Assembly (NCBI GenBank): GCA_944358695.1
Contig: CALVRM010000013.1
Location: 18,566-82,565 of the forward strand
Direction: 5' to 3'
DNA length: 64,000 nt
From: an uncultured Bacilli bacterium
Lineage (GTDB): Bacteria; Bacillota_I; Bacilli_A; RF39; UBA660
In this document: one piece after another, positions 1-64,000 of the stretch
Layout: each line of letters opens with the position of its first letter
Position numbering within the stretch: position 1 is the stretch's first letter
The notes under the pieces: model-generated
What the model was told of the DNA's origin: nothing
The model's database searches: none
Seen by the model: only the letters and a program-made list of their open reading frames with translations
Made by a program: the position numbers and the translations under genes

Positions 1-1403
1 TTATTTTTTCTTTCTTCAGCAATACTTCGAGCTTGTTTTTCAGATTCAAAAGCCATAAATTTATCGCCGGCACTTGGAACCTCATTTAATCCTGTAATTT
101 CCACAGGTTGCGATGGATAAGCGGCGGTTATTTCTTCACCTTTATCGTTTTTCAATGTTCTAATTTTACCATAGGCCGTCCCTACTACAACTGGATCGCC
201 TAATCTTAGAGTTCCGTTTTGAATTAAAATAGTTACGATTGGGCCCACATGTTTATTTAATCTTGATTCAACAACGGTCCCCATCGCATATCTATTTGGA
301 TTAGCTTTTAATTCTTGCATTTCAGCAACTAAAAGGATATTTTCTAACAATTCGTTAATACCGTCGCCAGTGGCGGCAGAAATTTTAGTGAAAATAATGT
401 CCCCACCCCATTCTTCCGGCATAAGTCCATATTCACCTAATTCTTGCATAACTTTATCTGGATTAGCTCCTGGTTTATCCATCTTATTAATGGCAACTAG
501 TATTGGGACACCAGCGGCTTTAGCATGGTCGATGGCTTCCTTAGTTTGTGGCATAACGCCATCGTCAGCGGCGACAATAATAATAACAATATCAGTGATA
601 CTGGCACCCCTAGCACGCATTTCGGTAAATGCTGCATGTCCTGGTGTATCAATAAAGGTAATTAACTTTCCGTCGCATGTTACTTGATAAGCGGAAATTG
701 CTTGAGTGATTCCTCCAGCTTCAGTGGAAACAACGTCTGTTCTTCTAATTGCATCAAGTAAAGTAGTCTTACCATGGTCGACGTGACCCATAATAGTCAC
801 TACTGGTGGCCTGTTTTCTAAGTCTTTTTCATCATCGTAAATTTCAAAATTTTCAAAATTGGTGATATCGGCCACATCTTCTTTTTTTAAAGTTTTGCCA
901 TAATCTTCAATTAATATTTCAGCATTTTCAAAAGTGATAGGGCTATTAATGTTAACCATCAAACCTAATGCGAACAATTTTTTTATAATTTCTGAACTGG
1001 GAACCCCGATGGCTTCAGCTAGATTACCAATCGTCATATTTTCTTTATATAAAACTATGTTTTCATTTTGCGCTGGGGCATTACTTTGTAATTTTTCTTT
1101 ACTTTTATACATTGCTTTCTTTTGTTTAGCCAAATCGTCTTTATTAATAGTGGCTTTTTCTTCTTTTACTTTTGACTCTTTAGGTTTAGATTTTTTGGCT
1201 GGCGCTTTGGGGGTAATAACTTTTTCTTCATAAGCTGCTTCAATTTCTTCATCTGTTTCTAAGTTATTATCTAATAAAACAATGGCATCTTCATCTAATA
1301 AATCATCAGCGCTATTAACAGCTATATTTAATTCTCTACACTTATCTAAGATTGATTCAACTGTTCTATTAACATCTTCAGCATATTCTAATACACTCAT
1401 CAT
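1..1403 (-). CDS. infB: Translation initiation factor IF-2, partial. The N-terminal ~467 aa are in the window and the 3' end runs off the window edge.
   Basis: Minus-strand frame is open from an ATG at ~1403 (RBS AGAGGTG) to position 1. The translation contains the GTPase motifs [16 protein letters not shown] and DTPGHAAF. The gene follows nusA-ylxR as in the conserved operon. Confidence 0.9.
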
Positions 1404-1422
1404 AATAAGCACCTCTTTTCTA

Positions 1423-1680
1423 TTAATTTACTATTTTTTTTAATTCTTCAAATACTTCATCAGGTACGGTTGTCTCTAAGACTTTATTTAAAACTTGGCT
1501 TTTTTGCGCTTTTTCAAAAACGGCTAAATCTTTTTTTAAATAAGCTCCATGCCCATTAACTTTACCAGTGACATCAACGACAACTCCATTATTTGTGCGA
1601 ACAACTCTAATTAATTCTACTTTAGGTAGTTTTTCTTTTGTAACCACACACATGCGCATTGGTATTTTTCTTTGCTTCAT
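1423..1680 (-). CDS. YlxR/RnpM-like DUF448 RNA-binding protein
   Basis: 85 aa with the RMCVVTKEK...ELIRVV motif typical of YlxR. It sits between nusA and infB. Confidence 0.8.
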
Positions 1681-1682
1681 TA

Positions 1683-2834
1683 TTAATCAACAATATTTAT
1701 GCCAAGCTCTTTAGCTTGTTCATAAGTCTTTACATCGATTTTATAATGAGTTAATCGAGCGGCCAAACGAACATTTAGGCCTTTTTTACCAATGGCAAGT
1801 GATAAATTTTCGTTGTCAACGACAACTAAAGCTTCTTTTTTCTTTTCATCAGTTACAAAAACGTGTAAATTTTTAGCCGGGCTTAGAGCGTTTTCAATAA
1901 ATCTAGAGTCATCTGTATCGTAAGGAACAACGTCGATTTTCTCGCCATTTAATTCATCAATAATACGGCTAATACGGCTACCTCTTTCACCGATACAAGC
2001 TCCTACTGGATCGACGTTAGGGTTCTCTGAATAAACAGCAATTTTAGTGCGGTTTCCAGCATCTCTTGCGACACTATATACTAGGATAATACCTTCGTTA
2101 ATTTCTGGAATTTCTAATTCAAATAATCTTTTTACAAAACCGTAATGACTTCTAGAAAGTAAAATCAATGGCCCTTTTGAATTATTTTCAACTTTACTAA
2201 TATAGACTTTAATACTAGCCCCCATTTTAATGGTTTCGCCAGGAATTATTTCTGATTTTGGAAGAATCCCCTGGGTACGGCCTAAATCAATATAGTAATT
2301 TCGAACGTCTTCCATAGCTACATTACCAATAACCATTTCGTCTTGTTTGTCAGCGAATTCATTATTAATAATTTCTCTTTCTGCTTCTCTGATTTTTTGA
2401 ACAACTACTTGTTTAGCAGTAGCAGCTGCTACTCTTCCAAAGTCTTTAGGGGTTACTTCTTCTTCAATAGTTTCACCAATTTCAATGTCAGGAACAATTT
2501 TACGAGCTTCAGCTAAAGTAATATGAATACGGTCATCAAAATAGTAATCTTTTTCCACTTCTTCTTCATTACCTTCTTCATCCGTAATAATTTCAGTTTC
2601 ATATTTACCATCTTCTTTTTCCCACTCTTCATTTAAAACAACTGTTTTAAACGAATAAATTTTAATATCTCCAGTTTCTCTATTGATGTCCACTCTGACA
2701 TTAGATAGTGAATGGTAATTTTTCTTATAAGCCGATGTTAAAGCAAGCTCCATTGCATTATAAATAGTATCTTCATCAATACCTTTTTCTTTAGATAGAG
2801 CTTCCACAGCTTTTTTGAAAACTTCTCCATCCAT
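1683..2834 (-). CDS. nusA: Transcription termination/antitermination factor NusA
   Basis: The ORF translation has NusA N-terminal, S1 and KH regions (MDGEVFKKAVEALSKEKGI..., ...GINIVD). The start is placed at the internal ATG (MDGE), which has the RBS AAGGAAGTGA; the longer ORF-track N-terminus overlaps rimP. Confidence 0.9.
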   Translation of the reverse strand: MDGEVFKKAVEALSKEKGIDEDTIYNAMELALTSAYKKNYHSLSNVRVDINRETGDIKIYSFKTVVLNEEWEKEDGKYETEIITDEEGNEEEVEKDYYFDDRIHITLAEARKIVPDIEIGETIEEEVTPKDFGRVAAATAKQVVVQKIREAEREIINNEFADKQDEMVIGNVAMEDVRNYYIDLGRTQGILPKSEIIPGETIKMGASIKVYISKVENNSKGPLILLSRSHYGFVKRLFELEIPEINEGIILVYSVARDAGNRTKIAVYSENPNVDPVGACIGERGSRISRIIDELNGEKIDVVPYDTDDSRFIENALSPAKNLHVFVTDEKKKEALVVVDNENLSLAIGKKGLNVRLAARLTHYKIDVKTYEQAKELGINIVD

Positions 2835-2835
2835 T

Positions 2836-3090
2836 TTAATCACTTCCTTTCTCTTTTGAGCATACGTCAAGAACATAACTTTCACTTATTAGATCTGCTT
2901 GGTCTAAAAGCGGGTTAACAATGTCATTAACAATAACACAATCATTAATGTTTATGTAACCGTTTTTATCGATAACTAAAGTAAGGGTATTTATATTATT
3001 TTCGTCTTTACCATAAGTAACATTATCTAATATATAACCTTTTTCTAGAATTGCTGCTTCTAATAAGTCTCTCACCTTTTTTTCAATCAT
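2836..3090 (-). CDS. rimP: Ribosome maturation factor RimP, short 84-aa form with the N-terminal domain only
   Basis: MIEKKVRDLLEAAILEKGYIL...YVLDVCS matches the RimP N-domain. The position upstream of nusA is conserved. Confidence 0.7.
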   Translation of the reverse strand: MIEKKVRDLLEAAILEKGYILDNVTYGKDENNINTLTLVIDKNGYININDCVIVNDIVNPLLDQADLISESYVLDVCSKEKGSD

Positions 3091-3149
3091 GCTAGCCTCC
3101 TACTACGTTAAAGAGTGGGGATGCCCACTCTTCTGTCTCATGTGTTATC

Positions 3150-3200
3150 ACAAATATTATACCACAACTTTTATTAATTTTAAAAGTACTTTTCCAAAAT
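3150..3200 (-). promoter_or_regulatory. Sigma-A-like promoter (extended -10 TGTGGTATAAT) and a 5'-UTR hairpin (plus 3108-3127) for the rimP-nusA-infB operon
   Basis: The reverse complement of 3156-3166 is TGTGGTATAAT. Downstream there is an inverted repeat AGAGTGGG-CAT-CCCACTCT. Confidence 0.4.
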
Positions 3201-3339
3201 TAATAATAATTTTATTTAAAACTATATTAGTTTATGATCAAAGTTCAAGATTTATGTAATTATTATTAAATAAAATTGCTGTTTTCATAGAAAGACTATT
3301 AAAATATTTTAAAAACCATCTTATCTTTATTAACATGCA

Positions 3340-3912
3340 TTAATACTTAATACGTTGGTTGTATTTCAAATCTTCTGAGTAATTATATTTTTCATTAGCT
3401 TTATAATCGGTATATGTTTTATTAAAGCTGCCAAAGTCTTCTGATCTTTCTTCCGTATTTGTTTCGGTCATATTATCTAACGCAATTTTTATTTTTCGTA
3501 ATATGTCTTGATCCAAATCATTTGCCGTACTTTTACTCGATGAAGTACGCACTGAACGTAACAGTTCTTCAATTTTTTCTAGCAATTCTTCAGTTGCCAT
3601 ATTACCCACATTATTATCTTTTGAATCTGTTGAAGATGGACTTTGAGCTTGAGTTTTTGGAATATGAACGTTCCTAGAGGTTCGGCTTAACTTAGCATCA
3701 TATTTTTGTCTAGAAGATGCATCTGATAGTATACTATAGGCAGCTGTCACTTCTTTCATCATTTCTTCAAGTTCGGCAATAACCTCTCTTGGTTCATCAA
3801 TATGGGCATTAGGATGAAATTCTTTTGATCGCTCTCTAAACGCTTTTTTTATTTCTTCTTGGGAAGCCGTTGGCGAAACGCCTAATATTTCATAATAAGT
3901 TTTTTGCGGCAT
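3340..3912 (-). CDS. J-domain protein, DnaJ-like co-chaperone with a non-canonical HPN tripeptide
   Basis: YYEILGVSPTASQEEIKKAFRERSKEFHPNAH... is a J-domain. The C-terminus is low-complexity. Confidence 0.75.
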   Translation of the reverse strand: MPQKTYYEILGVSPTASQEEIKKAFRERSKEFHPNAHIDEPREVIAELEEMMKEVTAAYSILSDASSRQKYDAKLSRTSRNVHIPKTQAQSPSSTDSKDNNVGNMATEELLEKIEELLRSVRTSSSKSTANDLDQDILRKIKIALDNMTETNTEERSEDFGSFNKTYTDYKANEKYNYSEDLKYNQRIKY

Positions 3913-4262
3913 AAAAACTCCCTCCTTTTTTGGCTATAAGGTAACATCTTAAGCGTTAATTGTCAAATTGTAAGGTGTCATCGGTTCTTTAAAACGCTAA
4001 AAACAATTTTTTATATTAACGATATTTTAGTTTTAGTATGCGTAAAAGGCAACTGTTAACTTACGTCATAAGAATAATAAATATCATATATGGTATCTTA
4101 TTTAAAGAGAAGCTTTTATGAACTCATTAAAAAATTAAATCTAGAATGTTTAAATAAAGTTTATCAAAAAACGGAAGAGATGTGATATAATTATTGAGAA
4201 AGCTAATTGTTTTGCTGGGTAATGTTATTTTATTTAGCAAAAATAATTAAAGGAGATGACAA

Positions 4263-4967
4263 ATGGTAATTTTTAATAATAAAACTAGACTTAAAAATTT
4301 TATAAAAGGTTTTAGCATTGTTTTACTTTATTTTCTAGTTAGTTTTTTTAGAACTGCGCCTTTAACTTTATTAAATATAGATTATGATTCTATGTCTATC
4401 TTGGCAAAGGAATGTTACAATCTTGCCACAGAACTAGCTTTAATCGCGGTTATTGTTATAGTGTTTTTTAAACAATATAAAGCGGCGTGGAATGATTTAA
4501 AAAAGAATCATCGAAAATATTTTAGCGACAATTTAAGGCTTTATTTGCTTGGGGTAATTTTAATGATGAGCGCTAACGCATTAATAGCAGTCCTAGGAGG
4601 AGCAATGTCGGAAAATGAATCTTCTATTAGAGATCAATTCGCCGTCGCTCCTATTTATACTTATATTTCGGCTGTCTTTTTAGCGCCTATTTTAGAAGAA
4701 AGCATATTTAGATTAAGTTTTAGAAACATGTTTGAAAATAACTTTTTATTTATTGTGATATCTGGAGTTGTTTTTGGTGGCCTACATTTAATTAGCGGTG
4801 TTAGTATGGATTTATTATTTTTATATGTTATCGCATATTGTAGTTTTGGAGTTATTTTTGCATATATGTTAACCAAAACAAATAATATTTTTGTATCCAC
4901 GGGATTTCATCTAATGCATAATGGTATCTTAATGTCATTACAAGTGTTTTTATTATTATTTAGTTAG
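4263..4967 (+). CDS. CPBP-family (CAAX/Abi) intramembrane metalloprotease
   Basis: EExxxR (LAPILEESIFRLSFR), FxxxH (FGGLHLISG) and HxxxN (HLMHNG) motifs in a polytopic membrane protein. The RBS is AAGGAGATGA. Confidence 0.75.
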   Translation: MVIFNNKTRLKNFIKGFSIVLLYFLVSFFRTAPLTLLNIDYDSMSILAKECYNLATELALIAVIVIVFFKQYKAAWNDLKKNHRKYFSDNLRLYLLGVILMMSANALIAVLGGAMSENESSIRDQFAVAPIYTYISAVFLAPILEESIFRLSFRNMFENNFLFIVISGVVFGGLHLISGVSMDLLFLYVIAYCSFGVIFAYMLTKTNNIFVSTGFHLMHNGILMSLQVFLLLFS

Positions 4968-5102
4968 TAATAGTTTAATAGCGGTCTTTGCTAAAAGTAT
5001 AAAAAATAAAAAACATGGAAAGTGTTAATATTTTATTATGTATCAATTAAAAGATCTTTTGTCTTTTTTTCTTTTGTGGTAAAATTATACTAGGTGGTTC
5101 TA

Positions 5103-5978
5103 ATGAGTAAAAAAAAGAAAAAAAAGAGGTTTACTATTTTAAAAATATTTTTCGGTTTTATATTTATCTTAGGGCTTATTTATTTATATGGCGCTTATAT
5201 AGAACCTAAAAATATCAAAGTTCATGAATATAAAATTACTAGTGAAAAAATTAGCGACAACTTTGAGGGATTTACAATTGTTCATTTAAGTGACATTCAT
5301 TATGGACGCGTTTTTAAGCAAGCAGATTTAAAAAAACTAGTAAAACGAATAAATAGTATTAACCCGGATATCGTAGTAATCACCGGTGATTTAATTGATC
5401 GAGATACAAAAATGACAACAAGTCTTTCTAGCAACATAAGCAAAGAGCTAAATAAAATTAAGGCTAATAGCGGCAAATACGCAATTACTGGCAATCATGA
5501 TGTTAAATTTGATGAATGGGATAACATTATCAGCAATGGCGGATTTACAAATTTAAATAACAATTATGATACAATTTATAACAAAGGATACGAATCTTTA
5601 TTGATCGCTGGGGTAAGCTCTTTTAAAGATAAAGAATCGATTATTAATAAAAACCAAAAAACGGAAAATTATCTTAATTCCTTTGAAAAAGATGGACCAA
5701 TTTATAATATTTTACTTATTCATGAACCAGATTATATCGATGAACTTGAAAACAATAAATATGATTTAATTTTGGCGGGTCATTCACATGCGGGGCAAAT
5801 AAGATTACCAATAGTCGGAGCGTTACTGAAACCGGATGGAGCTACTAAATATTTTGAAGGTTATTATAAAGTTGGCAACAGTGACTTATATATTTCTAAT
5901 GGTATTGGAGTAGCTAATGTTAATTTTAGATTATTTAATAGTCCTTCCTTTAATGTTTATAGGTTAGTAAAAGAATAA
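5103..5978 (+). CDS. Calcineurin-like metallophosphoesterase (YkuE-like)
   Basis: Motifs HLSDIHYG, ITGDLIDRD, GNHD and ILAGHSHAG, with an N-terminal TM segment. The ATG at 5103 follows AGGTGG; the ORF track's 5094 start is a GTG. Confidence 0.8.
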   Translation: MSKKKKKKRFTILKIFFGFIFILGLIYLYGAYIEPKNIKVHEYKITSEKISDNFEGFTIVHLSDIHYGRVFKQADLKKLVKRINSINPDIVVITGDLIDRDTKMTTSLSSNISKELNKIKANSGKYAITGNHDVKFDEWDNIISNGGFTNLNNNYDTIYNKGYESLLIAGVSSFKDKESIINKNQKTENYLNSFEKDGPIYNILLIHEPDYIDELENNKYDLILAGHSHAGQIRLPIVGALLKPDGATKYFEGYYKVGNSDLYISNGIGVANVNFRLFNSPSFNVYRLVKE

Positions 5979-6016
5979 AAACGCTTGATAGCGAGGCTGC
6001 TGAAAAAGTATACAAA

Positions 6017-6054
6017 GACTACTGTAAAGAGATGACAGTAGTCTTTTAATTTGA
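6017..6054 (+). terminator. Rho-independent terminator
   Basis: AAGACTACTGT-N10-ACAGTAGTCTT followed by TTTT. Confidence 0.6.
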
Positions 6055-6073
6055 GATAATATATGTAGAAAAT

Positions 6074-6307
6074 GTGGTGATAAAAATGTTTAAATATTTT
6101 TTAGGATATGATCCTGAAGAAACAAAGTTAATTGATCTAAGTTTATTGACTGTTTTTCGCCGCGAAAGATTGATAGATAATGATGAAAACTTAATGGATA
6201 AACTAATAGAAAAAACAGTAGAATTAGCTTTAGAAAAAGGATTAATAGAAGTTAAGAATAAAGTAATAGTAGATTCGACTCATACTAATGCGCTATCATT
6301 TTTTTAG
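6074..6307 (+). pseudogene. IS1182/IS5-family transposase fragment (DDE region remnant)
   Basis: 77 aa ending ...GLIEVKNKVIVDSTHTNA resembles the catalytic 'VDSTHxKA' block of IS1182/IS5 transposases. There is no full-length ORF. Confidence 0.5.
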
Positions 6308-6371
6308 ACAGGTAAAAAATCACAATCTTTTACCTCCTATATATCATAGTTAGATCACCTATACAGCTTTT

Positions 6372-7232
6372 TTACACACTTATATTATTCCTTATAGGGA
6401 TCCATATTTCTATATATCTTCGTTTTTTATCATTAATATCAGGATACCAATAATCGATAACTACTTCTAGGCCATCATCTAATTCGTATTTGCTATTTTC
6501 AAATCCTTTGGAAAATATTTGTTTTCTAAGATCCATATATATAGCAGTTGGATATGAACAATTTTCTGTTTTAAATACTGCATAATCTTTCTTCGGAATA
6601 ATAATTTTTTCAAAGTCTTCTGATGTTTCTTTTGTATCAACACTAATATAATGATCAAATTCATTTTCTGTTAAATTTGTACTAACTTCAAGCCATCTGA
6701 TATCATTTGATTTTCTGTATTTTAATAATTCATATTGCTTTTTTCTAGTTTCAAGCCACATTTCCGTAACTTTTTCTATTCTTTCTTCTAAATTACAATT
6801 TAAATGTTTTTTATAACCTAAAAGTTCGAATGAGTATTTTTCTACAACCCTGTAATTCATAATCTCTCCTTCTACAAATTTTTTAATATCAAAGCGATTA
6901 AAAAGAGTTATTTGTGATATATCTTTTAATGATGAGGGATTACATCCATAATTTTTTTTAAATACCCTTGTGAACCCATCAGAACTATATCCATATTTAA
7001 AGGCAATTGTCGTTACACTTTCATTTTTCATTAATATATCAATAGCCGCTTTTGTTAATTTTCTTTTTCTGATATACTCACCTAAGGTAAGGCCACAAAC
7101 CATTTTAAATATTTGCTGAAAATATGAATTAGATATTCCTGCCACTTTAGCAATATCTTGATAATTTAATTCTACTTCTAAATTGTTTTCAATATAGTTT
7201 ATAGCTTCTTCGATACATCTTAAATAATCCAT
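6372..7232 (-). CDS. AraC-family transcriptional regulator with a C-terminal GyrI-like effector-binding domain
   Basis: N-terminal AraC HTH (IAKVAGISNSYFQQIFK... FKYGYSSDGFTRVFKKNYG) plus a ~160-aa C-terminal domain. Confidence 0.75.
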   Translation of the reverse strand: MDYLRCIEEAINYIENNLEVELNYQDIAKVAGISNSYFQQIFKMVCGLTLGEYIRKRKLTKAAIDILMKNESVTTIAFKYGYSSDGFTRVFKKNYGCNPSSLKDISQITLFNRFDIKKFVEGEIMNYRVVEKYSFELLGYKKHLNCNLEERIEKVTEMWLETRKKQYELLKYRKSNDIRWLEVSTNLTENEFDHYISVDTKETSEDFEKIIIPKKDYAVFKTENCSYPTAIYMDLRKQIFSKGFENSKYELDDGLEVVIDYWYPDINDKKRRYIEIWIPIRNNISV

Positions 7233-7465
7233 TTAATCACCTCACCGTAAGTATACAACACCTAAAAATATAAAACTCGACTTTTTATACTAAATATAAT
7301 TCATAAAGTTTAGTTTATATATTTCTTATTTTTCAAAAGTTTTACGATATAGTACTGATATACACTCTACATGCCTTGTTTTAAAATTATAACTAGTTGT
7401 TTGTTATGACTAAAATCTGAAAATAATTTTAAATTTATTAATTTTTATATACTCTGATTAAATTC

Positions 7466-8497
7466 TTAATTACTATTAATATTATCTACTTCGTTTAAAA
7501 ATTTATCAAAATCCGAATTATATAATTTATCTTGTTTTACTCTAAATTTATCATATTCTTCATATGCAAGTTCCTTTGCTACTTCATGAGATATTTTTCC
7601 CGCTCCATGTAATATATCTCTTCCATTAAATTTTAAAAATGCATTTAATTTTTCTACCCAATCTTTCATTGTCATTGCATTATGATTTTCTGCTTGCATT
7701 TCTGCATAATCTAAATACATTGTAACAATTCTATTTAAATCCTTTAGCTCTTTTTCTGTTAAATAGTTTTTGGCTATTGTGGCATCATATTTATATATTG
7801 GACCATTAGGTGATTGTTTCCAATTAGTAAGACCCATATTTTCCTTATTTGAATCTACTCTATTATATATAATTTCAGCGGCAGTATTACCAGTTACTGA
7901 ATAATGAAGTTTGTTTTGAACTGTTTTAAAAAATTCTTTGGTTATTTCGCTGTCTTTGTCATAATCCACACTACAAAGAGAATAAATATCGGTTATTTTT
8001 TGATAAAATCTTCTTTCACTAGAACGGATATTTCTAATTCTTTCTAATGTTTCTTCAAAGTAATCTTCACCAAAAATGTAATTTGGATTTTCGAGTCTTT
8101 CATCATCCATAACTACGCCTTTAATCATATATTCTTTTAAAATTTTAGTTGCCCAGATTCTAAAATTTGTTGCTTTTTTTGAATTCACACGATAACCAAC
8201 TGCAATTATAGAATCCAAATTGTAAATCATAACTTGTCTATTTACTTCTCTATTTCCTTCTTTTTGAAGTAGGAAAATTTCTTTCCTAGTTGAATTTTCA
8301 TCTAATTCATTATCGGAATATATATTTTGCAAATGGATACCTATATTTCTCTTGGATGTATCAAATAATTCAGCCATTAAGTTTTTGGTTAACCATAGAT
8401 CATTATTTATTAACATAACACTTACTTTAACATCGCCATTACTATCTCGATATATTAAGAAATCATGGTTAGTTACCTGTAATCTGTCTTCTTCCAT
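7466..8497 (-). CDS. RhuM-family virulence/Fic-DOC-like protein
   Basis: The N-terminal region (FLIYRDSNGDVKVSVML...WLTKNLMAELFDTSKRNIGIHLQNIYSDNELDE...YNLDSIIAVGYRVNSKKATNFRIWATKILKEY) matches the RhuM family. Confidence 0.8.
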   Translation of the reverse strand: MEEDRLQVTNHDFLIYRDSNGDVKVSVMLINNDLWLTKNLMAELFDTSKRNIGIHLQNIYSDNELDENSTRKEIFLLQKEGNREVNRQVMIYNLDSIIAVGYRVNSKKATNFRIWATKILKEYMIKGVVMDDERLENPNYIFGEDYFEETLERIRNIRSSERRFYQKITDIYSLCSVDYDKDSEITKEFFKTVQNKLHYSVTGNTAAEIIYNRVDSNKENMGLTNWKQSPNGPIYKYDATIAKNYLTEKELKDLNRIVTMYLDYAEMQAENHNAMTMKDWVEKLNAFLKFNGRDILHGAGKISHEVAKELAYEEYDKFRVKQDKLYNSDFDKFLNEVDNINSN

Positions 8498-8701
8498 AAT
8501 TTTATCATCTCTCTTTCTATTTCATTTTTAATGTTTTTATTTTAAAAGGAATTTCAACTAGTTTCCCCATACCACTATACTTTGTATGATGAAACATATA
8601 TTCTTCAAACAACCTACTTTATATTTTTCTATATTTTTATAAAAAATCATCAATTTTTAGTGTTTTTTTGATACCCACTGACTAGTTGATTTTCTCTTCA
8701 T

Positions 8702-9901
8702 TTATAAATGATTAACGCGTTTTAGCACGCACACACATTCAACATGATATGTATTTGGAAACATATCTACCGGAGTAACTTCTTCAATAGTATATTTGTC
8801 TTTTAAGATATTCAAATCCCTAGCTAAAGTAATACAATCACAAGAAATATAAACAATAGTTTCAGGATTAATTTCTAAAATGTCATTAATACTTGCTTTA
8901 GTCAGTCCACTTCTTGGAGGATCGACAACAATGATATCGGCTCCCCATTTTTTTAGTTTATTAATTTCTTTAGAAACATCACCGCAAATAAAGCTAGCGT
9001 TGTTAATATTATTTAACTTTTTATTTGCTTCAGCGCATTTAATGGCCTCTTCATTTATTTCGATTCCAAGAACTTCCTTAAAATATCGACTTAAAAGAAG
9101 AGTGATAGTTCCAGTACCACAATATAAGTCAAGAACCTTTTTAGTTTGATTTTTCTCGCAGTATTTTATGACTTGCTCATATAACTTCTCGGTAGTTTCT
9201 TTATTAACCTGGAAAAATGAATTTTTAGATATTTGAAATTTTAAACCGTATATTTGGGTAATAAGATAAGGTTTACCATATACTAATTTTTCATTAATAT
9301 ATATACTTGAAACTAAGCTTTTTAGTTTTTCAAAATCAAAGTTGCCATCGGCAATTAACATAATTTCTCCAAAATCTTTAATTACTATTTCTTTAATATT
9401 TCTTAAGTCTAGTGTATTTAAAGTTTTAATTATTTCATTAGTTTTTTCACTAGCTAGTTCGCACCTATTAATTGTGATTATATTATTACTATGGTTTTGA
9501 TGATAGCCAACATAAGTATCAACTTTTAAAGTTATTTTATTACGATAATTGTTAATATTAGAACTAGGAATGATTGAATTTATTTGGGGTTCGAGATGCG
9601 CAAAACGCTTTAAAATATCTTTTATTTTTTCCTCTTTATATTCTAACTGCCTTTCATATTTTAAATGTTTTAAAGCGCAACCACAGTTTAAATAAGGACA
9701 TTTAGGCGTAATTCGATTAGGACTTATTTTTTTTAATTCTTTTATTTTAGCTTCAGCATATCTTTTTTTATTTTGCGTAACAATAATAGTTGCTTCTTCC
9801 CCTGGTAAAAGATTATCTACAAAAGTTATTTTGTCATTAAAAAAAACAATTCCACGGCCAAAGTTATCGAGCTTTTCACATTTTACGAATTCATTCATCA
9901 T
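8702..9901 (-). CDS. 23S rRNA (uracil-C5)-methyltransferase, RlmD/RumA family
   Basis: TRAM-like N-terminus, Cys cluster (CPYLNCGCALKH), SAM motif DLYCGTGTITL and DPPRSGL. Confidence 0.8.
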   Translation of the reverse strand: MMNEFVKCEKLDNFGRGIVFFNDKITFVDNLLPGEEATIIVTQNKKRYAEAKIKELKKISPNRITPKCPYLNCGCALKHLKYERQLEYKEEKIKDILKRFAHLEPQINSIIPSSNINNYRNKITLKVDTYVGYHQNHSNNIITINRCELASEKTNEIIKTLNTLDLRNIKEIVIKDFGEIMLIADGNFDFEKLKSLVSSIYINEKLVYGKPYLITQIYGLKFQISKNSFFQVNKETTEKLYEQVIKYCEKNQTKKVLDLYCGTGTITLLLSRYFKEVLGIEINEEAIKCAEANKKLNNINNASFICGDVSKEINKLKKWGADIIVVDPPRSGLTKASINDILEINPETIVYISCDCITLARDLNILKDKYTIEEVTPVDMFPNTYHVECVCVLKRVNHL

Positions 9902-9982
9902 ATCATTCCTTTTTATCTATATTAATTATAACATAATTTGGATATGTTTAGTTCATAATAAAAGTAGGAAAGATGTGATTAT

Positions 9983-11452
9983 ATGGTTAAAATAGATAAA
10001 CAAGCTGAAAATGTTTTAAATAAAATAAAAGAACTATATGGCCAAAGTCAAGATTTAAATACTAGACTTATCAAAAACGGTAAAACCAACATTGGTGTTA
10101 TGTTTATGGAAAGTTCTAGTTCGACACAAACTGTCAGTGATTTTATTATTAAAGGTATCGACTATGTTTCAAAAGATTCTTCAAAACTTTTTGATAATAT
10201 TTATAATAATTTAAAAAATAATATTTTTAACTCGCAAGTGATAACGACTAAGGATTTTGCTGAATTTTCTTACTTTTTATCAGCCGGATTTACAATAATT
10301 GTTGTAGATGGTCATGATGAAGCGATTGTCATGGAAACAAGAGCTGATCTGGACCGCGGAGTAGCTGAATCTTCAAGCGAACCAATTTTAAGAGGACCTA
10401 AAGATAGTTTTACAGAAAGTCATTCAAAAAACTTAGGGTTAATTCGAAAACGCATAAAAGATAATAATTTATGGTTTGATGAAGTTAAAGTTGGTAGAAG
10501 AACTAAAACTAGAGTAAGCATTGCTTATTTAAGTGATGTTGCTGATACTAATAGTGTAGATGATATTAAAAAAAGGCTGCAAGCGATTAATGTGGATGGC
10601 ATATTAGATAGTGGAAATATACGTGAATACTTGACAACACATGGCTCATCATTTCCGCAAATGCTTAGTACTGAAAGACCGGATTTAGTTTGTCAAGCCT
10701 TATTAAAGGGAAAAATTGTGATCTTAGTGGAAAATACCCCATATGCTTTAATATTACCTAGCGTTTTTACCGATTTTATTCATACGCCCGAAGATCAATA
10801 TCAACTGCCATTTAATATGAGCTTCACGCGGATAATTAAAGTCTTATCATTAATTATTACGCTTTTTACTCCGGCTATTTATATTGCTATAACAACGTTT
10901 GATCAAACCGTCGTTCCAGATAAATTGCTGATATCCCTGGCTGTTCAGCGCGAAGGAGTTCCTTTTCCTACGGCTTTTGAAATCATTTTATTAATGACTA
11001 TATTTGAAATTTTGCGAGAAAGCGATATTCGGCTTCCGGCTAATATGGGAGCCTCAATGAGTATTGTGGGCGCTTTAGTTTTAGGACAAGCAGCTGTTGA
11101 TGCTGGAATTGTATCACCGATTGCCGTCATAGTAATTGCCATTACCTCAATTTGTAGTTTACTCTTTAATGATCCTGATTTTATTAATGGTATTAGAACT
11201 TGGAGATTTATTTTTATTTTAGCTGCTTCATTCTTTGGACTAGTCGGCTTAGTGGTAGCAAGTATTTGCTGGCTATTGAAACTGTCTTCTTTGGGAACTT
11301 TTGGAGTAAGTTTCTTATCGCCAATAAGCCCTTTAAATATTGAAGCTCAGCAGGATGCGGTTTTACGTTTTCCACTTCCTAAAATTTTTAAAAGGCCAGA
11401 ATATATAAATAAAAAAAATATAATTAAACAAGGAGGGGCAAATGAAAAATAA
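9983..11452 (+). CDS. Spore germination receptor subunit A (GerAA/GerKA family)
   Basis: 489 aa with a soluble N-domain and a C-terminal multi-TM region typical of GerA-family A subunits. It is followed by C and B subunits. Confidence 0.85.
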   Translation: MVKIDKQAENVLNKIKELYGQSQDLNTRLIKNGKTNIGVMFMESSSSTQTVSDFIIKGIDYVSKDSSKLFDNIYNNLKNNIFNSQVITTKDFAEFSYFLSAGFTIIVVDGHDEAIVMETRADLDRGVAESSSEPILRGPKDSFTESHSKNLGLIRKRIKDNNLWFDEVKVGRRTKTRVSIAYLSDVADTNSVDDIKKRLQAINVDGILDSGNIREYLTTHGSSFPQMLSTERPDLVCQALLKGKIVILVENTPYALILPSVFTDFIHTPEDQYQLPFNMSFTRIIKVLSLIITLFTPAIYIAITTFDQTVVPDKLLISLAVQREGVPFPTAFEIILLMTIFEILRESDIRLPANMGASMSIVGALVLGQAAVDAGIVSPIAVIVIAITSICSLLFNDPDFINGIRTWRFIFILAASFFGLVGLVVASICWLLKLSSLGTFGVSFLSPISPLNIEAQQDAVLRFPLPKIFKRPEYINKKNIIKQGGANEK

Positions 11453-12617
11453 ATTATTTATTCTTTTAGCTTTTTGCTTGTTATTATGTGGCTGTGGCAA
11501 CTACCGTGAATTAAATGATTTGTCAATTGTCACTGGAGTAGCTATTGACAAAAATGATGACGGATACCGTCTTAGTTTTTTAATCGCCAATTCGCAAAAG
11601 GCGCAGACTAGTAGTAAAGAAGGTGAAGCCCAAACCACAGTTTATTCTGGAACTGGAGAAAATTTAACAGCTGCGGTTAAAGCAATTGATGCAAAATCTT
11701 CTAAACAACTATACTATGGACATATCAATGTAGTTGTTATTTCTGAAGAAGTTGGAAAAGATGGCTTTTTAAAAATTGCCGATACTTTACTGCGTGATCC
11801 TGAAACAAGAAAACAATTTAATATCTTACAAGCAAAAGATTCTACGGCAGAAGAAATTTTAAAAATTGTTTCACCGCTTGAGACTTTTCCTTCACAAAAT
11901 ATTGCTGAACTAATTAAGTCTAATCAAGTAACCCAATCATTTTCTGCTGAAGTTAATTATAGCCTTTTTGTTGGAAAAATAGTTGATGAAGGCTCTGAAC
12001 CGATTTTACCAACGATTGAAATTAATGGTGATGCAGAAAAAGGAAGTAAACAAAAAAATATTGAATCCACAGAGCCAGAGACATATTTAAAACTCGGCAG
12101 TTTAGCAGTTTATCGCGAAGATAAATTTTTAGGTTACTTAACGAAAAATCAAAGTCAAGATGTTAATATCTTAAACAATAACATTAATGAATTTATGTAT
12201 AACTTTAAATACAATAATGATTTAATTAGTTATACAACTGACAATATCAAAACAGAAATAAATGTTGTCTCACCGACTAAAGTTGAAGTTAATGTAAAAT
12301 CTCATGGCTTCATATCTGAAGCTAATTCAAAGCTTAATTTTGAAAACTCTAAAACGATTGATAATTTACAGAAGAACATTAATGCTTCGATAAAAAAAGG
12401 CTTAGAAAATACTTTAAAAATTTTACAAACTGATTATCGCTCAGATATTATTGGATTTGGTAATAGAATTTATAAAAAATATCCAAATCAATGGCGCAAA
12501 ATGGAAAATGAATGGAATGAAAAATACTTTCCAAAATTAGATATCAATATTAATACTGATGTTAAAATTGAAGCAACTGGAGCCTTAGACCAAACTATTA
12601 GGGAGGTTAAAAAATGA
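11442..12617 (+). CDS. Spore germination receptor lipoprotein subunit C (GerAC/GerKC family)
   Basis: Lipoprotein signal LLLCGCGNYREL followed by VTGVAIDK.., as in Ger(x)C. Its start overlaps the end of the A-subunit gene. Confidence 0.85.
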   Translation: MKNKLFILLAFCLLLCGCGNYRELNDLSIVTGVAIDKNDDGYRLSFLIANSQKAQTSSKEGEAQTTVYSGTGENLTAAVKAIDAKSSKQLYYGHINVVVISEEVGKDGFLKIADTLLRDPETRKQFNILQAKDSTAEEILKIVSPLETFPSQNIAELIKSNQVTQSFSAEVNYSLFVGKIVDEGSEPILPTIEINGDAEKGSKQKNIESTEPETYLKLGSLAVYREDKFLGYLTKNQSQDVNILNNNINEFMYNFKYNNDLISYTTDNIKTEINVVSPTKVEVNVKSHGFISEANSKLNFENSKTIDNLQKNINASIKKGLENTLKILQTDYRSDIIGFGNRIYKKYPNQWRKMENEWNEKYFPKLDININTDVKIEATGALDQTIREVKK

Positions 12618-13720
12618 AAAAGATCAGTTCTTTAGAATACAATAGCATGGTTTGGTTAGTAATGCGTGCGGGACTAGTTGGCATTACAATGACATTATTA
12701 ATAACATTAAATAAACAAGATGCTTGGATAAGCGGTTTTGGCGGCATCATTCTCGGAATAATTCCCGTGGCTATTTATATTTATTTAAGAAACTATGATG
12801 AAAAAATGAATATCTGTCAGCTCAACGAATATGTATTTGGAAAATATGGAAAAATGGTAAACATCATTTTAACTATTGGTACCTTTGTATTTATACAAGT
12901 GATATTTTCAGATTTAACCTATTTTATTCGTTCGCAGTTTCTTTACAAAACTTCTTTAATAGCTATTTCAATTATTTTTATTATCCCACTGATCTATGGC
13001 CTATTAAAAGGGTTAAGGGCAATTTCTAAGACTAGTTTAATTTTATTTTATATTGTCATCGCAACCATTATTTTTATTATTTTAGGATTAACTGGTGGTG
13101 TCAACGTAAACAATTTACAGCCAATGTTAGAAAGTAATCCAGGATCTATCTTATATGGTAGTTTAATTGTTGTAGTCTACAATGTTTTACCTTTATTTTT
13201 ATTACTAGCAATTCCTAAATGTCGTATCGAAAACTATAAGACTAAAACTACTATTATTTTTGGTCTATTAGCTATTTTGTCAGTTATTAATGCAATTTTT
13301 TTAACCCTCACTGTTTATGGTGTTAATTTATCACTACTATTTGAATATCCAGAATTTCAATTATTAAAAAAAGTGGCCATTGGTGAATTTATTGGCAAAA
13401 TGGAAGGAATTTTGTCAATGGAGTGGGTTATTTCTTTCTTTATTTTAATTCTAGTGGGTCTATATTTTATTACAACTACGATTAAAGAGTCATTTAGGTT
13501 AAAAGAAAAAACAAACAAATTTGTGATTATCATTGTTTGTTTATTATTACTAATTATCAACCCGTTTATTTTTACTGAAAATGGTGAAGCTAATGATTTT
13601 CTTCGTGGACCTTTGCTTATATTTATGCTATTTATATTTCTTCTTTTGCCACTTATTACTTTAATTGGCGCTAAAATCAAAAAAACTTCAAAACTAAAAT
13701 CGTTGCCGAGACAATCATAA
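12614..13720 (+). CDS. Spore germination receptor subunit B (GerAB/GerKB, APC-like permease)
   Basis: 368-aa polytopic membrane protein whose start overlaps the C-subunit stop by 4 nt (ATGA). Confidence 0.8.
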   Translation: MKKISSLEYNSMVWLVMRAGLVGITMTLLITLNKQDAWISGFGGIILGIIPVAIYIYLRNYDEKMNICQLNEYVFGKYGKMVNIILTIGTFVFIQVIFSDLTYFIRSQFLYKTSLIAISIIFIIPLIYGLLKGLRAISKTSLILFYIVIATIIFIILGLTGGVNVNNLQPMLESNPGSILYGSLIVVVYNVLPLFLLLAIPKCRIENYKTKTTIIFGLLAILSVINAIFLTLTVYGVNLSLLFEYPEFQLLKKVAIGEFIGKMEGILSMEWVISFFILILVGLYFITTTIKESFRLKEKTNKFVIIIVCLLLLIINPFIFTENGEANDFLRGPLLIFMLFIFLLLPLITLIGAKIKKTSKLKSLPRQS

Positions 13721-14501
13721 TGATAAGCAAAATAGTAATAATGATAATATTGAAAACTTTAGATTTGGGTTTCTCCTCACCATCGACAAAATCCGACTTG
13801 TTAAGTTTAAGGCTTGAGGTAAAAAATGAATGATCGTAAGTAGGCTCATTAGAGCTTACTTTTCTTGTGCTCGGCTCATTTTGTTGCTCAATTAGTTCGC
13901 GAACATTTTTGATTTCACCGACTTTAGTATCATCAGCTTTTAAATCGCTTAATAAATCAGCAGCCAAATCGGCATCACCAATTTTATTTAACATACTAGT
14001 ATTAGTTATTGTTTGAATTAGTTCTTTTAAATCTTCTTCATCATTTTCTTCATAATAATCTTCCTTTTTAAGTTCTTTCTTTAAATCAATATTTTTTAAA
14101 ATATTATACTGTGTGTTTCGAAGAACTCGCTCTTTATTATCTGGTTCTTTATTTTCCTTAGCTTCTTTTAAAATATCTCTAATATCATAATTTTTTTCTT
14201 CTAATTCAGGAAAACGTCTTGACACTTTGGGCAAATGCTCTTCAGGCTGCTTATACTCGCCAGTGATACGACGATATTTTCTTTCTTTTTGATAATTTTC
14301 ACGATTTTGTAGTAGTTCTTTAACCTTGGTAATATCAACTTGATTAGCATTATCGATTTCAGCAATTCCTTCGATGTTTGAATATTTACCATAAGTATAA
14401 ATCTCGCTATAAAGTGCTTTATTACGATTACTACGAGAATTTTGTTTATTTTTAGTACGATTGCCGTAATATTTTTCCATGCGTGATTTCATTACTACCA
14501 C
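13677..14501 (-). CDS. Hypothetical highly charged (K/E-rich) tail-anchored protein
   Basis: 274 aa of low-complexity, strongly charged sequence with a single C-terminal TM (FNIIIITILLIIMIVSATILVL). Confidence 0.5.
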   Translation of the reverse strand: MVVMKSRMEKYYGNRTKNKQNSRSNRNKALYSEIYTYGKYSNIEGIAEIDNANQVDITKVKELLQNRENYQKERKYRRITGEYKQPEEHLPKVSRRFPELEEKNYDIRDILKEAKENKEPDNKERVLRNTQYNILKNIDLKKELKKEDYYEENDEEDLKELIQTITNTSMLNKIGDADLAADLLSDLKADDTKVGEIKNVRELIEQQNEPSTRKVSSNEPTYDHSFFTSSLKLNKSDFVDGEEKPKSKVFNIIIITILLIIMIVSATILVLKFF

Positions 14502-14596
14502 CTCTATAATAATAATAACATATTTTAATGCTTTTTTAAACCATGGACTTGCATTTTATAGGCTTTTTATTTTATAATTAAACAAGGAGGAAATGT

Positions 14597-14773
14597 ATGG
14601 TAAATGTTAATAAAGATTTATGCATTAGTTGTGGGTCTTGCGTAGCTATTGCCCCTGATAATTTCGACTTTGATGAGGAAGGCTTAGCCGAGGTAAAAAA
14701 AGACGAATTAAATGATGATGTGAAAGAGGCCGCAGAAGCATGCCCTACTGAAGCCATTGAAATTGAAGACTAA
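14597..14773 (+). CDS. Small 4Fe-4S ferredoxin (58 aa). The ORF is too short to appear in the ORF track.
   Basis: MVNVNKDLCISCGSCVAIAPDNFDFDEEG...EAAEACPTEAIEIED carries CxxCxxC...CP. The RBS is AAGGAGGAAATGT. Confidence 0.75.
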   Translation: MVNVNKDLCISCGSCVAIAPDNFDFDEEGLAEVKKDELNDDVKEAAEACPTEAIEIED

Positions 14774-14849
14774 TTAGTCTTTTTATTTGTACATTTTGGA
14801 ATAAATTGTTATAATATAGATATATTTTTATTAAAGGAGGAATTAATAC

Positions 14850-15497
14850 ATGGACCCAGACCCTGGATCGGGCTATAAAATTGCGAAATTACAAAATTTT
14901 GCTACTAATACACTTAAAAATAATACCCAAAATTTACAATTTTATGAAGAAGATGGATACAAATCTTTTCATACAGCGTGTCTATTAGATAGCACAGAAA
15001 ATTTAGTTATCTCTTCCTCATTATTCGATAGTAACTATAAATTACTAAATGGAAACATAACTATAATTGAGCTAAATAGTAGTGAATACTGTTCAATTTT
15101 AAGAAATATTGGTGATGAAAATGATTTATTTTTAATTGGTGAACAGTTAAAACATCGCCAAAGTATAAATCTATATACTTATCAAGATGAAGCTTCCCCC
15201 AGTATTTATCATAAAAAAATAACTGAAGAGGCAAATGGACAAATAGCTCCTATGAATTTAACTTTAGCACTCTTTTACGAGCTTGCAATTGACAATAGGC
15301 AACTATTTAGTTTAATTGACCGAATGAATAACTATTTAATTTATTGCGGTTCTGTTAGAGATCTTCCACGTGAAGCTTTTAAAGAATTTGAGGATTTTGT
15401 CAAAGAAAATGATAAACAAAACGAAAAAGCTGAGCCAGCAACAGTCTATAAATTTGGCAGCTTAAAAAAAGCCAAAACTACTCAAAAGTCGGCATAG
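14850..15497 (+). CDS. Hypothetical protein
   Basis: 215 aa with a strong RBS AAGGAGGAATTAATACATG and an intrinsic terminator downstream. Confidence 0.55.
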   Translation: MDPDPGSGYKIAKLQNFATNTLKNNTQNLQFYEEDGYKSFHTACLLDSTENLVISSSLFDSNYKLLNGNITIIELNSSEYCSILRNIGDENDLFLIGEQLKHRQSINLYTYQDEASPSIYHKKITEEANGQIAPMNLTLALFYELAIDNRQLFSLIDRMNNYLIYCGSVRDLPREAFKEFEDFVKENDKQNEKAEPATVYKFGSLKKAKTTQKSA

Positions 15498-15500
15498 AAG

Positions 15501-15526
15501 CACTTCCTTGAAGTGTTTTTTTAGAA
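15501..15526 (+). terminator. Rho-independent terminator
   Basis: CACTTCC-TTG-GAAGTG followed by TTTTTTT. Confidence 0.6.
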
Positions 15527-15674
15527 AACAATAATTGATCGGCTTTTAACAATTATTAATCCTGAATTTAAAAAAACAGGATGATAACAAAATAATTATG
15601 ATTAATTAAGTTAGCTTTTGGTGATACTTTTCCACTTATAACACTTAATTTGTCATAAAAAAAGATAATGATCT

Positions 15675-16397
15675 TTATTTTATTAAACTATATAAGGTTT
15701 TTACTTCTTTGGTTGTTAAATGGCGATATTCACCAGCAGTAAGACCACTTAAATCTAAAAAAGCAAATTTTTCGCGTTTTAATCCGGCAACTGTATAACC
15801 AATAGCCGCAAACATTTTTTTGACTTGATGATATTTACCATCATGGATAACAAGCTCCACAATTGTGGTTTTTTTCTTTTTATCCATTTTTTTTATTTTA
15901 ACACGATCAGCTTTTACTTTAACTCCATCAATGACAACACCTTGCATTAGTTTTTTAATTAAGGAAGGGTCTACTAACTGATCTATTTTAGCAATATATA
16001 CTTTTTGTATTTCATGACGAGGATGGATTAATAAGTTAGTCAAATTTCCATCGTTAGTAAGTAATAAAAGACCACTTGTATCATAATCTAATCTGCCAAC
16101 AGGATATAATCTTTTGTTAGTTTGAATTAAATCAACTACGGTTTTTCGGCCTTTTTCATCTTTAGTCGAAGTGATTATGCCTCGTGGTTTATATAATAAA
16201 ATATATTCTTTTTCAGTTTGTTTTAAGGCCCTCCCTTCAACAACAATACTATCGTTAGGACTCACTTTAACGCCTAAATCGGTTACTTGTTTGCCATTAA
16301 CAGATACTTTTCCTTGGGCAATTAAACTTTCGGCTTTTCTTCGAGAACAATATCCACTATTAGCTATAATTTTCTGTAATCTCTCCATACATCTCAC
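15675..16397 (-). CDS. rluB: Pseudouridine synthase, RsuA/RluB family
   Basis: S4 domain N-terminus (IANSGYCSRRKAESLIAQGKVSVNG) and catalytic GRLDYDTSGLLLLTNDG. Confidence 0.85.
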   Translation of the reverse strand: MRCMERLQKIIANSGYCSRRKAESLIAQGKVSVNGKQVTDLGVKVSPNDSIVVEGRALKQTEKEYILLYKPRGIITSTKDEKGRKTVVDLIQTNKRLYPVGRLDYDTSGLLLLTNDGNLTNLLIHPRHEIQKVYIAKIDQLVDPSLIKKLMQGVVIDGVKVKADRVKIKKMDKKKKTTIVELVIHDGKYHQVKKMFAAIGYTVAGLKREKFAFLDLSGLTAGEYRHLTTKEVKTLYSLIK

Positions 16398-16423
16398 CTA
16401 GTGAAAATTATACTAAAAATGCT

Positions 16424-16942
16424 TTAAAAAAACAAGGGAACAATGATTAAGCTTAAGATTACGGTGGCTAAATCTGCTAACAATCCTGCCCATAATGCAT
16501 ATTTTATTTTTTTTATCCCAATAGTTCCAAAATACAAAGTAATAATATATAAAGTGGTATCACTCGATCCTTGAATAATGGAAGCCATAATACTGAGGTA
16601 ATTATCAGCCCCATACGTGGTAAACATGTCATTTAAAAGGGCTAAACCAAAACTACCTGATAATGGCCTCATAACAGCGATTGGTAAGATTTCTAAAGGA
16701 ACGTGAATTAGTAAAAACAACGGCTTTAAAAAAGTAAATACTTCATTAATCAAACCACTGTTAGTAAAAATATTAATACCAAAAATCATGGCTAACAATG
16801 GAGGAAACATGTTTAGAACCATGGGGAGGCCTTCTTTAGCTCCATCGACAAAGCTATCATAAACGTTTATTTTCTTTTTTGCACCGTACAAAATAACGAC
16901 TAAAACAAGTAAAGGAATAAATAAATTTGATATTAATTTCAT
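16424..16942 (-). CDS. spmB: Spore maturation protein B
   Basis: Nucleoside-recognition-type membrane protein immediately downstream of spmA in the dacB-spmA-spmB order. Confidence 0.75.
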   Translation of the reverse strand: MKLISNLFIPLLVLVVILYGAKKKINVYDSFVDGAKEGLPMVLNMFPPLLAMIFGINIFTNSGLINEVFTFLKPLFLLIHVPLEILPIAVMRPLSGSFGLALLNDMFTTYGADNYLSIMASIIQGSSDTTLYIITLYFGTIGIKKIKYALWAGLLADLATVILSLIIVPLFF

Positions 16943-17517
16943 TTATACCTCCTCGCAAAGAGGCGATCAATAATAAGGCCTATAATTAATGAAACGAAAC
17001 TAACAATAATGCAAGGAACCACAATACTAGTTGGGTCAGTACTATCATGCATCATTCGCAGAGAAATAATCGTGGTGGGAACTAGGGTTACCCCACAAGT
17101 GTTAATGACAAGGAAAGTTATCATGCTGCGACTAGCAGTTTCTTTTTCTTTATTTAACTTTTGCAGTGATTCCATAGCTTTTAGGCCAAATGGGGTTGCG
17201 GCATTACCTAAACCAAATAAATTAGCAATGATGTTAGAAGAAATTAGGCCTAATGATTCATGACCTTTGGGAATTTCAGGAAAAATTTTTGATAAAAATG
17301 GTGATATAAAATTTGAAGCTTTTTCAAGTAATCCAGATTGTTTAGCAATGTTCATAATTCCTAGCCAAATAGCGAGCAAGGGAAAAATTTGGATAATTAA
17401 ATCTAAGGTGGTTTTTCCACTGGATAAAATTTGACTATTTAGAACATCAGCTTTGCCATTAAAAATCAAGTATAAGGAGCCAACGACAATGAAAAAAATC
17501 CAAAGTTTATTTATCAT
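16939..17517 (-). CDS. spmA: Spore maturation protein A
   Basis: Membrane protein overlapping the dacB stop and the spmB start, matching the conserved sporulation operon architecture. Confidence 0.75.
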   Translation of the reverse strand: MINKLWIFFIVVGSLYLIFNGKADVLNSQILSSGKTTLDLIIQIFPLLAIWLGIMNIAKQSGLLEKASNFISPFLSKIFPEIPKGHESLGLISSNIIANLFGLGNAATPFGLKAMESLQKLNKEKETASRSMITFLVINTCGVTLVPTTIISLRMMHDSTDPTSIVVPCIIVSFVSLIIGLIIDRLFARRYK

Positions 17518-18586
17518 TAAACCAAGACTTTATTTTACTTAAAAAGCTTTGATCTTTAGTTTTGTTTTTATCAACATATATATTAACACTGTTTACTTCT
17601 TTATCACCAATATAAAGGCTAGCTTTCCCAACTTTATCACCTGATTTAAAATTTCTCTTCTTTTCTAATTTATATTTTAAACTAATGGCTTCTGTTTCCG
17701 CTTCTAACAAAGGATATTGTAAATTTTTCTTTATATAAAGCTTATTTTTTTGATAATAATCTTCGCCTAAAATAGAAATATCTCCCTTGTCTAAAAGTGT
17801 ATATGTTTTATATTTGCTGAAAGCTTCTTCATATAATTTTTTATGATCGGCCCAATCACTACCATCGTTTAAAGTAACTACGGCCAAATTTAAACCGTCC
17901 TTAGAAGCCGAGGTTACTAAAGTCCGTTTGGCTATTTTTGTATAGCCTGTTTTTCCACCGGTAGTATATTTATATTGATTTAAAAGCTTGTTTTTATTGT
18001 GCCAAACATAGGTGTTTTTATTGGTTTTAACTGTATGCTTTTTGGTGCCAGTGATTTTTTTAAAATCAATGTTTTGCATAGCATAGCTCATTAATAAAGC
18101 CATATCATATGCGGAAGACAAATTACCTTTTTCTTCATCTAAACCGCTAGGATTGTTAAAGGTAGTATCATCCATGCCAATCTCTTTAGCCTTTTTGTTC
18201 ATTAAATCTACAAATTTACTTGTATCACCGGCTACGGCTTTAGCAATAACTAAAGCAGCATCATTACCACTTCTAAGCATCAATCCATAAATTAGATCCT
18301 CAAGCTTTATTTTTTCACCTTGCTTTACATAAATTCCAGAACCATAAGCTTTTAATATTTCGTCGCCAACCGTAACTTTTTTTTGTAAATTAGCATTTTC
18401 AATAGCGACAATTGCGGTCATTATTTTGGAAATTGAAGCCACACTTTGAACATAATGAGCATCTTTGGCATATAGTACTCTATTAGTGTCGGTATCTACT
18501 AAAATAGCCGAACGAGCATTTGTTTCAAAACCATATACCTTTAAAGGCAAAATTAAGATAATTACAAAAAAGAAGATTTTTTTCAC
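17507..18586 (-). CDS. dacB: D-alanyl-D-alanine carboxypeptidase (PBP5*-type, sporulation-associated)
   Basis: Signal peptide, SxxK (SVASISKIMTA), SGN and KTG motifs, upstream of spmAB. Confidence 0.85.
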   Translation of the reverse strand: MKKIFFFVIILILPLKVYGFETNARSAILVDTDTNRVLYAKDAHYVQSVASISKIMTAIVAIENANLQKKVTVGDEILKAYGSGIYVKQGEKIKLEDLIYGLMLRSGNDAALVIAKAVAGDTSKFVDLMNKKAKEIGMDDTTFNNPSGLDEEKGNLSSAYDMALLMSYAMQNIDFKKITGTKKHTVKTNKNTYVWHNKNKLLNQYKYTTGGKTGYTKIAKRTLVTSASKDGLNLAVVTLNDGSDWADHKKLYEEAFSKYKTYTLLDKGDISILGEDYYQKNKLYIKKNLQYPLLEAETEAISLKYKLEKKRNFKSGDKVGKASLYIGDKEVNSVNIYVDKNKTKDQSFLSKIKSWFNDK

Positions 18587-18670
18587 TTATATCACCTAGG
18601 TAATTGTATGAAAAGACAGGCTACTTTATGTACATGTTTATTTTAATTTTGGGTAAAATAAAAGACTATA

Positions 18671-19213
18671 TTACCCTGCATATAGTCCGTTAATTTTATT
18701 TAAGTCTTCATCACTTAATTGATTTAATACCCATTCATCATTTTGTTTAGTTAGTGTTAAAGTTAAAGTATAAGTTGTAGTATCTGTTACTTTCTTTAAT
18801 TCGTCTAATCTATAACTACTAAATTTGGCCACGTCGCTAGCGCCTGATTCATCTGTGAATTTATCTTGGTTTTCATTTTTATACGATTCAGCTTCAGAAA
18901 CAGTTTTTGAATAATCTCTAACTGTAATTTCTACTTCAACGGTGGCATTATCGCCATCAATTGTTTCATTTTTGATTTCATATTTCATATCTTGATAATG
19001 TTTTTTCATAAAATCACGATAATCTTCACGATCATTATCAGTAAGCGTAGTGTCTGCGGCTAACGTAGTATCAAGATCATCTAAAACAGAGTTATCAAGG
19101 GTTTGATATTTATTAAGATATTCTTCCACTTTCTTTGTTGGCGTATTACCCATATTAGTTCCACACCCAGTTAAAACAACGATAGCTACTAAAAATAATA
19201 AAACTTTTTTCAT
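18671..19213 (-). CDS. Hypothetical lipoprotein
   Basis: Lipobox LVAIVVLTGCG. Confidence 0.55.
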   Translation of the reverse strand: MKKVLLFLVAIVVLTGCGTNMGNTPTKKVEEYLNKYQTLDNSVLDDLDTTLAADTTLTDNDREDYRDFMKKHYQDMKYEIKNETIDGDNATVEVEITVRDYSKTVSEAESYKNENQDKFTDESGASDVAKFSSYRLDELKKVTDTTTYTLTLTLTKQNDEWVLNQLSDEDLNKINGLYAG

Positions 19214-19269
19214 AACTTCCCTCCTTATTAGTATTTTGAGAAGTTATAATGTTTTTATACATATGAAAA

Positions 19270-19956
19270 CTATTTTTTAACTTTTTTAGAAAATTTATTG
19301 ATTTTTTTTAAAGTGTTTGGCACTTTAATTTTTAAATCTGGAAATGCAATTATTAAACGCTTATTTAAAATCGACTTGCTACGCAATATTTCTTTAACTT
19401 TGGCGGATATTTCGTCTGTTGTATCAATGGCATCACTTAAATCTACGCGTTTAATATTTGAAATAACATTAAATGATATAATAATATCGGCTAATACAAT
19501 AAGCGCTAGAACAATTGAGATAATTGTTAAACTTAAGTCAGGTAATAAATCGATAATTTTTTCGAAAAATGGATTTAAAAAATGAATTAAAATAACCCCT
19601 AAAGCTCCAAAGCCTAACGTGGTCATTAGACTAATACGTCCATTTAAATTATATTTGTGCGTGCTATAATCCCACCAGCGAGTTTTAAATATTTTTTCCA
19701 TAATATAACTAGTAAAATATTCAAGAACTGCACCATAAATACTCGACATGACAAATAATGCAATTAAATCGTCAACATATTTTGTTAAAAAAATTGTAAT
19801 CAATAAAGCACCAATGCCGTATATTGGGCAATAAGGTCCAATTAAAAACCCACGATCAGTAAATCTTTTTTTCTCACAAGAAACTATGATAACTTCCATA
19901 ATCCAACCTATAATTGAATAAATCATAAATAATAAAAACATCATTCTTAAATCCAT
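19270..19956 (-). CDS. Polytopic membrane protein of the DUF1113 / 'putative ABC-transporter type IV (CmpB-like)' family
   Basis: IIGWIMEV...GFLIGPYCPIYGIGA signature. Confidence 0.55.
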   Translation of the reverse strand: MDLRMMFLLFMIYSIIGWIMEVIIVSCEKKRFTDRGFLIGPYCPIYGIGALLITIFLTKYVDDLIALFVMSSIYGAVLEYFTSYIMEKIFKTRWWDYSTHKYNLNGRISLMTTLGFGALGVILIHFLNPFFEKIIDLLPDLSLTIISIVLALIVLADIIISFNVISNIKRVDLSDAIDTTDEISAKVKEILRSKSILNKRLIIAFPDLKIKVPNTLKKINKFSKKVKK

Positions 19957-20217
19957 CTTACATCCCTACTTCTGTTAATTATTTTAACATGTTTGCTATA
20001 AGAATGCAATTGTTGACACGGCTTATAAAATAAATCAGATTATACTGTTTTAGCATTATTTTGTATTACTTAAATAAGTCTAAAAATTTTTTTATCAATA
20101 CTTTTATTAATAACTTTGATTATAGTTTTATATTTTAATTTTTCCTTATAGTTCATATCAGAAACACTTACTTTTTCATTCATTGTAACACCTCAATTAC
20201 TAATAATACAATAATTG

Positions 20218-20262
20218 GGAAATTTTCGCTTGATAATAGAAAGGAAATTTTCGCTTGATAAT
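20218..20262 (+). repeat. Two perfect 20-bp direct repeats GGAAATTTTCGCTTGATAAT (20218-20237 and 20243-20262), candidate transcription-factor site for the arg promoter
   Basis: The two copies start 25 bp apart and abut the -35 TTGACA of the argGH promoter. Confidence 0.6.
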
Positions 20263-20270
20263 CACAATTT

Positions 20271-20312
20271 TTGACAATTATACTTGACAAAAAAAATATA
20301 ATGTAATAGAAT
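20271..20312 (+). promoter_or_regulatory. Promoter region for the argGH leader (two TTGACA hexamers; -10-like TATAAT/TGTAATAGA)
   Basis: TTGACA at 20271 and 20284; A/T-rich -10 candidates at 20297-20309. The exact pairing is ambiguous. Confidence 0.35.
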
Positions 20313-20327
20313 TAGTGTTAATGAAAA

Positions 20328-20570
20328 AGCGATGACCGAGAAAAGTAAGCTATTTCGATGGTAAAAGCGAGTTAGAGTTGGTGGAAGTCTAACAATCTAG
20401 AATAGCTGAAAAGAACTCGTGAGTGATTATTGGAAATGTATAATTAAAGGCAAAGTATAATATTCCGGGTAGTTCCGTTATCGATTTGAGGTGGCCTATT
20501 AATAATGGGCAACTAGGGTGGTACCGCGAATTTTTCGTCTCTAGATTAAAATCTAGAGATTTTTTATTGA
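20328..20570 (+). promoter_or_regulatory. T-box riboswitch leader with an intrinsic terminator
   Basis: Canonical T-box sequence AACTAGGGTGGTACCGCG (20511-20528) directly before the terminator TCTCTAGAT-TAAA-ATCTAGAGA + TTTTTT (20538-20566). Stem-I-like GA motifs lie upstream (AGCGATGA...TGAGTGA). A candidate specifier AGA (Arg) lies in ...GAAAAGAACTCG. Confidence 0.7.
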
Positions 20571-20666
20571 ATAAAATGAGGTGATATGATGGAAATTTTA
20601 ATAAAAAAGGCCTTCCGGAGACAATTTTTAGGCAAAAAACAGAAATAGAAAAGGAAGGATTTAAAA

Positions 20667-21878
20667 ATGAAAAAATACAATAAAATTATTTTATCTTACT
20701 CAGGAGGCTTAGATACTTCCATTATGATACCATGGCTTAAGGAAAACTATGGAGGCTGTGAAGTTATTTGTGTAACAGGAAATGTTGGCCAAGGAGATTC
20801 AGAATTAATAGGATTAGAAGAAAAGGCTTTAAATTCAGGCGCTAGCAAACTTCACATTTTAGATTTAAAGGAAGAATTAGTTAATGACTATATTGTCCCA
20901 GCGATTAAAGCAGGCGCAATTTATGAAAAGGTATATTTACTTGGAACTACCTTCTCAAGACCATTACTGGCTAAAAAGTTAGTTGAGATTGCCGAACTTG
21001 AAGGAGCTGATGCGATATGTCACGGGTGCACTGGTAAAGGTAACGATCAAGTTCGCTTTGAACTTGGAATTAAAGCGTTTAATCCTGATATTGATATTAT
21101 TGCACCGTGGCGTATTTGGAATATTAAAAGCCGCACGCAAGCATTAGATTATGCTGAAGCCCATGGGATTAAATTAAATACAAGCCGTGAGGAAAGCTAT
21201 TCAAAAGATAAAAACCTATGGCATTTATCACATGAAGGTTTAGATTTAGAAGGTCCTAAAAACACACCAGATTATGAAAAAATTTTAGAAATGGGAGTTA
21301 CACCAGAGAAGGCTCCTGATGCCCCAACCTATATTACGCTTGGTTTTGAAAAAGGAATTCCATGTTTTTTAAACGGTAAGAAACTAACTCCACTGGAAAT
21401 AATTTATCAATTAAACGAAATCGGTGGCCAAAATGGCATTGGCATTGTCGATATGGTGGAAAACCGTTTAGTGGGAATGAAATCACGCGGGGTATATGAA
21501 ACTCCTGGGGGAAGTATTATTTATAAAGCTCATGATGTTTTAGAAACGCTTTGCTTGGATAAGGATACTTTTCGTTATAAACAAAGAATTGGCATCAAAT
21601 TTGCAGAATTATTATATGAAGCTAAATGGTATAGTCCATTGCGGTTGGCACTGCAAGCATTTATCGATACTGCTTCAGAACATGTTACTGGCGAAGTTAA
21701 ACTAAAATTATATAAAGGAAACATTATCGTTCAAAGTATAATCAGTCCAACTTCGTTATATTCTGAAAAAACAGCATCGTTTGATGAGGATGAAGATTAC
21801 AATCAAGCTGATGCAGGAGGATTTATCAATTTATATGGCTTAAGTATGCAAAATGGTATTGGAAATTATTTAGACTAA
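20667..21878 (+). CDS. argG: Argininosuccinate synthase
   Basis: [11 protein letters not shown], ...[14 protein letters not shown]. Confidence 0.95.
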
Positions 21879-21900
21879 ATAAAAAAGAGGAGGGATATTT

Positions 21901-23277
21901 ATGGCACTATGGGCCGGAAGATTTAAAAAAGAATTAGATAGTAAAACTAATGATTTTAATTCATCAATTAGTTTCGACAAAAGAATGTACAAACAAGATA
22001 TTGAAGGAAGCATTGCACATGCTACAATGCTTGGAAAACAAGGCATTATTGAAATTTCTGAAAGTGAAAAAATTATTAAGACGTTAAAGGAAATTTTAAA
22101 TGATTTAGAAAATGGTCAATTACAGTTTGATATGGAAGCTGAAGATATTCATATGTTTATCGAAAGTGAGCTTACAAACAGAATTGGTTCTACTGGCAAA
22201 AGATTACATACTGCACGCAGTCGTAATGATCAGGTAGCACTAGATATTAGATTATATTTACGCGAGGAAGGCAATAATATAATTGATTTACTTAAAGAGT
22301 TAACAGCAGTAATTATTAAAAAAGCGGAAATGCATACCGAAACTATTTTACCAAGTTATACGCATTTACAAAGAGCGCAACCGACCACATTCGCCCATCA
22401 TTTAATGGCATATGCCGAAATGTTTATGCGTGATATTGATAGAATGCAAGATGTGATTAAAAGAATGAACATTAATCCTCTAGGTAGTTGTGCTTTAGCT
22501 GGAACAACTCACAATATTGATCGTTATCTTACAAGTGAATTATTAGGTTTTGACGGGCCATGTAATAACAGTTTAGATGGCGTTTCAGACCGTGACTTTG
22601 CCATTGAAATGGCTTCGGCTTTATCTATTATTATGGTTCATATGTCAAGATTCAGTGAAGAGATCGTTATGTGGTGTAGCTGGGAATTTAAATTTATTGA
22701 ATTAGATGATGCATTTGCCACTGGTTCATCAATTATGCCGCAAAAGAAAAATCCTGATATTACTGAATTAATTAGAGGTAAATCCGGCAGAGTATTCGGT
22801 CATTTAATGGGATTACTCACAATGATGAAAGCACAAGCTTTAGCCTATAACAAAGATATGCAAGAAGATAAAGAAGCTATTTTTGACAGCATTGATAATG
22901 TTAAAATGTGTATTTATACTTTTATTCCAATGCTAGAGACTATGAAAGTTTTAACTAAAAATATGGAAAATGCGGCTAAAAAAGGCTTTATCAACGCAAC
23001 TGATTGTGCGGATTACTTAGTTAAAAAAGGACTTCCTTTTAGGGAAGCTTATAAAATTACAGGAACAATTGTAGCTTATGCAATTGATAATGATAAAACT
23101 TTGGATATGATAAGTCTAGAGGAATATAAACAATATTCAGATTTATTTAGCGAAGATATTTTTGAGGCCATTAATTTAATTAATTGTGTGAAATTGCGCA
23201 CTTCTTTTGGGGGACCAGCTCCAGAAGTTGTTACTAAACATATTGAACTAATTAAAGAAAAACTAAATAATATATAA
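21901..23277 (+). CDS. argH: Argininosuccinate lyase
   Basis: MALWAGRF..., SIMPQKKNPD fumarate-lyase signature. Confidence 0.95.
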   Translation: MALWAGRFKKELDSKTNDFNSSISFDKRMYKQDIEGSIAHATMLGKQGIIEISESEKIIKTLKEILNDLENGQLQFDMEAEDIHMFIESELTNRIGSTGKRLHTARSRNDQVALDIRLYLREEGNNIIDLLKELTAVIIKKAEMHTETILPSYTHLQRAQPTTFAHHLMAYAEMFMRDIDRMQDVIKRMNINPLGSCALAGTTHNIDRYLTSELLGFDGPCNNSLDGVSDRDFAIEMASALSIIMVHMSRFSEEIVMWCSWEFKFIELDDAFATGSSIMPQKKNPDITELIRGKSGRVFGHLMGLLTMMKAQALAYNKDMQEDKEAIFDSIDNVKMCIYTFIPMLETMKVLTKNMENAAKKGFINATDCADYLVKKGLPFREAYKITGTIVAYAIDNDKTLDMISLEEYKQYSDLFSEDIFEAINLINCVKLRTSFGGPAPEVVTKHIELIKEKLNNI

Positions 23278-23305
23278 AAACTCCAATTTAACGGAGTTTT
23301 TATGA
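23278..23305 (+). terminator. Rho-independent terminator after argH
   Basis: AACTCC-AATTTAAC-GGAGTT followed by TTTTAT. Confidence 0.6.
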
Positions 23306-23356
23306 CTTTGTTTTAAATATTAATAAATTTTTTCTTAAAAATAATATTTAAAAACA

Positions 23357-23587
23357 TTAGAGTTCTCTTGACATTTTCTCTAATGTTATAATTTCATTTT
23401 TATCATTGATAAACTGAATTTGGAAATCACAAATTTTTAAGATTTCTATTATCGTTTTAAAATCGGGTTGACTATTTCCACGTTCATAGCTTGAAATAGT
23501 ATTATCGGCAAGAGACAGTAAATCGCCTAATTGCTTTTGAGATAAGCCTTTACTAAGTCTTGCATTTTTTATTATTGTTCCCACCAT
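23357..23587 (-). CDS. XRE-family HTH transcriptional regulator
   Basis: LSKGLSQKQLGDLLSLADNTISSYERG. Confidence 0.8.
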   Translation of the reverse strand: MVGTIIKNARLSKGLSQKQLGDLLSLADNTISSYERGNSQPDFKTIIEILKICDFQIQFINDKNEIITLEKMSREL

Positions 23588-23640
23588 ATACTCACCTTCT
23601 TATATGATATTATGGCAAAATATTTTTACTTTATCATAAA

Positions 23641-23657
23641 ATTGCAAGAAACTTGCA
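23641..23657. promoter_or_regulatory. Palindromic candidate operator TTGCAAGAAACTTGCAA
   Basis: Perfect 7-bp inverted repeat with a 3-bp spacer in the divergent intergenic region between the XRE gene and the small + strand ORF. Confidence 0.4.
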
Positions 23658-23724
23658 ATGATATTTTCCGGTTGTTATAATAAGAAAAGCACAGCAGAAA
23701 CTGTGCTTAGAGAGGAGGATTTTA

Positions 23725-23964
23725 ATGATTTACAATTTGGGACTTTTTAAATTTAGTTGTAAATACCTTTTTCTATTCCTTACTGCACCAATAATTGATT
23801 GTGTGAAATTAGTTATGGATTATATGGATATAGAAAATATAATAATGCCTTATTCGGGAATTCCTTTTCATTTTCAACTAGCAATAGTAACCACAATAAT
23901 ACTTTTTATAATGTGGTGTTATATCATCGATAAAGCATTTAATAAAATTAATGTTTGCGATTAG
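23725..23964 (+). CDS. Hypothetical small membrane protein
   Basis: 79 aa with two hydrophobic segments and a strong RBS AGAGAGGAGG. It is divergent from an XRE regulator. Confidence 0.45.
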   Translation: MIYNLGLFKFSCKYLFLFLTAPIIDCVKLVMDYMDIENIIMPYSGIPFHFQLAIVTTIILFIMWCYIIDKAFNKINVCD

Positions 23965-24169
23965 CTCTTACGATAATATCTAAATCAAATTTTTCAATTA
24001 TTTTCTCTATTTTATCACTATTGAAATTAGTTTTTCCACTTTCATAATTTTGAATTGTTCTCTCAGTAACTTTTAAAAATTCGGCTAATTCCCTTTGCGT
24101 CAAGCCGGTAGCTTCGCGTAAAAATCTCATGAAATTAGCTTTGCCATAACGACGCCAGCTTATCTGCAT
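23948..24169 (-). CDS. XRE-family HTH transcriptional regulator
   Basis: LREATGLTQRELAEFLKVTERTIQNYESG. Confidence 0.8.
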   Translation of the reverse strand: MQISWRRYGKANFMRFLREATGLTQRELAEFLKVTERTIQNYESGKTNFNSDKIEKIIEKFDLDIIVRANRKH

Positions 24170-24548
24170 ATAACTACCTCCGCTCTTATAATATAGTATA
24201 TTAGATTTTTTAACTATTTCAGTGAAACACGAAACACATTTTCGGGTAGTTTTATTAAAAATTATAAAATTAGTTGATACCCACTTCTACTATCGCTTTA
24301 TTGGGATGAACTAACAATATCTACTATATATTAAAATTTTCATGGAAAGTTTATTAACATGGCTTTTTTAACTATCTAATGAAAGTTTGATTATTATTTA
24401 TTTTAAATATTTTATGCATATTATATTTTAACATACTAAAGCCCTTGGAATCCAAGGGCTTTTATAGATATCGATATGTTAATTATTTATTAAAATACCT
24501 TTATAAATTATAAAATATACGTGTTATAATATTTGGAAAGGAGATGAT

Positions 24549-25496
24549 TTGAATTTTATGGTAATAAACGTAGGAGCAAGAACTGATATCGTAAATTATT
24601 ATAGTGAATGGTTAATAAATAGAATAAAAGACGGATATGCTTACTCAAGAAATCCTCTTTTTCCAAACAATGTTTCTAGAATCAGTTTAAAACCCGAAGA
24701 TGTAGACTGTTTAATGTTTTGTTCAAAAAATTACAAACCGATGTTAAAATATATGCAGGAAATAAATAATAAATATAAAATAATATGTTACTATACTATC
24801 ACTGCATATGGAAAAGATGTTGAACCTTACGTGCCGAGTATTGAAGATTCAATAGATACGTTAATTAAACTTTCAAAAATAGTCGGAAAAGAAAAAGTTT
24901 TATGGCGATATGACCCAATTCTTTTAACTGAAAAATACACGATAGAGTACCACCTAAAAACGTTTGCATATATGGCTAAAAAAATTAGTCCTTATGTTCA
25001 AAGATGTATTTTTAGTTTTGTTGAAATCTATAAAAAGTTAGATTATAATATGCCAGAAATTATTCCTTTTACTACTGAAGATAAAATTACAATAGTAAAA
25101 AAACTAGGGAAAATTGCGAAAGATAACAATTTATATATTCAAACTTGTGGTACAGATGAAAATTATGAAAAATATAACGTACATTTATCTGGTTGTACAA
25201 CAACCAAAATTTTAGAACAGGCTAATAATGTAAAATATAAAAATATTAAAGCTAATGGGATGAGAAAAGGGTGCCATTGCATACCTAGCCGTGATATTGG
25301 TGCATATGATACATGCTTAAGTGGTTGTAAATATTGTTATGCTAATAAAAGGCCTAACATTGCAAGGGAAAACTATAAATTTCACGATAAAAAATCACCC
25401 ATACTAATTGGTCATATTAAAGAAAACGATAAAATCACAAGTACGAAACCAACAAAATTAATAATAAGGGAAAATCAACAGATCAGTTTTTTATAA
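24549..25496 (+). CDS. DUF1848-family protein with a C-terminal Cys cluster
   Basis: 315 aa; the C-terminal GCHCIPSRDIGAYDTCLSGCKYCYA is typical of DUF1848. The start codon is uncertain (TTG at 24549 or ATG at 24558). Confidence 0.6.
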   Translation: MNFMVINVGARTDIVNYYSEWLINRIKDGYAYSRNPLFPNNVSRISLKPEDVDCLMFCSKNYKPMLKYMQEINNKYKIICYYTITAYGKDVEPYVPSIEDSIDTLIKLSKIVGKEKVLWRYDPILLTEKYTIEYHLKTFAYMAKKISPYVQRCIFSFVEIYKKLDYNMPEIIPFTTEDKITIVKKLGKIAKDNNLYIQTCGTDENYEKYNVHLSGCTTTKILEQANNVKYKNIKANGMRKGCHCIPSRDIGAYDTCLSGCKYCYANKRPNIARENYKFHDKKSPILIGHIKENDKITSTKPTKLIIRENQQISFL

Positions 25497-25509
25497 AGGA
25501 GGGATTAAA

Positions 25510-26349
25510 ATGATAGTAAATGAAAAGGAAGTAAAAGAATACTTGACTAAATCAAAAATAGGAGAATACGCTATCAACCCCTATATTGGTTGCCCACATA
25601 AATGTAAGTATTGTTATGCTTCATTTATGAAAAGGTTTACAAATCATTCGGAAGAATGGGGAGAATTTATCGATATAAAAAAAACCACCAATAAAATAAA
25701 TCTTGAACGAATAAAAGGGAAAAATGTATTTATGGCAACAGTTACAGATTGTTATAATCCTTATGAAGCTAAATATAAAATTACCAGACATATATTAGAA
25801 CAATTAGTAAATTGTGACTGTCGCTTACAAATTTCTACTAAAAGTAAACTGATTCTTCGTGATTTAGACTTATTAAAAAAAATGAAAAATGTTAGTGTAG
25901 CAATATCTATAAATACGCTAGATGAGACCTTTAAAAATGACATGGACCGTGCCAGTTCAATAAAGGAAAGACTTAACACTTTAAAAATATTACATGATAA
26001 TGGAATTTATACTATTTTATTTATGTCACCAATATTTATCGGAATAACTGATTGGAAAAAAATTATAGAGGTTTCAAAAAGCTATGTTAATGAATATTGG
26101 TTTGAAGACTTAAATTTAAGAGGGGCTTATAAATATGATATTTTAAAATATATAGAAACTAAATACCCTAAACTATATTTTTTATATGAGGAAATTTATA
26201 TTAAAAGAAATAAAAATAAATTGTTTAAAATGGATAGTGAAATAAAAAATTATTGTGATGACAATAAAATTAATTACTCAGACTATTTCCATCACGAGGA
26301 AGTAATCAATAAGAAAGAAAACAAAATATTGGGAAAAAATAACGCCTAA
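25510..26349 (+). CDS. SPL-family (spore-photoproduct-lyase-like, COG1533) radical SAM protein
   Basis: N-terminal NPYIGCPHKCKYCYA (CxxxCxxC) characteristic of SplB-like radical-SAM DNA repair enzymes. It lies 13 nt downstream of the DUF1848 gene. Confidence 0.7.
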   Translation: MIVNEKEVKEYLTKSKIGEYAINPYIGCPHKCKYCYASFMKRFTNHSEEWGEFIDIKKTTNKINLERIKGKNVFMATVTDCYNPYEAKYKITRHILEQLVNCDCRLQISTKSKLILRDLDLLKKMKNVSVAISINTLDETFKNDMDRASSIKERLNTLKILHDNGIYTILFMSPIFIGITDWKKIIEVSKSYVNEYWFEDLNLRGAYKYDILKYIETKYPKLYFLYEEIYIKRNKNKLFKMDSEIKNYCDDNKINYSDYFHHEEVINKKENKILGKNNA

Positions 26350-26411
26350 ACTTTTGTTTTTTTATTTATTGGGAATGAGATTAAAAATATTATCAAGATA
26401 TTCGGTTACTT

Positions 26412-26522
26412 CTAATTAAATTGATTAATTTCAAAAAGTTCTTTAATTACTTCTCCTTTAATGTTTAAAATAGTTATTGTACCTTTACCTTTTGAAATAT
26501 CAATTCCAACTACATACTTCAT
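26412..26522 (-). pseudogene. IS110-family transposase N-terminal fragment (36 codons)
   Basis: MKYVVGIDISKGKGTITILNIKGEVIKELFEINQFN matches the IS110 N-terminus (MKYVVGIDVSK...). The remainder of the gene is absent. Confidence 0.55.
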
Positions 26523-26787
26523 AATTTTCTCCTTAAGTAGTAATGATCGGACCTAACTTTTTTACAAATTCTCATTTTGGCTCTTTATACGAGTAATAAA
26601 CTCAATTTGCTTAATCAAATATGTAATGTAGAGGTTAATTAACACTTTATCCCGACTATAAAGCTCCAATAGTAATACGTTAACCACTCCGTTTGCATCA
26701 TAGTAAAAAAGCCTGTAATTATCAATCCGATACCTGGTATAATAATTACAGGTTTATAATACCAATTCGTAATTTATCACTACGGCA

Positions 26788-27345
26788 CTATTTATAAAAT
26801 TCACATTCTAACTCGTGGTCGTTTATTATACCAATAGCTTGTAAATATGAATATATGATAATTGAGCCTACAAATTTCATTCCTCTCTTTTTTAAATCAT
26901 TTGAAACTTTATCTGATAATTCAGAAGTAATTTTAAAATTATCATCTACATTTTTTATAATTTTATTATTTGAAAAAGCCCAAATATAATTTGAAAAACT
27001 TCCAAACTCTTTTTGTATTTTAATAAATACTTTTGCATTATTTATCGCAGCTTCTATTTTCAATTTGTTTTTTATAATTTCGTTATTATTGCAAAGTTTT
27101 TCTATTTTCTTTTCATCATATTTACTTATTTTATCATAGTCAAAATTATCAAATGCCTTTTTTAATGCCGTTCTTTTATTTAAAATGCATTCCCAGGATA
27201 AACCTGCTTGAAAAGTCTCTAATACTAAAAACTCAAACAAATACTCATCATCATAATGTGGAACTCCCCATTCATTATCATGATATTTAATATATAGTGG
27301 GTTTTTTAAATTAACCCATTTACATCTTGTTTTTTCTTCTTTCAT
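26788..27345 (-). CDS. tag: DNA-3-methyladenine glycosylase I
   Basis: RCKWVNLKNPLYIKYHDNEWGVPHYDD...FQAGLSW. Confidence 0.85.
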   Translation of the reverse strand: MKEEKTRCKWVNLKNPLYIKYHDNEWGVPHYDDEYLFEFLVLETFQAGLSWECILNKRTALKKAFDNFDYDKISKYDEKKIEKLCNNNEIIKNKLKIEAAINNAKVFIKIQKEFGSFSNYIWAFSNNKIIKNVDDNFKITSELSDKVSNDLKKRGMKFVGSIIIYSYLQAIGIINDHELECEFYK

Positions 27346-27890
27346 TATAAAGCTGTTCCTTTCTTTGGCACAGAATATTTACTTATATCTACACCTTCTA
27401 ATTCAAGAAGTTTTAATTTGTTATCTATTCCCCCTCCATATCCAGTTAGACTTCCATTTGTTCCAACAACCCTATGACAAGGTATAATAATACAAATTGG
27501 ATTCCAGCCAACAGCACCACCAACTGCTTGTGCCGACATTTGTTTTATTCCTCTTTTTTTGGCTATTGCTTTTGCTATATCATTATAGGTAACTGTTTGT
27601 CCATAGGGGATTTTTAACATTTCATCGATTATATCTTGTCTAAATAGTGTTATATCATCTCTTTTATATTTTGGAATAAATCCTGGTTCTCTGCCTTGAA
27701 AATATATATCCAGCCATCTTATTGTTTCATCAAATATAGGTAAATCCTTTTCTTCGCATTCTTTAATATATCTCATATAGTCTTTTCCAGTTTCAAAGCA
27801 TACTGCTGTTAAATTTTCTCCATCCGAATTTAAAATGATTACTCCGAGTGGAGATTTATATTTTTTACTATAAATCATTATTACCTCCAT
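27345..27890 (-). CDS. ogt: Methylated-DNA--protein-cysteine methyltransferase (Ogt/MGMT), copy 1
   Basis: IIIPCHRVVGTNGSLTGYGGGI active-site PCHRV. The N-domain precedes it. Confidence 0.85.
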   Translation of the reverse strand: MEVIMIYSKKYKSPLGVIILNSDGENLTAVCFETGKDYMRYIKECEEKDLPIFDETIRWLDIYFQGREPGFIPKYKRDDITLFRQDIIDEMLKIPYGQTVTYNDIAKAIAKKRGIKQMSAQAVGGAVGWNPICIIIPCHRVVGTNGSLTGYGGGIDNKLKLLELEGVDISKYSVPKKGTAL

Positions 27891-27927
27891 TTATTACTAA
27901 TTCAAGTATTAGCTAAAATCATATTTA

Positions 27928-28467
27928 TTATATGGCTGTTCCTTTTGTTGGTACAAATAAATTACTCATATCTACTTTTTCATGTTCTAATAAATATTGT
28001 TTTCTTTTTATTCCTCCTGCATAACCTGTTAAACTTCCATTACTTCCTACAACTCTATGACATGGAATAATAATAGAAATTGGGTTATGTCCTACTGCAC
28101 CACCAACTGCCTGTGCCGACATTTGCTTTATTCCTTTTTCTTTGGCTATTTGTTTTGCTATATCATTGTAAGTTATTACTTTACCATAAGGAATACTCAT
28201 TAGTATTTCCCAAACGCTCTTTCTAAAATTACTTCCAATAAGCTCTATTTCTAATTCAGCTATTTTCGGCTTTTCTCCACCAAAATATCTATCTAGCCAT
28301 TTTTTTGTTTTATTTAGGATTTTATTATTATCTACCTCTTGTAATTCTTCTTTAAAACTTGATAAATAATATTTTTGATTTTCTATCCATAAACCAATTA
28401 ACTTATCATTCTTTGAAGCTAGTAAAATATCTCCAATTGGTGAATTATAGTGGGTTATATATATCAT
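27928..28467 (-). CDS. ogt: Methylated-DNA--protein-cysteine methyltransferase (Ogt/MGMT), copy 2
   Basis: IIIPCHRVVGSNGSLTGYAGGI; a paralog of the upstream copy. Confidence 0.85.
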   Translation of the reverse strand: MIYITHYNSPIGDILLASKNDKLIGLWIENQKYYLSSFKEELQEVDNNKILNKTKKWLDRYFGGEKPKIAELEIELIGSNFRKSVWEILMSIPYGKVITYNDIAKQIAKEKGIKQMSAQAVGGAVGHNPISIIIPCHRVVGSNGSLTGYAGGIKRKQYLLEHEKVDMSNLFVPTKGTAI

Positions 28468-28592
28468 TTATTCACATCCTACTCTATCTTGAAATAATCG
28501 TTTAAATCCTTTGAGGCGTTTTCTCTATCGTTCATTTTATATTGTCTAAATGCTTTTACTACTGTTATTTTATAGGGAGCAAAATCATTATC

Positions 28593-28880
28593 TCAACCAG
28601 CCTTTTGACTTAACCTATGCGCTTCTAAATTTCTCCATTCTTCTATATTTTCTTCATTTTCATGTTTAACAATAATTCTTCCTATATTCCAATATACATA
28701 GGTTATTGATTTGTTAATTTCTTTTGCTAAATTTGTTTTTGCTTCATTTACTATGTCACTAATTTCTAAAACCATAGATTTTTTTTCTAACATATCTAGC
28801 GCCTTTCTGAATTCTTCAGACGCGTCTGAAGAATTGTAAAACTTTAATATTATTTTACCATATAATTTGTTAATAATCAT
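28593..28880 (-). pseudogene. DUF1016 (YhcG-like PDDEXK nuclease family) N-terminal fragment
   Basis: 95 aa containing ...ITYVYWNIGRIIV..., the conserved DUF1016 N-terminal block. It is truncated, with about 350 aa expected. Confidence 0.45.
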
Positions 28881-29159
28881 ATGTTATTTATATTTCTAAA
28901 TCAAAATCATCTTTGATATCTGCAATGGTTGTATCACTAAATATTCCATGCTCATATAAATCTTTGGAAAACCTCCAGTAATCTTTGCGTTCTTTCTCTT
29001 TTCCAAAAATTTTGTGTTTGATAAAATTAACCAATCTATTAAACTAATCTTTAAAATGACTAACTAAATTTTCAACACGATTATTTTCTTTTTTTAACTT
29101 TTTAATCTCTTTTTTAAAGCTTTTTCCATATCAATTTCTTGTTTGATTATATTAATCAT
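28881..29159 (-). pseudogene. Degenerate IS remnant (IS3 OrfA-like leucine-zipper fragments in broken frames)
   Basis: Minus-strand fragments MINIIKQEIDMEKALKKRLK / KKLKKENNRVENLVSHFKD / ...RFSKDLYEHGIF are interrupted by stops. Confidence 0.3.
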
Positions 29160-29265
29160 AAGCACCAACCTTTCTTCTAAGTTGATTTTCTCATAAAACG
29201 AAAAATCAATCATTTCTGATTGATTCCTATATCAAAAGTTCGAATAGTTCGAACAGATTTCCCAA

Positions 29266-29630
29266 TGGTGGAGCCGAGGAGAATCGAACTCCTGTCCAAA
29301 TATATTTCAAAGAAAATCTCTACAAGCTTAGTTAGTTAATTAATGTCCTAATAAATGCAGTAACTAACAACTAATTTATTAGTAAGCCTATAAATTTCAT
29401 TACTGACTTTAGGCCAGACAGTAATATATCCCATTAGATTTGAGCCCTTGAAAATTCTCATGGGAAAAGAATAAACAAGAGCAGCTTCGCTTTTTCTTAG
29501 GCGAAAGCTAAATTGGCGCTACCAAAAGCACCTTTTTCAGATTTTCCAGTTATATTTAACTGTGCATTTAACGAGTGCCCTCGACTTGCAATTTTAATCT
29601 CCATATATCTGTCGAAACCAAAGCGGCCCC
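29266..29630 (-). ncRNA. ssrA: tmRNA (SsrA); coordinates ±2 nt
   Basis: Minus-strand 5' end GGGGCCGCUUUGGUUUCGACAG... and 3' end ...GGACAGGAGUUCGAUUCUCCUCGGCUCCACCA (tRNA-like acceptor and T-arm). The internal tag ORF appears to read ...GAFGSANLAFA-stop. It lies directly downstream of smpB. Confidence 0.9.
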
Positions 29631-29672
29631 ATGTAAGAGATATTATAACACTTTATCTCATATGTGTAAAGT

Positions 29673-30116
29673 TTAGTATTTTAATCTAGATTTAATATCC
29701 CGTTCAATATCTCTTTTCTTTATTGCCTCTCTTTTGTCATAGTTTTTCTTTCCCTTGGCTACGCCTAAAAGAATTTTAGCTTTGTTTTTTTTGAAATAAA
29801 GTTTAAGTGGGACAAGTGTAAAGCCTTCAGTTTTAATTTTATCATTTAACTTCATTATTTCTTTTTTATGAAGTAGTAATTTTCTAGTCCTAGTTTCTTC
29901 ATGATTGAAAATATTCCCTTGTTCATATGGACTAATATGCATATTTATGATTACCGCCTCACCTTTTTTTATTGTTGCATAACTATCTTTTAAATTTGCT
30001 TTACCTAAGCGAATTGATTTTATTTCAGTACCAGTTAAAACAATACCGGCTTCAATAGTGTCAAATATTTGATAATCATATTTAGCTTTGCGATTGTTTA
30101 TTTCCATTTTTATCAC
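29673..30116 (-). CDS. smpB: SsrA-binding protein
   Basis: [27 protein letters not shown]... is the SmpB family. The rnr-smpB-ssrA synteny is conserved. Confidence 0.9.
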
Positions 30117-32205
30117 CTTTTTTAGCGAGTTTAAAGTTAATTAACCCTTTATCTTTATTAACACTATCAACAATAACTTCAACTTTATGGCCAAGCATAT
30201 AACGTTTTTTAGTACGTTTACCAATTAAGCTAAATGTTGATTCTTGATAAATATAATAATCATCAGTTAGGTCATCTATTTTAATCATGCCTTCAATCAT
30301 ATTTGGAAGTTCGACATAAAGGCCGTATGTAGTTACGGTATTTATAATACCTGTATAAACTTCCCCAATATGGTCTTGCATATATTCAGCCATTTTCATA
30401 TCAGTAACATCGCGTTCGCAGTCAATAGCTGCCCGCTCCCTTTCGGAAGACTGTTTAGCAATTTGTGATAATGTATTGTTAAAATAATTAATTGTATCAT
30501 TATTAATGCTGTGATTAAATAGATAAGTGCGAAGCAAGCGATGAACATTTAAATCTGGAAATCTTCTAATCGGAGAAGTGAAATGGGTATAGCACTTACT
30601 AGCTAATCCAAAATGTCCAATGTTAGTAACATCATATATCGCTTTTTGCATACTTCTTAAAAGCATGGAAGAAAGAATTGGATATTCTTCTTTATCTTTT
30701 AACTGTTCTAAAATTTCTTGAACCGTTTTTGAAGTAATATTTTTTAAGTTAGCATTTACTTTATAACCTAAGATACCGGTAAATTTCAAGAAATTATGAA
30801 TTTTTTCTTCATCGGGATTACCATGAACTCGGTATATAAATGGAAGATCCATATAAAAAATAGTGGTGGCAACTGCTTCATTCGCGGCTATCATAAAGTC
30901 CTCAATAAGTTTTTCGCCTTCACCGCGAACTCGTTTCTGGATATCGATAGCTTTGCCATTATCGTCAACAATGATTTTTGGCTCTTCAGTACCAAAGTCG
31001 ATATAACCCTTAGCTATTTTAGCTTTTCTTAAAATCTTAGCCAAATCGTGCATTTGCTTTAATATTCCAGCATACTCTTCATATCCTTCAGGAATAATAT
31101 TTTCTTCAATTATTTTATTAACATTTTTATATGTCATTTGTTTACGAGACTTAATAATACTTTCAAAAATATTACTATCAATAATATTACCTTTTTGATC
31201 GATTTCCATAACACAAGAGATTGCTAGCCGATCAACATTAGGATTTAAGGAACAAATACCATTTGATAGTTGATGTGGAAGCATAGGAATAACTTTATCT
31301 GCTAAATACGAACTAGTTCCACGATTATAAGCTTCGTCATATAAGGCAGTTCCTTCTTTAACATAATATGATACATCAGCTATATGAACACCTAATTCAT
31401 AATGCCCGTTTTTTAAATGTTTGATGCTGATAGCATCATCAATATCTTTCGTGTCATCACCATCAATGGTAAAAATTACTTCACTTCGCAAATCTTTTCG
31501 CCCTTGACATTCCTCAGCTTTAACTTCACTTGGGATAGTTTCAAGCTCTTTTTCCACTTCTTCAGGGAATATATCTATTATGTTATATTTAGCTGCGATA
31601 GTTAAAATATCAACGCCCGCATCATCTTTATGGCCAATGATTCTAACGACTTCTCCTTGATAATAATTTGTCTTTTCAAGTGCATTATCTATTTTTACAA
31701 CGACTTTATGGCCTGGGACAGCCCCTTTAGTTTGATCATGATTAATTTCAATAATAATGTTTAACTTATCATCTTCAAGGTTAATAAAATTTTTACCATC
31801 TTTAATGTAAAATTCTCCGACTAAAAGATCATTTAAATTACGTTCGTTTATATGTTTTATAACGGCTTCGTGTTTTTGCTCATCAATAACATTGATGACT
31901 ACAACGTCACCATTTATAGCACCGTTCATATTATTTCTAGCAACATAATAATCTTCAGCTTCTCCTTCGACCATAACGAAGCCAAAACCTTTAGGATTGG
32001 CAATTAGAGTGCCAAGTTTTTGTTTTTTATCGTGAAATTTTTCATATTTTCCTTTATTTGTAACTCTAATTTTTAGATTTTTCTGAAGTTCTATTAGAAT
32101 TTTACCTAGTTCGTCTTTTTCTTCTTCTGTTAATTTGTCCTGGATTTCTTCATAAGTGATGGCTTTATTTTGGCCTTCAATTATGGATAAAATTTTTTCT
32201 TCCAT
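30082..32205 (-). CDS. rnr: Ribonuclease R
   Basis: 707 aa with cold-shock/OB N-terminus, RNB catalytic region and a C-terminal S1-like, K-rich tail. Confidence 0.9.
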
Positions 32206-32324
32206 TTTTCCACCTCTATTTATTATTATAAGACAAATACCTTTAAAAATATAGTAAATATTGAATTTTAACTATTATTTGACATTTTATATAGAAAAAG
32301 TTATCTTGATACCTCAAAATAACT

Positions 32325-32888
32325 TCACTTTTTACTTTTTAATCGTTTACTCGTAATAACATACCAAAGGCTGAAACCTATTGAGCCAATAAAGGCCACA
32401 ATCATGTCCCACATAGTATCGTCAACCCCGGTTTCTGCAACTTTTTGAGCATCACCACCAAATAACGCATTACACGTAAATTCAAATGTTTCCCATATTC
32501 CAGCACAGAGCCAACTAAAAGAAACGATAAATAAAATGTTAAAAAATATTCCTTTTACTTTTTTATGTTCTAATATAAGCATGGCAATATAAGAAGTCAA
32601 AACTCCAGAGATTGTATGCGTGACCTTATCAAACCCTGGCCAAGTATTATAGCTTTCTTGTATTACGCCTAAATAATGGGCCATAAAGATAAAGATAACC
32701 CAAATAAGTGTAAAACCTTCAGCTAACTTGACTTTAAATATTTTTTGAAATATATAAGGTAAAGTTACAGTTATAATGATACTAGAATCTTTTAAAATAA
32801 TGACAAGACTTTTGTCTAATTCACCGATTATCGTAAATAAGGCACAGATGATAACAGCCATCATTAATAGTATATTAATTTTCTTCAT
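32325..32888 (-). CDS. Hypothetical polytopic membrane protein (DUF2238/YjdF-like?)
   Basis: 187 aa with 5-6 TM segments. Confidence 0.45.
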   Translation of the reverse strand: MKKINILLMMAVIICALFTIIGELDKSLVIILKDSSIIITVTLPYIFQKIFKVKLAEGFTLIWVIFIFMAHYLGVIQESYNTWPGFDKVTHTISGVLTSYIAMLILEHKKVKGIFFNILFIVSFSWLCAGIWETFEFTCNALFGGDAQKVAETGVDDTMWDMIVAFIGSIGFSLWYVITSKRLKSKK

Positions 32889-33939
32889 GAGTAAGGTTCT
32901 CCATTTCTACTTGATTAATTGAATTAAACCGTTTCGTTATTTTGTCGGTTGTTGTATGAAGATCTTTAACATCTCTACTAACCGTATCAATGCTTCTTGA
33001 AAGTTTATCCCAGCGATCTTTATATCGTTTAAATTCTTCAGATAATAATTTCAACTCTTGGTGGATTACTTTAGTATATTTATCTCTTTCAATATTTTTC
33101 ATAATAATTTGTAAAGTAGTTAAAGTACTCATTAAAGTAGTTGGACCGGCGATCCAAACTCTTTTTTTATAAGCATAATCCATGATATCTTGATGATAAG
33201 CATTTACTTCAGCAAAAATAGCTTCAGCTGGAAGAAAAAGAATAGCTTGATCGGCAGTTTCACTGGGAATAATATATTTATTAGCAATGGCGTCAATGTG
33301 TTTTTTCATATCAATTTTAAACAGTTTTTCAGCTTCAGCCCGATGAGGATTTTTTTTATCGACCATAGCTTGATAATTTTCTAAAGGGAATTTAGAATCT
33401 ATGGCGATTAACCCCAATGGCTCTGGGGCAAAAATAACACTATCGGCAATACTGCCGTTACTTAAAGTATATTGAAGGTGGTAAACCCGTTCATTATTGG
33501 GACCAAAAACATTCTCTAAAATATGTTTTAAATTCACCTCGCCAAAAATTCCCCTAGTTTTTTTGTCAGTCAAGACGGTTTGTAAGGAAACAATGTCGTT
33601 GGATAAATTATCTATCTTTTTCTGGGCTTCATCTATTTTAGTTAATCTTTCCAAAACAGAAGTGAAAGTTTTATTGGTTTTCTCAAAATTATGGTCCAGT
33701 CTTTCGTTTACTTTATCGTTAATTTGATTTAGGCGTTTTTCCATTTTTTCATTTAACGTAGTAAAATTATCATTGGTACTTTGCGCAAGTTTACTTTGAA
33801 AATCCCCTAATTCTCTAACTACCTCAGTCTCTAACTTTCCTAGTCTTTCAGTTATATTAGATTCATTGATATTCTTACTTAAAACAATAACGTTAATTAT
33901 TAATATTATAACTAATAAGCCGATTATTATGTACTCCAT
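32875..33939 (-). CDS. rmuC: DNA recombination protein RmuC
   Basis: N-terminal TM, long coiled coil, C-terminal ...AILFLPAEAIFAEV...IAGPTTLMSTLTTLQ, the RmuC domain. Confidence 0.8.
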   Translation of the reverse strand: MEYIIIGLLVIILIINVIVLSKNINESNITERLGKLETEVVRELGDFQSKLAQSTNDNFTTLNEKMEKRLNQINDKVNERLDHNFEKTNKTFTSVLERLTKIDEAQKKIDNLSNDIVSLQTVLTDKKTRGIFGEVNLKHILENVFGPNNERVYHLQYTLSNGSIADSVIFAPEPLGLIAIDSKFPLENYQAMVDKKNPHRAEAEKLFKIDMKKHIDAIANKYIIPSETADQAILFLPAEAIFAEVNAYHQDIMDYAYKKRVWIAGPTTLMSTLTTLQIIMKNIERDKYTKVIHQELKLLSEEFKRYKDRWDKLSRSIDTVSRDVKDLHTTTDKITKRFNSINQVEMENLTHEEN

Positions 33940-34007
33940 ATTTTCGCCATCCTATCTTTATTTATTATAACTTATATTTTGCTGCTATTCAAGCATTTAA
34001 AAGGCTT

Positions 34008-34038
34008 GCACAAAAAAATATAAGCTTCCTGCTTATAT
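34008..34038 (-). terminator. Rho-independent terminator after the XRE gene
   Basis: AATATAAGC-AGGA-GCTTATATT palindrome followed by a T-run on the minus strand. Confidence 0.55.
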
Positions 34039-34296
34039 TTAAAAGTAAATTTCTTCAGGTTTGTTTTCTTTGCAAAGCTCCGACATATCTACTTCTAATA
34101 CTAAAGCTATCTTCCATAAAGTTCCTAAAGAAAAAGTTTGATGGGCATTATTTTCAATGTTAGAAATAAATTGTTTTGAATAATGCGTTGCTTCTGCTAA
34201 TTCCCTTTGTGTCCAACCTTTTTGTTTCCGATATTTTCTGATGTTCTTTCCAACGAAATCGTAAACATAGTTTTCATTTTCTCTTTCAAATCTCAT
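34039..34296 (-). CDS. XRE-family HTH transcriptional regulator
   Basis: YRKQKGWTQRELAEATHYSKQFISNIEN. Confidence 0.8.
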   Translation of the reverse strand: MRFERENENYVYDFVGKNIRKYRKQKGWTQRELAEATHYSKQFISNIENNAHQTFSLGTLWKIALVLEVDMSELCKENKPEEIYF

Positions 34297-34383
34297 TCTA
34301 CCACCATCTTAATTCTCCCATATTTTGCCATTAATTGAGTGCCGCTATTCGTAACACATTAAAAAAGCTATGTTTTCATAGCT

Positions 34384-34674
34384 TTAGCTGTTTAAAATCC
34401 ATGCTTCGTAACCACCTATAACATTGTGAACATGATAGCCTTGTCTTTGCAAAATCTGACAAAGGCCTTTTGAAGTTTGACCATGTTTACAATAAATATA
34501 GTATTCGTCATTTTTATTTAAATGTTTTTCGGGTCTTATAAGCAAATCATTATATGAGATATTTTTTGCTCCAGGAATGTGATTATTATTGTAGTTTTCG
34601 ATGCTTCTGATATCAATTATGTTAGGATTATTTAGCTTTAATAAATCGGTTACTGAAATATTCAAAACCATCAC
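34384..34674 (-). CDS. Single-domain rhodanese-like sulfurtransferase
   Basis: IIDIRS..NHIPGAKNI...YIYCKHGQTSKGLCQIL with the catalytic Cys loop. Confidence 0.8.
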   Translation of the reverse strand: MMVLNISVTDLLKLNNPNIIDIRSIENYNNNHIPGAKNISYNDLLIRPEKHLNKNDEYYIYCKHGQTSKGLCQILQRQGYHVHNVIGGYEAWILNS

Positions 34675-34721
34675 CTCTAATACAGTATATGATAGTCTTT
34701 TTTTTAAATGGCGGTTTTTAC

Positions 34722-34755
34722 ATAGAAAAATAAGACTTTATAAATCAAAAGTCTT
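34722..34755 (-). terminator. Rho-independent terminator ending the long minus-strand array
   Basis: AATAAGACTTT-N10-AAGTCTTATT followed by TTTT on the minus strand. Confidence 0.55.
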
Positions 34756-37063
34756 ATTCCATATCATCGTCATCGGCAAAGAAATCATCGAAGAACTGAT
34801 CATCTGTGACATAATCTTGAGAATTAGTAATTGACGACTTTGATTTAGCTGGCACAGTTTCTTGAACAGTTTCTTCTTTGACGTTTTTCTTTCTGGCATT
34901 TTCATTTATTTTATTAGTAATTTTTGAAGCCAATTCTTGCTTCGAAATACTATGTTTATTCTTAGGAGTAGCCGGAACAACCGTAGTCTTAGCCGGTTCT
35001 TTTTTTTCATTTTGATCATTTTCTTTAGCAATATTCTTTGGCTCTGAAACTTTAGTTACAGGCTGATTAGAAGTTGAAGGCATTTTAGGAGCGGCTCCGC
35101 CTTTTCTTTTAGTATTTAATTCAGCTTTTTGTTTTTCTTCTTCAGCTTCTAATTCAGCGATTCTTTCATCAATACGTTTAAATAATGCTTCGATATCAAC
35201 ATTGCCTTGTTTACGTTGTACTGGTGGCTTAGCATTTGGCATAACTGGCATATTAGGCACTGGTCTTTGTGGATGGTTTTGCCTCATGTTGCCGCTAATG
35301 ATTTGATTGATTCTTTCTTCTTTTTTCTTGTTCACGTAACCTTTTAAATCAAAAATATGAATTGGTTCTTTAACTCTTTGCGGATATATTGCTTCACTAG
35401 CAGATTGTGACTTATATAATGGTGGCCATTCCATTTCATGATCTAGTTTAAGTTTAGTTTTAAATGGATCTAAACGGGTACGCAATAAAATAATTTCACC
35501 ATATGGCAATTTTTGTAGATCACTAACGGTAATAAGTGGTCTTGTTTCTTCTTTTTCTTTTTCACCTTTCCCACTTTTTACTTTTATTTCACCACACATG
35601 GTACTAATTTCTTTTAACGCATCTAATTCCGTACTAATTAAATAAATAATATTTTGGCAGTTACCCTTGATAGTGTCACCTTTATTTTTGCCGTAAACTT
35701 CTGATAATTGAGCAAAGTTTTGAATAATGAAGGTAAAGCGCATGTTACGGCTTCGAGCCGCTGATACCATCGTTTCTACGTCTTTTAATGGTGGCATATT
35801 AGCGAACTCATCAAGAATAAAGTTTGTACGATATGGAAGTTTTCCGCCACATTTTTGAGCATAATCTACCAAAGTTTCGTAGCACTGTTTAACAAAGATT
35901 GTAACTAATGAGTGATAAGTAGTTTTTTCATCTTGAATAATGATAAAAACCGCGGTTTTTCTTTTACCGATATCTGATAATTCAAAGTCACTATGGGAAA
36001 GCATTTCTGACATGTTTTCTCTTGAAGCAAATAATCTTAGTTTTTGTTTAAAGACTGACAAAATACTTCCTTTAGTGTCACTAGGGGCAATTAAAGTAGA
36101 GGAAGCACTAACATAAGCTGGAGAGGCTGGATTTTTAGTGTTAAAATATTCATTGACATAGGTGGTTGTTCCACATTTTTCTTCACCAATGGTTGTAAAT
36201 AAATTAACACTATTTAGATTAATTTCTTCTTCTTTAGCATCTTCAAACAAAGCTAAACATAATCCAGAGAAATAATCGGCTGAAGTTTTTTCCCAAAAGG
36301 GATCTTGATTACTAGCATTTTGTTCATACAAAATATTAACCGCCAAGTCATCAACTAATTCGTTAGCTTTATCGCTATTGCCTTCTTTATAATATTGGTA
36401 AGGTAAATGTAGGGGATTCCACCCACTACCACGCTGCGGATCACGGAAATTCAAGAGAACGACATTATAGCCCCTCTCTCTTAACATTTTTGATGTTTTT
36501 TCATATATCTCGCCTTTAGGGTCAGTGATAATCATTGACTCATCATGTTTAGCTAGAGTTTTAACCATTGGTAAAACAATCATTTGCGTTTTTCCACTAC
36601 CAGATGAACCCATAACAATACTATGGCCTTCTCCATTGTCAACCCAGATATGTTTACCATCGTTCATTAAAGGAATTCCGCCAGCTTCTGCGGTCTCAGA
36701 ATTTACAAGGACTTCCTTAATATCTCTTGCTTTTTTAAATTCTTTAACTTCTAGCCATTTTGAATAGCCTTTTTCCTTCTTTTTAGTAGTTGATATACCT
36801 AATCCCTTCTCAACGTCGAAAAAGCGATCAGAGACGCTTAAAACGCTAGCAACTAGGGCTACGACATATAAGGTTAAAGTAATACCTATAAAGTTTTTAC
36901 TAAATGCTGGAAATGGATTAAATCCGTGAAAAGGACGATCAATATCCCCAGCGGCAAATTGAGCAATATTTAAAACTGCTATTGCAACAAAATACAATAA
37001 TACTACGGCATAGACACCAAACATAATCCAATCTTTTGAATCGGCAGTAAATTTTAATTTCAT
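34754..37063 (-). CDS. Type IV coupling protein (VirD4/TraG/TcpA-like T4CP)
   Basis: Two N-terminal TM helices and Walker A GSSGSGKTQ. ...HSIVMGSSGSGKTQMIVLPM...TDPKGE... and ...NFILDEFANMP are typical of TraG/VirD4. An acidic C-terminal tail follows. The gene has its own promoter (TGCTATAAT) after an upstream terminator. Confidence 0.85.
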   Translation of the reverse strand: MKLKFTADSKDWIMFGVYAVVLLYFVAIAVLNIAQFAAGDIDRPFHGFNPFPAFSKNFIGITLTLYVVALVASVLSVSDRFFDVEKGLGISTTKKKEKGYSKWLEVKEFKKARDIKEVLVNSETAEAGGIPLMNDGKHIWVDNGEGHSIVMGSSGSGKTQMIVLPMVKTLAKHDESMIITDPKGEIYEKTSKMLRERGYNVVLLNFRDPQRGSGWNPLHLPYQYYKEGNSDKANELVDDLAVNILYEQNASNQDPFWEKTSADYFSGLCLALFEDAKEEEINLNSVNLFTTIGEEKCGTTTYVNEYFNTKNPASPAYVSASSTLIAPSDTKGSILSVFKQKLRLFASRENMSEMLSHSDFELSDIGKRKTAVFIIIQDEKTTYHSLVTIFVKQCYETLVDYAQKCGGKLPYRTNFILDEFANMPPLKDVETMVSAARSRNMRFTFIIQNFAQLSEVYGKNKGDTIKGNCQNIIYLISTELDALKEISTMCGEIKVKSGKGEKEKEETRPLITVSDLQKLPYGEIILLRTRLDPFKTKLKLDHEMEWPPLYKSQSASEAIYPQRVKEPIHIFDLKGYVNKKKEERINQIISGNMRQNHPQRPVPNMPVMPNAKPPVQRKQGNVDIEALFKRIDERIAELEAEEEKQKAELNTKRKGGAAPKMPSTSNQPVTKVSEPKNIAKENDQNEKKEPAKTTVVPATPKNKHSISKQELASKITNKINENARKKNVKEETVQETVPAKSKSSITNSQDYVTDDQFFDDFFADDDDME

Positions 37064-37154
37064 ATATAGCCTCCCTAATGCTTTTTATTGTTAGTTAGTA
37101 TATAATATTTTAACTTAAAATTCAAGTGATTTAACTATAATACAATTATAGCAT

Positions 37155-37185
37155 AAAAAAGTAATATATTGAATATTACTTCGTG
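37155..37185 (-). terminator. Rho-independent terminator between the 259-aa gene and the T4CP gene
   Basis: AAGTAATAT-TCA-ATATTACTT followed by TTTTAT on the minus strand. Confidence 0.5.
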
Positions 37186-37186
37186 C

Positions 37187-37966
37187 CTATTTACAATCAT
37201 GTATTAATTGCCACGTATCATTATCTAGTCCATATATTTGATAGCAAGTATCAAAAGTTGGAATATCAACCATTCCTTTAGTAACTATAAATTCATACTT
37301 TCCATCTTCATTAATATCCAAAACTTCACGGATAAAATATGGTGTATTTGCACTTGAAGCTATTACTTGGGTTACCTGCCCGTTTTTAGTAGCAAATAAC
37401 TGAGAAACTTTAGTTTCAGGACTGTATTCTAAGCTTTTATTAGTCGTAGTATAAATTGACTCTTCTATCCCGTCTCCATCAAAATCATAAGTAACTTTTC
37501 TAGTCGAATTGGTAAAGTTATCAATATTAGTAACATTATCTTTTGCTAAAGCTTCTCTTAAAACATTTTCATCATTTTGTGAATAATAGCTTTTGTCATA
37601 ATTAGCTATCCCGATTTTTTCTTCTCCTGAATATGCAACTCTGACTTTATCAGCATCAATATTTTTATAGTTTTTATCCATATAATACCACTGATTAGAA
37701 GTATATGATAAAGTAGATTCTTTATAAATTTCGTCGTCAGCATAAACATTATATTTTTGCTTTAAAATGTCGTCGTTAACCTTTGTTATTTGATCCCAAC
37801 CTTTTCCATTTTTCTCAAGAATTAAAGTCCCATCAATTATAAGGTATTTACTCGAATGGTGATTGGCAAAAATTGGTTTAAATATTACTACCAAAATAAT
37901 TAAAACGATTACTACAATTAAAATTATAATACCTATTTTAATATTTTTATTTGTTTCATCTTCCAT
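37187..37966 (-). CDS. Bitopic membrane protein of unknown function (possible VirB8/TcpC-like scaffold)
   Basis: N-terminal TM IKIGIIILIVVIVLIILVVIF, an extracytoplasmic domain with DFDGDGIEE (Ca-binding-like) and a C-terminal Cys pair. Confidence 0.45.
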   Translation of the reverse strand: MEDETNKNIKIGIIILIVVIVLIILVVIFKPIFANHHSSKYLIIDGTLILEKNGKGWDQITKVNDDILKQKYNVYADDEIYKESTLSYTSNQWYYMDKNYKNIDADKVRVAYSGEEKIGIANYDKSYYSQNDENVLREALAKDNVTNIDNFTNSTRKVTYDFDGDGIEESIYTTTNKSLEYSPETKVSQLFATKNGQVTQVIASSANTPYFIREVLDINEDGKYEFIVTKGMVDIPTFDTCYQIYGLDNDTWQLIHDCK

Positions 37967-38045
37967 GGTTTCACCTACTTTATAACAATTATATAAAGTA
38001 TGATTTTTAATGTCAACGTTATTTTATTTTTATTTTTAATTTTTA

Positions 38046-38642
38046 TTGAATAAGATAATTATAATTGATATAATTTATAATAAAGGGTGTGATAAAGTGG
38101 AAGATAAACAGGTCAAGATGATTACATATTTGAAAAAAACTATAATTATTTTATTAATTATCACATTAATAGTTATTGCAGGCGTTTTTAGTTATCGATT
38201 CATAATGAAAAAAATCAATACTGACAAATTCATTGATTATTTATCTGAAAATGACTATCAAGAAAAAAAAGATGGTTCTTATCAAAAAGAAAGTGAAAGC
38301 GACGATGTACTTATAAGATATAAAGCGCTTTCTACTGACTCTATAATTTCAAAAGAAACTTATGAAAACACCGAAAATGATTATACAAGCATTTCGCTAA
38401 AATACGAAAAAAATGGAAATATTGTTATCGGATTGCAATTTGAAGGATACAACAAACAAAATAACTATGGCGTTCTTTACCAAACTGGTAATTATAAGGA
38501 TGGAAAGTTTGATTGTCAGGTAGTAACCGGAAAAGGTTTTGAATCTAAATGCGATATCTTAAAAGATAAAGCTGAAGACTTCAATAGCGAAGTAAAACAA
38601 ATCCTGGAAAAAAACGAAATTAGTGCTAAATATATATCATAA
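38046..38642 (+). CDS. Hypothetical membrane-anchored protein, on the opposite strand and embedded in the array
   Basis: 198 aa with one TM (IIILLIITLIVIAGVF). The start is uncertain (38046 vs internal 38118). It has its own terminator. Confidence 0.5.
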   Translation: MNKIIIIDIIYNKGCDKVEDKQVKMITYLKKTIIILLIITLIVIAGVFSYRFIMKKINTDKFIDYLSENDYQEKKDGSYQKESESDDVLIRYKALSTDSIISKETYENTENDYTSISLKYEKNGNIVIGLQFEGYNKQNNYGVLYQTGNYKDGKFDCQVVTGKGFESKCDILKDKAEDFNSEVKQILEKNEISAKYIS

Positions 38643-38660
38643 AAACATTTTTAAAATATG

Positions 38661-38692
38661 CCAAAAGTACTTCCAAAAAGAAGTGCTTTTTT
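38661..38692 (+). terminator. Rho-independent terminator
   Basis: AGTACTTCC-AAAAA-GAAGTGCT followed by TTTTTTAT. Confidence 0.55.
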
Positions 38693-38845
38693 ATAGCCAA
38701 AATAACTGTAAAAACCTTTAAAACAACTTAAGATAAAATTATTATGAAAAAAGATTGTCTTCTATAATCATAGACTACAATCTTATAATTAAAATAATTA
38801 ATAAAAGTTTAATTAAAGTTATAATTTTTTATTAAATATATCATT

Positions 38846-40747
38846 TTACCAAATTGAACCTAAGTTTTTAGCACTGGCAACTCTTTTACCTCCCCATTCT
38901 GGAAACCACGTTCCAGATCCAGGGTTTCCATGTTGATAAAAATGAGCACGTGATACTTCAAACTCTAAAACATTTTGACCGTCACTATGGCCCCATTTAT
39001 TATAACCCTCGTCACCTGAACTTTTAATATCAGCTATAATAGTTGGTATCAAAGTGCCATCTTCTAAAAAGAAATCTACTTTATCACCAACTTGTCCAAA
39101 AGTTTCAGTACAAGCAATTAAATAGCGTCCTTCATACACAGCTATACCATTATCAAACTGTCCACCACTTGGAAGCCAATAATCATAGTATAATTTACCT
39201 TGGTTAGAGTTTCTAGCCCAATTCCATGAATTATCACTATTGCTATAATAGGTAACGGTAAATATACCATTCCCATATTCTTCTGGAATTATGATATCAC
39301 CAGAGGTTATACATTCATCAGAGGTTGACGTTCCAATTTTACCAAATTCAACATCAGTAGCATACATAACTCGATATGTTTGTACATACCATCCAGAATA
39401 GTTTTCATCTAAAGTTTTCCCCGTAGGGGCTCCTGGATCTATAATTGTAACTTGGTCTCCATTAACGCTGTCGACAGCTACCCAGTGTTGATTACTGCCA
39501 TCATGACTAATTTGAAGGACAATAAATTTTTGAAATTGCCCATCTATTGGCGTTGAAAGCTCGTCGGATAAAGTTTCTGCTAAAGTAGCACGGTCACTAG
39601 TTCCAACTTCTCTGGATTCTCCTACTCGCCAATTAGGTGCAATTGAAGTGTAACCACGCCAATTAAAAGCACCTCCACTACTAAAACCACCATTATTATT
39701 TAAAGTGGTTACCAAGGCACCTGGATTAAAAGAAGCGTAACCATCGGGCAAATTTAATATTTGCGTGCCTGAACGCGACATTTGAATAGCTAATGAAGTA
39801 ATTAAACATCCAATGTTCGCCATGCTATCAGCACCACCGACAGAGATATTACCCCATTCTGCATCCGCTTGTTTCCAATTAGAAAAACCGGTAGAAACGG
39901 TTGTTGGACAAACATTTGCCCTGTCACCTCTTAGTTTGCGATAATAGTCGGCTAAATCAATAATTTCCTGAGCAATACGTTCTTTATAAGCATTACGCCT
40001 ATTCTCATCTTCTATTTTATAAGCATCATACACTCCACCAATATAGCCGTTTTGGCATATGCTGGCCATGTTTTGAAAACGTGTTGCGGTTCTTTCTCCT
40101 TCGGTAATTACATCTTGGCCTGTAATAAATTGATAAGTAATATTTGCAATACTGAAAATTCCATCCGCAGCGGCACCGGCAACGCAAAATACCCCATTAT
40201 AAAAATCTTTTGTGAACCCGTCTTCCATATTATTTCCTACTAATTTATCGCCGGCAAGAGCTTTTTTATAAGCATCTTCATTATATGTTCCGGTCCAACC
40301 AGCGGCATCAGCCATAATAACAGCCGCTGCAGTTAAAAGATCTACTTGTTCAGATTTAGGGTTAACACCTATGGAATTCCCGTTTATTTCTTTTTTTTCT
40401 TGTTCACTATTATCTGAACTATTTTCGGCTTTAGTAAAAGCAGTGTTCAAAGAGGCTTTATAGGTATTAGCATCAAAGTTCTCTTCATATCTACTTGCAA
40501 CGGCTTGATAAGCTCCTTCTTTATGAAGAACTGTCGCCGCCAATGTTACTTCGTCAATAGTATTCCCAATTACTGGAAGACTTTTAATAATTTTAATTCT
40601 TTCAATAAATTGCTTTTCCATCTTATATGTTTCGGGATCACTATCTCGAAAAATAATATAAGCTTGGGCTTTGTCTGGAATAATTATTGTGCTGATAAAT
40701 ATTGCAAAAAGAAAAAGTAAAAATGTATATTTTTGTTTTTTCCTCAT
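38846..40747 (-). CDS. Secreted cell-wall hydrolase, VirB1/TcpG/CwlT analog, with a Peptidase_C39-like domain and a C-terminal 3D-like domain
   Basis: Signal peptide. ANIGCLITSLAIQMS ... HWVAVDSVNGDQVTIIDPG gives the Cys/His pattern of the C39-like family. The C-terminal ...ACTETFGQVGDKVDFFLEDGTLIPTIIADIKSSGDEG...LEFEV resembles the 3D (MltA/YuiC-like) domain. Confidence 0.6.
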   Translation of the reverse strand: MRKKQKYTFLLFLFAIFISTIIIPDKAQAYIIFRDSDPETYKMEKQFIERIKIIKSLPVIGNTIDEVTLAATVLHKEGAYQAVASRYEENFDANTYKASLNTAFTKAENSSDNSEQEKKEINGNSIGVNPKSEQVDLLTAAAVIMADAAGWTGTYNEDAYKKALAGDKLVGNNMEDGFTKDFYNGVFCVAGAAADGIFSIANITYQFITGQDVITEGERTATRFQNMASICQNGYIGGVYDAYKIEDENRRNAYKERIAQEIIDLADYYRKLRGDRANVCPTTVSTGFSNWKQADAEWGNISVGGADSMANIGCLITSLAIQMSRSGTQILNLPDGYASFNPGALVTTLNNNGGFSSGGAFNWRGYTSIAPNWRVGESREVGTSDRATLAETLSDELSTPIDGQFQKFIVLQISHDGSNQHWVAVDSVNGDQVTIIDPGAPTGKTLDENYSGWYVQTYRVMYATDVEFGKIGTSTSDECITSGDIIIPEEYGNGIFTVTYYSNSDNSWNWARNSNQGKLYYDYWLPSGGQFDNGIAVYEGRYLIACTETFGQVGDKVDFFLEDGTLIPTIIADIKSSGDEGYNKWGHSDGQNVLEFEVSRAHFYQHGNPGSGTWFPEWGGKRVASAKNLGSIW

Positions 40748-40759
40748 TCCTTCACCACC

Positions 40760-41428
40760 TTAAAGCTTATTATTATTTTTAGTTTTTATTTTGACAATTA
40801 TAAAGGTAATTGATAATATTAATACTACAATTAAGACTATCACCATAAGTTGATAATTTGGAGCCTCTTTAATGACTTCTTCTAGACTAACTGGTTTTTT
40901 TATTTCTAAATTGATAGGCTTGTTTTCATAATTATTTTCATTTATATTCCATGTATAGGTATTACCACTAACTTTATCAGCATTATGCGATTGTACTTTT
41001 AATTTTGTAGTAATATTAATATCAACCTTTTCAAGAGAAGCACCATCTTCCATTTTGATACAGTTAAATTGATCGCTAGTCGATAAAGTAATGGTTTCTT
41101 CAGTGCTATTTAATTTTACAGTTTGATAACACTTTTTAACAAACATGCTTTGGGCAAACATTTCGTGGCTATGTGAATATTCATATGTTAAATAATAATT
41201 ATCATTGTCTTCTGATAAGTCGCTTGTGTATACTGCACTATTACTGTCTGATGGATATACTTTGTTTCCAAGCTGCAAATATGGTTTTAATTGATCTTGG
41301 CTAATTGTTTCTCTAGGAATAGCAACTTCAACCTTTTCATTTATTGACGATTCATCAATCGTTAAATTATACTGAGCTGTACACCCGGTAATCAAAAATA
41401 TCAAAATAAATAGTAATATTTTTTTCAT
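40760..41428 (-). CDS. Hypothetical lipoprotein with a C-terminal TM anchor
   Basis: MKKILLFILIFLITGCTAQ lipobox and a C-terminal LMVIVLIVVLILSITFIIV. The ORF-track start at 41449 adds 7 aa. Confidence 0.55.
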   Translation of the reverse strand: MKKILLFILIFLITGCTAQYNLTIDESSINEKVEVAIPRETISQDQLKPYLQLGNKVYPSDSNSAVYTSDLSEDNDNYYLTYEYSHSHEMFAQSMFVKKCYQTVKLNSTEETITLSTSDQFNCIKMEDGASLEKVDINITTKLKVQSHNADKVSGNTYTWNINENNYENKPINLEIKKPVSLEEVIKEAPNYQLMVIVLIVVLILSITFIIVKIKTKNNNKL

Positions 41429-41451
41429 TTCATCACCTTCATCAATCAAAT

Positions 41452-42108
41452 TTACCCAGTATAATGTCTGTAAGTTTCGTTTCCATAAACCCAGCCATTA
41501 AACTCAAGTAGGGAAACTTCCCTAACAACGTCCCCGAAAGTTGGAGCATGAATAACAGTGCCTTCTCCACTATAAATTCCAACATGGCTAGGGTTTAAAC
41601 CACCATCTAAAATAATATCACCAGCTGAAAGTTCATTTACGGATAAAACCGTAGTAAAATGGGTATCCGTCATCTGCAGTCCAGTATAATGGCCTATTTC
41701 TACGCTTAAGGCTTGACGATAGCAATATGTAACTAGTCCTGAACAGTCAAAAGAGTCAGGACCTTCTGCACCCCATACATATGGTTTCCCAATTTGCTCA
41801 CGGGCACAATTAACGACTCCGGAGGCACTAGTCCCTCCTACTGTTGAAGACGATGAGGTCGATTGTGATTCGGCTAACGGATCAACTGCTTGCATAATGC
41901 CTAATGATTGAGTAGATCCTTGAGAAAATAGAGGTACTGCTACCAAAAACCCAGCCATTACAGCAGCTCCACCACCTATTAGAGCCATTTTAGCTATACC
42001 GATTGATGCTGGTGCAGCTAATACGCCATCTTTAATCGCACTGCCTGTGCCAATGCCTTTTAAAATATTCTTTGCTTTTAATAAAAATCCCGGCACAGAT
42101 ATCACCAC
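41452..42108 (-). CDS. Membrane-associated NlpC/P60 (C40) peptidoglycan endopeptidase
   Basis: CAREQIGKPYVWGAEGPDSFDCSGLVTYCY ... SHVGIYSG ... HA, the Cys-His-His triad. N-terminal hydrophobic segments. Confidence 0.8.
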   Translation of the reverse strand: MVISVPGFLLKAKNILKGIGTGSAIKDGVLAAPASIGIAKMALIGGGAAVMAGFLVAVPLFSQGSTQSLGIMQAVDPLAESQSTSSSSTVGGTSASGVVNCAREQIGKPYVWGAEGPDSFDCSGLVTYCYRQALSVEIGHYTGLQMTDTHFTTVLSVNELSAGDIILDGGLNPSHVGIYSGEGTVIHAPTFGDVVREVSLLEFNGWVYGNETYRHYTG

Positions 42109-42114
42109 CTATTT

Positions 42115-43899
42115 TTATAATCCGCCGCCACTACCAAAAGAGTCTAATTCTTGTTCGGTTACAACGACATTAATAGTCATTCGTTTACTACCACAAACAA
42201 ATAATGCTTCTCCTTGATTGAAACCTTTGATATTTTCTTTTTCATTGTCATTTAAATCAATTAATTTAGCTAGATCTTCAACAGCTTGTTTTTTTAATCC
42301 CATAACAAGATAATAAGAAGCGTTATCGAAAATGGCTTTTCCTTGCGTAATAACTGTTGGATCACTAAAGTCTGTTGGCTGTTGGGTAATAATTATAGTT
42401 CCTGTATTATATTTTCTAGCACGTCTTTGAACTTGAGCTAAGAAATCTGCACCTAATGTATTATTTCCAGATAATAACACATGGGCTTCATCAACCATTA
42501 ACACAGTGTTTACAGTTGGATTTAACGTTAAACTCCAAGAATACTTTAAAGTATTGAAGAACAAAGCATTTCTAATGTTAGTATCGGCGTTCATTAATTC
42601 TTTAATATTAAAGATAATAAAATTGCTTTGCGGAGAAATGGTTGTTATTCCATCAAAATAATATCTTAACTCTTTGATAATTGGTCTTAATTTTAATTCT
42701 AATTGTTCTAACATATCGCGTTCTTTATTTTGATCAGGCATGGCTGTAATTTTACCTCTAACGGTTGCATAAACATCTTTAAAAGTTGGATAATCAGCTG
42801 ATGAAAACTTACTAAAGTCAGTATCAAAGTCGATTCCAAAACGTCTATATGTTTCTTGGACCATCTCACTAAATATATTTAATACATCTTCAGTAATAGA
42901 AGGGTCATAATATTTCATAAAAGCTTTTATGGTCTGAAGGGTTCTAGTTAATACAGCATATCCCATACCTTGTCTTAACTCTTCTTCATCAGCATCGACA
43001 ATAACTTCTAAAGGGTTAATCATACCAAATTCTCCACCCTTACCTAGTTCAATATAATCACCACCATAAAGTTTGGCCATATCTTCAAACTCGCCCTCAG
43101 GGTCGATAATAACAATTTGATTATCATTTCTAATATGAGTTCGCACCATTACTTTAGCGGCTGTTGATTTACCTGATCCTGATGTACCTAAGATAATCAT
43201 GTTGGCATTATTTCGATTGTGTTCTTTTTGTTTTTGATATAAAAATTGGTTAAACAAAACAACACCACCAGAAAAGTCAACACCCAATAGAGTTGATAAG
43301 CCTGGATCCTTTATACTATCAAATATAAATGGATACATGGCAGCAATTGTCGGTGATGGAATTGGCGTTCCTATTCTATCTTCAATGTCTTGTTTTGGGA
43401 AAATTGGCAACATTGATTTTAACACTTTTTCTTGTTCAAAGCGCAAGGGAATAGCTCGCATATCCATAGCTTCCAAATAACTTTTTACTTGAAGCTTTTT
43501 AGAAGTTAATTCGTCTTGCGAGTCCGCGGTGATCATAATGTGTAATTGAAAATCCCAAATTCTCGCTTGACTTGCTGCTAATTGTTTAATAAATAGTTCT
43601 AAAGACTCATAGTCCTGTCTTAATCTTTCTTGAATTGTAACATCGTTTTCTTCTTGATACTTTGATTTTAAATCAGCAATTTCTTTATTTATCATTTTAT
43701 TGATAACATCAAAAGGCATAGGAAGATGTTTAATAACCATCTTAATGCCTGACATACTTGTTAAATTAGCTAAAAAGCCAGGAGCAACATATTTTGGATA
43801 AGAAATGGCGGTTAAAATTGTTGCATATTTATCTGATACAACAAACTCACTAGGCTTAAATTCCAAGCCTTTAGGAGCGATTTGTGTTTTAATATCCAT
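42115..43899 (-). CDS. VirB4-like conjugative ATPase, C-terminal NTPase portion of a split gene
   Basis: Walker A ILGTSGSGKSTAAK and Walker B VLMVDEAHVLL. 594 aa. Confidence 0.85.
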   Translation of the reverse strand: MDIKTQIAPKGLEFKPSEFVVSDKYATILTAISYPKYVAPGFLANLTSMSGIKMVIKHLPMPFDVINKMINKEIADLKSKYQEENDVTIQERLRQDYESLELFIKQLAASQARIWDFQLHIMITADSQDELTSKKLQVKSYLEAMDMRAIPLRFEQEKVLKSMLPIFPKQDIEDRIGTPIPSPTIAAMYPFIFDSIKDPGLSTLLGVDFSGGVVLFNQFLYQKQKEHNRNNANMIILGTSGSGKSTAAKVMVRTHIRNDNQIVIIDPEGEFEDMAKLYGGDYIELGKGGEFGMINPLEVIVDADEEELRQGMGYAVLTRTLQTIKAFMKYYDPSITEDVLNIFSEMVQETYRRFGIDFDTDFSKFSSADYPTFKDVYATVRGKITAMPDQNKERDMLEQLELKLRPIIKELRYYFDGITTISPQSNFIIFNIKELMNADTNIRNALFFNTLKYSWSLTLNPTVNTVLMVDEAHVLLSGNNTLGADFLAQVQRRARKYNTGTIIITQQPTDFSDPTVITQGKAIFDNASYYLVMGLKKQAVEDLAKLIDLNDNEKENIKGFNQGEALFVCGSKRMTINVVVTEQELDSFGSGGGL

Positions 43900-44510
43900 T
43901 AGCCGATCACCGTCCCAAATTTAGTCGTTTGTCCACCATTTAAGAAATTATCCAAAATTACTCTTAAATCTTCATTTGAGGTTTGTTTTGTTTGCAATCC
44001 GGCATTAGCAAAATTTTGGATTAATGTTCTTATCCTTTTTTGAATTTTTTCAATGTCTTTTTCTTTAAATAATAAATAAAATTCCGTATCAACAACATTA
44101 TTGTTAGTAAACATATTAGCTTTATTAATGTCATCTATTATTAATTTTCTCTTTACTGGATTTTGCTGAGAATTATAAAGCAATTGTAATTGTGATAGAT
44201 ACGCTGTAATATCCACTGGTCTATCAGCAGCAACAATCCAAAATTCATAATCAATCATATTATAAACGTTTTTTAAATTATTAATAATTGAGTATTGCAT
44301 ATCTGGTTCTAGGATAAAGATATTTCTTGGAAATATCTTTACTCCTGTAACCTTTTCATTTGTATCAAGAACAATCATACCATTAGAAATTGACTTTATT
44401 GGTACAAAATCATTGGTATATTTACTTTTTGTTTGTTTCTTTGAGGGCATCGGACACGCACCAACCTTTCCATATATATCTTTGCCTTGTAGTATAAAAG
44501 TGATATACAT
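43899..44510 (-). CDS. VirB4 N-terminal domain ORF, overlapping the next ORF through TAATG
   Basis: ...VPIKSISNGMIVLDTNEKVTGVKIFPRNIFILEPDMQ... matches the N-terminus of Gram-positive VirB4 homologs. 203 aa + 594 aa gives ~800 aa, the usual VirB4 length. Its stop TAA shares an A with the downstream ATG. Confidence 0.6.
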   Translation of the reverse strand: MYITFILQGKDIYGKVGACPMPSKKQTKSKYTNDFVPIKSISNGMIVLDTNEKVTGVKIFPRNIFILEPDMQYSIINNLKNVYNMIDYEFWIVAADRPVDITAYLSQLQLLYNSQQNPVKRKLIIDDINKANMFTNNNVVDTEFYLLFKEKDIEKIQKRIRTLIQNFANAGLQTKQTSNEDLRVILDNFLNGGQTTKFGTVIG

Positions 44511-44742
44511 CTTGTATAACTGTTTTAATATTGTGATAATTTGGTATTGGTAATACTAGAAAACCGGTAATCACGGCTGGAGCTAAATCAATTACAGCTC
44601 CCAGCAATGATGTAGGATTTATAACTACCAATAATAAAATTGTTATTCCAACTCCTGTGGCAAACATTATCAAATCGAAGGTTGTAAATACTCCGAAAAT
44701 TAAACTTGATTTTTTTGAGTTTGCTGGTATTAAATAATCCAT
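44422..44742 (-). CDS. VirB3-like small membrane protein (Tn916 Orf17/ConD-like)
   Basis: 106 aa with two TM helices, immediately upstream of VirB4. Confidence 0.5.
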   Translation of the reverse strand: MDYLIPANSKKSSLIFGVFTTFDLIMFATGVGITILLLVVINPTSLLGAVIDLAPAVITGFLVLPIPNYHNIKTVIQDVYHFYTTRQRYIWKGWCVSDALKETNKK

Positions 44743-44759
44743 CTATATCATCCCCTTTT

Positions 44760-46946
44760 TTATTGTCTATTTTTTGTATTAGATTTTTGGAAACCGACTC
44801 TACTTTGTCTTTCTCTATACCCTTCCTGTTCAGCGTTATCACGGAAATTATCACTAGTTTGTAGCTTGTCTGAGGCTTTTGAGGCATCAGTGGCAAGTTT
44901 TAATGCTTTTTCATAACTATCGATGACACTACCATCATATGTAGCACTATCCATATTTGTATTCTCTGAACTTTGTCTATTCATTGATTCTAAAGAGTTA
45001 GTACCGATTCCCAATTTTAAAGCCTCGTCACCAAACTTAATTTGATTTTCTTTCAAATCTTTACATGCCTTTTTATAATTATCGTAAGCTGTTTCTTGTT
45101 CACTTTCTGAAAGATTATTTTTTATTGAATCCTCATAACGTTTTTTCATAGCTTGCTCTTGAAATTGAAAATATTCTAAGTTGTGCCCTTTCCCATCCAA
45201 GTCTATTTTTCTTCCGGCGTCAGTATGAGAAAAGTCTTCATGAGCCTTTTTCATCGCCTCAAAGTCTTCAGTAGTTTGTTTGTATTTTGCAACCTTTTGA
45301 GAATCAAGAAAGGAATCATAAGGGGTTCCTGTTATGTCTGACCATCTATCTCTAGCCCTGTTACGCAAAGATTTATTGTTCCTTTCCATCATATTCCAAG
45401 CTGTACGTCCTCCTTGGGAAACACCTTTTCCTACATATCCTTTGCCTTGACTAGTAAAACCTTTAACGGTTCCACCTACAGCCCCAGAAAGCGTTCCCCC
45501 GACAATATCACGAGCACCTTTTAAAGCTCCTAAAGCGCCTTTACCTTTATATAATTGCCTAGCCATTCCAGCGGTTGAAATGGCTGAAGCTCCTAAACCA
45601 GCGGCTCCACCAATTAGTGCAGTTGCTCCAGCGTTTTGACTTATAGATTTAAATGGATTAAGTGACATTTCTCCTGATCCTTTTATACCAAAGATAGTTT
45701 CGATCATTTTTGGAACTTGTTTTGCAAATGTAAACACACCCAAAATTAAGAACACATATACAAAAACATTCATTGTAGATGCATTGGCTGAATCTTGGAC
45801 ATTCCCATTTGCATCGCTCAGATAGTAAGATATATAATTATCATCATCAGGCCAGAAGAACATTGAAGTAATCATTTCAACAATTCTTATGGCAAGGAAA
45901 ATTATTGCAATTCTTAAAAATAAGGAACCATATGTAGTTAAACAATTTTTTGCCCAATTCATTAATTTACTATTGCCGGCCGATTCTTTTGGATCAATAT
46001 ATGAAATAATGGCAATTGGAGCAACAGCTTGTAAAAATAATAATTTTATCGCCCTAGCAGCCACATCTATGCAAAACGTTATCAATAAAAAAGCTAAATA
46101 GCCACCAGTCAAAGTTGATACTAACGGATAATAAGTTATGGTGAATTCTGTATCGGCTTCTTTTTGCCAATAAAGTAATCCGCCTAATTTACTAAAATCA
46201 CGGTGATCCTCAATGTTTGCATGATTTTCATCTTCACCGCTAGGTATGTATTTGAAAATGTCTTCTAATTGTATTTTATACCTTGTGAATTCATCTCGCG
46301 CATCTTCTGCAAACGCCTCTAAGCAAGTTCGGTTTCCTTCTTCTTGAGGTTCAGCTAATACCATATCTACTGATCCTATAATATTTGAATTTTTCCCAGT
46401 GCTCTTTGGATCACACTCTGGTATTCCCACGTCTGCCTTTGTATTCAGTGTATAAAACGCACCAAAAAGCGAAAATTGCAAATCCTTGGCCATATTTGTT
46501 ATATTGTCAGTAATTGTAATTTGGTTATTTTCATTTGTACTTATATAGTCTTCAGATTCCGAACCTAATAACAAATTATTAATAACGTTACTCCCTACAA
46601 TTAATCCTTGCAATTCATAGGCTTTGTCAAATATAAATGGCGTTGCTGCTAACAAAACAATAGAAACCATAGCATTCGTGATTAATTTTCCGAAACCCTT
46701 GCCTTTTTCGCTAAAAGCATTAGGATCAACCATATATTGAATAATAGAAAAACTAACCTTAAACAGCATAAATATACCTAAGATTAAGTAAACTCGCGTT
46801 ACCAGTTCATCAAAAACACTATTATGTGAAATAAGGTCAACGTTAGCTAAATACATGAATAATTCATAAACCTTCTCAATTAGTGAATAGACAATGTTAT
46901 CTAAGAAAAAGCAAATTTGTCTTAGTTGCTGCATAATCCATGTCAT
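44760..46946 (-). CDS. VirB6-like polytopic channel protein (TcpH/ConG/Orf15-like)
   Basis: 728 aa with ≥6 TM helices in the first 400 aa and a Gly-rich then charged C-terminal domain. It lies between VirB2-like and VirB3/VirB4 genes. Confidence 0.6.
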   Translation of the reverse strand: MTWIMQQLRQICFFLDNIVYSLIEKVYELFMYLANVDLISHNSVFDELVTRVYLILGIFMLFKVSFSIIQYMVDPNAFSEKGKGFGKLITNAMVSIVLLAATPFIFDKAYELQGLIVGSNVINNLLLGSESEDYISTNENNQITITDNITNMAKDLQFSLFGAFYTLNTKADVGIPECDPKSTGKNSNIIGSVDMVLAEPQEEGNRTCLEAFAEDARDEFTRYKIQLEDIFKYIPSGEDENHANIEDHRDFSKLGGLLYWQKEADTEFTITYYPLVSTLTGGYLAFLLITFCIDVAARAIKLLFLQAVAPIAIISYIDPKESAGNSKLMNWAKNCLTTYGSLFLRIAIIFLAIRIVEMITSMFFWPDDDNYISYYLSDANGNVQDSANASTMNVFVYVFLILGVFTFAKQVPKMIETIFGIKGSGEMSLNPFKSISQNAGATALIGGAAGLGASAISTAGMARQLYKGKGALGALKGARDIVGGTLSGAVGGTVKGFTSQGKGYVGKGVSQGGRTAWNMMERNNKSLRNRARDRWSDITGTPYDSFLDSQKVAKYKQTTEDFEAMKKAHEDFSHTDAGRKIDLDGKGHNLEYFQFQEQAMKKRYEDSIKNNLSESEQETAYDNYKKACKDLKENQIKFGDEALKLGIGTNSLESMNRQSSENTNMDSATYDGSVIDSYEKALKLATDASKASDKLQTSDNFRDNAEQEGYRERQSRVGFQKSNTKNRQ

Positions 46947-46974
46947 ATTATAAAATCACCTCTTTTTCGTGTTA

Positions 46975-47919
46975 TTATTTTACCACTTTACATAGTGGGT
47001 CGCCATTATCCCCAATGACAACTTTATTGTCTTCAATAACATAGTTGTTGTTGTTTACGACGTTTAAAATAAACGTTATAATTTGTGGTAATAACAGTAA
47101 AACAACTACACATATAATTCTTATTAAAGTGTGCTTCAAAGCGGACTTTACACCGTCCTCTTCGCTGCCAGTAACTGCTTTTATAAATTCTATGGCACTC
47201 ATAATAACCAAAAGAACTACTCCAACAATTGATAAAACAGTAAAAAGAGTAGACAAAAAATCTATTATCGAAGTAGGAATTAAATTACAATTTCCATATT
47301 GATAACCAGGTCCCTCGGGTTTTGCCACTCTAGCCCATTTTCTAATACCTTCTAAATCTGCTTCACCTGAATTAAGCACATTTTTTGAATTGCCGTAATC
47401 ACTAAATTGATCATCACTGTTTGAAATATCATTACCGTTTTCTACATCTGCATCATCTAAAGATAAAGGCCCTCCACTGTTAGCTTTTGCATCTTGAGTA
47501 GCTTCAGAAGAATTAGGAGTTAATGAATATGTATATTGCGTAACAGTGGTTGTGGCACCAGGTATAGTTGGTGGATGTGAGGTGCTTAGCTGTTCAATAT
47601 ATAATGTTGGACATTGATATACATTCGTACTACGCTGATGAAGTGCATCTGCTAACTTTGTAGTATTGTTTACACTACATTTATAGCCTTCACTACCATT
47701 TCCCTCAATTTCACAATCTGTAGCCAACGGACTACTTCCACTTTTAGCCACCGTTATTTTGGCTTTTAAATTATTGCTATTTATTGTAAAACTGTACGTA
47801 CATTTTGCTTTCCCTGTGTTATTAGCCACTTCTGCTTTTGCGTTATCAACATTTACAAAAAACACACTAAAAAATACTATAAAACTTATACATAATGATT
47901 TAATTAATTTCGAGTCCAT
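46975..47919 (-). CDS. Secreted Cys-containing protein with a C-terminal VirB2/TrbC-like pilin module (paralog 3)
   Basis: Signal peptide ...VDNAKA and a ~200-aa extracellular region. The C-terminal ...IVGVVLLVIMSAIEFIKAVTGSEEDGVKSALKHTLIRIICVVVLLLLPQII is homologous to the two small proteins at 48010-48872. Confidence 0.5.
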   Translation of the reverse strand: MDSKLIKSLCISFIVFFSVFFVNVDNAKAEVANNTGKAKCTYSFTINSNNLKAKITVAKSGSSPLATDCEIEGNGSEGYKCSVNNTTKLADALHQRSTNVYQCPTLYIEQLSTSHPPTIPGATTTVTQYTYSLTPNSSEATQDAKANSGGPLSLDDADVENGNDISNSDDQFSDYGNSKNVLNSGEADLEGIRKWARVAKPEGPGYQYGNCNLIPTSIIDFLSTLFTVLSIVGVVLLVIMSAIEFIKAVTGSEEDGVKSALKHTLIRIICVVVLLLLPQIITFILNVVNNNNYVIEDNKVVIGDNGDPLCKVVK

Positions 47920-47967
47920 AATAGCCGCTCCTTATTTTTTGTATTTTTCTACACATACATTATATCA

Positions 47968-48008
47968 TAAAAAAAAGCAACAATAAACGATTATTGCTGT
48001 TTTTTTTA
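47968..48008 (-). terminator. Strong, symmetric Rho-independent terminator after the pilin-like genes, followed by a TGATATAAT promoter
   Basis: A8-GCAACAATAA-ACGA-TTATTGCTG-T8. Confidence 0.65.
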
Positions 48009-48009
48009 A

Positions 48010-48453
48010 TTAATTATCGTCAGAATTATTATCTGTGCTTTCGCTGCTCTTGTTAGTATCGTCTTTATCTTCAGTAGAAACTCCATTAATGAACTTTTTA
48101 CTGCAAGCCCAGATATCACCTGTTGTTTGACCTTCAACATTTGATTGTTTTTCAACTCCAGAAACTAAGTTTACGGCAAGCTGAACGATTGTAACAATTA
48201 AGAATACTAACAAAGCAGAAATTAATCTTGAAACAAAAGATTTTTGATACTTTTTGATATCTTCTTCTTTTTTAGCTACTACGGATTTAGCAAAATCTAA
48301 CATTCCCCAAATAATTAACAATATCGGTACAACGATTTTAATAATTCGAATAATCGTTGCTACTAAATTGAATAATGTATCTGGTACTTCAATTCCGCCA
48401 CATAAAGTAGTATTGGTAGTAGTTTCTTCTAGAACATTTAATAGTTCAAACAT
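48010..48453 (-). CDS. VirB2/TrbC-like pilin-family small membrane protein (paralog 2)
   Basis: 147 aa. ...VPILLIIWGMLDFAKSVVAKKEEDIKKYQKSFVSRLISALLVFLIVTIVQL... shows clear paralogy to 48507-48872. Cys residues flank the TM hairpin. The C-terminal tail is acidic. Confidence 0.55.
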   Translation of the reverse strand: MFELLNVLEETTTNTTLCGGIEVPDTLFNLVATIIRIIKIVVPILLIIWGMLDFAKSVVAKKEEDIKKYQKSFVSRLISALLVFLIVTIVQLAVNLVSGVEKQSNVEGQTTGDIWACSKKFINGVSTEDKDDTNKSSESTDNNSDDN

Positions 48454-48506
48454 TTTATCCCTACTTTCTCTTATAATAAGTGTATTCTTAATACGTTATA
48501 ATATTT

Positions 48507-48872
48507 TTATGCGGGTTTTCCAGTAATAATTTGGCTAGCGCAATCCCAAGCATTTTGGGCTTCGTTACCTTCACCACCAACACTAGCAATGGCAGATACT
48601 ACTAGCTGAACAATTGTAACAATTAGGAAAACAACTAAAGCGGCAATAAATCTTTTCATAAAAGTTTTTTGACCAGCTTTGATTTTATCTTCGTCGCCAC
48701 CAACAGTAGCTTTGGCAAAGTCAATCATACCCCAAATAATTAATAATATTGGTACAGCGATTTGAATAATAACAACTATTAAATGAATTAAATTACCAAC
48801 ACCAGCTGGTATTCCAGAGTCAATTACAGTTGTACAATAATCTCCTGCCTCTAATAAATTTGTTAAACTCAT
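48507..48872 (-). CDS. VirB2/TrbC-like pilin-family small membrane protein (paralog 1)
   Basis: 121 aa. ...VPILLIIWGMIDFAKATVGGDEDKIKAGQKTFMKRFIAALVVFLIVTIVQL.... It has its own TTGACA-17-TATAAT promoter and strong RBS. Confidence 0.55.
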   Translation of the reverse strand: MSLTNLLEAGDYCTTVIDSGIPAGVGNLIHLIVVIIQIAVPILLIIWGMIDFAKATVGGDEDKIKAGQKTFMKRFIAALVVFLIVTIVQLVVSAIASVGGEGNEAQNAWDCASQIITGKPA

Positions 48873-48889
48873 ATAAAAATCCTCCTCTT

Positions 48890-48930
48890 TATGATTATAT
48901 AATACTTTAAAAATTGGGTTTTGTCAACAA
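48890..48930 (-). promoter_or_regulatory. Strong sigma-A-type promoter for the pilin-like genes
   Basis: Minus strand TTGACA-(17 nt)-TATTATATAAT, then RBS AAGAGGAGG. Confidence 0.55.
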
Positions 48931-48952
48931 TTTAACACTCTTATATGTCAAT

Positions 48953-48986
48953 CACTTTAAAAATGGACTTTTACTGAAAAAGTCCA
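48953..48986 (-). terminator. Terminator overlapping the stop codon of the TadZ-like gene
   Basis: Minus strand GGACTTTT-TCAGT-AAAAGTCC followed by ATTTTTAAAG. Confidence 0.45.
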
Positions 48987-49984
48987 AATAAACCTTTTTT
49001 CTTTTCGCTAGTTTCATCGCCTTGCCTAATAAACCCGAGTTTTACTAAAAAGGCATCTAAGGCACTATTAGAATTCTCTTGGTCATATAAAGGTGGGAGA
49101 CTAGCAAATATTTTAGTATTAGTTTCATATTCAAAATCTAAAACATCATGACTGCTTAACATACTTTTATTTAAAACAAGTTTTTTGTTTTTATATTTTT
49201 CAAAAACTCTTGGATTTCTAGCTAAAAGTTTGTTTAACTTAAGTTTTGACGGTTCTACTAAATAAATAATTTCTTGCATTAAGGCTTCAGCTTGATTACT
49301 GTTATTAATATCGACCAAAATAACATCTTTAGAATTATATTTAGAAATATAGTTTCCTAAATCGTTAGAGGCTATACTATACATATTATCATCACCAAAG
49401 TACATAAAATCACGTTTCTCAAGTTCCAAAGCAACAACACTATAATTGCGTTCCAACTGTTTTTTCATAATATAAATTAAACTAGTGGCCCCAGCTTCAT
49501 CAGTTACATTTTTAACACCGATGATTCTAGTGGTATTAGCTTCACGATATACTTCAACAGTTTGCGGTGCTCCGCCGACTGTATAACTAGGTTCATGATA
49601 AGTGTCTAGCTGATGGTACTGAGCTACATCACGGTAGCTATTAGGGTTATTATATAAATACATAACACCCTCAATGTTCATCGTAAAATTATATATACGC
49701 ATGGAAATCAAGTCAGAAAGGTATTCTGGATTGGTGACTTCTGAAGAGCCGTCTAAAAGTAATATCAAACGATCCATATCTAGCGATAAAGACAACTTTT
49801 GTAAAGTTTTGATATCTTTGTAATCTTTTAAAGCGGTGATATCCAAAATCATTCTTTGAAAAAAGAAATTTTTGAATGTTTCAATGATTTCTTCAACTGT
49901 AAATTCACCTTCTAGCTTTTTTATGATATCAATATCTAGCGTAGCTAAAGCATCGCGATATTTATTCGCAATAATTACATTCAT
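48971..49984 (-). CDS. TadZ/CpaE-like protein (receiver-like N-domain + ParA/MinD-like domain with a degenerate P-loop)
   Basis: 337 aa. The central IIGVKNVTDEAGATSLIYIM sits where the deviant Walker A (GGKGGVGKT) would be. Tad ATPase, B, C and pilin genes are adjacent. Confidence 0.4.
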   Translation of the reverse strand: MNVIIANKYRDALATLDIDIIKKLEGEFTVEEIIETFKNFFFQRMILDITALKDYKDIKTLQKLSLSLDMDRLILLLDGSSEVTNPEYLSDLISMRIYNFTMNIEGVMYLYNNPNSYRDVAQYHQLDTYHEPSYTVGGAPQTVEVYREANTTRIIGVKNVTDEAGATSLIYIMKKQLERNYSVVALELEKRDFMYFGDDNMYSIASNDLGNYISKYNSKDVILVDINNSNQAEALMQEIIYLVEPSKLKLNKLLARNPRVFEKYKNKKLVLNKSMLSSHDVLDFEYETNTKIFASLPPLYDQENSNSALDAFLVKLGFIRQGDETSEKKKGLFGLFQ

Positions 49985-49995
49985 ACCATGCCCTC

Positions 49996-50529
49996 CTAAT
50001 CATCTATTTTTTTGAAAGTCATAGTTTCACCAGTTACCGGAATTCTTAAAAGATTTCCAGCAAATTCAGAAACTACGGGAATATCTAAATACATAAAGGT
50101 TGTAACGCGATAATAGTAATAGCATTTATCTTTATTAACACAGTCCTCCATAAGATAAACGCAATACTCATATTCATTGGTTCGCGTAAGTAAAGTTCCT
50201 TCACTATCTTTACAAAATGAGCTAGTGTTTCGACCACCATTAGTGTTTAAAGGATAACCAACTCCAGTAGCATTGAAGGTTTTTCCATTACGGCTACCCC
50301 CACCTTTTAACCAATCGTTAATTTCATTTATTGTATTAGTGTTATAAGCATTGGCAGTCTCTTCAACCGTTTCAGCGGCTTCACCTTCTTTTTCGATCTC
50401 TTCAATAATCTTATTTTTTACTTTATAAGCCTTTGAATAGTCTAATGAACCGATAAAAAAGGCGATCAAAAGAATAACAAAAACTATTACAATATTGAAA
50501 AGCAAGGAATTACCTATGGCTTCATTCAT
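49996..50529 (-). CDS. TadE/TadF-like pseudopilin (paralog b)
   Basis: N-terminal MNEAIGNSLLFNIVIVFVILLIAFF single TM, then a secreted domain with the conserved YCVY Cys pattern. Paralog of 50526-51032. Confidence 0.45.
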   Translation of the reverse strand: MNEAIGNSLLFNIVIVFVILLIAFFIGSLDYSKAYKVKNKIIEEIEKEGEAAETVEETANAYNTNTINEINDWLKGGGSRNGKTFNATGVGYPLNTNGGRNTSSFCKDSEGTLLTRTNEYEYCVYLMEDCVNKDKCYYYYRVTTFMYLDIPVVSEFAGNLLRIPVTGETMTFKKIDD

Positions 50530-51032
50530 AAGCTACCACCTCTTGACGAAAAACGATAAACTCGCTCTCCCTTAGTATGAACAGGGATGTTTAAAACCCC
50601 AGCGATCGGTAAGTCCAGTGAAATATAGCTAACGACACTATAATTATAGTATCTTGGCTCATTACTTTTATTTTTTTCATTTTTAGAACTAGTATCATTT
50701 TCATAGTAATAAACACAGTAGAAATAGTTACTGTCGATATCGGCATTACCATTAGCTTTAGCTACTAACGGAGCACCATTTCGCTCACTTGGACATGCGT
50801 AACTACCACTATTACTAGGCCTTTGGAAATATCCAAAGTTTTCCAAACGCGAAGCTATTTCCGTTTTTGCAAGTTCATTATAACCTTCATATTTTTCAAT
50901 GGATGCTAAAATATATGAATTTACTTTAAATGCTTTATAATAGTTAATAGTTGCGCTTAGAATTCCAAAGACAATAACAATGAAAATAATAATAATATTA
51001 AGTGTTAATGTCGTTCCTATCCCTTCACGCAT
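50526..51032 (-). CDS. TadE/TadF-like pseudopilin (paralog a)
   Basis: MREGIGTTLTLNIIIIFIVIVFGIL N-terminal TM, then a secreted domain with CPSERNG...YFYCVYYY. Confidence 0.45.
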   Translation of the reverse strand: MREGIGTTLTLNIIIIFIVIVFGILSATINYYKAFKVNSYILASIEKYEGYNELAKTEIASRLENFGYFQRPSNSGSYACPSERNGAPLVAKANGNADIDSNYFYCVYYYENDTSSKNEKNKSNEPRYYNYSVVSYISLDLPIAGVLNIPVHTKGERVYRFSSRGGSL

Positions 51033-51357
51033 AACTTACCTCCTCGTATAATGTAGTTAGGATATTTTTTAACTACATTTTCTTATTTAGATTTTTGTTA
51101 AGAGATATCTATAAACTCATTATTTTGTAGATTGTAAAATCTATATTATAATGCCTGTAAAGATAGAGTAGTTTTAGCTACCTCCTTGAACATTTGGTTC
51201 TTATTAAAGACTAAAGCCCCTTCTTTACAAATTGGATATTAATAAGTTGTATAAAGATTAGTTTGTTATCTTTTGTCTTTTATTTTGAAACTTTTTCATA
51301 AAATTTATCAAAATCAACTTGACTTATTTATAGTTGTCTTTTTATTCAAAGAATTAA

Positions 51358-51525
51358 TTATTTAATAGTATTAACTTCTGATGTTCCTCTGTCAGAAATC
51401 GTATTAGCTTGATTTTGAACATTGTTCATAACAGTTGTAATAATAATTGTACCAATTGCTAAAACAATAGCAATAAGAACAATTGTAATTACTGTCATAT
51501 TCGCTTCACCTGCTGCCTCTTTCAT
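51358..51525 (-). CDS. Flp-like micro-pilin (55 aa; not in the ORF track; coordinates ±2)
   Basis: Minus strand: RBS AAGGAGGTG then MKEAAGEANMTVITIVLIAIVLAIGTIIITTVMNNVQNQANTISDRGTSEVNTIK. This is a short leader with Gly plus a single hydrophobic helix, as in Flp/Fap pilins. It lies directly upstream of the TadC/TadB/TadA genes. Confidence 0.55.
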   Translation of the reverse strand: MKEAAGEANMTVITIVLIAIVLAIGTIIITTVMNNVQNQANTISDRGTSEVNTIK

Positions 51526-51559
51526 TTAGTAGCACCTCCTTTACTTAAATATAATTATA

Positions 51560-52351
51560 CTACAAATTCATCATAGTCATCATCGAAAGTAGCAAGAACA
51601 TTAAAATTCCCCCACCTGTACCAAATAACATGACCATGGTTCTTTGTTCCATTCTATCAAGACGTTCTTTATATTTTTGCTCTCGTGCTTTGTTTTGCAA
51701 AGATGAAATGGTTCTTGAAAACATAAGCAATTGTTCCTGTTTATTTTCTTGGCTACCTAATCCAAGACGATATAACAAACGCATCATTCTCATTGAATCA
51801 CGAACTGGATATTCATTAGCAAAGTCCATATATGGTTGAACACTAGAGTCTCCGGCATCAATTTTTTGAATTAAACGTTTAAGCCCTGGTTTGAAGATAT
51901 CAGGCGCTGTATCAATTGATCTTGAAAGAGCCACTGGAACAGTATAATGTTGAATTAATATTTCCAAACTTTTTAAATAGTATGGAAGAGTTAAATTAAT
52001 TCGATGTAAATTATTTTTATAATATTTTTTTAAATTTTGGTAAGGCATTTTAAAGACTAAATACCCAACAATTATAGAAATTAGGAAATAGACGAAAGAC
52101 ATTTTTGACATTAAGATAAACATGACAGCAACGATGGCAATTAACCCATTTCTAATTCTTTGACTATATAATTTATTGACATCAACTTCACCATATTTAA
52201 CATTAAGCAAAAATTCATAATCATCTTCCATTAAAAATCTAAAATAAGGTTCAACATCATTAACAAATCGTTTTGAACTAAAATGATGATTGTATTCTAG
52301 GATCAGAATAAAAATTAGTCCAATGATAATAAATATTATTCCTAAATTCAT
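51560..52351 (-). CDS. TadC-like (T2SS-F domain) inner-membrane platform protein
   Basis: 263 aa with 3 TM and a cytoplasmic helical domain LTLPYYLKSLEILIQHYTVPVALSRSIDTAPDIFKPGLKRLIQKI of the GspF/TadBC type. Confidence 0.5.
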   Translation of the reverse strand: MNLGIIFIIIGLIFILILEYNHHFSSKRFVNDVEPYFRFLMEDDYEFLLNVKYGEVDVNKLYSQRIRNGLIAIVAVMFILMSKMSFVYFLISIIVGYLVFKMPYQNLKKYYKNNLHRINLTLPYYLKSLEILIQHYTVPVALSRSIDTAPDIFKPGLKRLIQKIDAGDSSVQPYMDFANEYPVRDSMRMMRLLYRLGLGSQENKQEQLLMFSRTISSLQNKAREQKYKERLDRMEQRTMVMLFGTGGGILMFLLLSMMTMMNL

Positions 52352-53253
52352 TATTCAGCCCCCACATCTTCATTATAGTATTTTTCCCCACTAAGAAGGA
52401 AATATGTATTGAGGATAACAATCCCGTGTAACAATAGTTGAACCCACCAGCTTTGAAGCATTTCAATATATGTATCGACACTGAGAAGAATTTGAACAAG
52501 CATTACCATTAAATATAAAATAATACCGAATTTTAAGAATTTTTTATGGAAATCGGCACGATCTAATCGGTCACGGTACACGCTTTCCACAAGCATATCG
52601 ATATCCAAACTCATATTCTCTAATGACTCACCAGCATCTCTTGAACCTTCATTGGTAATTTGTAAAAACAATTGGTGCATATTTCTTACAATATAATAAT
52701 CGTATTTAGCATTGAAAAAATCGATTGATTGATTAACGGTTCCATTTTCATAAGCCATGTCGATCATTGTCTTTACATCAGCTTTTACAGGATCTTCAAG
52801 AACGCCTGATTCATATACACCTTCTAAAGCTTTTACAAATGATTGTGTAGTTTGAAATTCCATGATGGTATTGGTAGTATATACTTGAATTTGTTCAAAA
52901 ATAAATTCACTATATACTCGCTTACATCTTAAGTAAGTTAAATAAGGAATAACGATTATTGAAAGAGTAGCATAAATTATCGAAATAGCAATGTTATAAA
53001 AATACAAGTATGTGAGAATGGCCGATGAAGCGGCAAAAACGATAATTTGAATAGTATACTGTCTTGCAGTATATTCTTGTCCTAACTCTTTAACTTTTTC
53101 CCTAATTACCCTAAATGAATAAGGAGTATATTTTTCGTATATATAGTTAACCTTTTGGTTAATAAATTTGTAAGCATTTGTCTTCTTATTACTGCGATAA
53201 ACAACAACAAATATGGCAATCGCAAGAACAATTAGAAATATAATAAATGTCAT
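52351..53253 (-). CDS. TadB-like (T2SS-F domain) inner-membrane platform protein
   Basis: 300 aa, TM-cytoplasmic domain-TM topology, with an ATGA overlap with the downstream gene. Confidence 0.5.
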   Translation of the reverse strand: MTFIIFLIVLAIAIFVVVYRSNKKTNAYKFINQKVNYIYEKYTPYSFRVIREKVKELGQEYTARQYTIQIIVFAASSAILTYLYFYNIAISIIYATLSIIVIPYLTYLRCKRVYSEFIFEQIQVYTTNTIMEFQTTQSFVKALEGVYESGVLEDPVKADVKTMIDMAYENGTVNQSIDFFNAKYDYYIVRNMHQLFLQITNEGSRDAGESLENMSLDIDMLVESVYRDRLDRADFHKKFLKFGIILYLMVMLVQILLSVDTYIEMLQSWWVQLLLHGIVILNTYFLLSGEKYYNEDVGAE

Positions 53254-53267
53254 ACTTTTTCCCTCCT

Positions 53268-54449
53268 TTATTCAAATAAATTTTCGGTTTTTTGAGCCGC
53301 AATACCAGGGGTTATCGTTGGCACGGGTTGTGAATATGGTACTTGACTTGTAGCCACAGGCTCGTTATTTCCTGCTGGAACAGGAATTCTTTCCCCAAGG
53401 AAACGCATTTCCTCTGGTAAGAAAACTCCTTGTACTTCTAAATAATCGATTAAATAAGGACTTGGATTATTTCGAACGACTTGTCCATCGGCACCTTTTC
53501 GATAAAGAACATTATGTTTAGCTTCGTTGTCTTTATCGACATAAAACTCCGTAACTTCTGCGATCTCACGGATAAATTTATGGGTTTCTTTATCGGTATA
53601 ACCACGAACATAAATACCGATTTGGACATATCTATGAATCGTCTTAATAAATTGATCAATATCTTGGCTTGTCTCTAACAAGCTATACATACGCTGCGGA
53701 ATAGAAGCGGCTTTATCAGCATGGATTGTTGATAAAATGTAATGTCCTGAAGATATTGAATTTCGAACCGCTAATACAGCTTCCGCACTACGAACTTCTG
53801 ATAATAAGATCCATTTAGGATTTTGACGCATACATGTAACTAATACATCAGTATATGAAGCGATGTTATTGGTTTTCATGGCAACAATATCACGGTGAGG
53901 GAAAATTTTATCTAAATGAAGTTCCAGCGTATCTTCAATTGTTATAATCTTTTCATCTTCAGCTATTTTTGAAGCCAAGTATTTTACTAATTCAGTTTTT
54001 CCTGAACCAGTTTCTCCACAAGCGATAATATTACAATGTCCTTTGACACAATACTCTAGAAACTCGTGAATATCTGGCTCAATATATTTTTCAGCAATGA
54101 TTTTTTCTTTTTGTAATCTGATTTTAGCCGGTGTTTTACGAATAACACAAGCAATTCCATTTGTCGCAATTGAATCATGAACGAAATTTAAACGAAGTTC
54201 GGCACTTTCAGCATCCAAGAAAGGGTGAGCCATATTAAAGGTTTTACCCATGACGTTAGAACACTGAAAGGCCAATTTTTCCATAAAAGCATCATTAATT
54301 GCAGAGTTTTCTATACGATAAATACCTTTATCTAAGGTTTTTAAATGAATTTGTCCTTTGTTATCGTAAGAAATATCGGTTATTTGCTCGTTTTCTAAAT
54401 ATTCTTTTAATGGACCAAAATCTATTTGGTCAAACATATTTTCATTCAT
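53268..54449 (-). CDS. CpaF/TadA-family secretion ATPase (VirB11/GspE superfamily)
   Basis: Walker A CGETGSGKTE, Asp box ...IITIEDTLEL, His box ...STIHA. 393 aa. Confidence 0.8.
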   Translation of the reverse strand: MNENMFDQIDFGPLKEYLENEQITDISYDNKGQIHLKTLDKGIYRIENSAINDAFMEKLAFQCSNVMGKTFNMAHPFLDAESAELRLNFVHDSIATNGIACVIRKTPAKIRLQKEKIIAEKYIEPDIHEFLEYCVKGHCNIIACGETGSGKTELVKYLASKIAEDEKIITIEDTLELHLDKIFPHRDIVAMKTNNIASYTDVLVTCMRQNPKWILLSEVRSAEAVLAVRNSISSGHYILSTIHADKAASIPQRMYSLLETSQDIDQFIKTIHRYVQIGIYVRGYTDKETHKFIREIAEVTEFYVDKDNEAKHNVLYRKGADGQVVRNNPSPYLIDYLEVQGVFLPEEMRFLGERIPVPAGNNEPVATSQVPYSQPVPTITPGIAAQKTENLFE

Positions 54450-54452
54450 AAA

Positions 54453-55520
54453 TTATTGCCCCGTAGTTCCAGCTGAATTAGTTGTTCCTATATTTATATC
54501 TTCCATAAGGGTGTGAAGTGTACCATCTTCTTCAGTTACTGTTGCTTCTAAAGTACCCTTGGCCGTAAATTGAACTGTTTGTTTGGTTTTTGTTACTTTG
54601 ACCGTTTGACCGTTATCTTTAGTATAAGTACAAGTGTAGGTACTACCGCAACCTTTTGGATACGTAATGGTTACTCTATTAGGAGTACCACCAGTTTGAG
54701 TAATTGTTGGCATTAATTCATCATTTTCTGTGGTAGTATTTGTGGTAATTGGAATATTAACAGCATGAGCTTCAATGTAATCTGCTAATTGCTGTGTTGA
54801 TACTTCAGTAGCTCCTTCGGTACTAACACTTCCACCATGAGGAACTGGGAATAATACTACTCCAAGTGAACTCATATAAGAAGCTTTTCTTAATAATAAG
54901 TTAATTTCTTCTGGAACACCGAAAATTAACATTGATGGACTTCTATCTTCGCTAGTGTTTTCAAAAACATCTTTTCCACCAGAATCTTTAACAGCTAACA
55001 CTTCTACGTTTTCTACTAATTTACCTAACATAACTTTTTCGTCATTACCATTTCCGGTTTTCATATAAATATCAATTTTATTTCCAGGATAAATTGAATT
55101 ACCGTAAGTTGTTTCCATGTCTACTGGGAAGTTATACACAACTTCACCTTTTTTTACTTTTAAGAAAACTGAATCTGGCAATTTACTCTTAGTGACAACA
55201 GTATCTGTATAGAACATGCTACCTTTAGGAATTACAGAATTAACGTTACTATAATTACCAACAACACTATTTCTGTCAGTAATAACATTATCTCCTATCG
55301 AAATGGCTGGCATGTCCACCAATGTAACCATGTCACTGGTAATTTCCGTTCTTGGTTGAATTGTTTCCGTTGCTACGGGAACTCTAACAGGCTGAACGGC
55401 ATTATTAATTTGGCTACTGTATCCGATATACAATAACACTAGAATGATGATTACCCCAAGTATGGTAACCGTGTTTTTGTTTTTCAAGAATCTCTGCGCC
55501 GAAGCTAAAAAATTATTCAT
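54453..55520 (-). CDS. CpaB/RcpC-like pilus assembly protein
   Basis: N-terminal TM, SAF-like segment VRVPVATETIQPRTEITSDMVTLVDMPA..., then a Thr-rich C-terminus. Confidence 0.55.
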   Translation of the reverse strand: MNNFLASAQRFLKNKNTVTILGVIIILVLLYIGYSSQINNAVQPVRVPVATETIQPRTEITSDMVTLVDMPAISIGDNVITDRNSVVGNYSNVNSVIPKGSMFYTDTVVTKSKLPDSVFLKVKKGEVVYNFPVDMETTYGNSIYPGNKIDIYMKTGNGNDEKVMLGKLVENVEVLAVKDSGGKDVFENTSEDRSPSMLIFGVPEEINLLLRKASYMSSLGVVLFPVPHGGSVSTEGATEVSTQQLADYIEAHAVNIPITTNTTTENDELMPTITQTGGTPNRVTITYPKGCGSTYTCTYTKDNGQTVKVTKTKQTVQFTAKGTLEATVTEEDGTLHTLMEDINIGTTNSAGTTGQ

Positions 55521-55547
55521 ATTTTTCTCCTCTTTTCTCTTTTATTT

Positions 55548-55964
55548 TTAATATGGTGTTTCCATTATAGCATCGATTGTATTAGTCAAATCAAATGTAA
55601 AAGTCTCATCATCTAAAAGTATTGCTGCCGGAGAGCCACTAACTCCACTAGATACCCGTAAACTAACTTTTGGCGGTGACTCATTTACATCTATTACCTC
55701 GATACGATATTTACGTCCCGTATGAGCACTTTCAGCAAATCTGCGAACAAAATTTTCAACAAATTTTTCTCTATCGATTCTAACTATTCGTGAAGTTTTA
55801 AAACTCCCATAATCTAAAGCATCCCACATAGCCGCTTCTGTGATTTCTTTTAACAATTGTGAATTGTGCTCATCAGTATTTGTAATAGTTTGAAACAATA
55901 CAATGAAGAAGATTGAGGTTACGCCTAGCATAATTACTAAAACGCCCCATAACGATTTACTCAT
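55548..55964 (-). CDS. Small N-terminally anchored protein (TadE-like pseudopilin?)
   Basis: MSKSLWGVLVIMLGVTSIFFIVLFQ TM followed by a ~110-aa domain. Confidence 0.4.
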   Translation of the reverse strand: MSKSLWGVLVIMLGVTSIFFIVLFQTITNTDEHNSQLLKEITEAAMWDALDYGSFKTSRIVRIDREKFVENFVRRFAESAHTGRKYRIEVIDVNESPPKVSLRVSSGVSGSPAAILLDDETFTFDLTNTIDAIMETPY

Positions 55965-55977
55965 TTATCATCACCCC

Positions 55978-58749
55978 TCACCTTCCTGCTGCTCCATACT
56001 TACAACTATAAAATCCATCGTGCCCTGCTCCTTTGCAAAGGCCCCCAGATGCATAAGTTCTTATGAAATCACTTAAGCAAGCTGTTCCATCTTTATTACA
56101 TGAAAGATCAAAATCACTATATGATGTGCTTTTATTATAACTTCTTATTGATTTTATTTTGTTACCATCTAAATCAAAGGTATAAATTGCACTTTGATTA
56201 TAAACCGTTTCATTTTTTACATCACGATTCATGTTTATTGCTGTTTCAATAACGCGACTGGTATTTTGCGTACATTGCAAATTGCCATTTCGATCAATTG
56301 AACACCAATTGGCCCCTGAATTACGTCCAATTCCACTGATTCCAGGGAATGAAGTAATTAAATCAATCGGGCGATAAATAATGTCAATACCATTTGGACA
56401 ATCTTCTCCTGTTGGACATCCGATTGGTACCCCTGGCTTACAAATACTATATTTGCTGGTATAATTTTTGCAATCTTTAGGACCGTCTGCTAAATACCAT
56501 TTACCAGTTGTCGGATTTAAACGATGTATTTCACAACTCTTATAATCGTCAATGCTCACACATCTTTCATCGGGTCCACCTTCATATGGACATTTTTCAC
56601 CATATAAATCCTCGTATTTAGAACAGTTCCCAGTCTCAACCACTTTTCCGTTTTCAATTATTTGGCACTGATTACTAGATACTCGTTTACAGTCTTTTAA
56701 ACCACCATCAGGCACACATTGACCAACATTTACTGAATTACAGTCTACTTCGCGGTCATCAACATAGCACTTTCCTGATTTTTTTACACAATTGGTATAT
56801 GTTTTGATCGGGCACACATATTCATCGTTATTTACGCTTTTGCAGTTGCCTAATTTACTATCTGATTTTCGGTCGTTTTTGCACTTATTATATTCAGAAG
56901 TTCCAAGGCCATATAATTTAGCACAAGCTGTTTGTGATTCAGCTTCACCCTCAACACTAGTATTATAAATGTTTTTTTCACTTTTTACATTAGCGGCACC
57001 AAAATAATCTGATTGGCTTTTGGCATTCCAAGCATCTTTCATATAGCTATTGTCAGTTGGGAAATCATAAGTTAATTTAATAAACGCCGACATTTCTGCA
57101 TACTTCTCGTTTGCCTGTTTAAGTGACACAGGAAGATTAGGAACACCAGAATCAATATAGCTATCTAAATCATCTTTTGGTTTAGAAAATTCTGATTTGA
57201 TATCCTTATTTATATAACGGTATAGATTTTCTGGAAGTAAATACTGTGAAGTTAAGCTCATAGTTAATGTTCCGCCACTTATCGTTTTCTTAACCTCACC
57301 TTTGTTTTCTCTAATTGTATTATTAGCGTTTCCTCCAGAACCTTTTAACTTAGTTGTATAGTCAGTGTCATTGTTTTTCCCATCTACCATTGAATTTGTA
57401 TCAATTCTATATGTTTTAGCATTGCTATTGTAGCTACTATTTTTACTTCCGATAGAAACTAATCTATCAATACTTTCACCTTCAACATAGTGAATAGTTA
57501 CACTACCAGCTGATTTTAAGGTGTTACTATTGGAAAAATTTTGAAGTCTACTTACATTACCACTTTTACTTTGACATTGCATTGTTCTCGTAACTTCGAT
57601 CGGAGCAAAATTAGGATGCATATTTTGCGGAGCTTTTAGTCCAGCTGTAAAATAGCTTCCACTTTGAATACTAATTGTTTGATTGGCATTAGGAAATGTT
57701 ATTTTATATTCTTCACGGCAATAAACATCATCAGCCTTTTTATAATGTTTCTTTACGTTATTGACATCATTACTATCACTTTCTTTTATAGCTTCCCAAT
57801 TAGGCGTATCTTGAATTATATAACTACCTTTGTCAGTTGATAAAGTGCTTGTGCAGTTTTCACAAGCTGCATCTATACTATAATTGTAATCTTTTTTTAT
57901 AGCTTCTGGGCTGATTCCGATTATATTATAGCCAGCTCCATCGTAGCGGTCATTAAATTTATCAAATAGTGATTTGTTAGCACCACTAGGAACATAATTA
58001 TTAAATGGTCCAATACTAACAAAGCCGCCAAAGAAAGCTGCCCATGGGTAACCATTACTTGTCCCAAATTTTCTTAAATCAGCACTCCTAATTCCAATAT
58101 CATCTTTAGTTGTAAAAAGATCACCATTATAACTTGATCCAAACAAGCTTTTCATTGGCCCCAACTTAGAGGCCATCTCTTTTCTAGGAACTACTTGCAC
58201 GCATGCATTTGAGCCATCATTCCAACACTGTAATTCCTGAACAAGAATCCTATATCCATACGAATCAATACCGCCTGGAATGGAAGTTTTGCGATCTAGT
58301 GATCTAACGTTTATATCAAAATCATTCAAATATGTTTGTAAAGTATTGGCATCGCCAATTACCATATTATCTAATACTAGACCGTTATATAATTCACCTG
58401 ATAGGTTAGCTAAAGTCCCGCTATTTACATAACGACACCCGTTGTTGTTGGCGTATGCTTGTGCTTTACTTTCTAAGTCATAAATATTGCCCTTATGTTT
58501 GCCACTATAAGCAACTACGCATTTTTCTTCGCTATAACTACCACCTTGCGGTCTATACACAAAACTATATTTATAAACGCCAGGTTTATAACCCGAACCA
58601 GAGTTACTTAAACCAGAAACTATGCCTCCTGTGTTCCCGCCGCCGCCACCTTGGTCACCAGTACTCCAAGCGTTAGCTATATTAATTCCACAGACAAAAA
58701 GCAAAATCACGGTTAAGAAAAATATTATTTTTTTCTTTTTCGAAATCAT
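55978..58749 (-). CDS. Large secreted, extremely Cys-rich protein (923 aa); candidate pilus-associated adhesin or tip protein
   Basis: Signal peptide ...INIANA, a Gly-rich stretch, and >40 Cys concentrated in the C-terminal 350 aa (CxxxC/CxnC arrays). Confidence 0.5.
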   Translation of the reverse strand: MISKKKKIIFFLTVILLFVCGINIANAWSTGDQGGGGGNTGGIVSGLSNSGSGYKPGVYKYSFVYRPQGGSYSEEKCVVAYSGKHKGNIYDLESKAQAYANNNGCRYVNSGTLANLSGELYNGLVLDNMVIGDANTLQTYLNDFDINVRSLDRKTSIPGGIDSYGYRILVQELQCWNDGSNACVQVVPRKEMASKLGPMKSLFGSSYNGDLFTTKDDIGIRSADLRKFGTSNGYPWAAFFGGFVSIGPFNNYVPSGANKSLFDKFNDRYDGAGYNIIGISPEAIKKDYNYSIDAACENCTSTLSTDKGSYIIQDTPNWEAIKESDSNDVNNVKKHYKKADDVYCREEYKITFPNANQTISIQSGSYFTAGLKAPQNMHPNFAPIEVTRTMQCQSKSGNVSRLQNFSNSNTLKSAGSVTIHYVEGESIDRLVSIGSKNSSYNSNAKTYRIDTNSMVDGKNNDTDYTTKLKGSGGNANNTIRENKGEVKKTISGGTLTMSLTSQYLLPENLYRYINKDIKSEFSKPKDDLDSYIDSGVPNLPVSLKQANEKYAEMSAFIKLTYDFPTDNSYMKDAWNAKSQSDYFGAANVKSEKNIYNTSVEGEAESQTACAKLYGLGTSEYNKCKNDRKSDSKLGNCKSVNNDEYVCPIKTYTNCVKKSGKCYVDDREVDCNSVNVGQCVPDGGLKDCKRVSSNQCQIIENGKVVETGNCSKYEDLYGEKCPYEGGPDERCVSIDDYKSCEIHRLNPTTGKWYLADGPKDCKNYTSKYSICKPGVPIGCPTGEDCPNGIDIIYRPIDLITSFPGISGIGRNSGANWCSIDRNGNLQCTQNTSRVIETAINMNRDVKNETVYNQSAIYTFDLDGNKIKSIRSYNKSTSYSDFDLSCNKDGTACLSDFIRTYASGGLCKGAGHDGFYSCKYGAAGR

Positions 58750-58750
58750 G

Positions 58751-59389
58751 TTAAAACTCCTTTCGACGTTTTTTATATAAAAACAGTCCGATTAAAACGA
58801 TAAAACCAGCGATACAAACGAGAATGATTGTACGATTTTCTTTAAAAAATTCAAATATTTTTTCTTGTAAATTGGGTTCTTCAACTTCGCCTTCAATAGC
58901 ATTTTGATTTCTATATGCTTTTAATGCATCATTAAATTGATCAACAGTTATAGTTGTATTTAGCCACATAGCGCAAAATTGAAAATTAGGATATTTTTTG
59001 CATTCATCACTGGTAGAGAAAAAGTTATATTTGGGCAGTGTAATATATTGAGTGAGTAGTTTATCGCCACGGCAATTTTGATCATTTGAATAAATGTCAA
59101 AAGAAATATTCATACCATTATTAGAATAATTCAGTTGTTTTTCCCCTGAACCATAGATGGTTTGACCAAGTGAATTCTCTTTAATATATATATCATTTGT
59201 TAAGTTGTTGATGTTAACTGTAAATTTAGGATAACCATCAACCATTTCATAGTTATAACTAAATTGAACGTTGGATGCTATTCTTGAAAGTTCAGCTTGC
59301 CTTTCATAACTGCATTCAGCATGGGTAATTAAAGGCGATATAAACATGCAACCTAAAAATACAATTAAACATTTAAATTTTGGTTTCAA
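58751..59389 (-). CDS. Secreted protein with a C-terminal TM anchor
   Basis: Signal peptide ...ITHAEC, C-terminal ILVCIAGFIVLIGLFLYKKRRK, and 6 Cys. Confidence 0.5.
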   Translation of the reverse strand: MKPKFKCLIVFLGCMFISPLITHAECSYERQAELSRIASNVQFSYNYEMVDGYPKFTVNINNLTNDIYIKENSLGQTIYGSGEKQLNYSNNGMNISFDIYSNDQNCRGDKLLTQYITLPKYNFFSTSDECKKYPNFQFCAMWLNTTITVDQFNDALKAYRNQNAIEGEVEEPNLQEKIFEFFKENRTIILVCIAGFIVLIGLFLYKKRRKEF

Positions 59390-59425
59390 AGGCTTAGCCT
59401 CCTTTCCTATTATAACATATTATCA

Positions 59426-61042
59426 TTATTTTAACACATATTTATAGTTATAATTACGCACTTGAAATGTAAAGTAAACAGAAGTAGCTCTTTCAAGATC
59501 TTTATTTACTTCAATATAGGTGTAACCATTAGCACTTCCAATTTTAGGTTTTATACGTTTAGAATCAATTTTATGACTATACCACTTGTTATCAACTTGA
59601 TAATTAATAGTAGCAAATTCATTTAGAAAATAATAAACATCAGAGATTGTATTTAAATTCATACTCTCATCTTCTTCAAACGCACTTTTAAGTTTAATTA
59701 ACGTCTTAGGGTAATTTCCAGTAGCCGTTGGAGTAACATACTCTGAAGATGCCAAACAATTATTTTTTTTAGAGCAAAATTGATATTCAATTTTAAATTT
59801 ATTACTAATTTCAAATTGATCAATGGTGAAAGTTGATTCACCAAGGACACTTCCTGAAAAACTTAAAGTTTCACTAAGCTTCTTTTCTTCAGTTTGAACT
59901 TTTTTAGTTAAATCAACAGGGTTTAATTTAACGTATATGTTTTTGGCGCCAATTTCACCACGAATAAAACTAACGTTATCATTTATCTTTAAAGTCATTG
60001 ATTTAGCACTTTCTGATTTAGGGATTTCAAAAGCTAAAATATAATTGGTAAAATCAATTGATAGTTTATCGTTAGTATATGGCGTTCCAATGTCAGTTAA
60101 ATCTTCATTGTAATTTGTAGTTTGTCCATATGATTTACCCCCGGCTTTTAAAGTGATTAAACCAGTATTTAATCTTTTAGTTTCATCTTCAACTAATTTA
60201 CGAACATCAAGTCTAACAACTACCAGTACATTATCAGCAGCTACGATTTGTTTATCGTTTTGATCGGTAGTCGTTAAATAAGAATTTTTGACATTAAATC
60301 CAAAGTTACTAGCTACAAAAGTTTGGGCTTCTTGGTAACTAGCTGTATAAATACTTTTGGTCATAAATATTATAAAGCTAACAATAACTACCAAAATTAT
60401 GGCTAATACATTAACGACAAATTTATGTTCAATATAAAAATATTTTAATTCGCGAAATTTACCGCGGATATTACGTTTCATTTTGTTTTTATCAAATTCA
60501 ACGGCTACTTCAAATTCTTCATTATCTTTAACGTCAATCTCTAAGGCCTCTAAATCACTACCAAAATTAAATTGTTTGATATCAAAGCCAGTCGCTCTTA
60601 CGATGGTAATAATACAACTTATTATTTGAATGCCTGCGGCAATATAAGTTATATCTCTGAGGGCTGAAGATAAACGAATATCTAAGATGCGATCATAAAT
60701 ATTATTCATAACGCTGTAATCGACACCGTATAAAACCATAAGCGCAAGATAAATGATTAAATTAAAGATGTATAATTTTTTAGGTTTATCTTTAACAAAC
60801 ATTACGGAAAGTACAACAATAGTAAAAATAATTACAATTAAAACAACGAGGAAACTATAAAAATTGATATAGTCCCCTAAAACAAAACCGCTACTTGCCG
60901 TAGCGTAATCTTGAATATAGTCAGTTAAAAAGTTACCAATAACAATAGTACGATAAATTAGCATAGCCATTAAAATAGCCATGATTAAATTGATTATTCT
61001 AAAATATTTTATAAAGAATGCGTATGGTTTCCTAAGTATCAT
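59426..61042 (-). CDS. Polytopic membrane protein with a large extracytoplasmic C-terminal domain; first gene of the array
   Basis: 538 aa with ~6 N-terminal TMs. The upstream promoter has a -10 GGTATAAT and RBS GGGAAGGGG. Confidence 0.5.
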   Translation of the reverse strand: MILRKPYAFFIKYFRIINLIMAILMAMLIYRTIVIGNFLTDYIQDYATASSGFVLGDYINFYSFLVVLIVIIFTIVVLSVMFVKDKPKKLYIFNLIIYLALMVLYGVDYSVMNNIYDRILDIRLSSALRDITYIAAGIQIISCIITIVRATGFDIKQFNFGSDLEALEIDVKDNEEFEVAVEFDKNKMKRNIRGKFRELKYFYIEHKFVVNVLAIILVVIVSFIIFMTKSIYTASYQEAQTFVASNFGFNVKNSYLTTTDQNDKQIVAADNVLVVVRLDVRKLVEDETKRLNTGLITLKAGGKSYGQTTNYNEDLTDIGTPYTNDKLSIDFTNYILAFEIPKSESAKSMTLKINDNVSFIRGEIGAKNIYVKLNPVDLTKKVQTEEKKLSETLSFSGSVLGESTFTIDQFEISNKFKIEYQFCSKKNNCLASSEYVTPTATGNYPKTLIKLKSAFEEDESMNLNTISDVYYFLNEFATINYQVDNKWYSHKIDSKRIKPKIGSANGYTYIEVNKDLERATSVYFTFQVRNYNYKYVLK

Positions 61043-61137
61043 ACACGTGTGCCCCTTCCCTAATATAATAATTATACCTTAAAATTTGTAAAAAAAAAAG
61101 CATTTTTGTCGCTTTTTTCATAAAGTTAAAGACCAAT

Positions 61138-62592
61138 CTATTTTAATGAAAAAATATAGCGGTTTTTATCTTCGTAAATTAATTTATAATCTTTACGTTG
61201 TTTTAGCTCTTGGTAAATTATATCTTCCTGGCCAACAACAATGTAAGTAAAATTGTATTTTTCTAGAAAAGTGCTTGGAAGTAAATACCCTTTTTGGACT
61301 TTATAATATTCTTTGAAAATGTCTGCTTGATGATTATTTGCTTTAAGAAAAACTTCTGAGCGATTATCAATGTATGGTTTAAACCCTTTATATTCTAAAT
61401 ACCCACCATCTAATTGATTACTATAAATTGTAGCTTTTTCTTTATCGGCATGTTTCAGCAGATAATTTGTAGCATCCTCAACTTTTATTTCACGATTAAT
61501 ACTAAGAAGTGGACTTGTTATAACAAATAAGGTGATTATTAAAACTAATGAGCTAAAACATAAGATAAACTGTTTTGATGACAAGTTTATATTTTTAAAC
61601 TTAATTAGTTCATCTTTATAGCTATATGCGAGGGGAATAAAACAAAGAACAATAAACAGCGGATAATTGCGCCAAGCTGATAGTAATAAATAAATGGCCC
61701 CTAGTATTAGAAACACATAACGTATTTTGGTTTTCTTCTTAAAAGCGAGAGCCAAAAGAAAGGCAAAAAGCGTTAAATAAGTAACTTTCCCATAATTTGC
61801 AGTAATTTTAGGCACCATCATTTCAAAAACTAGGTCATTAATTTCTGCTATACCGTATGATTTAAGAACATAGGTCATCGCATCTATTCCGTACGGATTG
61901 ATAAAGCCAGCTAAAAACATTATGAGGCCAGTTACAATTAATGGCCTTAACGGATAAGTTTCTCTTTTTTTAATACGATTATATAAAGTTTCAATTATGT
62001 ATGGTAATAGCAAACAAAATAATATAGCCCACATTGATGCATGAAGATTAATAAGCAATAAAGAGATCATCGGTAGTGGTATTAAGAATTTTATATTTTT
62101 CTTTTGAACATAATTTTCCAAAAAAAACAAAGATAAAAGAAAGCTAAGGCAACTAAAAATTTGCGGTCTACCAGCATAAAAAACTGGCAGAATAATCGCG
62201 CAAATAATTGTTATTATATATGAGATACAATAATTTTTTTTAGTCACTAATAAACACGTTTGATAAATTATACAAAGCGAAACGAAAAATATAAATGCGA
62301 CTAAAGCAGCCAGCCCTATTTTTCCTAGTAGTAAATATGTTAAATAAAAGATCACGGCAGAAAGCCACTGCTGCATGACAAATGAAAGGTTTTCATGCAT
62401 GGTAAAAGGTTCAATAGTTGGAAACCCGTTTTCTAAAACATAGCGCCCATGATTAAATAAAAACCAAGTGTCACCATTAAAAATTTCGGCGTTGCTAAAA
62501 CAATTACATGTAAAAAATAAAAGTAATAGAAAAAATAAGATTTTAAATTGTTTGGTTGCCAAGTTATCACTTCCCTTTTTATTTTTTTTCAT
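61138..62592 (-). CDS. Polytopic membrane protein, GT-C-like putative glycosyltransferase (paralog A)
   Basis: 484 aa, ~11 TM, first loop ...GDTWFLFNHGRYVLENGFPTIEPFTMHE..., soluble C-terminal ~130 aa. Confidence 0.45.
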   Translation of the reverse strand: MKKNKKGSDNLATKQFKILFFLLLLFFTCNCFSNAEIFNGDTWFLFNHGRYVLENGFPTIEPFTMHENLSFVMQQWLSAVIFYLTYLLLGKIGLAALVAFIFFVSLCIIYQTCLLVTKKNYCISYIITIICAIILPVFYAGRPQIFSCLSFLLSLFFLENYVQKKNIKFLIPLPMISLLLINLHASMWAILFCLLLPYIIETLYNRIKKRETYPLRPLIVTGLIMFLAGFINPYGIDAMTYVLKSYGIAEINDLVFEMMVPKITANYGKVTYLTLFAFLLALAFKKKTKIRYVFLILGAIYLLLSAWRNYPLFIVLCFIPLAYSYKDELIKFKNINLSSKQFILCFSSLVLIITLFVITSPLLSINREIKVEDATNYLLKHADKEKATIYSNQLDGGYLEYKGFKPYIDNRSEVFLKANNHQADIFKEYYKVQKGYLLPSTFLEKYNFTYIVVGQEDIIYQELKQRKDYKLIYEDKNRYIFSLK

Positions 62593-64000
62593 AAATATAG
62601 CGATATTGATCTTTATACACTAGTTGGTAATTATTATCTTGACTGATTTCTTGTCTTACTATGTCTTTTTTTTCTACGACAAAGTGAGTAAAGTTATACC
62701 TCTTTAAAAAAGTCTTTGGTAGAAGATACCCCCTTTGTAATTGATAATATTCTTTAAAAATATCCTTTTGATGATTATTGGCTTTAAGGAAGACTTCAGC
62801 CCGCGGATCGATATATGGTTTAAAGCCATAATACTCTAAATATCCACCATCATCATAGCCTGTATAAATAACAGATTTTTCTTTATCGGCATGTTTTAAC
62901 AAATAATTAGTGGCCCCTTCCATTTCATATGGTTTAACGAGACGATATCCTGGATTACATGCTACTATGGTGGCAACAATTACTAAACTAATGGCCAAAT
63001 AACAAAGGATTTTATGAATTTTGGGTAAATTGATTTTATTAATGCCTTGGAATTTGTTTTTAAAGCTATCTGCTAAAGGCAGTAAAGATCCTATTACAAA
63101 AAGTGGATAATTACGGTATGCTGAAAGGGCTAAATAGAGTAACCCTAGCATTAAAAGGATGTAACGAATTTTTATTTTTGAAGCAAAACTAAGAACCAGC
63201 AAAATTAGAAAAATTGTCAAAAATACAGCTTTACCAAAGTTTTTAGTAATATTAGGAACCATCATTTCTGTAATGAAATCATTTATTTCGTATATGCCAT
63301 ATGACTTGAAAACATAAGTCATAGCTTCTATGCCATAGGGATTTATAAAACCGACTAAAAGCATAATAATCGTAACAATTATTAAAGGGCTTAAACGGCT
63401 TAAAGGTTTCTTTTTAAGCCAAAAGTAAAATACTTCTAATATATATGGTAAAATAAAGCAAAACAAAAGGCCCCATGTTGCTGCATGCATATTAATTTCT
63501 AATAAGGAAATTAAAGGCAACGGCACTAAATAACGTATGTCTTTTTTTTGTATGTAACTTTCGAGAAAATAAAAAAGCAATAAAATATTAATATAACTAA
63601 ATATTTGAGGTCGGCCACCATTAAGATAATTAATTAATAAAAGTGATGAGATTCCTACTAAAATATAACTTAAATATTTATTACGGTTACTAATTAATAA
63701 ACATAATTTATAAATTAAAAATAAAATAAGAATGAAAACTACTGTCACTAAAATAGCTATACCTATATTACCCCAGGTTGAATATATTAGGTAAAAAATC
63801 ACGGCAGAAAGCCACTGCTGCATGACAAACGAAAAATTCTCATGCATGGTAAATGGGTCAATAGTTGGAAAACCGTTTTCTAAAATATAGCGCCCATGAT
63901 TAAATAGAAACCATGAGTCATTATTTAAATAACAATTAAGGCAAAAACAACAAACAATAGGGATTAATAAGAGCATTAAACATAGCTCTTTAGGCAAATA
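62579..64000 (-). CDS. Polytopic membrane protein, GT-C-like (paralog B); the 5' end probably runs off the window
   Basis: ~70% aa identity to paralog A with ~90% nt-identical blocks. The frame stays open to the window edge (the ORF track used a TTG). Confidence 0.45.
   Translation of the reverse strand, partial: YLPKELCLMLLLIPIVCCFCLNCYLNNDSWFLFNHGRYILENGFPTIDPFTMHENFSFVMQQWLSAVIFYLIYSTWGNIGIAILVTVVFILILFLIYKLCLLISNRNKYLSYILVGISSLLLINYLNGGRPQIFSYINILLLFYFLESYIQKKDIRYLVPLPLISLLEINMHAATWGLLFCFILPYILEVFYFWLKKKPLSRLSPLIIVTIIMLLVGFINPYGIEAMTYVFKSYGIYEINDFITEMMVPNITKNFGKAVFLTIFLILLVLSFASKIKIRYILLMLGLLYLALSAYRNYPLFVIGSLLPLADSFKNKFQGINKINLPKIHKILCYLAISLVIVATIVACNPGYRLVKPYEMEGATNYLLKHADKEKSVIYTGYDDGGYLEYYGFKPYIDPRAEVFLKANNHQKDIFKEYYQLQRGYLLPKTFLKRYNFTHFVVEKKDIVRQEISQDNNYQLVYKDQYRYIYEKK

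Follow-up and report, generated by a model that had tools for sequence, protein, structure and literature searches.

The closest characterised relative of the locus described here is the conjugation operon of pLS20, the genes of which have been described, with gene 37 named as a putative VirB11 (PMC8557374). Papers on pLS20 state that pilus genes are absent (PMC8557374 among them). In Roseburia, Ruminococcus and Eubacterium, a DUF5411-CpaF-PilC operon has been reported alone, with type IV secretion system (T4SS) genes unmentioned (PMC9523054). Compact conjugative plasmids from Bacillus and Enterococcus carry pilus-like genes as part of the conjugation operon itself, in the interval from the adhesin to VirD4. 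Plasmid CP074574 carries a canonical Tad set after VirB4, in a different order.

A dense array with the layout of the pLS20 operon

Within the window (the whole 64-kb stretch of DNA analysed), a dense 26-kb array occupies the minus strand at 34754-61042 (Table 1). The dense minus-strand array recognised by the initial annotation was retained, but its 29 co-directional genes became 24 minus-strand genes on recounting, and strict co-directionality is lost to an opposite-strand ORF contained in the widest gap (879 nt, 37967-38845). Most neighbouring genes overlap by a few bases or lie up to 36 nt apart; wider gaps measure 53-123 nt at five junctions and 325 nt behind the gene for the small pilin-like protein. 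With its gene order repeated in about 80 species-level genomes, the array goes far beyond what chance would produce.

The same layout is found in pLS20 and in E. faecium pZB18, and both the gene order and a split VirB4 are common to the array and the pLS20 family and pZB18. The pLS20-family T4CP is 26% identical to the array VirD4 (4e-56), both belonging to the NCBIfam equivalog CD1115; the VirB4 proteins match at 1e-34, and gene 37 matches the array ATPase at 32% identity (1e-43). Furthermore, gene 38 aligns with the family of the 300-aa platform protein (hhalign, 97.7%), gene 39 gives a weak BLASTP match to the 263-aa protein (E 0.02), gene 36 is a homologue of the DUF5411 protein and itself matches DUF5411 (1.4e-5), and gene 45 matches T4SS_pilin above cut-off. 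In pLS20-family plasmids and pZB18, the place of the 923-aa Cys-rich protein is taken by adhesin genes, and the VirB6-like protein also agrees in position. The 229-aa lipoprotein is encoded where pLS20 has its VirB8-like gene. The locus had been regarded as an unusual or unique hybrid; its layout is instead that of an experimentally studied conjugation operon, with several parts homologous. As this layout is shared with the pLS20 and Enterococcus operons, the "hybrid" represents a recurring, largely unrecognised design.

Table 1. Features of the array, in the order of the minus strand, with the matches obtained.
Feature	Coordinates	Strand	Match or remark
First array gene, 538-aa polytopic or membrane-anchored protein	59426..61042	-	No Pfam/NCBIfam match
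212-aa secreted protein, C-terminal membrane anchor	58751..59389	-	Weak Gram_pos_anchor match only, E 0.003
923-aa Cys-rich secreted protein	55978..58749	-	No family or PDB match
DUF5411 protein, 138 aa	55548..55964	-	PF17424, 2.7e-48
CpaB/RcpC-like protein, 355 aa	54453..55520	-	PF16976 RcpC, 1.6e-8
CpaF/VirB11-family (T2SSE-family) secretion ATPase, 393 aa	53268..54449	-	PF00437, 2e-28
Platform protein 1, 300 aa, PilC/GspF/TadB-like	52351..53253	-	Structural matches
Platform protein 2, 263 aa, TadC-like by position	51560..52351	-	Paralogue of 300-aa protein
55-aa pilin-like protein, leader MKEAAG then hydrophobic helix	51358..51525	-	Conserved N-terminus
168-aa pseudopilin-like protein, leader MREGIG	50526..51032	-	Leader and hydrophobic helix conserved
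177-aa pseudopilin-like protein, leader MNEAIG	49996..50529	-	Leader and hydrophobic helix conserved
337-aa MinD/ParA-fold protein (predicted), degenerate Walker A, TadZ-like in architecture	48971..49984	-	AF2 and Foldseek
Module junction	48899..48986	-	Terminator-like hairpin 48986-48964, then promoter-like site 48927-48899 (TTGACA-17-TATTAT)
VirB2-like (T4SS_pilin-like) two-helix membrane protein, 121 aa	48507..48872	-	PF18895, E 0.0045, below cut-off
VirB2-like paralogue, 147 aa	48010..48453	-	PF18895, E 6e-4, below cut-off
314-aa secreted protein, C-terminal VirB2-like two-helix domain	46975..47919	-	Weak model matches, residues 216-290
VirB6-like polytopic protein, 728 aa	44760..46946	-	NF045890 pLS20_p028 family, 5e-5, below cut-off
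VirB3/PrgI-like protein, 106 aa	44422..44742	-	PrgI, E 0.054
VirB4 N-terminal domain, separate ORF	43899..44510	-	NF045975 VirB4_plasma, 6e-18, model positions 96-276
VirB4 ATPase domain ORF, 594 aa	42115..43899	-	P-loop_TraG, AAA_10, DUF87
NlpC/P60 peptidoglycan endopeptidase, 218 aa	41452..42108	-	PF00877, 2e-19; RipC-like, 1e-22
229-aa lipoprotein, C-terminal anchor	40760..41449	-	LppM, E 0.025 only
633-aa secreted protein	38846..40747	-	Peptidase_C39, E 0.09 only; in some relatives only
Opposite-strand ORF, up to 198 aa, membrane-anchored, interrupts array	38046..38642	+	Profile search: no family match
259-aa membrane-anchored protein, variable part of cluster	37187..37966	-	FG-GAP, E 0.0075 only; in few relatives
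VirD4-type coupling protein, 769 aa, CD1115 family	34754..37063	-	PF02534, 1e-59; TraG-D_C, 2e-26

Components of the two modules

The physical joining of a Tad/type-IV-filament-like module to a VirB4/VirD4 T4SS core was supported. The module contains an ATPase and CpaB, a pair of PilC/GspF-like platform paralogues, a protein resembling MinD/ParA and several short pilin-like proteins. Profile searches bore out the proposed VirB4 (as two ORFs), VirD4, NlpC/P60, CpaF/VirB11-type ATPase and CpaB/RcpC-like proteins. Among NCBIfam models, the ATPase scored highest with VirB11 (TIGR02788, 110 bits), followed by conjugation-associated TadA (101) and FlaI (94), all below cut-offs. Its closest solved relative was CpaF (66.7 bits over residues 6-258), with VirB11 scoring 55 bits over the core only, and its assignment to TadA/CpaF or to VirB11 is ambiguous. 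The CpaB/RcpC-like protein matched PF16976 with 34.9 bits, above the cut-off of 28.8, and TIGR03177 cpaB at 1.2e-10, below cut-off. The proposal of two T2SS-F platform proteins found support as well: the top structural matches of the 300-aa protein were the cytoplasmic domains of PilC and GspF in two independent searches, and the 263-aa protein aligned with the 300-aa family over 154 columns (hhalign, 81.7%, E 1e-5). Both are thus supported, at the level of fold and profile-profile comparison, as paralogous PilC/GspF-like platform proteins.

A short pilin-type leader (M-[KR]-E-x-x-G type) followed by a hydrophobic helix is common to four proteins, namely the 55-aa, 168-aa, 177-aa and DUF5411 proteins; in the last, the pilin-like N-terminus reads MxKSxWG and the leader is conserved. 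The N-terminus of the 55-aa protein, MKEAxGEANLTV, is nearly invariant between species, and its relatives measure 55-89 aa (most of those listed 70-80 aa), usually with a Cys-rich C-terminus. The identification of these small proteins as a Flp-like pilin and TadE-like pseudopilins was not sustained, as profile searches and leader inspection revealed neither a Flp profile match for the 55-aa protein nor the G/XXXXEY motif in the pilin-like proteins, and profile searches gave no TadE match for the 168-aa and 177-aa proteins. With no prepilin peptidase (peptidase A24) within the window either, a strict Tad/Flp identity fails.

The TadZ-like assignment stood in part. In the AF2 model of the 337-aa protein, the C-terminal domain (pLDDT ~90) is supported as having a MinD/ParA fold, with Foldseek matches to HypB, ParA, FlhG and MinD (probability 1.0, E ~1e-5) and to TadZ 3fkq (E 7e-4), but no PDB match was found at sequence level. 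Residues K158, G165 and T167 are invariant, and GK[ST] is absent. At the start of the array, the 538-aa protein is retained in place by 69 of the 80 related loci (median identity 34%), with a promoter-like site by its gene at 61092-61065, and the 212-aa protein is found in 64 of 80 (31%). The 923-aa protein is fast-evolving (median identity 34%) and represents a candidate adhesin or tip protein.

In the secretion core, the VirB2-, VirB3- and VirB6-like assignments proved weak but consistent. Eleven of 20 members of the 121-aa family match PF18895 at E <= 0.01, the 147-aa paralogue weakly matches the Mycoplasma ICE models MMCAP2_0566 and Mbov_0396, and the C-terminal domain of the 314-aa protein matches NF045848 (7.7e-7), Mbov_0396 (1e-4) and the pilin-like Mbov_0395 (6e-3), all below cut-offs. 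The VirB3/PrgI-like protein aligns (hhalign, 93%) with the product of the second gene upstream of VirB4 on CP074574. VirB4 is split into two ORFs in 40/40 loci and fused in none; the true start of the N-terminal ORF is probably near 44450 (~183 aa), and the ATPase ORF scores 345 bits with VirB4_plasma and 174 bits with CD1110, with 80% median identity between species. VirD4 reaches 323 bits with NF045973 conju_CD1115 (cut-off 250). The 229-aa lipoprotein shows 23-34% identity in most loci and 73% in the closest. A C39+3D hydrolase had also been proposed; the 3D domain gave no match in profile searches, and PDB and NCBIfam searches with the 633-aa protein returned none, leaving it possibly a second, unconfirmed wall hydrolase.

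Inheritance, transcription and rival explanations

The comparative set comprised the 80 best ATPase matches, of which species-representative genomes yielded at least 578, and consisted of uncultured gut "Bacilli/Tenericutes" MAGs of 1.26-1.54 Mb, presumably RF39-like judging by MAG names. Gene order is rigidly conserved among these 80 (ATPase identity 69-93%), and wherever the flank extends far enough in a related genome, both halves are present in a single invariable order. Motor proteins retain 70-80% identity across species versus 31-48% for exposed parts, a contrast read as a surface-machine signature. The locus occupies a fixed chromosomal site adjoining rmuC-rnr-smpB-ssrA; downstream, VirD4, rhodanese, rmuC, rnr and smpB keep their synteny at VirD4 identities of 50-86%, and the upstream neighbours are housekeeping genes that differ between species. 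VirB4 identity tracks that of RmuC (rho 0.69, n=20) and RNase R (rho 0.94, n=6), and base composition is the same as in the flanks. On these comparisons, the locus is chromosomal and vertically inherited, behaving like part of the core genome in a lineage of reduced genomes. Profile searches found no relaxase or integrase within the window; a relaxase could be located elsewhere in the genome. Given this absence from the 64 kb, the fixed site and the co-divergence with housekeeping genes, the term "conjugative" is unproven for the locus.

A conjugative element that is, or was until recently, active by integration, with relaxase and integrase outside the window, would account for VirB4, CD1115-family VirD4, hydrolase and VirB6-like genes as in conjugative T4SSs, for the variable upstream neighbours and for the proximity, within a few kb, to ssrA, where genomic islands classically insert. 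This reading is nevertheless very improbable, being opposed by the lack of relaxase and integrase genes in the window, housekeeping genes on both flanks, the conserved downstream synteny, the co-divergence, the uniform base composition and the location of the cluster on the 5' side of ssrA, six genes away, not at its 3' end. Two independent neighbouring systems, a Tad-like gut-colonisation adhesion pilus and a separate T4SS whose adjacency is historical, not mechanistic, are less improbable but still unlikely. Exactly at the junction lies the best promoter-like site of the region, and the motif recurs in 53 of 62 related loci, nearly always with a perfect TTGACA, a 17-nt spacer and TATxxT; a terminator-like hairpin is present in 20 of the 62. 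This conserved, strong promoter-like motif makes a single transcript, and with it the suggested transcriptional fusion, doubtful, and would allow separate expression of the two halves. The stand-alone DUF5411-CpaF-PilC operon and the differently ordered Tad set on CP074574 point the same way. Internal promoters before abundant structural subunits are, however, common within single machines, and adjacency and order hold over the ~80 species. The same arrangement is also found independently on Bacillus and Enterococcus conjugative plasmids (PMC8557374). Separate occurrence of the halves, which would have spoken against the initial reading, was not seen in the related genomes.

It might also be argued that no filament is made, the ATPase being a VirB11 that works with VirB4, and the 300-aa, 263-aa and small hydrophobic proteins being T4SS-specific subunits of a monoderm channel. 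The leading VirB11 score, the name given to gene 37 by the pLS20 authors and the absence of the Flp motif, TadE/Flp profile matches and a prepilin peptidase in the window favour this view, which is likewise unlikely and slightly less probable than that of independent systems. Against it stand the closest solved relatives CpaF and FlaI, with alignment extending into the N-terminal domain where VirB11 matches the core only, the PilC/GspF matches, the accompanying CpaB/RcpC and MinD/ParA-fold proteins and the leader-helix pattern of four proteins; VirB11 systems, moreover, are not known to have a GspF-like partner.

A probably integral filament-like module and its possible role

Altogether, the locus is best explained, with a probability of roughly 0.6, as a chromosomal, vertically inherited (domesticated) pLS20-type Gram-positive T4SS in which the Tad-like assembly module is integral and not a neighbour. 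No filament has been reported for any family member. In the proposed mechanism, the CpaF/VirB11-type ATPase would dock on the two PilC/GspF-like platform proteins, and this motor would polymerise the 55-aa pilin-like subunit, with the 168-aa, 177-aa and DUF5411 proteins acting as primers, into a short filament or pseudopilus led through the wall by a CpaB ring and positioned by the degenerate MinD/ParA-like protein. Perhaps tipped by the 923-aa protein, the filament would make or tighten contact with another cell and, aided by the NlpC/P60 hydrolase, open a path through the peptidoglycan. The translocon would be built from the two-part VirB4 together with the VirB3- and VirB6-like proteins and with the VirB2-like proteins, which would be expressed from a promoter of their own; substrate would be supplied by the CD1115-family VirD4.

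An integral pilus-like module of this known T4SS type is not described in the literature searched. Self-transfer of a mobile element by the locus is unlikely. Because the window contains no relaxase and the locus behaves like core genes in a lineage of reduced genomes, it has most likely been recruited to a contact-dependent exchange that benefits the host, which may take the form of DNA export or import or of protein delivery.

The pilus-like module

The cluster comprises 24 minus-strand ORFs, with spacings that range mostly from a few-base overlap to 36 nt; the initial annotation had counted 29 genes. The co-directional run described there holds as a dense array with one break, an 879-nt gap that carries an ORF on the opposite strand. 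Altogether, the earlier observation proved largely right and its interpretation partly right. Coordinates are collected in the table below.

Coordinates of the cluster, its internal features and its neighbours in the window
Coordinates	Feature	Details
7466-8497	RhuM-family 'virulence protein' (PF13310, 5e-111)	beside an AraC/GyrI-like regulator
9983-13720	complete GerA-type spore germination operon	GerA, GerAC, spore permease
17507-18586	PBP5-type D-Ala-D-Ala carboxypeptidase	
20323-20545	T-box leader	5' of argG/argH
29266-32205	tmRNA, adjoining smpB and rnr	tag AQLNITGKSEKGAFGSANLAFA
34754-61042	pilus-like/T4SS cluster	minus strand
37187-37966, 37967-40747	variable stretch of the cluster	between the 229-aa lipoprotein gene and VirD4
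37967-38845	break in the array	
38046-38642	opposite-strand ORF	in the variable stretch
48899-48927	best promoter-like site of the region	in the module junction gap
51033-51525	stretch with a 325-nt non-coding gap	after the 55-aa pilin-like gene
61138-63997	two tandem paralogous polytopic membrane proteins	~480 aa each

The ATPase of the pilus-like half carries a T2SSE domain in Pfam profile searches. Its best solved relative is CpaF (66.7 bits, residues 6-258), with FlaI next and VirB11 matching over the core only, and the NCBIfam models for VirB11 (110 bits), conjugation-associated TadA (101 bits) and FlaI (94 bits) all score below their cut-offs; the protein is therefore left as 'CpaF/VirB11 family'. 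The CpaB/RcpC-like protein was confirmed by PF16976 (34.9 bits against a cut-off of 28.8). The 300-aa, 263-aa, TadZ-like, TadE-like and Flp-like proteins gave no Pfam or NCBIfam match. Since these databases were silent on the disputed Tad proteins, other tests were applied.

A search of 1.84 billion cluster representatives with the 300-aa protein retrieved only 226 relatives at E <= 0.001, and in an alignment including distant full-length relatives, one of 17 members matched Pfam T2SSF at 2e-5. The cytoplasmic domain of its AlphaFold2 model (pLDDT 83) matched PilC and EpsF best in two independent searches; in Foldseek, EpsF (2vmb/3c1q) occupied ranks 1-3 (probability 0.98-0.99) and OutF rank 9. 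The adjacent 263-aa protein is its paralogue (hhalign 82%, E 1e-5), so that the two are paralogous neighbours like TadB and TadC. The PilC/EpsF-like fold and this paralogy agree with the proposal of two T2SS-F platforms, but neither window protein itself matches Pfam T2SSF. For the 337-aa protein, proposed to be TadZ-like, a family profile found no match among PDB sequences and fold search alone was productive. Its model combines a poorly modelled N-terminal domain with a confident C-terminal domain of the MinD/ParA/FlhG/HypB fold (probability 1.0); E. rectale TadZ (3fkq) appears at rank 27 of the fold matches, with E 7e-4. The fold agrees with a TadZ-like assignment, but no sequence-level match does, and the Walker A motif is degenerate: the P-loop lacks the GK[ST] lysine, with K158, G165 and T167 invariant.

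A short polar leader, M-[KR]-E-x-x-G, followed by a hydrophobic helix was found in the 55-aa, 168-aa, 177-aa and DUF5411 proteins across dozens of species. Judged by sequence, this arrangement is pilin-like but differs from the G/XXXXEY signature of Flp pilins. MKEAxG-EANLTV is the N-terminal sequence in the 55-aa protein and its homologues, with no E-Y at +5/+6 and no match to the Flp profile, and PF07811 (TadE) matched none of the cluster's pseudopilin-like proteins, so the Flp-like pilin and TadE-like pseudopilins of the initial annotation were not confirmed. Prepilin peptidase (TadV/CpaA, peptidase A24) was found neither in the cluster genes nor in the window's 20 largest other ORFs. The DUF5411 domain was confirmed by profile search, and its homologue search returned, among the matches listed, close relatives only. 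With 55 aa, the small pilin-like protein is about as long as its counterparts in the two closest relatives (55-56 aa), against ~60-90 aa (mostly 70-80) in most other listed species, where the longer forms usually end in a Cys-rich segment with a conserved ACCTDAGGVW..C. Given the short form and the 325-nt gap that follows its gene, the exposed part may have been truncated or replaced.

The T4SS half, its chromosomal site and its transcription

The claims of VirB4, VirD4 and an NlpC/P60 wall hydrolase were all substantiated. The VirD4 coupling protein matches PF02534 (1e-59) and NF045973 (conju_CD1115; 323 bits against a cut-off of 250), the VirB4 ATPase ORF carries P-loop_TraG, AAA_10 and DUF87 and reaches 345 bits with VirB4_plasma, and the hydrolase is matched at 2e-19 in Pfam. 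The N-terminal domain of VirB4 is encoded by a separate ORF just upstream (VirB4_plasma positions 96-276, 6e-18); this split, with overlapping stop and start codons, was present in 40 of 40 loci checked. The remaining T4SS assignments are consistent in position and weak in score. The VirB2-like window proteins match PF18895 below cut-off, with 11 of 20 family members matching at E <= 0.01, and show weak matches to Mycoplasma ICE pilin-like models, which leaves a VirB2-like assignment that is weak but consistent; comparison of the family with gene 45 of the pLS20-family plasmid gave no signal. The putative VirB6 matches the pLS20_p028 model at 5e-5 (22 bits against a cut-off of 150) and lies where VirB6 lies in pLS20-type plasmids, and the VirB3/PrgI-like protein matches PrgI at E 0.054 and reaches an hhalign probability of 93% against a protein of CP074574, a Mycoplasmatota plasmid. 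Together with Peptidase_C39 (E 0.09), these VirB6 and VirB3/PrgI matches are hints only. Profile searches of the cluster gave no match to a 3D domain, and the C39+3D hydrolase proposed earlier was not confirmed.

The distribution of the locus was assessed with the ATPase as query and one genome per species, which yielded at least 578 confirmed matches, the best 80 of them 69-93% identical. Without exception these genomes are MAGs of uncultured gut bacteria; they go under the names Bacilli, Tenericutes, 'Acholeplasma sp. CAG:878', Ca. Coprosoma and Ca. Fimihabitans, labels that presumably correspond to order RF39 in GTDB; NCBI taxonomy places two of the named genera in Mycoplasmatota or Bacillota incertae sedis. 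Three complete chromosomes, of 1.26-1.54 Mb, are among the relatives. The window holds a GerA operon and a PBP5-type carboxypeptidase, which suggest a spore-forming organism that has a cell wall and a small genome, and the wall-less (Tenericutes/Mycoplasmatota) NCBI labelling of its relatives seems wrong.

Among the best 80 of at least 578 loci, gene order is identical wherever the 10-kb flank reaches. It begins with p538 and p212 (the first two genes) and the 923-aa Cys-rich secreted protein, passes through DUF5411, CpaB, the ATPase, the 300-aa and 263-aa proteins, the small pilin-like protein, the 168-aa and 177-aa proteins and the MinD-like protein to two or three VirB2-like genes, and ends with VirB6, VirB3 and the N- and C-terminal parts of VirB4. 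Across species, motor proteins are 70-80% identical and exposed proteins 31-48%. The joining of the two halves is thereby confirmed, as these related genomes clearly do not carry them separately. Only a subset of relatives has the 633-aa and 259-aa proteins, which, like the opposite-strand ORF, lie in the variable stretch of the cluster; phmmer searches of PDB with the 633-aa and 923-aa proteins returned nothing useful, and an Rfam scan found no RNA elements in the cluster. The tandem ~480-aa membrane proteins, with a faint DUF5409 match only, are shared, among the 80 related loci, by the closest relative alone.

The locus is vertically inherited at a fixed chromosomal site, as indicated by downstream synteny, housekeeping flanks and co-divergence with neighbouring genes. 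In a VirD4 metagenome scan, the downstream run of VirD4, rhodanese, (HTH), rmuC, membrane protein, rnr and smpB remained syntenic down to ~50% VirD4 identity. Upstream neighbours vary yet are housekeeping genes (scpA/scpB, a UDG-like gene, pflB/pflA), and VirB4 identity correlates with RmuC identity (rho 0.69, n=20) and with RNase R identity (rho 0.94, n=6). The remainder of the window is ordinary chromosome (nusA, dnaJ, the gerA operon, argG/argH, the PBP5-type carboxypeptidase, ogt, tmRNA), and rnr and smpB are kept beside the cluster in several relatives whose flank reaches that far. The marks of a mobile element, namely integrase or replication genes, variable presence and foreign composition, were not observed: G+C is 26-35% across the window, with the cluster no different from its flanks, and no relaxase, integrase or replication genes were found in the cluster or the other window genes scanned. 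The conjugative T4SS core described initially is thus present in its VirB4, VirD4 and hydrolase, but the relaxase that would define it as conjugative is absent from the window genes scanned. In three complete chromosomes (OZ007038.1, OZ007022.1, OZ006994.1), the distance of the locus from coordinate 1 is 67-116 kb, or else its distance from the end is less than ~55 kb; if these sequences begin at dnaA, the cluster is origin-proximal, a position also reported for the T4SS of Patescibacteria (PMC12102498).

The physical part of the proposed physical and transcriptional fusion stands; a single obligatory transcript is less easily upheld. At the module junction, 98 nt separate the MinD-like gene from the first VirB2-like gene, and this gap contains both a terminator-like hairpin and the region's best promoter-like site. 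Promoter-like sites are no more numerous across the whole region than in shuffled sequence, and a single site therefore means little. The motif recurs, however, in the junction gap of 53 of 62 related loci (the hairpin in 20 of 62), almost always as a perfect TTGACA, a 17-nt spacer and TATxxT; this is unusually conserved for non-coding sequence, the neighbouring proteins being only 47-58% identical. Because of this recurrence, the motif is read as a probable internal promoter for the VirB2-like genes, which perhaps also drives the whole T4SS half, and the two modules probably do not form one obligatory transcript.

Relationship to pLS20-type plasmids and other known systems

A tblastn search of plasmids with the ATPase found pLS20-family Bacillus and Enterococcus plasmids as the best matches, annotated 'CpaF/VirB11 family protein'. 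In the pLS20-family plasmid and in pZB18, an E. faecium plasmid on which vanA adjoins the transfer region, an adhesin, small ORFs and a DUF5411-like protein of 120-130 aa precede the ATPase, which is followed by two ~250-aa membrane proteins, a 120-aa protein, tiny hydrophobic proteins, a VirB2-like protein, two unknowns, VirD4 (CD1115), a p028-family VirB6, a VirB3-like protein (DUF5592), a ~200-aa ORF, VirB4 and a wall hydrolase. This is the layout of the window except for VirD4, which stands last after the hydrolases in the window and before VirB6 in the plasmids. Between window and pLS20-family plasmid, the ATPases share 32% identity (1e-43), with VirD4 matching at 4e-56 and VirB4 at 1e-34. 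Both VirB4 proteins have the same best NCBIfam model, both ATPases the same match profile, and the coupling proteins of the pLS20-family plasmid and pZB18 bear the CD1115 name in RefSeq annotation, the same equivalog as the window VirD4. The separate upstream N-terminal VirB4 ORF is likewise shared: 203 + 594 aa in the window, 192 + 631 aa in the pLS20-family plasmid, 205 aa and 651 aa, separated by a 151-aa ORF, in pZB18, and 295 + 600 aa in CP074574. The locus thus has the CD1115 coupling protein, the gene 36-39-type block and the split VirB4 of the pLS20 type.

Among the smaller proteins, the 300-aa family aligned with pLS20-family gene 38 at an hhalign probability of 97.7% (E 1.6e-12) when distant homologues were included, gene 36 matches DUF5411 (1.4e-5), gene 45 matches T4SS_pilin above cut-off, and gene 39 reached only E 0.02 against the 263-aa protein. 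When alignments of close relatives alone were compared with single pLS20, pZB18 or CP074574 proteins, probabilities were low for the small proteins and even for the 300-aa family; this is read as lack of power, because the same 300-aa family reached 97.7% with distant homologues. In published work, pLS20 gene 37 is a 'putative VirB11', genes 36 and 38-47 are of unknown function, and VirB2 and pilus homologues are stated to be absent from the family (PMC8557374). A MobP relaxase, replication genes and control by quorum sensing belong to the plasmids (PMC8557374), whereas the window locus is chromosomal and the window has no counterpart of any of them. CpaB and a MinD/ParA-like protein are additional in the window locus, and its two or three VirB2-like genes have a promoter-like motif of their own. 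MOB-suite types the pLS20-family plasmid and pZB18 as MPF_T; this class is Gram-negative, and the VirB11-like ATPase probably accounts for the call as an artefact.

On the 98-kb Mycoplasmatota plasmid CP074574.1 (19062-32022), the split VirB4 is immediately followed by a canonical Tad set, with SAF/CpaB, a 613-aa AAA ATPase, CpaF, two T2SSF-like proteins, TadE-like proteins and two Flp pilins with the canonical G/SPSLEY (G/xxxxEY). The plasmid, which MOB-suite calls non-mobilizable, may represent an independent association of Tad genes with VirB4. With the Tad/Flp systems of Caulobacter, Aggregatibacter and Pseudomonas, the window locus has in common a secretion ATPase with CpaF as its closest solved relative, two paralogous platform-like proteins whose cytoplasmic fold resembles PilC/GspF, CpaB/RcpC, a MinD/ParA-fold accessory protein resembling TadZ/CpaE and very small as well as larger pilin-like proteins. 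Unlike these, it is joined to VirB4 and VirD4, its MinD-like protein has a degenerate P-loop, and it lacks the G/XXXXEY motif, Flp, TadE and T2SSF Pfam matches and a prepilin peptidase in the window; the cluster also lacks a secretin, as expected in a monoderm host.

Several other systems share individual parts of this architecture. Both window VirB4 parts have VirB4_plasma, a model from Mycoplasma ICEs (Mbov_0395-0397, MMCAP2_0566), as their best NCBIfam model, and the VirB2-like proteins weakly match pilin-like and transmembrane models of these ICEs, all scores lying below the family cut-offs; we know of no CpaF or platform module in these ICEs. Patescibacteria possess relaxase-less chromosomal T4SSs of monoderm type, with arrays of divergent VirB2-like (PF18895) genes in reduced genomes, read as co-opted from conjugation; their type IV pilus is treated as a separate system, and the surveyed T4SS neighbourhoods list no ATPase-platform module (PMC12102498). 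The window locus belongs to a different phylum, includes VirD4 and has its pilus-like module contiguous. The IncI plasmid R64, with its thin pilus, and the PAPI-1 island transfer DNA through the joint action of a type IV pilus machine and T4SS ATPases, and R64 needs its pilus for liquid mating (PMC12857230); their pili are of the Gram-negative IVb type, have canonical pilins and a peptidase, and are encoded in separate clusters, and homology with the window extends to superfamily level and no further. In Roseburia, Ruminococcus and Eubacterium (Lachnospiraceae-type), natural-language-based (NLP) prediction has proposed a 'secretion-related' DUF5411-CpaF-PilC operon of 8-9 genes with a large surface protein and no mention of T4SS genes (PMC9523054); as far as its published description goes, it shares the signature trio with the window. 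The Pcp system of C. perfringens pCP13 and cst of C. sordellii were rejected as matches, as the two papers on them, by their gene tables and searched text, list VirB4, VirD4, VirB6 and VirB1 homologues but no ATPase-platform or pilus genes.

According to a 2025 review, Gram-positive T4SSs "universally lack VirB11 homologs", Patescibacteria are the sole monoderms with potential conjugative pili, and T4P-T4SS chimeras are listed only for PAPI-1 and pT33-3 (PMC12857230); a 2025 comparative study describes VirB2 pilin genes as absent from Gram-positive T4SSs (PMC12102498). In the largely open-access literature searched, no earlier account was found of the locus in RF39-like bacteria, nor any that treats pLS20 genes 36-41 as pilus-like. 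This type of T4SS is already known, and so is its unusual additional ATPase. What appears new is that this ATPase is accompanied by two platform proteins, CpaB, a MinD-like protein and a set of pilin-like proteins, amounting to a filament-assembly module; that VirB2-like genes are part of this T4SS family; and that a chromosomal form without a relaxase has become fixed throughout a very large gut lineage of uncultured bacteria.

Proposed function and implications

The ATPase, platform pair, CpaB ring and pilin-like set together suggest the anatomy of a type-IV-filament machine, and the split VirB4, VirB3-, VirB6- and VirB2-like proteins, CD1115 VirD4 and hydrolases that of a monoderm T4SS. The economical reading is that both gene sets form one apparatus, because they are kept together both in compact plasmid conjugation operons and in reduced chromosomes. 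In such a machine, a filament or pseudopilus, perhaps bearing the fast-evolving 923-aa Cys-rich protein, would contact another cell and help the machine to cross the wall, and the T4SS core would move a substrate across. Both pLS20 and the pMG1/pHTbeta group of Enterococcus plasmids mate efficiently in liquid, which would fit a contact-making filament.

As to what the apparatus does in gut Bacilli, co-opted exchange that benefits the host is more likely than self-transfer, because no relaxase is seen in the window and the genes of the locus behave like part of the core genome. Host-benefiting co-option parallels the reading given to the relaxase-less, VirB2-array T4SS of Patescibacteria (PMC12102498). 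The full proposal, that hundreds of gut Bacilli species with small genomes possess as core equipment of their chromosomes a composite machine in which a retractile Tad-like filament and a T4SS translocon work jointly in contact-dependent exchange with other cells, and that the same principle drives pLS20 and pZB18 conjugation, is tentative, with a probability of roughly 0.3. If it is true, the cargo would be DNA, proteins or nutrients, much like that of the essential T4SS of Patescibacteria, and some Gram-positive conjugation systems would use a pilus, contrary to current reviews.

The locus bears on how donors find recipients and how a channel passes through a thick wall. The T4SS family with this complete-looking filament-assembly module includes the tractable pLS20 and an E. 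faecium vancomycin-resistance plasmid, so that the filament model can be addressed directly in B. subtilis. Furthermore, a relaxase-less copy fixed in a widespread, uncultured and auxotrophic gut lineage suggests a domesticated cell-contact machine, which may explain how these bacteria acquire DNA or nutrients and could guide the choice of co-cultures for their isolation.

What the first reader, a model, noticed from the sequence alone, without database searches (positions are those of the whole stretch)
46975..48872. Three paralogous VirB2/TrbC-like pilin-module proteins, two with a dedicated strong promoter and terminator
The ORFs at 48507-48872 and 48010-48453 share an almost identical TM-hairpin core (VPILLIIWGM(I/L)DFAK...IVTIVQL). 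A third copy of this module forms the C-terminus of the secreted 314-aa protein at 46975-47919. The small pair is preceded by a consensus TTGACA-17-TATAAT promoter plus a strong RBS and followed by a perfect A8-stem-T8 terminator. This is the classic arrangement for a highly expressed structural subunit. Each copy has Cys residues flanking the hairpin, hinting at a disulfide or cyclisation.
Basis: seen in the sequence. Interest (0 to 1): 0.68.

Follow-up and report, generated by a model that had tools for sequence, protein, structure and literature searches.

The report
Pilin-like hairpin gene array beside T4SS
Three related genes encode small two-helix membrane proteins that look like the pilus or channel subunits of a DNA/protein transfer machine (type IV secretion system) in an uncultured gut Firmicute, a bacterial group usually said to lack such subunits.

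Summary
On the minus strand, 48507-48872 (121 aa, "pilA") and 48010-48453 (147 aa, "pilB") are 50% identical. The C-terminus of the signal-peptide-bearing 314-aa protein (46975-47919) carries a third, diverged copy of the module. A TTGACA-17-TATTAT promoter with a GGAGG ribosome-binding site precedes the small pair. An A-tract/hairpin/T-tract terminator follows it, and then a TGnTATAAT promoter. This layout recurs in about 40 related species.

The best Pfam match is T4SS_pilin (PF18895), below threshold here but recorded for orthologues of the 314-aa protein. The genes sit directly upstream of VirB6-, VirB3- and VirB4-like genes. Topology is N-out/C-out, with a basic loop and a Cys in each tail in 95% of relatives. 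No similarity to classical VirB2/TrbC was detectable by profile comparison or Foldseek.

The module defines a large, mostly unannotated family (7,974 clusters at 50% identity). The relatives that could be placed come from small-genome uncultured gut Bacilli, where arrays hold 1-7 genes. The locus is chromosomal, no relaxase was found, and a Tad-like pilus operon adjoins it.

Most likely these are VirB2-equivalent subunits: two abundant core subunits plus one with a variable ectodomain. This is a new member or branch of a known kind, of moderate to high interest.

The parts
48899..48927 (-). Promoter of the small-pilin unit: -35 TTGACA (48927-48922), 17-nt spacer, -10 TATTAT (48904-48899)
   Evidence: Best site of the scan, 11 of 12. 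TTGACA-17-TAnnnT is conserved near the pilA start in 42 of 43 distinct related loci.
48881..48888 (-). Ribosome-binding site AGAGGAGG, 8 nt before the pilA ATG
   Evidence: Read from the sequence. GGAGG-type sites recur in orthologous loci.
48507..48872 (-). pilA, 121 aa: acidic N-tail with C13, helix 23-57, basic loop, helix 61-98, C-tail with W109 and C111. No signal peptide.
   Evidence: ORF. 288 homologues, none with a recorded Pfam domain. Conserved columns. AF2 model, pLDDT 77. PF18895 at 17.5 bits.
48010..48453 (-). pilB, 147 aa: same module (C18, C117) plus an acidic Ser/Thr/Asp-rich C-terminal tail
   Evidence: 50% identical to pilA, E 5e-32. PF18895 at 20.2 bits, E 6e-4. Orthologues align over about 81% of its length, so the tail varies.
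47968..48008 (-). Intrinsic terminator: A8, imperfect stem of about 9 bp, 4-nt loop, T8. It starts 1 nt after the pilB stop codon.
   Evidence: RNAfold -13.4 kcal/mol, z -4.8. A hairpin plus T-run sits at the same place in 32 of 43 loci.
47959..47967 (-). Extended -10 promoter TGATATAAT for the 314-aa gene and the downstream T4SS genes. The T-tract of the terminator lies in its spacer.
   Evidence: Read from the sequence. A TGnTATAAT-like motif lies between pilB and the large gene in 35 of 43 loci.
46975..47919 (-). 314-aa large subunit: signal peptide (aa 1-29, AKA/EV), Cys-containing ectodomain and acidic linker (aa 30-~210), C-terminal pilin module
   Evidence: ORF. Only 5 homologues besides itself. 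The signal peptide and module are conserved and the ectodomain is hypervariable. Median 31% identity across species, against 85% for VirB4.
46990..47289 (-). Third copy of the module within the 314-aa protein (aa 211-310; C211 and C310 invariant; helices 216-249 and 256-290)
   Evidence: BLASTP E 2e-9 and 9e-9 to pilA and pilB. Weak NCBIfam hits to Mycoplasma ICE MMCAP2_0566, Mbov_0396 and Mbov_0395. Helices from the AF2 model.
44760..46946 (-). VirB6-like polytopic membrane protein, 728 aa (context)
   Evidence: Weak hit to the pLS20_p028 conjugation transmembrane protein. It follows the array directly in 48 of 53 loci with enough flank.
44422..44742 (-). VirB3/PrgI-like small membrane protein, 106 aa (context)
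   Evidence: PrgI is its only Pfam hit, and a weak one (E 0.054). Position immediately upstream of VirB4. Conserved in 52 loci.
42115..44510 (-). VirB4 ATPase encoded as two ORFs (N-part 43899-44510, ATPase 42115-43899) (context)
   Evidence: P-loop_TraG and AAA_10. NF045975 Mycoplasma-ICE VirB4: E 6e-18 for the N-part and 8e-103 for the ATPase. The split is conserved in the other loci.
41452..42108 (-). NlpC/P60 cell-wall hydrolase (context)
   Evidence: PF00877, E 2e-19.
34754..37063 (-). VirD4-type coupling protein (context)
   Evidence: T4SS-DNA_transf, E 1e-59. NF045973 CD1115 family, 323 bits against a cut-off of 250.
48971..55964 (-). Adjacent Tad-like pilus operon: DUF5411, RcpC/CpaB, CpaF-type ATPase, two TadB/C-like, Flp-like 55 aa, two TadE-like, 337-aa protein (context)
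   Evidence: Pfam hits. Synteny is conserved in 60 of 68 loci with enough upstream flank.

Best explanation
The three genes encode the VirB2-equivalent building blocks of a chromosomal, MPF-FATA-type (monoderm) type IV secretion system. They belong to a divergent Bacillota branch of the Pfam T4SS_pilin (PF18895) kind.

Shown:
- Each protein carries the same module: an acidic N-tail with a Cys, a long hydrophobic helix, a conserved basic loop (family consensus KEDEIKKGQxxFIKR), a second hydrophobic helix, and an acidic C-tail with a Cys.
- pilA and pilB are transcribed as their own unit, from a near-consensus promoter with a strong ribosome-binding site. The unit ends at an intrinsic terminator.
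- The 314-aa protein and the VirB6/VirB3/VirB4 genes follow, behind an extended -10 promoter.
- The 314-aa protein has a conserved signal peptide, a hypervariable ectodomain and a conserved module.

Inferred:
- The hairpins insert with both tails outside and the basic loop in the cytoplasm.
- A disulfide between the two tails staples each subunit.
- The VirB4/VirB6 machine extracts the abundant pilA/pilB subunits and stacks them. The product would be a short pilus or wall-spanning conduit whose lumen is lined by the basic loops.
- Subunits with ectodomains are built in rarely or at the tip. Examples are the 314-aa protein here and an amidase plus NlpC/P60 fusion in a related genome. They would supply partner recognition or wall cutting.
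- The neighbouring Tad-like pilus would provide long-range attachment.
For: Paralogy.

Family assignment:
- PF18895 is the best Pfam family for both small proteins, covering model positions 6-71 of 71.
- Orthologous 324- and 307-aa proteins have recorded PF18895 hits.
- Related array members in L083 hit PF18895. So do 8 of 60 remote relatives.
- There are weak hits to the Mycoplasma ICE proteins that sit next to VirB4, including the 'pilin-like' Mbov_0395.

Synteny:
- VirB6-like, VirB3-like and VirB4 genes follow directly after the array in 48 of 53 loci with enough downstream flank.
- Arrays occur with the T4SS but without Tad genes in L018, L052, L056, L075 and L083.

Topology and structure:
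- AF2 gives a two-helix hairpin, pLDDT 77.
- Net charge is N-tail -1, loop +2 with 6 K/R, C-tail -2. 144 of 152 members have a Cys in both tails.
- Many relatives have a classical signal peptide in front of the N-tail, which puts that tail outside.

Major and minor subunit pattern:
- The promoter, terminator and second promoter are conserved.
- Across species pilA is 59% and pilB 70% identical, against 31% for the large protein.
- The ectodomain is hypervariable between a conserved signal peptide and a conserved module.
- One related array member is a wall-hydrolase fusion.

Precedent: arrays of 2-11 divergent PF18895/VirB2-like pilins lie next to virB4 in Patescibacteria and are essential in one species (PMC12102498, PMC12857230).
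Against: - The PF18895 scores of the window proteins are below Pfam's threshold, and the 314-aa protein has no Pfam hit.
- No similarity to VirB2/TrbC was detectable: hhalign probability 0.1% and 0.07%.
- Foldseek against the PDB gives only generic helical hairpins, with nothing at E <= 0.001.
- The PF18895 name is itself computational. No member has been shown to form a filament.
- In 5 of 53 loci the small pair sits after the Tad operon and is followed by housekeeping genes, with no T4SS nearby.
- Fusion of the module to hydrolases, and its repetition inside polytopic Mycoplasma proteins, fit a plain membrane anchor equally well.
- pilA and pilB lack signal peptides.
Confidence: 0.55

Rival explanations
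1. The module is a membrane-resident T4SS component, not a polymerising pilin. The hairpins would stay in the cytoplasmic membrane as a channel or stator ring, or as a docking anchor that tethers ectodomains (adhesin-like domains, wall hydrolases) to the VirB6/VirB4 complex. The conserved basic loop would contact a cytoplasmic partner such as VirB4.
For: - The module forms the C-terminal anchor of an Amidase_3 plus NlpC/P60 protein in L083.
- It anchors many large Cys-rich ectodomain proteins.
- It matches two separate regions of the polytopic Mycoplasma ICE proteins MMCAP2_0566 and Mbov_0396.
- The loop is the most conserved part of the module.
- Monoderm T4SSs are generally described as lacking pili (PMC9905601, PMC12857230).
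- No fold match to solved pilins was found.
Against: - A dedicated near-consensus promoter and a terminator that sets the two bare subunits apart from the machinery genes suggest a large molar excess. That is typical of polymer subunits.
- The conserved extracellular Cys pair and acidic tails point to exposed, stabilised termini.
- The major/minor subunit pattern and the fast evolution of the ectodomains resemble pilus systems.
Confidence: 0.25
2. The small pair belongs functionally to the neighbouring Tad-like pilus machine, for example as platform or anchoring subunits. It would lie next to the T4SS only by ancestry of the gene order.
For: - The last gene of the Tad-like operon (the 337-aa protein) precedes the array in 60 of 68 loci with enough upstream flank.
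- In L028 and L055 the Tad operon and the small genes are followed directly by housekeeping genes: RF-2 and FtsEX, or cardiolipin synthase and ABC transporters.
- L030, L041 and L050 also lack an adjacent VirB6-like gene.
Against: - The only family-level similarities are to T4SS proteins: PF18895 and the Mycoplasma ICE proteins. Those ICEs are described with a minimal VirB/VirD4-type gene set. That they carry no Tad genes is prior knowledge, not tested here.
- The paralogous large proteins always lie with VirB6.
- Five loci have the array and T4SS without Tad genes upstream.
- hhalign gives no relation to the locus's Flp (3%) or TadE (1.5%) proteins.
- The pair is transcriptionally separated from the Tad operon by a terminator-like hairpin at 48986-48964 and its own promoter.
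Confidence: 0.1
3. The genes encode unrelated small membrane proteins, such as a holin, a bacteriocin immunity protein or a VirB3-like factor. The resemblance to pilins would then come only from hydrophobic composition.
For: - All Pfam hits are sub-threshold. They sit among other weak hits to unrelated multi-pass membrane families.
- The Mycoplasma field calls the analogous small ICE proteins VirB3-like (PMC12857230).
Against: - Conserved non-hydrophobic motifs (C...IP, P41, G48, D51, the KEDEIKKGQ..F..R loop, W109/C111) define a real family of 7,974 clusters.
- No holin or other phage family of known function matches.
- A separate VirB3/PrgI-like gene exists in the locus, and hhalign to it gives 0.7%.
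- The position within the secretion locus is strict across about 80 species.
Confidence: 0.03

Closest known systems
T4SS_pilin (Pfam PF18895) arrays next to virB4 in Patescibacteria (Southlakia epibionticum ML1, TM7x; PMC12102498, PMC12857230)
   Same: - Small two-helix proteins in tandem arrays of sequence-divergent paralogues, next to MPF-FATA-type VirB4/VirB3/VirB6 genes on the chromosome of a small-genome monoderm.
- Usually no relaxase is detected.
- A type IV-filament pilus system is also present in the organism.
- PF18895 is the best Pfam match here.
   Different: - The host is a spore-forming Bacillota lineage (GerA operon, PBP5).
- The window's proteins fall below the PF18895 threshold, and the model misses most of the family (8 of 60).
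- The two core subunits have no signal peptide.
- There is a clear division into two conserved small subunits and variable large ones, with conserved promoter/terminator punctuation.
- A VirD4-type coupling protein is present.
- The array is physically fused to a Tad-like operon.
VirB2/TrbC pilins of Gram-negative T4SSs (Pfam PF04956; the A. tumefaciens T-pilin)
   Same: - About 70-100-residue mature protein of two hydrophobic helices joined by a basic loop.
- Gene placed just upstream of virB3/virB4/virB6.
- Needed in excess over the machine.
- In the solved pili the pilins form a helical tube together with lipids; the T-pilus lumen is electropositive (PMC9905601).
   Different: - No detectable sequence or profile similarity.
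- No Foldseek match.
- pilA and pilB have no signal peptide.
- Conserved Cys in both tails.
- A much longer, helical, highly conserved loop region.
- Monoderm host.
Mycoplasma ICE proteins CDS15/CDS16 (NCBIfam Mbov_0395 'pilin-like', Mbov_0396, MMCAP2_0566), next to the VirB4 CDS17
   Same: - Weak but specific matches of pilB and of the 314-aa module to these models.
- The VirB4 here is closest to the Mycoplasma ICE VirB4 family (E 8e-103).
- Same gene order: hairpin proteins, then VirB4.
   Different: - All scores are far below the NCBIfam cut-offs.
- The Mycoplasma proteins sit on mobile ICEs of wall-less bacteria. The literature interprets them as VirB3-like and VirB6-like.
Archaeal Ced/Ted DNA-import pili (CedA1, TedC; PMC9905601)
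   Same: - Chromosomal, non-mobile T4SS-derived apparatus in a single-membrane organism.
- VirB2-like two-helix pilins encoded next to VirB6-like and VirB4-like genes.
- Some of these pilins are exported without processing.
   Different: - No sequence relation was tested or seen.
- The archaeal pilins bind tetraether or archaeal lipids.
- No Cys staple is reported.
Bartonella Trw T4SS with multiple variable VirB2/VirB5 copies
   Same: Tandem, sequence-variable pilin paralogues, interpreted as providing variable surface or host specificity.
   Different: - Diderm host with genuine PF04956 pilins.
- Variation lies in the pilin itself, not in fused ectodomains.

Membership tests
Pfam PF18895 T4SS_pilin | Score at or above the Pfam gathering threshold (26.6 bits) | tested here: not met
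   pilA scores 17.5 bits and pilB 20.2 bits. The 314-aa protein has no hit. PF18895 is nevertheless the top family for both small proteins. Orthologues of the large protein have recorded hits at E <= 1e-5. 8 of 60 remote relatives hit it, best 1.2e-6.
Pfam PF18895 T4SS_pilin | Small two-helix hydrophobic hairpin covering the whole model | tested here: met
   Matches cover model positions 8-71 and 6-70 of 71. AF2 gives helices 23-57 and 61-98. Hydropathy agrees.
Pfam PF18895 T4SS_pilin | Encoded next to T4SS core genes (VirB4, VirB3, VirB6), often as tandem arrays | tested here: met
   A VirB6-like gene follows within 1.5 kb of the array in 48 of 53 loci. Arrays hold 1-7 module genes.
Pfam PF04956 TrbC/VirB2 | Detectable sequence or profile similarity to VirB2/TrbC | tested here: not met
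   No hmmscan hit. hhalign of the family alignment and of the broad module alignment against a 30-sequence VirB2 alignment gives probability 0.1% and 0.07%. The VirB2 alignment was narrow (Neff about 3), so sensitivity was limited.
Pfam PF04956 TrbC/VirB2 | N-terminal signal peptide removed by signal peptidase | tested here: not met
   pilA and pilB start with an acidic, non-hydrophobic tail. The 314-aa protein and many wider family members do have a classical signal peptide.
Pfam PF04956 TrbC/VirB2 | Fold match to solved conjugative pilins (TraA, VirB2, CedA1, TedC) | tested here: inconclusive
Pfam PF04956 TrbC/VirB2 | Polymerises with lipid into an extracellular helical tube | not testable with these tools
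   Needs multimer modelling or experiment.
NCBIfam NF045849 Mbov_0395 pilin-like / NF045889 Mbov_0396 / NF045848 MMCAP2_0566 (Mycoplasma ICE) | Score above the curated cut-off (40, 70 and 90 bits) | tested here: not met
   Best scores are 16.1, 22.0 and 28.7 bits for the 314-aa module, and 18.2 and 19.4 bits for pilB.
VirB3 / PrgI / TcpE-type small T4SS membrane proteins | Similarity to VirB3-type families; only small 2-TM protein directly upstream of VirB4 | tested here: not met
   There is no Pfam hit of the three proteins to PrgI or TcpE. A separate PrgI-like gene occupies the VirB3 position at 44422-44742. hhalign of the module against that family gives 0.7%.
Flp/Tad (type IVc) pilins and TadE pseudopilins | Class III signal peptide and single N-terminal hydrophobic helix; similarity to Flp or TadE | tested here: not met
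   The architecture is a two-helix hairpin. hhalign to the locus's Flp and TadE families gives 3% and 1.5%.

The most novel reading that the evidence does not exclude
A chromosomally fixed T4SS-plus-Tad supersystem, with no relaxase found, operates in small-genome (1.3-1.5 Mb), spore-forming, uncultured gut Bacilli. It would build the first VirB2-type, disulfide-stapled conjugative-like pilus or conduit known in Bacillota, with exchangeable tip or minor subunits such as variable adhesin-like ectodomains and a wall-hydrolase fusion. Like the essential T4SS and pilin array of Patescibacteria, or the archaeal Ced/Ted importers, it would serve a host-dependent or DNA/nutrient-exchange lifestyle rather than transfer of a mobile element.
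Probability: 0.25. Interest if true: 0.85.

Novelty: new member of a known kind. Interest (0 to 1): 0.6.

Why it matters
Reviews up to December 2025 state that Gram-positive T4SSs lack VirB2-type pilins. The single stated exception is Patescibacteria (PMC12857230). How DNA or protein crosses the thick wall of these bacteria is an open question.

This locus shows that a very large family of T4SS_pilin-like hairpin proteins exists that current models mostly miss: 7,974 clusters at 50% identity. The family members that could be placed come from Bacillota gut lineages. There they sit beside VirB6/VirB3/VirB4 with a clear major/minor subunit layout.

If these proteins polymerise, monoderm conjugation-type machines can build pili or wall-spanning conduits. 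The conserved Cys staple, the basic loop and the ectodomain fusions give concrete handles for testing. The finding also points to a parallel between Patescibacteria and small-genome Bacilli, since both keep a chromosomal T4SS with pilin arrays.

Tried and rejected
- A profile search of PDB sequences found only a designed protein, at E 0.36.
- hhalign of the family against VirB2 found no relation. The same holds against the locus's VirB3, Flp, TadE and VirB6 families.
- The AF2 model of the 314-aa protein had pLDDT 40.8, because only 6 sequences were available. It was unusable except for the hairpin, so no fold search was run on it.
- tblastn of pilA and of a signal-peptide-bearing relative against PLSDB plasmids and GenBank phages found no match.
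- Cluster look-ups returned no names or taxonomy.
- PHROGs gave only one family of unknown function, so the holin idea was dropped.
- The relaxase/integrase hunt covered most ORFs of 100 aa or more (all in the cluster; six short flanking ORFs were left out), plus 8 kb beyond its end. It found none. Several large proteins without any hit (633, 538, 484 and 484 aa) could still hide one.
- Integration at the tmRNA gene was considered and rejected. The cluster lies on the smpB/RNase R side, not at the 3' end of ssrA.
- No compositional sign of recent transfer was seen.
Full report
**1. What is in the sequence**

- 48507-48872, 121 aa, called pilA here
- 48010-48453, 147 aa, called pilB here
- 46975-47919, 314 aa

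pilA and pilB are 50% identical over 102 residues (E 5e-32). Both contain VPILLIIWGM(I/L)DFAK and FLIVTIVQL. Each also aligns with residues 214-285 of the 314-aa protein at 25-28% identity (E 2e-9 and 9e-9).

Hydropathy shows two long hydrophobic segments in each copy, plus an N-terminal signal-peptide-like segment in the 314-aa protein only. Cys residues lie just outside the hairpin in all three: C13/C111, C18/C117 and C211/C310.

**2. Regulatory signals**

- Upstream of pilA the best promoter-like site is TTGACA-17-TATTAT (48927-48899, 11 of 12).
- The number of such sites in the region is no higher than in shuffles: 15 found against 16.1 expected. The single match therefore proves nothing on its own.
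- AGAGGAGG lies 8 nt before the ATG.
- One nucleotide after the pilB stop codon, an A8/stem/T8 hairpin folds at -13.4 kcal/mol (z -4.8). It has one bulge and one G-U pair.
- It is followed by TGATATAAT, an extended -10 element, and AAGGAG before the 314-aa gene.

Conservation turns these into real features. Among 43 distinct related loci with the same small-small-large gene order:
- 42 have TTGACA-17-TAnnnT near the pilA start.
- 32 have a hairpin plus T-run right after pilB.
- 35 have a TGnTATAAT-like motif before the large gene.

In two loci, 1.2-1.8 kb insertions sit exactly at this junction. So the small pair is a separate, strongly signalled transcription unit.

**3. Context in the window**

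The three genes lie in a long minus-strand block. Downstream of them:

| Coordinates | Gene | Evidence |
|---|---|---|
| 44760-46946 | VirB6-like polytopic protein | Weak hit to pLS20_p028 |
| 44422-44742 | VirB3-like protein | PrgI as only, weak Pfam hit (E 0.054) |
| 43899-44510 and 42115-43899 | VirB4 split into two ORFs | Closest to the Mycoplasma ICE VirB4 family, E 6e-18 and 8e-103 |
| 41452-42108 | NlpC/P60 hydrolase | |
| 40760-41449 | Putative lipoprotein | Weak NCBIfam lipoprotein hits only |
| 38846-40747 | 633-aa protein, no family hit | |
| 34754-37063 | VirD4-type coupling protein | Passes the CD1115 family cut-off |

Upstream lies a Tad-like pilus operon:
- a 337-aa protein
- two TadE-like proteins
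- a 55-aa Flp-like protein
- two TadB/C-like proteins
- a CpaF-type ATPase
- RcpC/CpaB and DUF5411

Further upstream come a 923-aa protein and an LPXTG protein.

The flanks are housekeeping genes:
- tmRNA, SmpB, RNase R and RmuC
- NusA
- a GerA germination operon
- ArgG/ArgH behind a T-box
- PBP5

- No relaxase or integrase was found among the ORFs scanned (all in the cluster, most of 100 aa or more elsewhere), or in the 8 kb beyond the window's end.
- Composition shows no foreign island.
- The host is therefore a walled, spore-forming, low-GC Firmicute, and the locus is chromosomal.

**4. Relatives elsewhere**

- pilA has 288 homologues in the large protein collection. None has a recorded Pfam domain. 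The few that are named are 'hypothetical protein [Bacilli bacterium]'.
- A scan of one genome per species found 79 loci. They come from uncultured 'Bacilli' and 'Tenericutes' MAGs, Candidatus Coprosoma and Firmicutes CAG:822. Three are complete chromosomes of 1.34-1.54 Mb.
- A profile of the family finds 7,974 cluster representatives at 50% identity with E <= 1e-3, and 2,866 with E <= 1e-10.
- Three architectures recur among these:
  - the module alone;
  - the module followed by a C-terminal extension;
  - an N-terminal domain followed by a C-terminal module.
- Many members have a classical signal peptide before a Cys-containing N-tail, and a CxxCF motif in the C-tail.
- Neither pilA nor such a relative matches any PLSDB plasmid or GenBank phage by tblastn.

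**5. Conserved features of the module**

Within the close family, the following are invariant or nearly so: C13, P22, P41, W47, G48, D51, F52, the loop residues E61/K65/Q68/F71/R74, W109 and C111.

Across 152 diverse modules:
- 144 have a Cys in both tails.
- Median net charge is -1 for the N-tail, +2 for the loop (six K/R) and -2 for the C-tail.

AlphaFold2 on the 42-sequence alignment gives helices 23-57, 61-98 and 104-117, at mean pLDDT 77.

By the positive-inside rule the loop is cytoplasmic and both tails are outside. The signal peptides of relatives and of the 314-aa protein place the N-tail outside, which agrees with this. An inter-tail disulfide is then plausible. This step is inference.

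**6. Gene-order statistics**

- Arrays contain 1-7 module genes. The commonest form is two small genes followed by one or two large ones.
- The order below recurs across dozens of species: 923-aa protein, DUF5411, CpaB, TadA, TadB, TadC, Flp, TadE, TadE, 337-aa protein, pilA, pilB, large protein(s), VirB6, VirB3, VirB4 N-part, VirB4.
- A VirB6-like gene follows the array in 48 of 53 loci with at least 4 kb downstream.
- The last Tad gene precedes the array in 60 of 68 loci with at least 3 kb upstream.
- Five loci (L018, L052, L056, L075, L083) have the array and T4SS without Tad genes upstream. In L083 the array follows pyruvate kinase.
- Five loci (L028, L030, L041, L050, L055) have the Tad operon and only small module genes, with no VirB6-like gene after them. 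In L028 and L055 housekeeping genes follow directly.
- Synteny alone therefore does not assign the small pair to one machine. None of the five Tad-only loci carries a large variant.

**7. Rates of change**

Median identity to the window across 35 species:

| Protein | Median identity |
|---|---|
| VirB4 | 85% |
| TadA | 82% |
| pilB | 70% |
| pilA | 59% |
| VirB6 | 36% |
| 314-aa protein | 31% (only half aligned) |
| 923-aa protein | 29% |

The five homologues of the 314-aa protein share a nearly identical signal peptide and C-terminal module. C211 and C310 are invariant. Their ectodomains are unrelated. This is the pattern expected of an exposed, partner-contacting part mounted on a conserved assembly module.

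In L083 one array member is Amidase_3 plus NlpC/P60 with the module at residues 508-565.

**8. Family tests**

- PF18895 (T4SS_pilin) is the top Pfam family for pilA (17.5 bits) and pilB (20.2 bits). It covers almost the full model but falls below the 26.6-bit threshold. The 314-aa protein has no hit.
- Orthologous large proteins in L004 and L005 have recorded PF18895 hits.
- L083 members hit it at E 1e-4 to 4e-4.
- Only 8 of 60 remote relatives reach E 1e-3.
- NCBIfam gives weak hits to the Mycoplasma ICE proteins Mbov_0395 ('pilin-like'), Mbov_0396 and MMCAP2_0566.

For VirB2 itself, I verified an Agrobacterium VirB2 sequence against a Ti-type plasmid (100% identity). I collected its family and aligned 30 members. 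Results:
- hhalign against the pilA family gave probability 0.1%.
- hhalign against the broad module profile gave 0.07%.
- Foldseek of the model against the PDB gave no hit at E <= 0.001 and no T4SS pilin in the top 50.
- A PDB profile search found nothing relevant.
- hhalign to the locus's own families gave 0.7% (VirB3), 3% (Flp), 1.5% (TadE) and 1.3% (VirB6).
- PHROGs gave no holin or other family of known function.

**9. Literature**

- A December 2025 review states that VirB2 and VirB5 are not found in Gram-positive T4SSs. Its one exception is Patescibacteria, where an array of six divergent VirB2-like pilins is essential (PMC12857230).
- A survey using PF04956 and PF18895 found arrays of 2-11 pilin genes near virB4 in Patescibacteria, mostly without relaxases (PMC12102498).
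- The same review calls the small Mycoplasma ICE proteins VirB3-like.
- A DUF5411/CpaF/PilC operon in Clostridia was flagged as an uncharacterised secretion-related system (PMC9523054).
- No paper in the held library reports VirB2-like pilins in Bacillota.

**10. Interpretation**

Best supported (confidence 0.55): these are the VirB2-equivalent subunits of a monoderm T4SS, from a divergent Bacillota branch of the T4SS_pilin kind.
- pilA and pilB would be abundant core subunits, with pilB carrying a short variable acidic tail.
- The 314-aa protein would be a low-abundance subunit displaying a variable ectodomain.
- The proposed mechanism is membrane insertion with tails out, a disulfide staple, VirB4/VirB6-driven extraction and stacking into a short pilus or wall-spanning conduit, and ectodomain subunits at the tip.
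- This mechanism is inferred from architecture, expression signals and analogy. It is not shown.

Rivals:
- A non-polymerising membrane anchor or channel component (0.25).
- A Tad-associated function (0.10).
- An unrelated small membrane protein (0.03).

**11. Verdict**

'T4SS pilin-like' stands. 'VirB2/TrbC family member' does not, on the tests run.
- It is a new member of a known kind: a divergent branch that current models largely miss.
- Interest is 0.6. It contradicts the usual statement that Gram-positive T4SSs lack pilin-like subunits, and it offers specific testable features. The organisms are uncultured, however, and polymerisation is unproven.

Noticed in passing
window 48971-59389 (minus strand); L004-L080: A Tad-like pilus operon is fused head-to-tail with the pilin array and the T4SS. 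It comprises an LPXTG protein, a 923-aa protein, DUF5411, RcpC/CpaB, a CpaF-type ATPase, two TadB/C-like proteins, a 55-aa Flp-like protein, two TadE-like proteins and a 337-aa protein. The order is conserved across dozens of species. A DUF5411/CpaF/PilC operon was flagged as an uncharacterised system in Clostridia (PMC9523054).
   Followed up: partly
window 42115-44510 (minus strand): VirB4 is encoded as two ORFs: an N-terminal TraC-like part of about 180-200 aa and a 594-aa ATPase. The VirB3-like ORF overlaps the start of the N-part. The split is conserved in about 50 related loci, so it is not a sequencing frameshift.
   Followed up: partly
window 34754-64000 and L085 1-8084: The roughly 30-kb T4SS/Tad cluster has a VirD4-type coupling protein but no recognisable relaxase or integrase. 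Housekeeping genes border it (RmuC, RNase R, SmpB and tmRNA on one side; UDG, a LytTR regulator and YefM/YoeB on the other). Several large proteins (633, 538, 484 and 484 aa) have no family hit.
   Followed up: partly
L083 14062-15813: A 583-aa array member combines Amidase_3 and NlpC/P60 wall-hydrolase domains with a C-terminal pilin module (residues 508-565). The L083 array has seven module genes and follows pyruvate kinase, with no Tad genes nearby.
   Followed up: partly
L028 11005-15371; L055 11326-18370: In five species the Tad operon and two or three small module genes are followed directly by housekeeping genes (RF-2, YitT and FtsEX; or cardiolipin synthase and ABC transporters) instead of the T4SS. 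Whether the T4SS lies elsewhere in those genomes could not be checked.
   Followed up: partly
L012 10767-12019; L021 6379-8205: Insertions of 1.2 and 1.8 kb sit exactly between the pilB terminator and the large-subunit gene. Their content was not identified.
   Followed up: no
window 61138-63997 and L085 6630-9525: Two adjacent 484-aa proteins lie at the upstream end of the cluster. One has a weak DUF5409 hit. They may be paralogues. Their function is unknown.
   Followed up: no
window 20323-20545 (+): A T-box leader (129 bits) lies upstream of argininosuccinate synthase and lyase (20667-23277).
   Followed up: no
window 29266-29630 (-): A tmRNA gene with tag peptide AQLNITGKSEKGAFGSANLAFA lies next to smpB and RNase R.
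   Followed up: no
window 9983-13720 (+): A GerA/GerC/spore-permease germination operon is present. Related genomes are only 1.3-1.5 Mb, so this small-genome lineage appears to form spores. A RhuM-family gene lies at 7466-8497.
   Followed up: no
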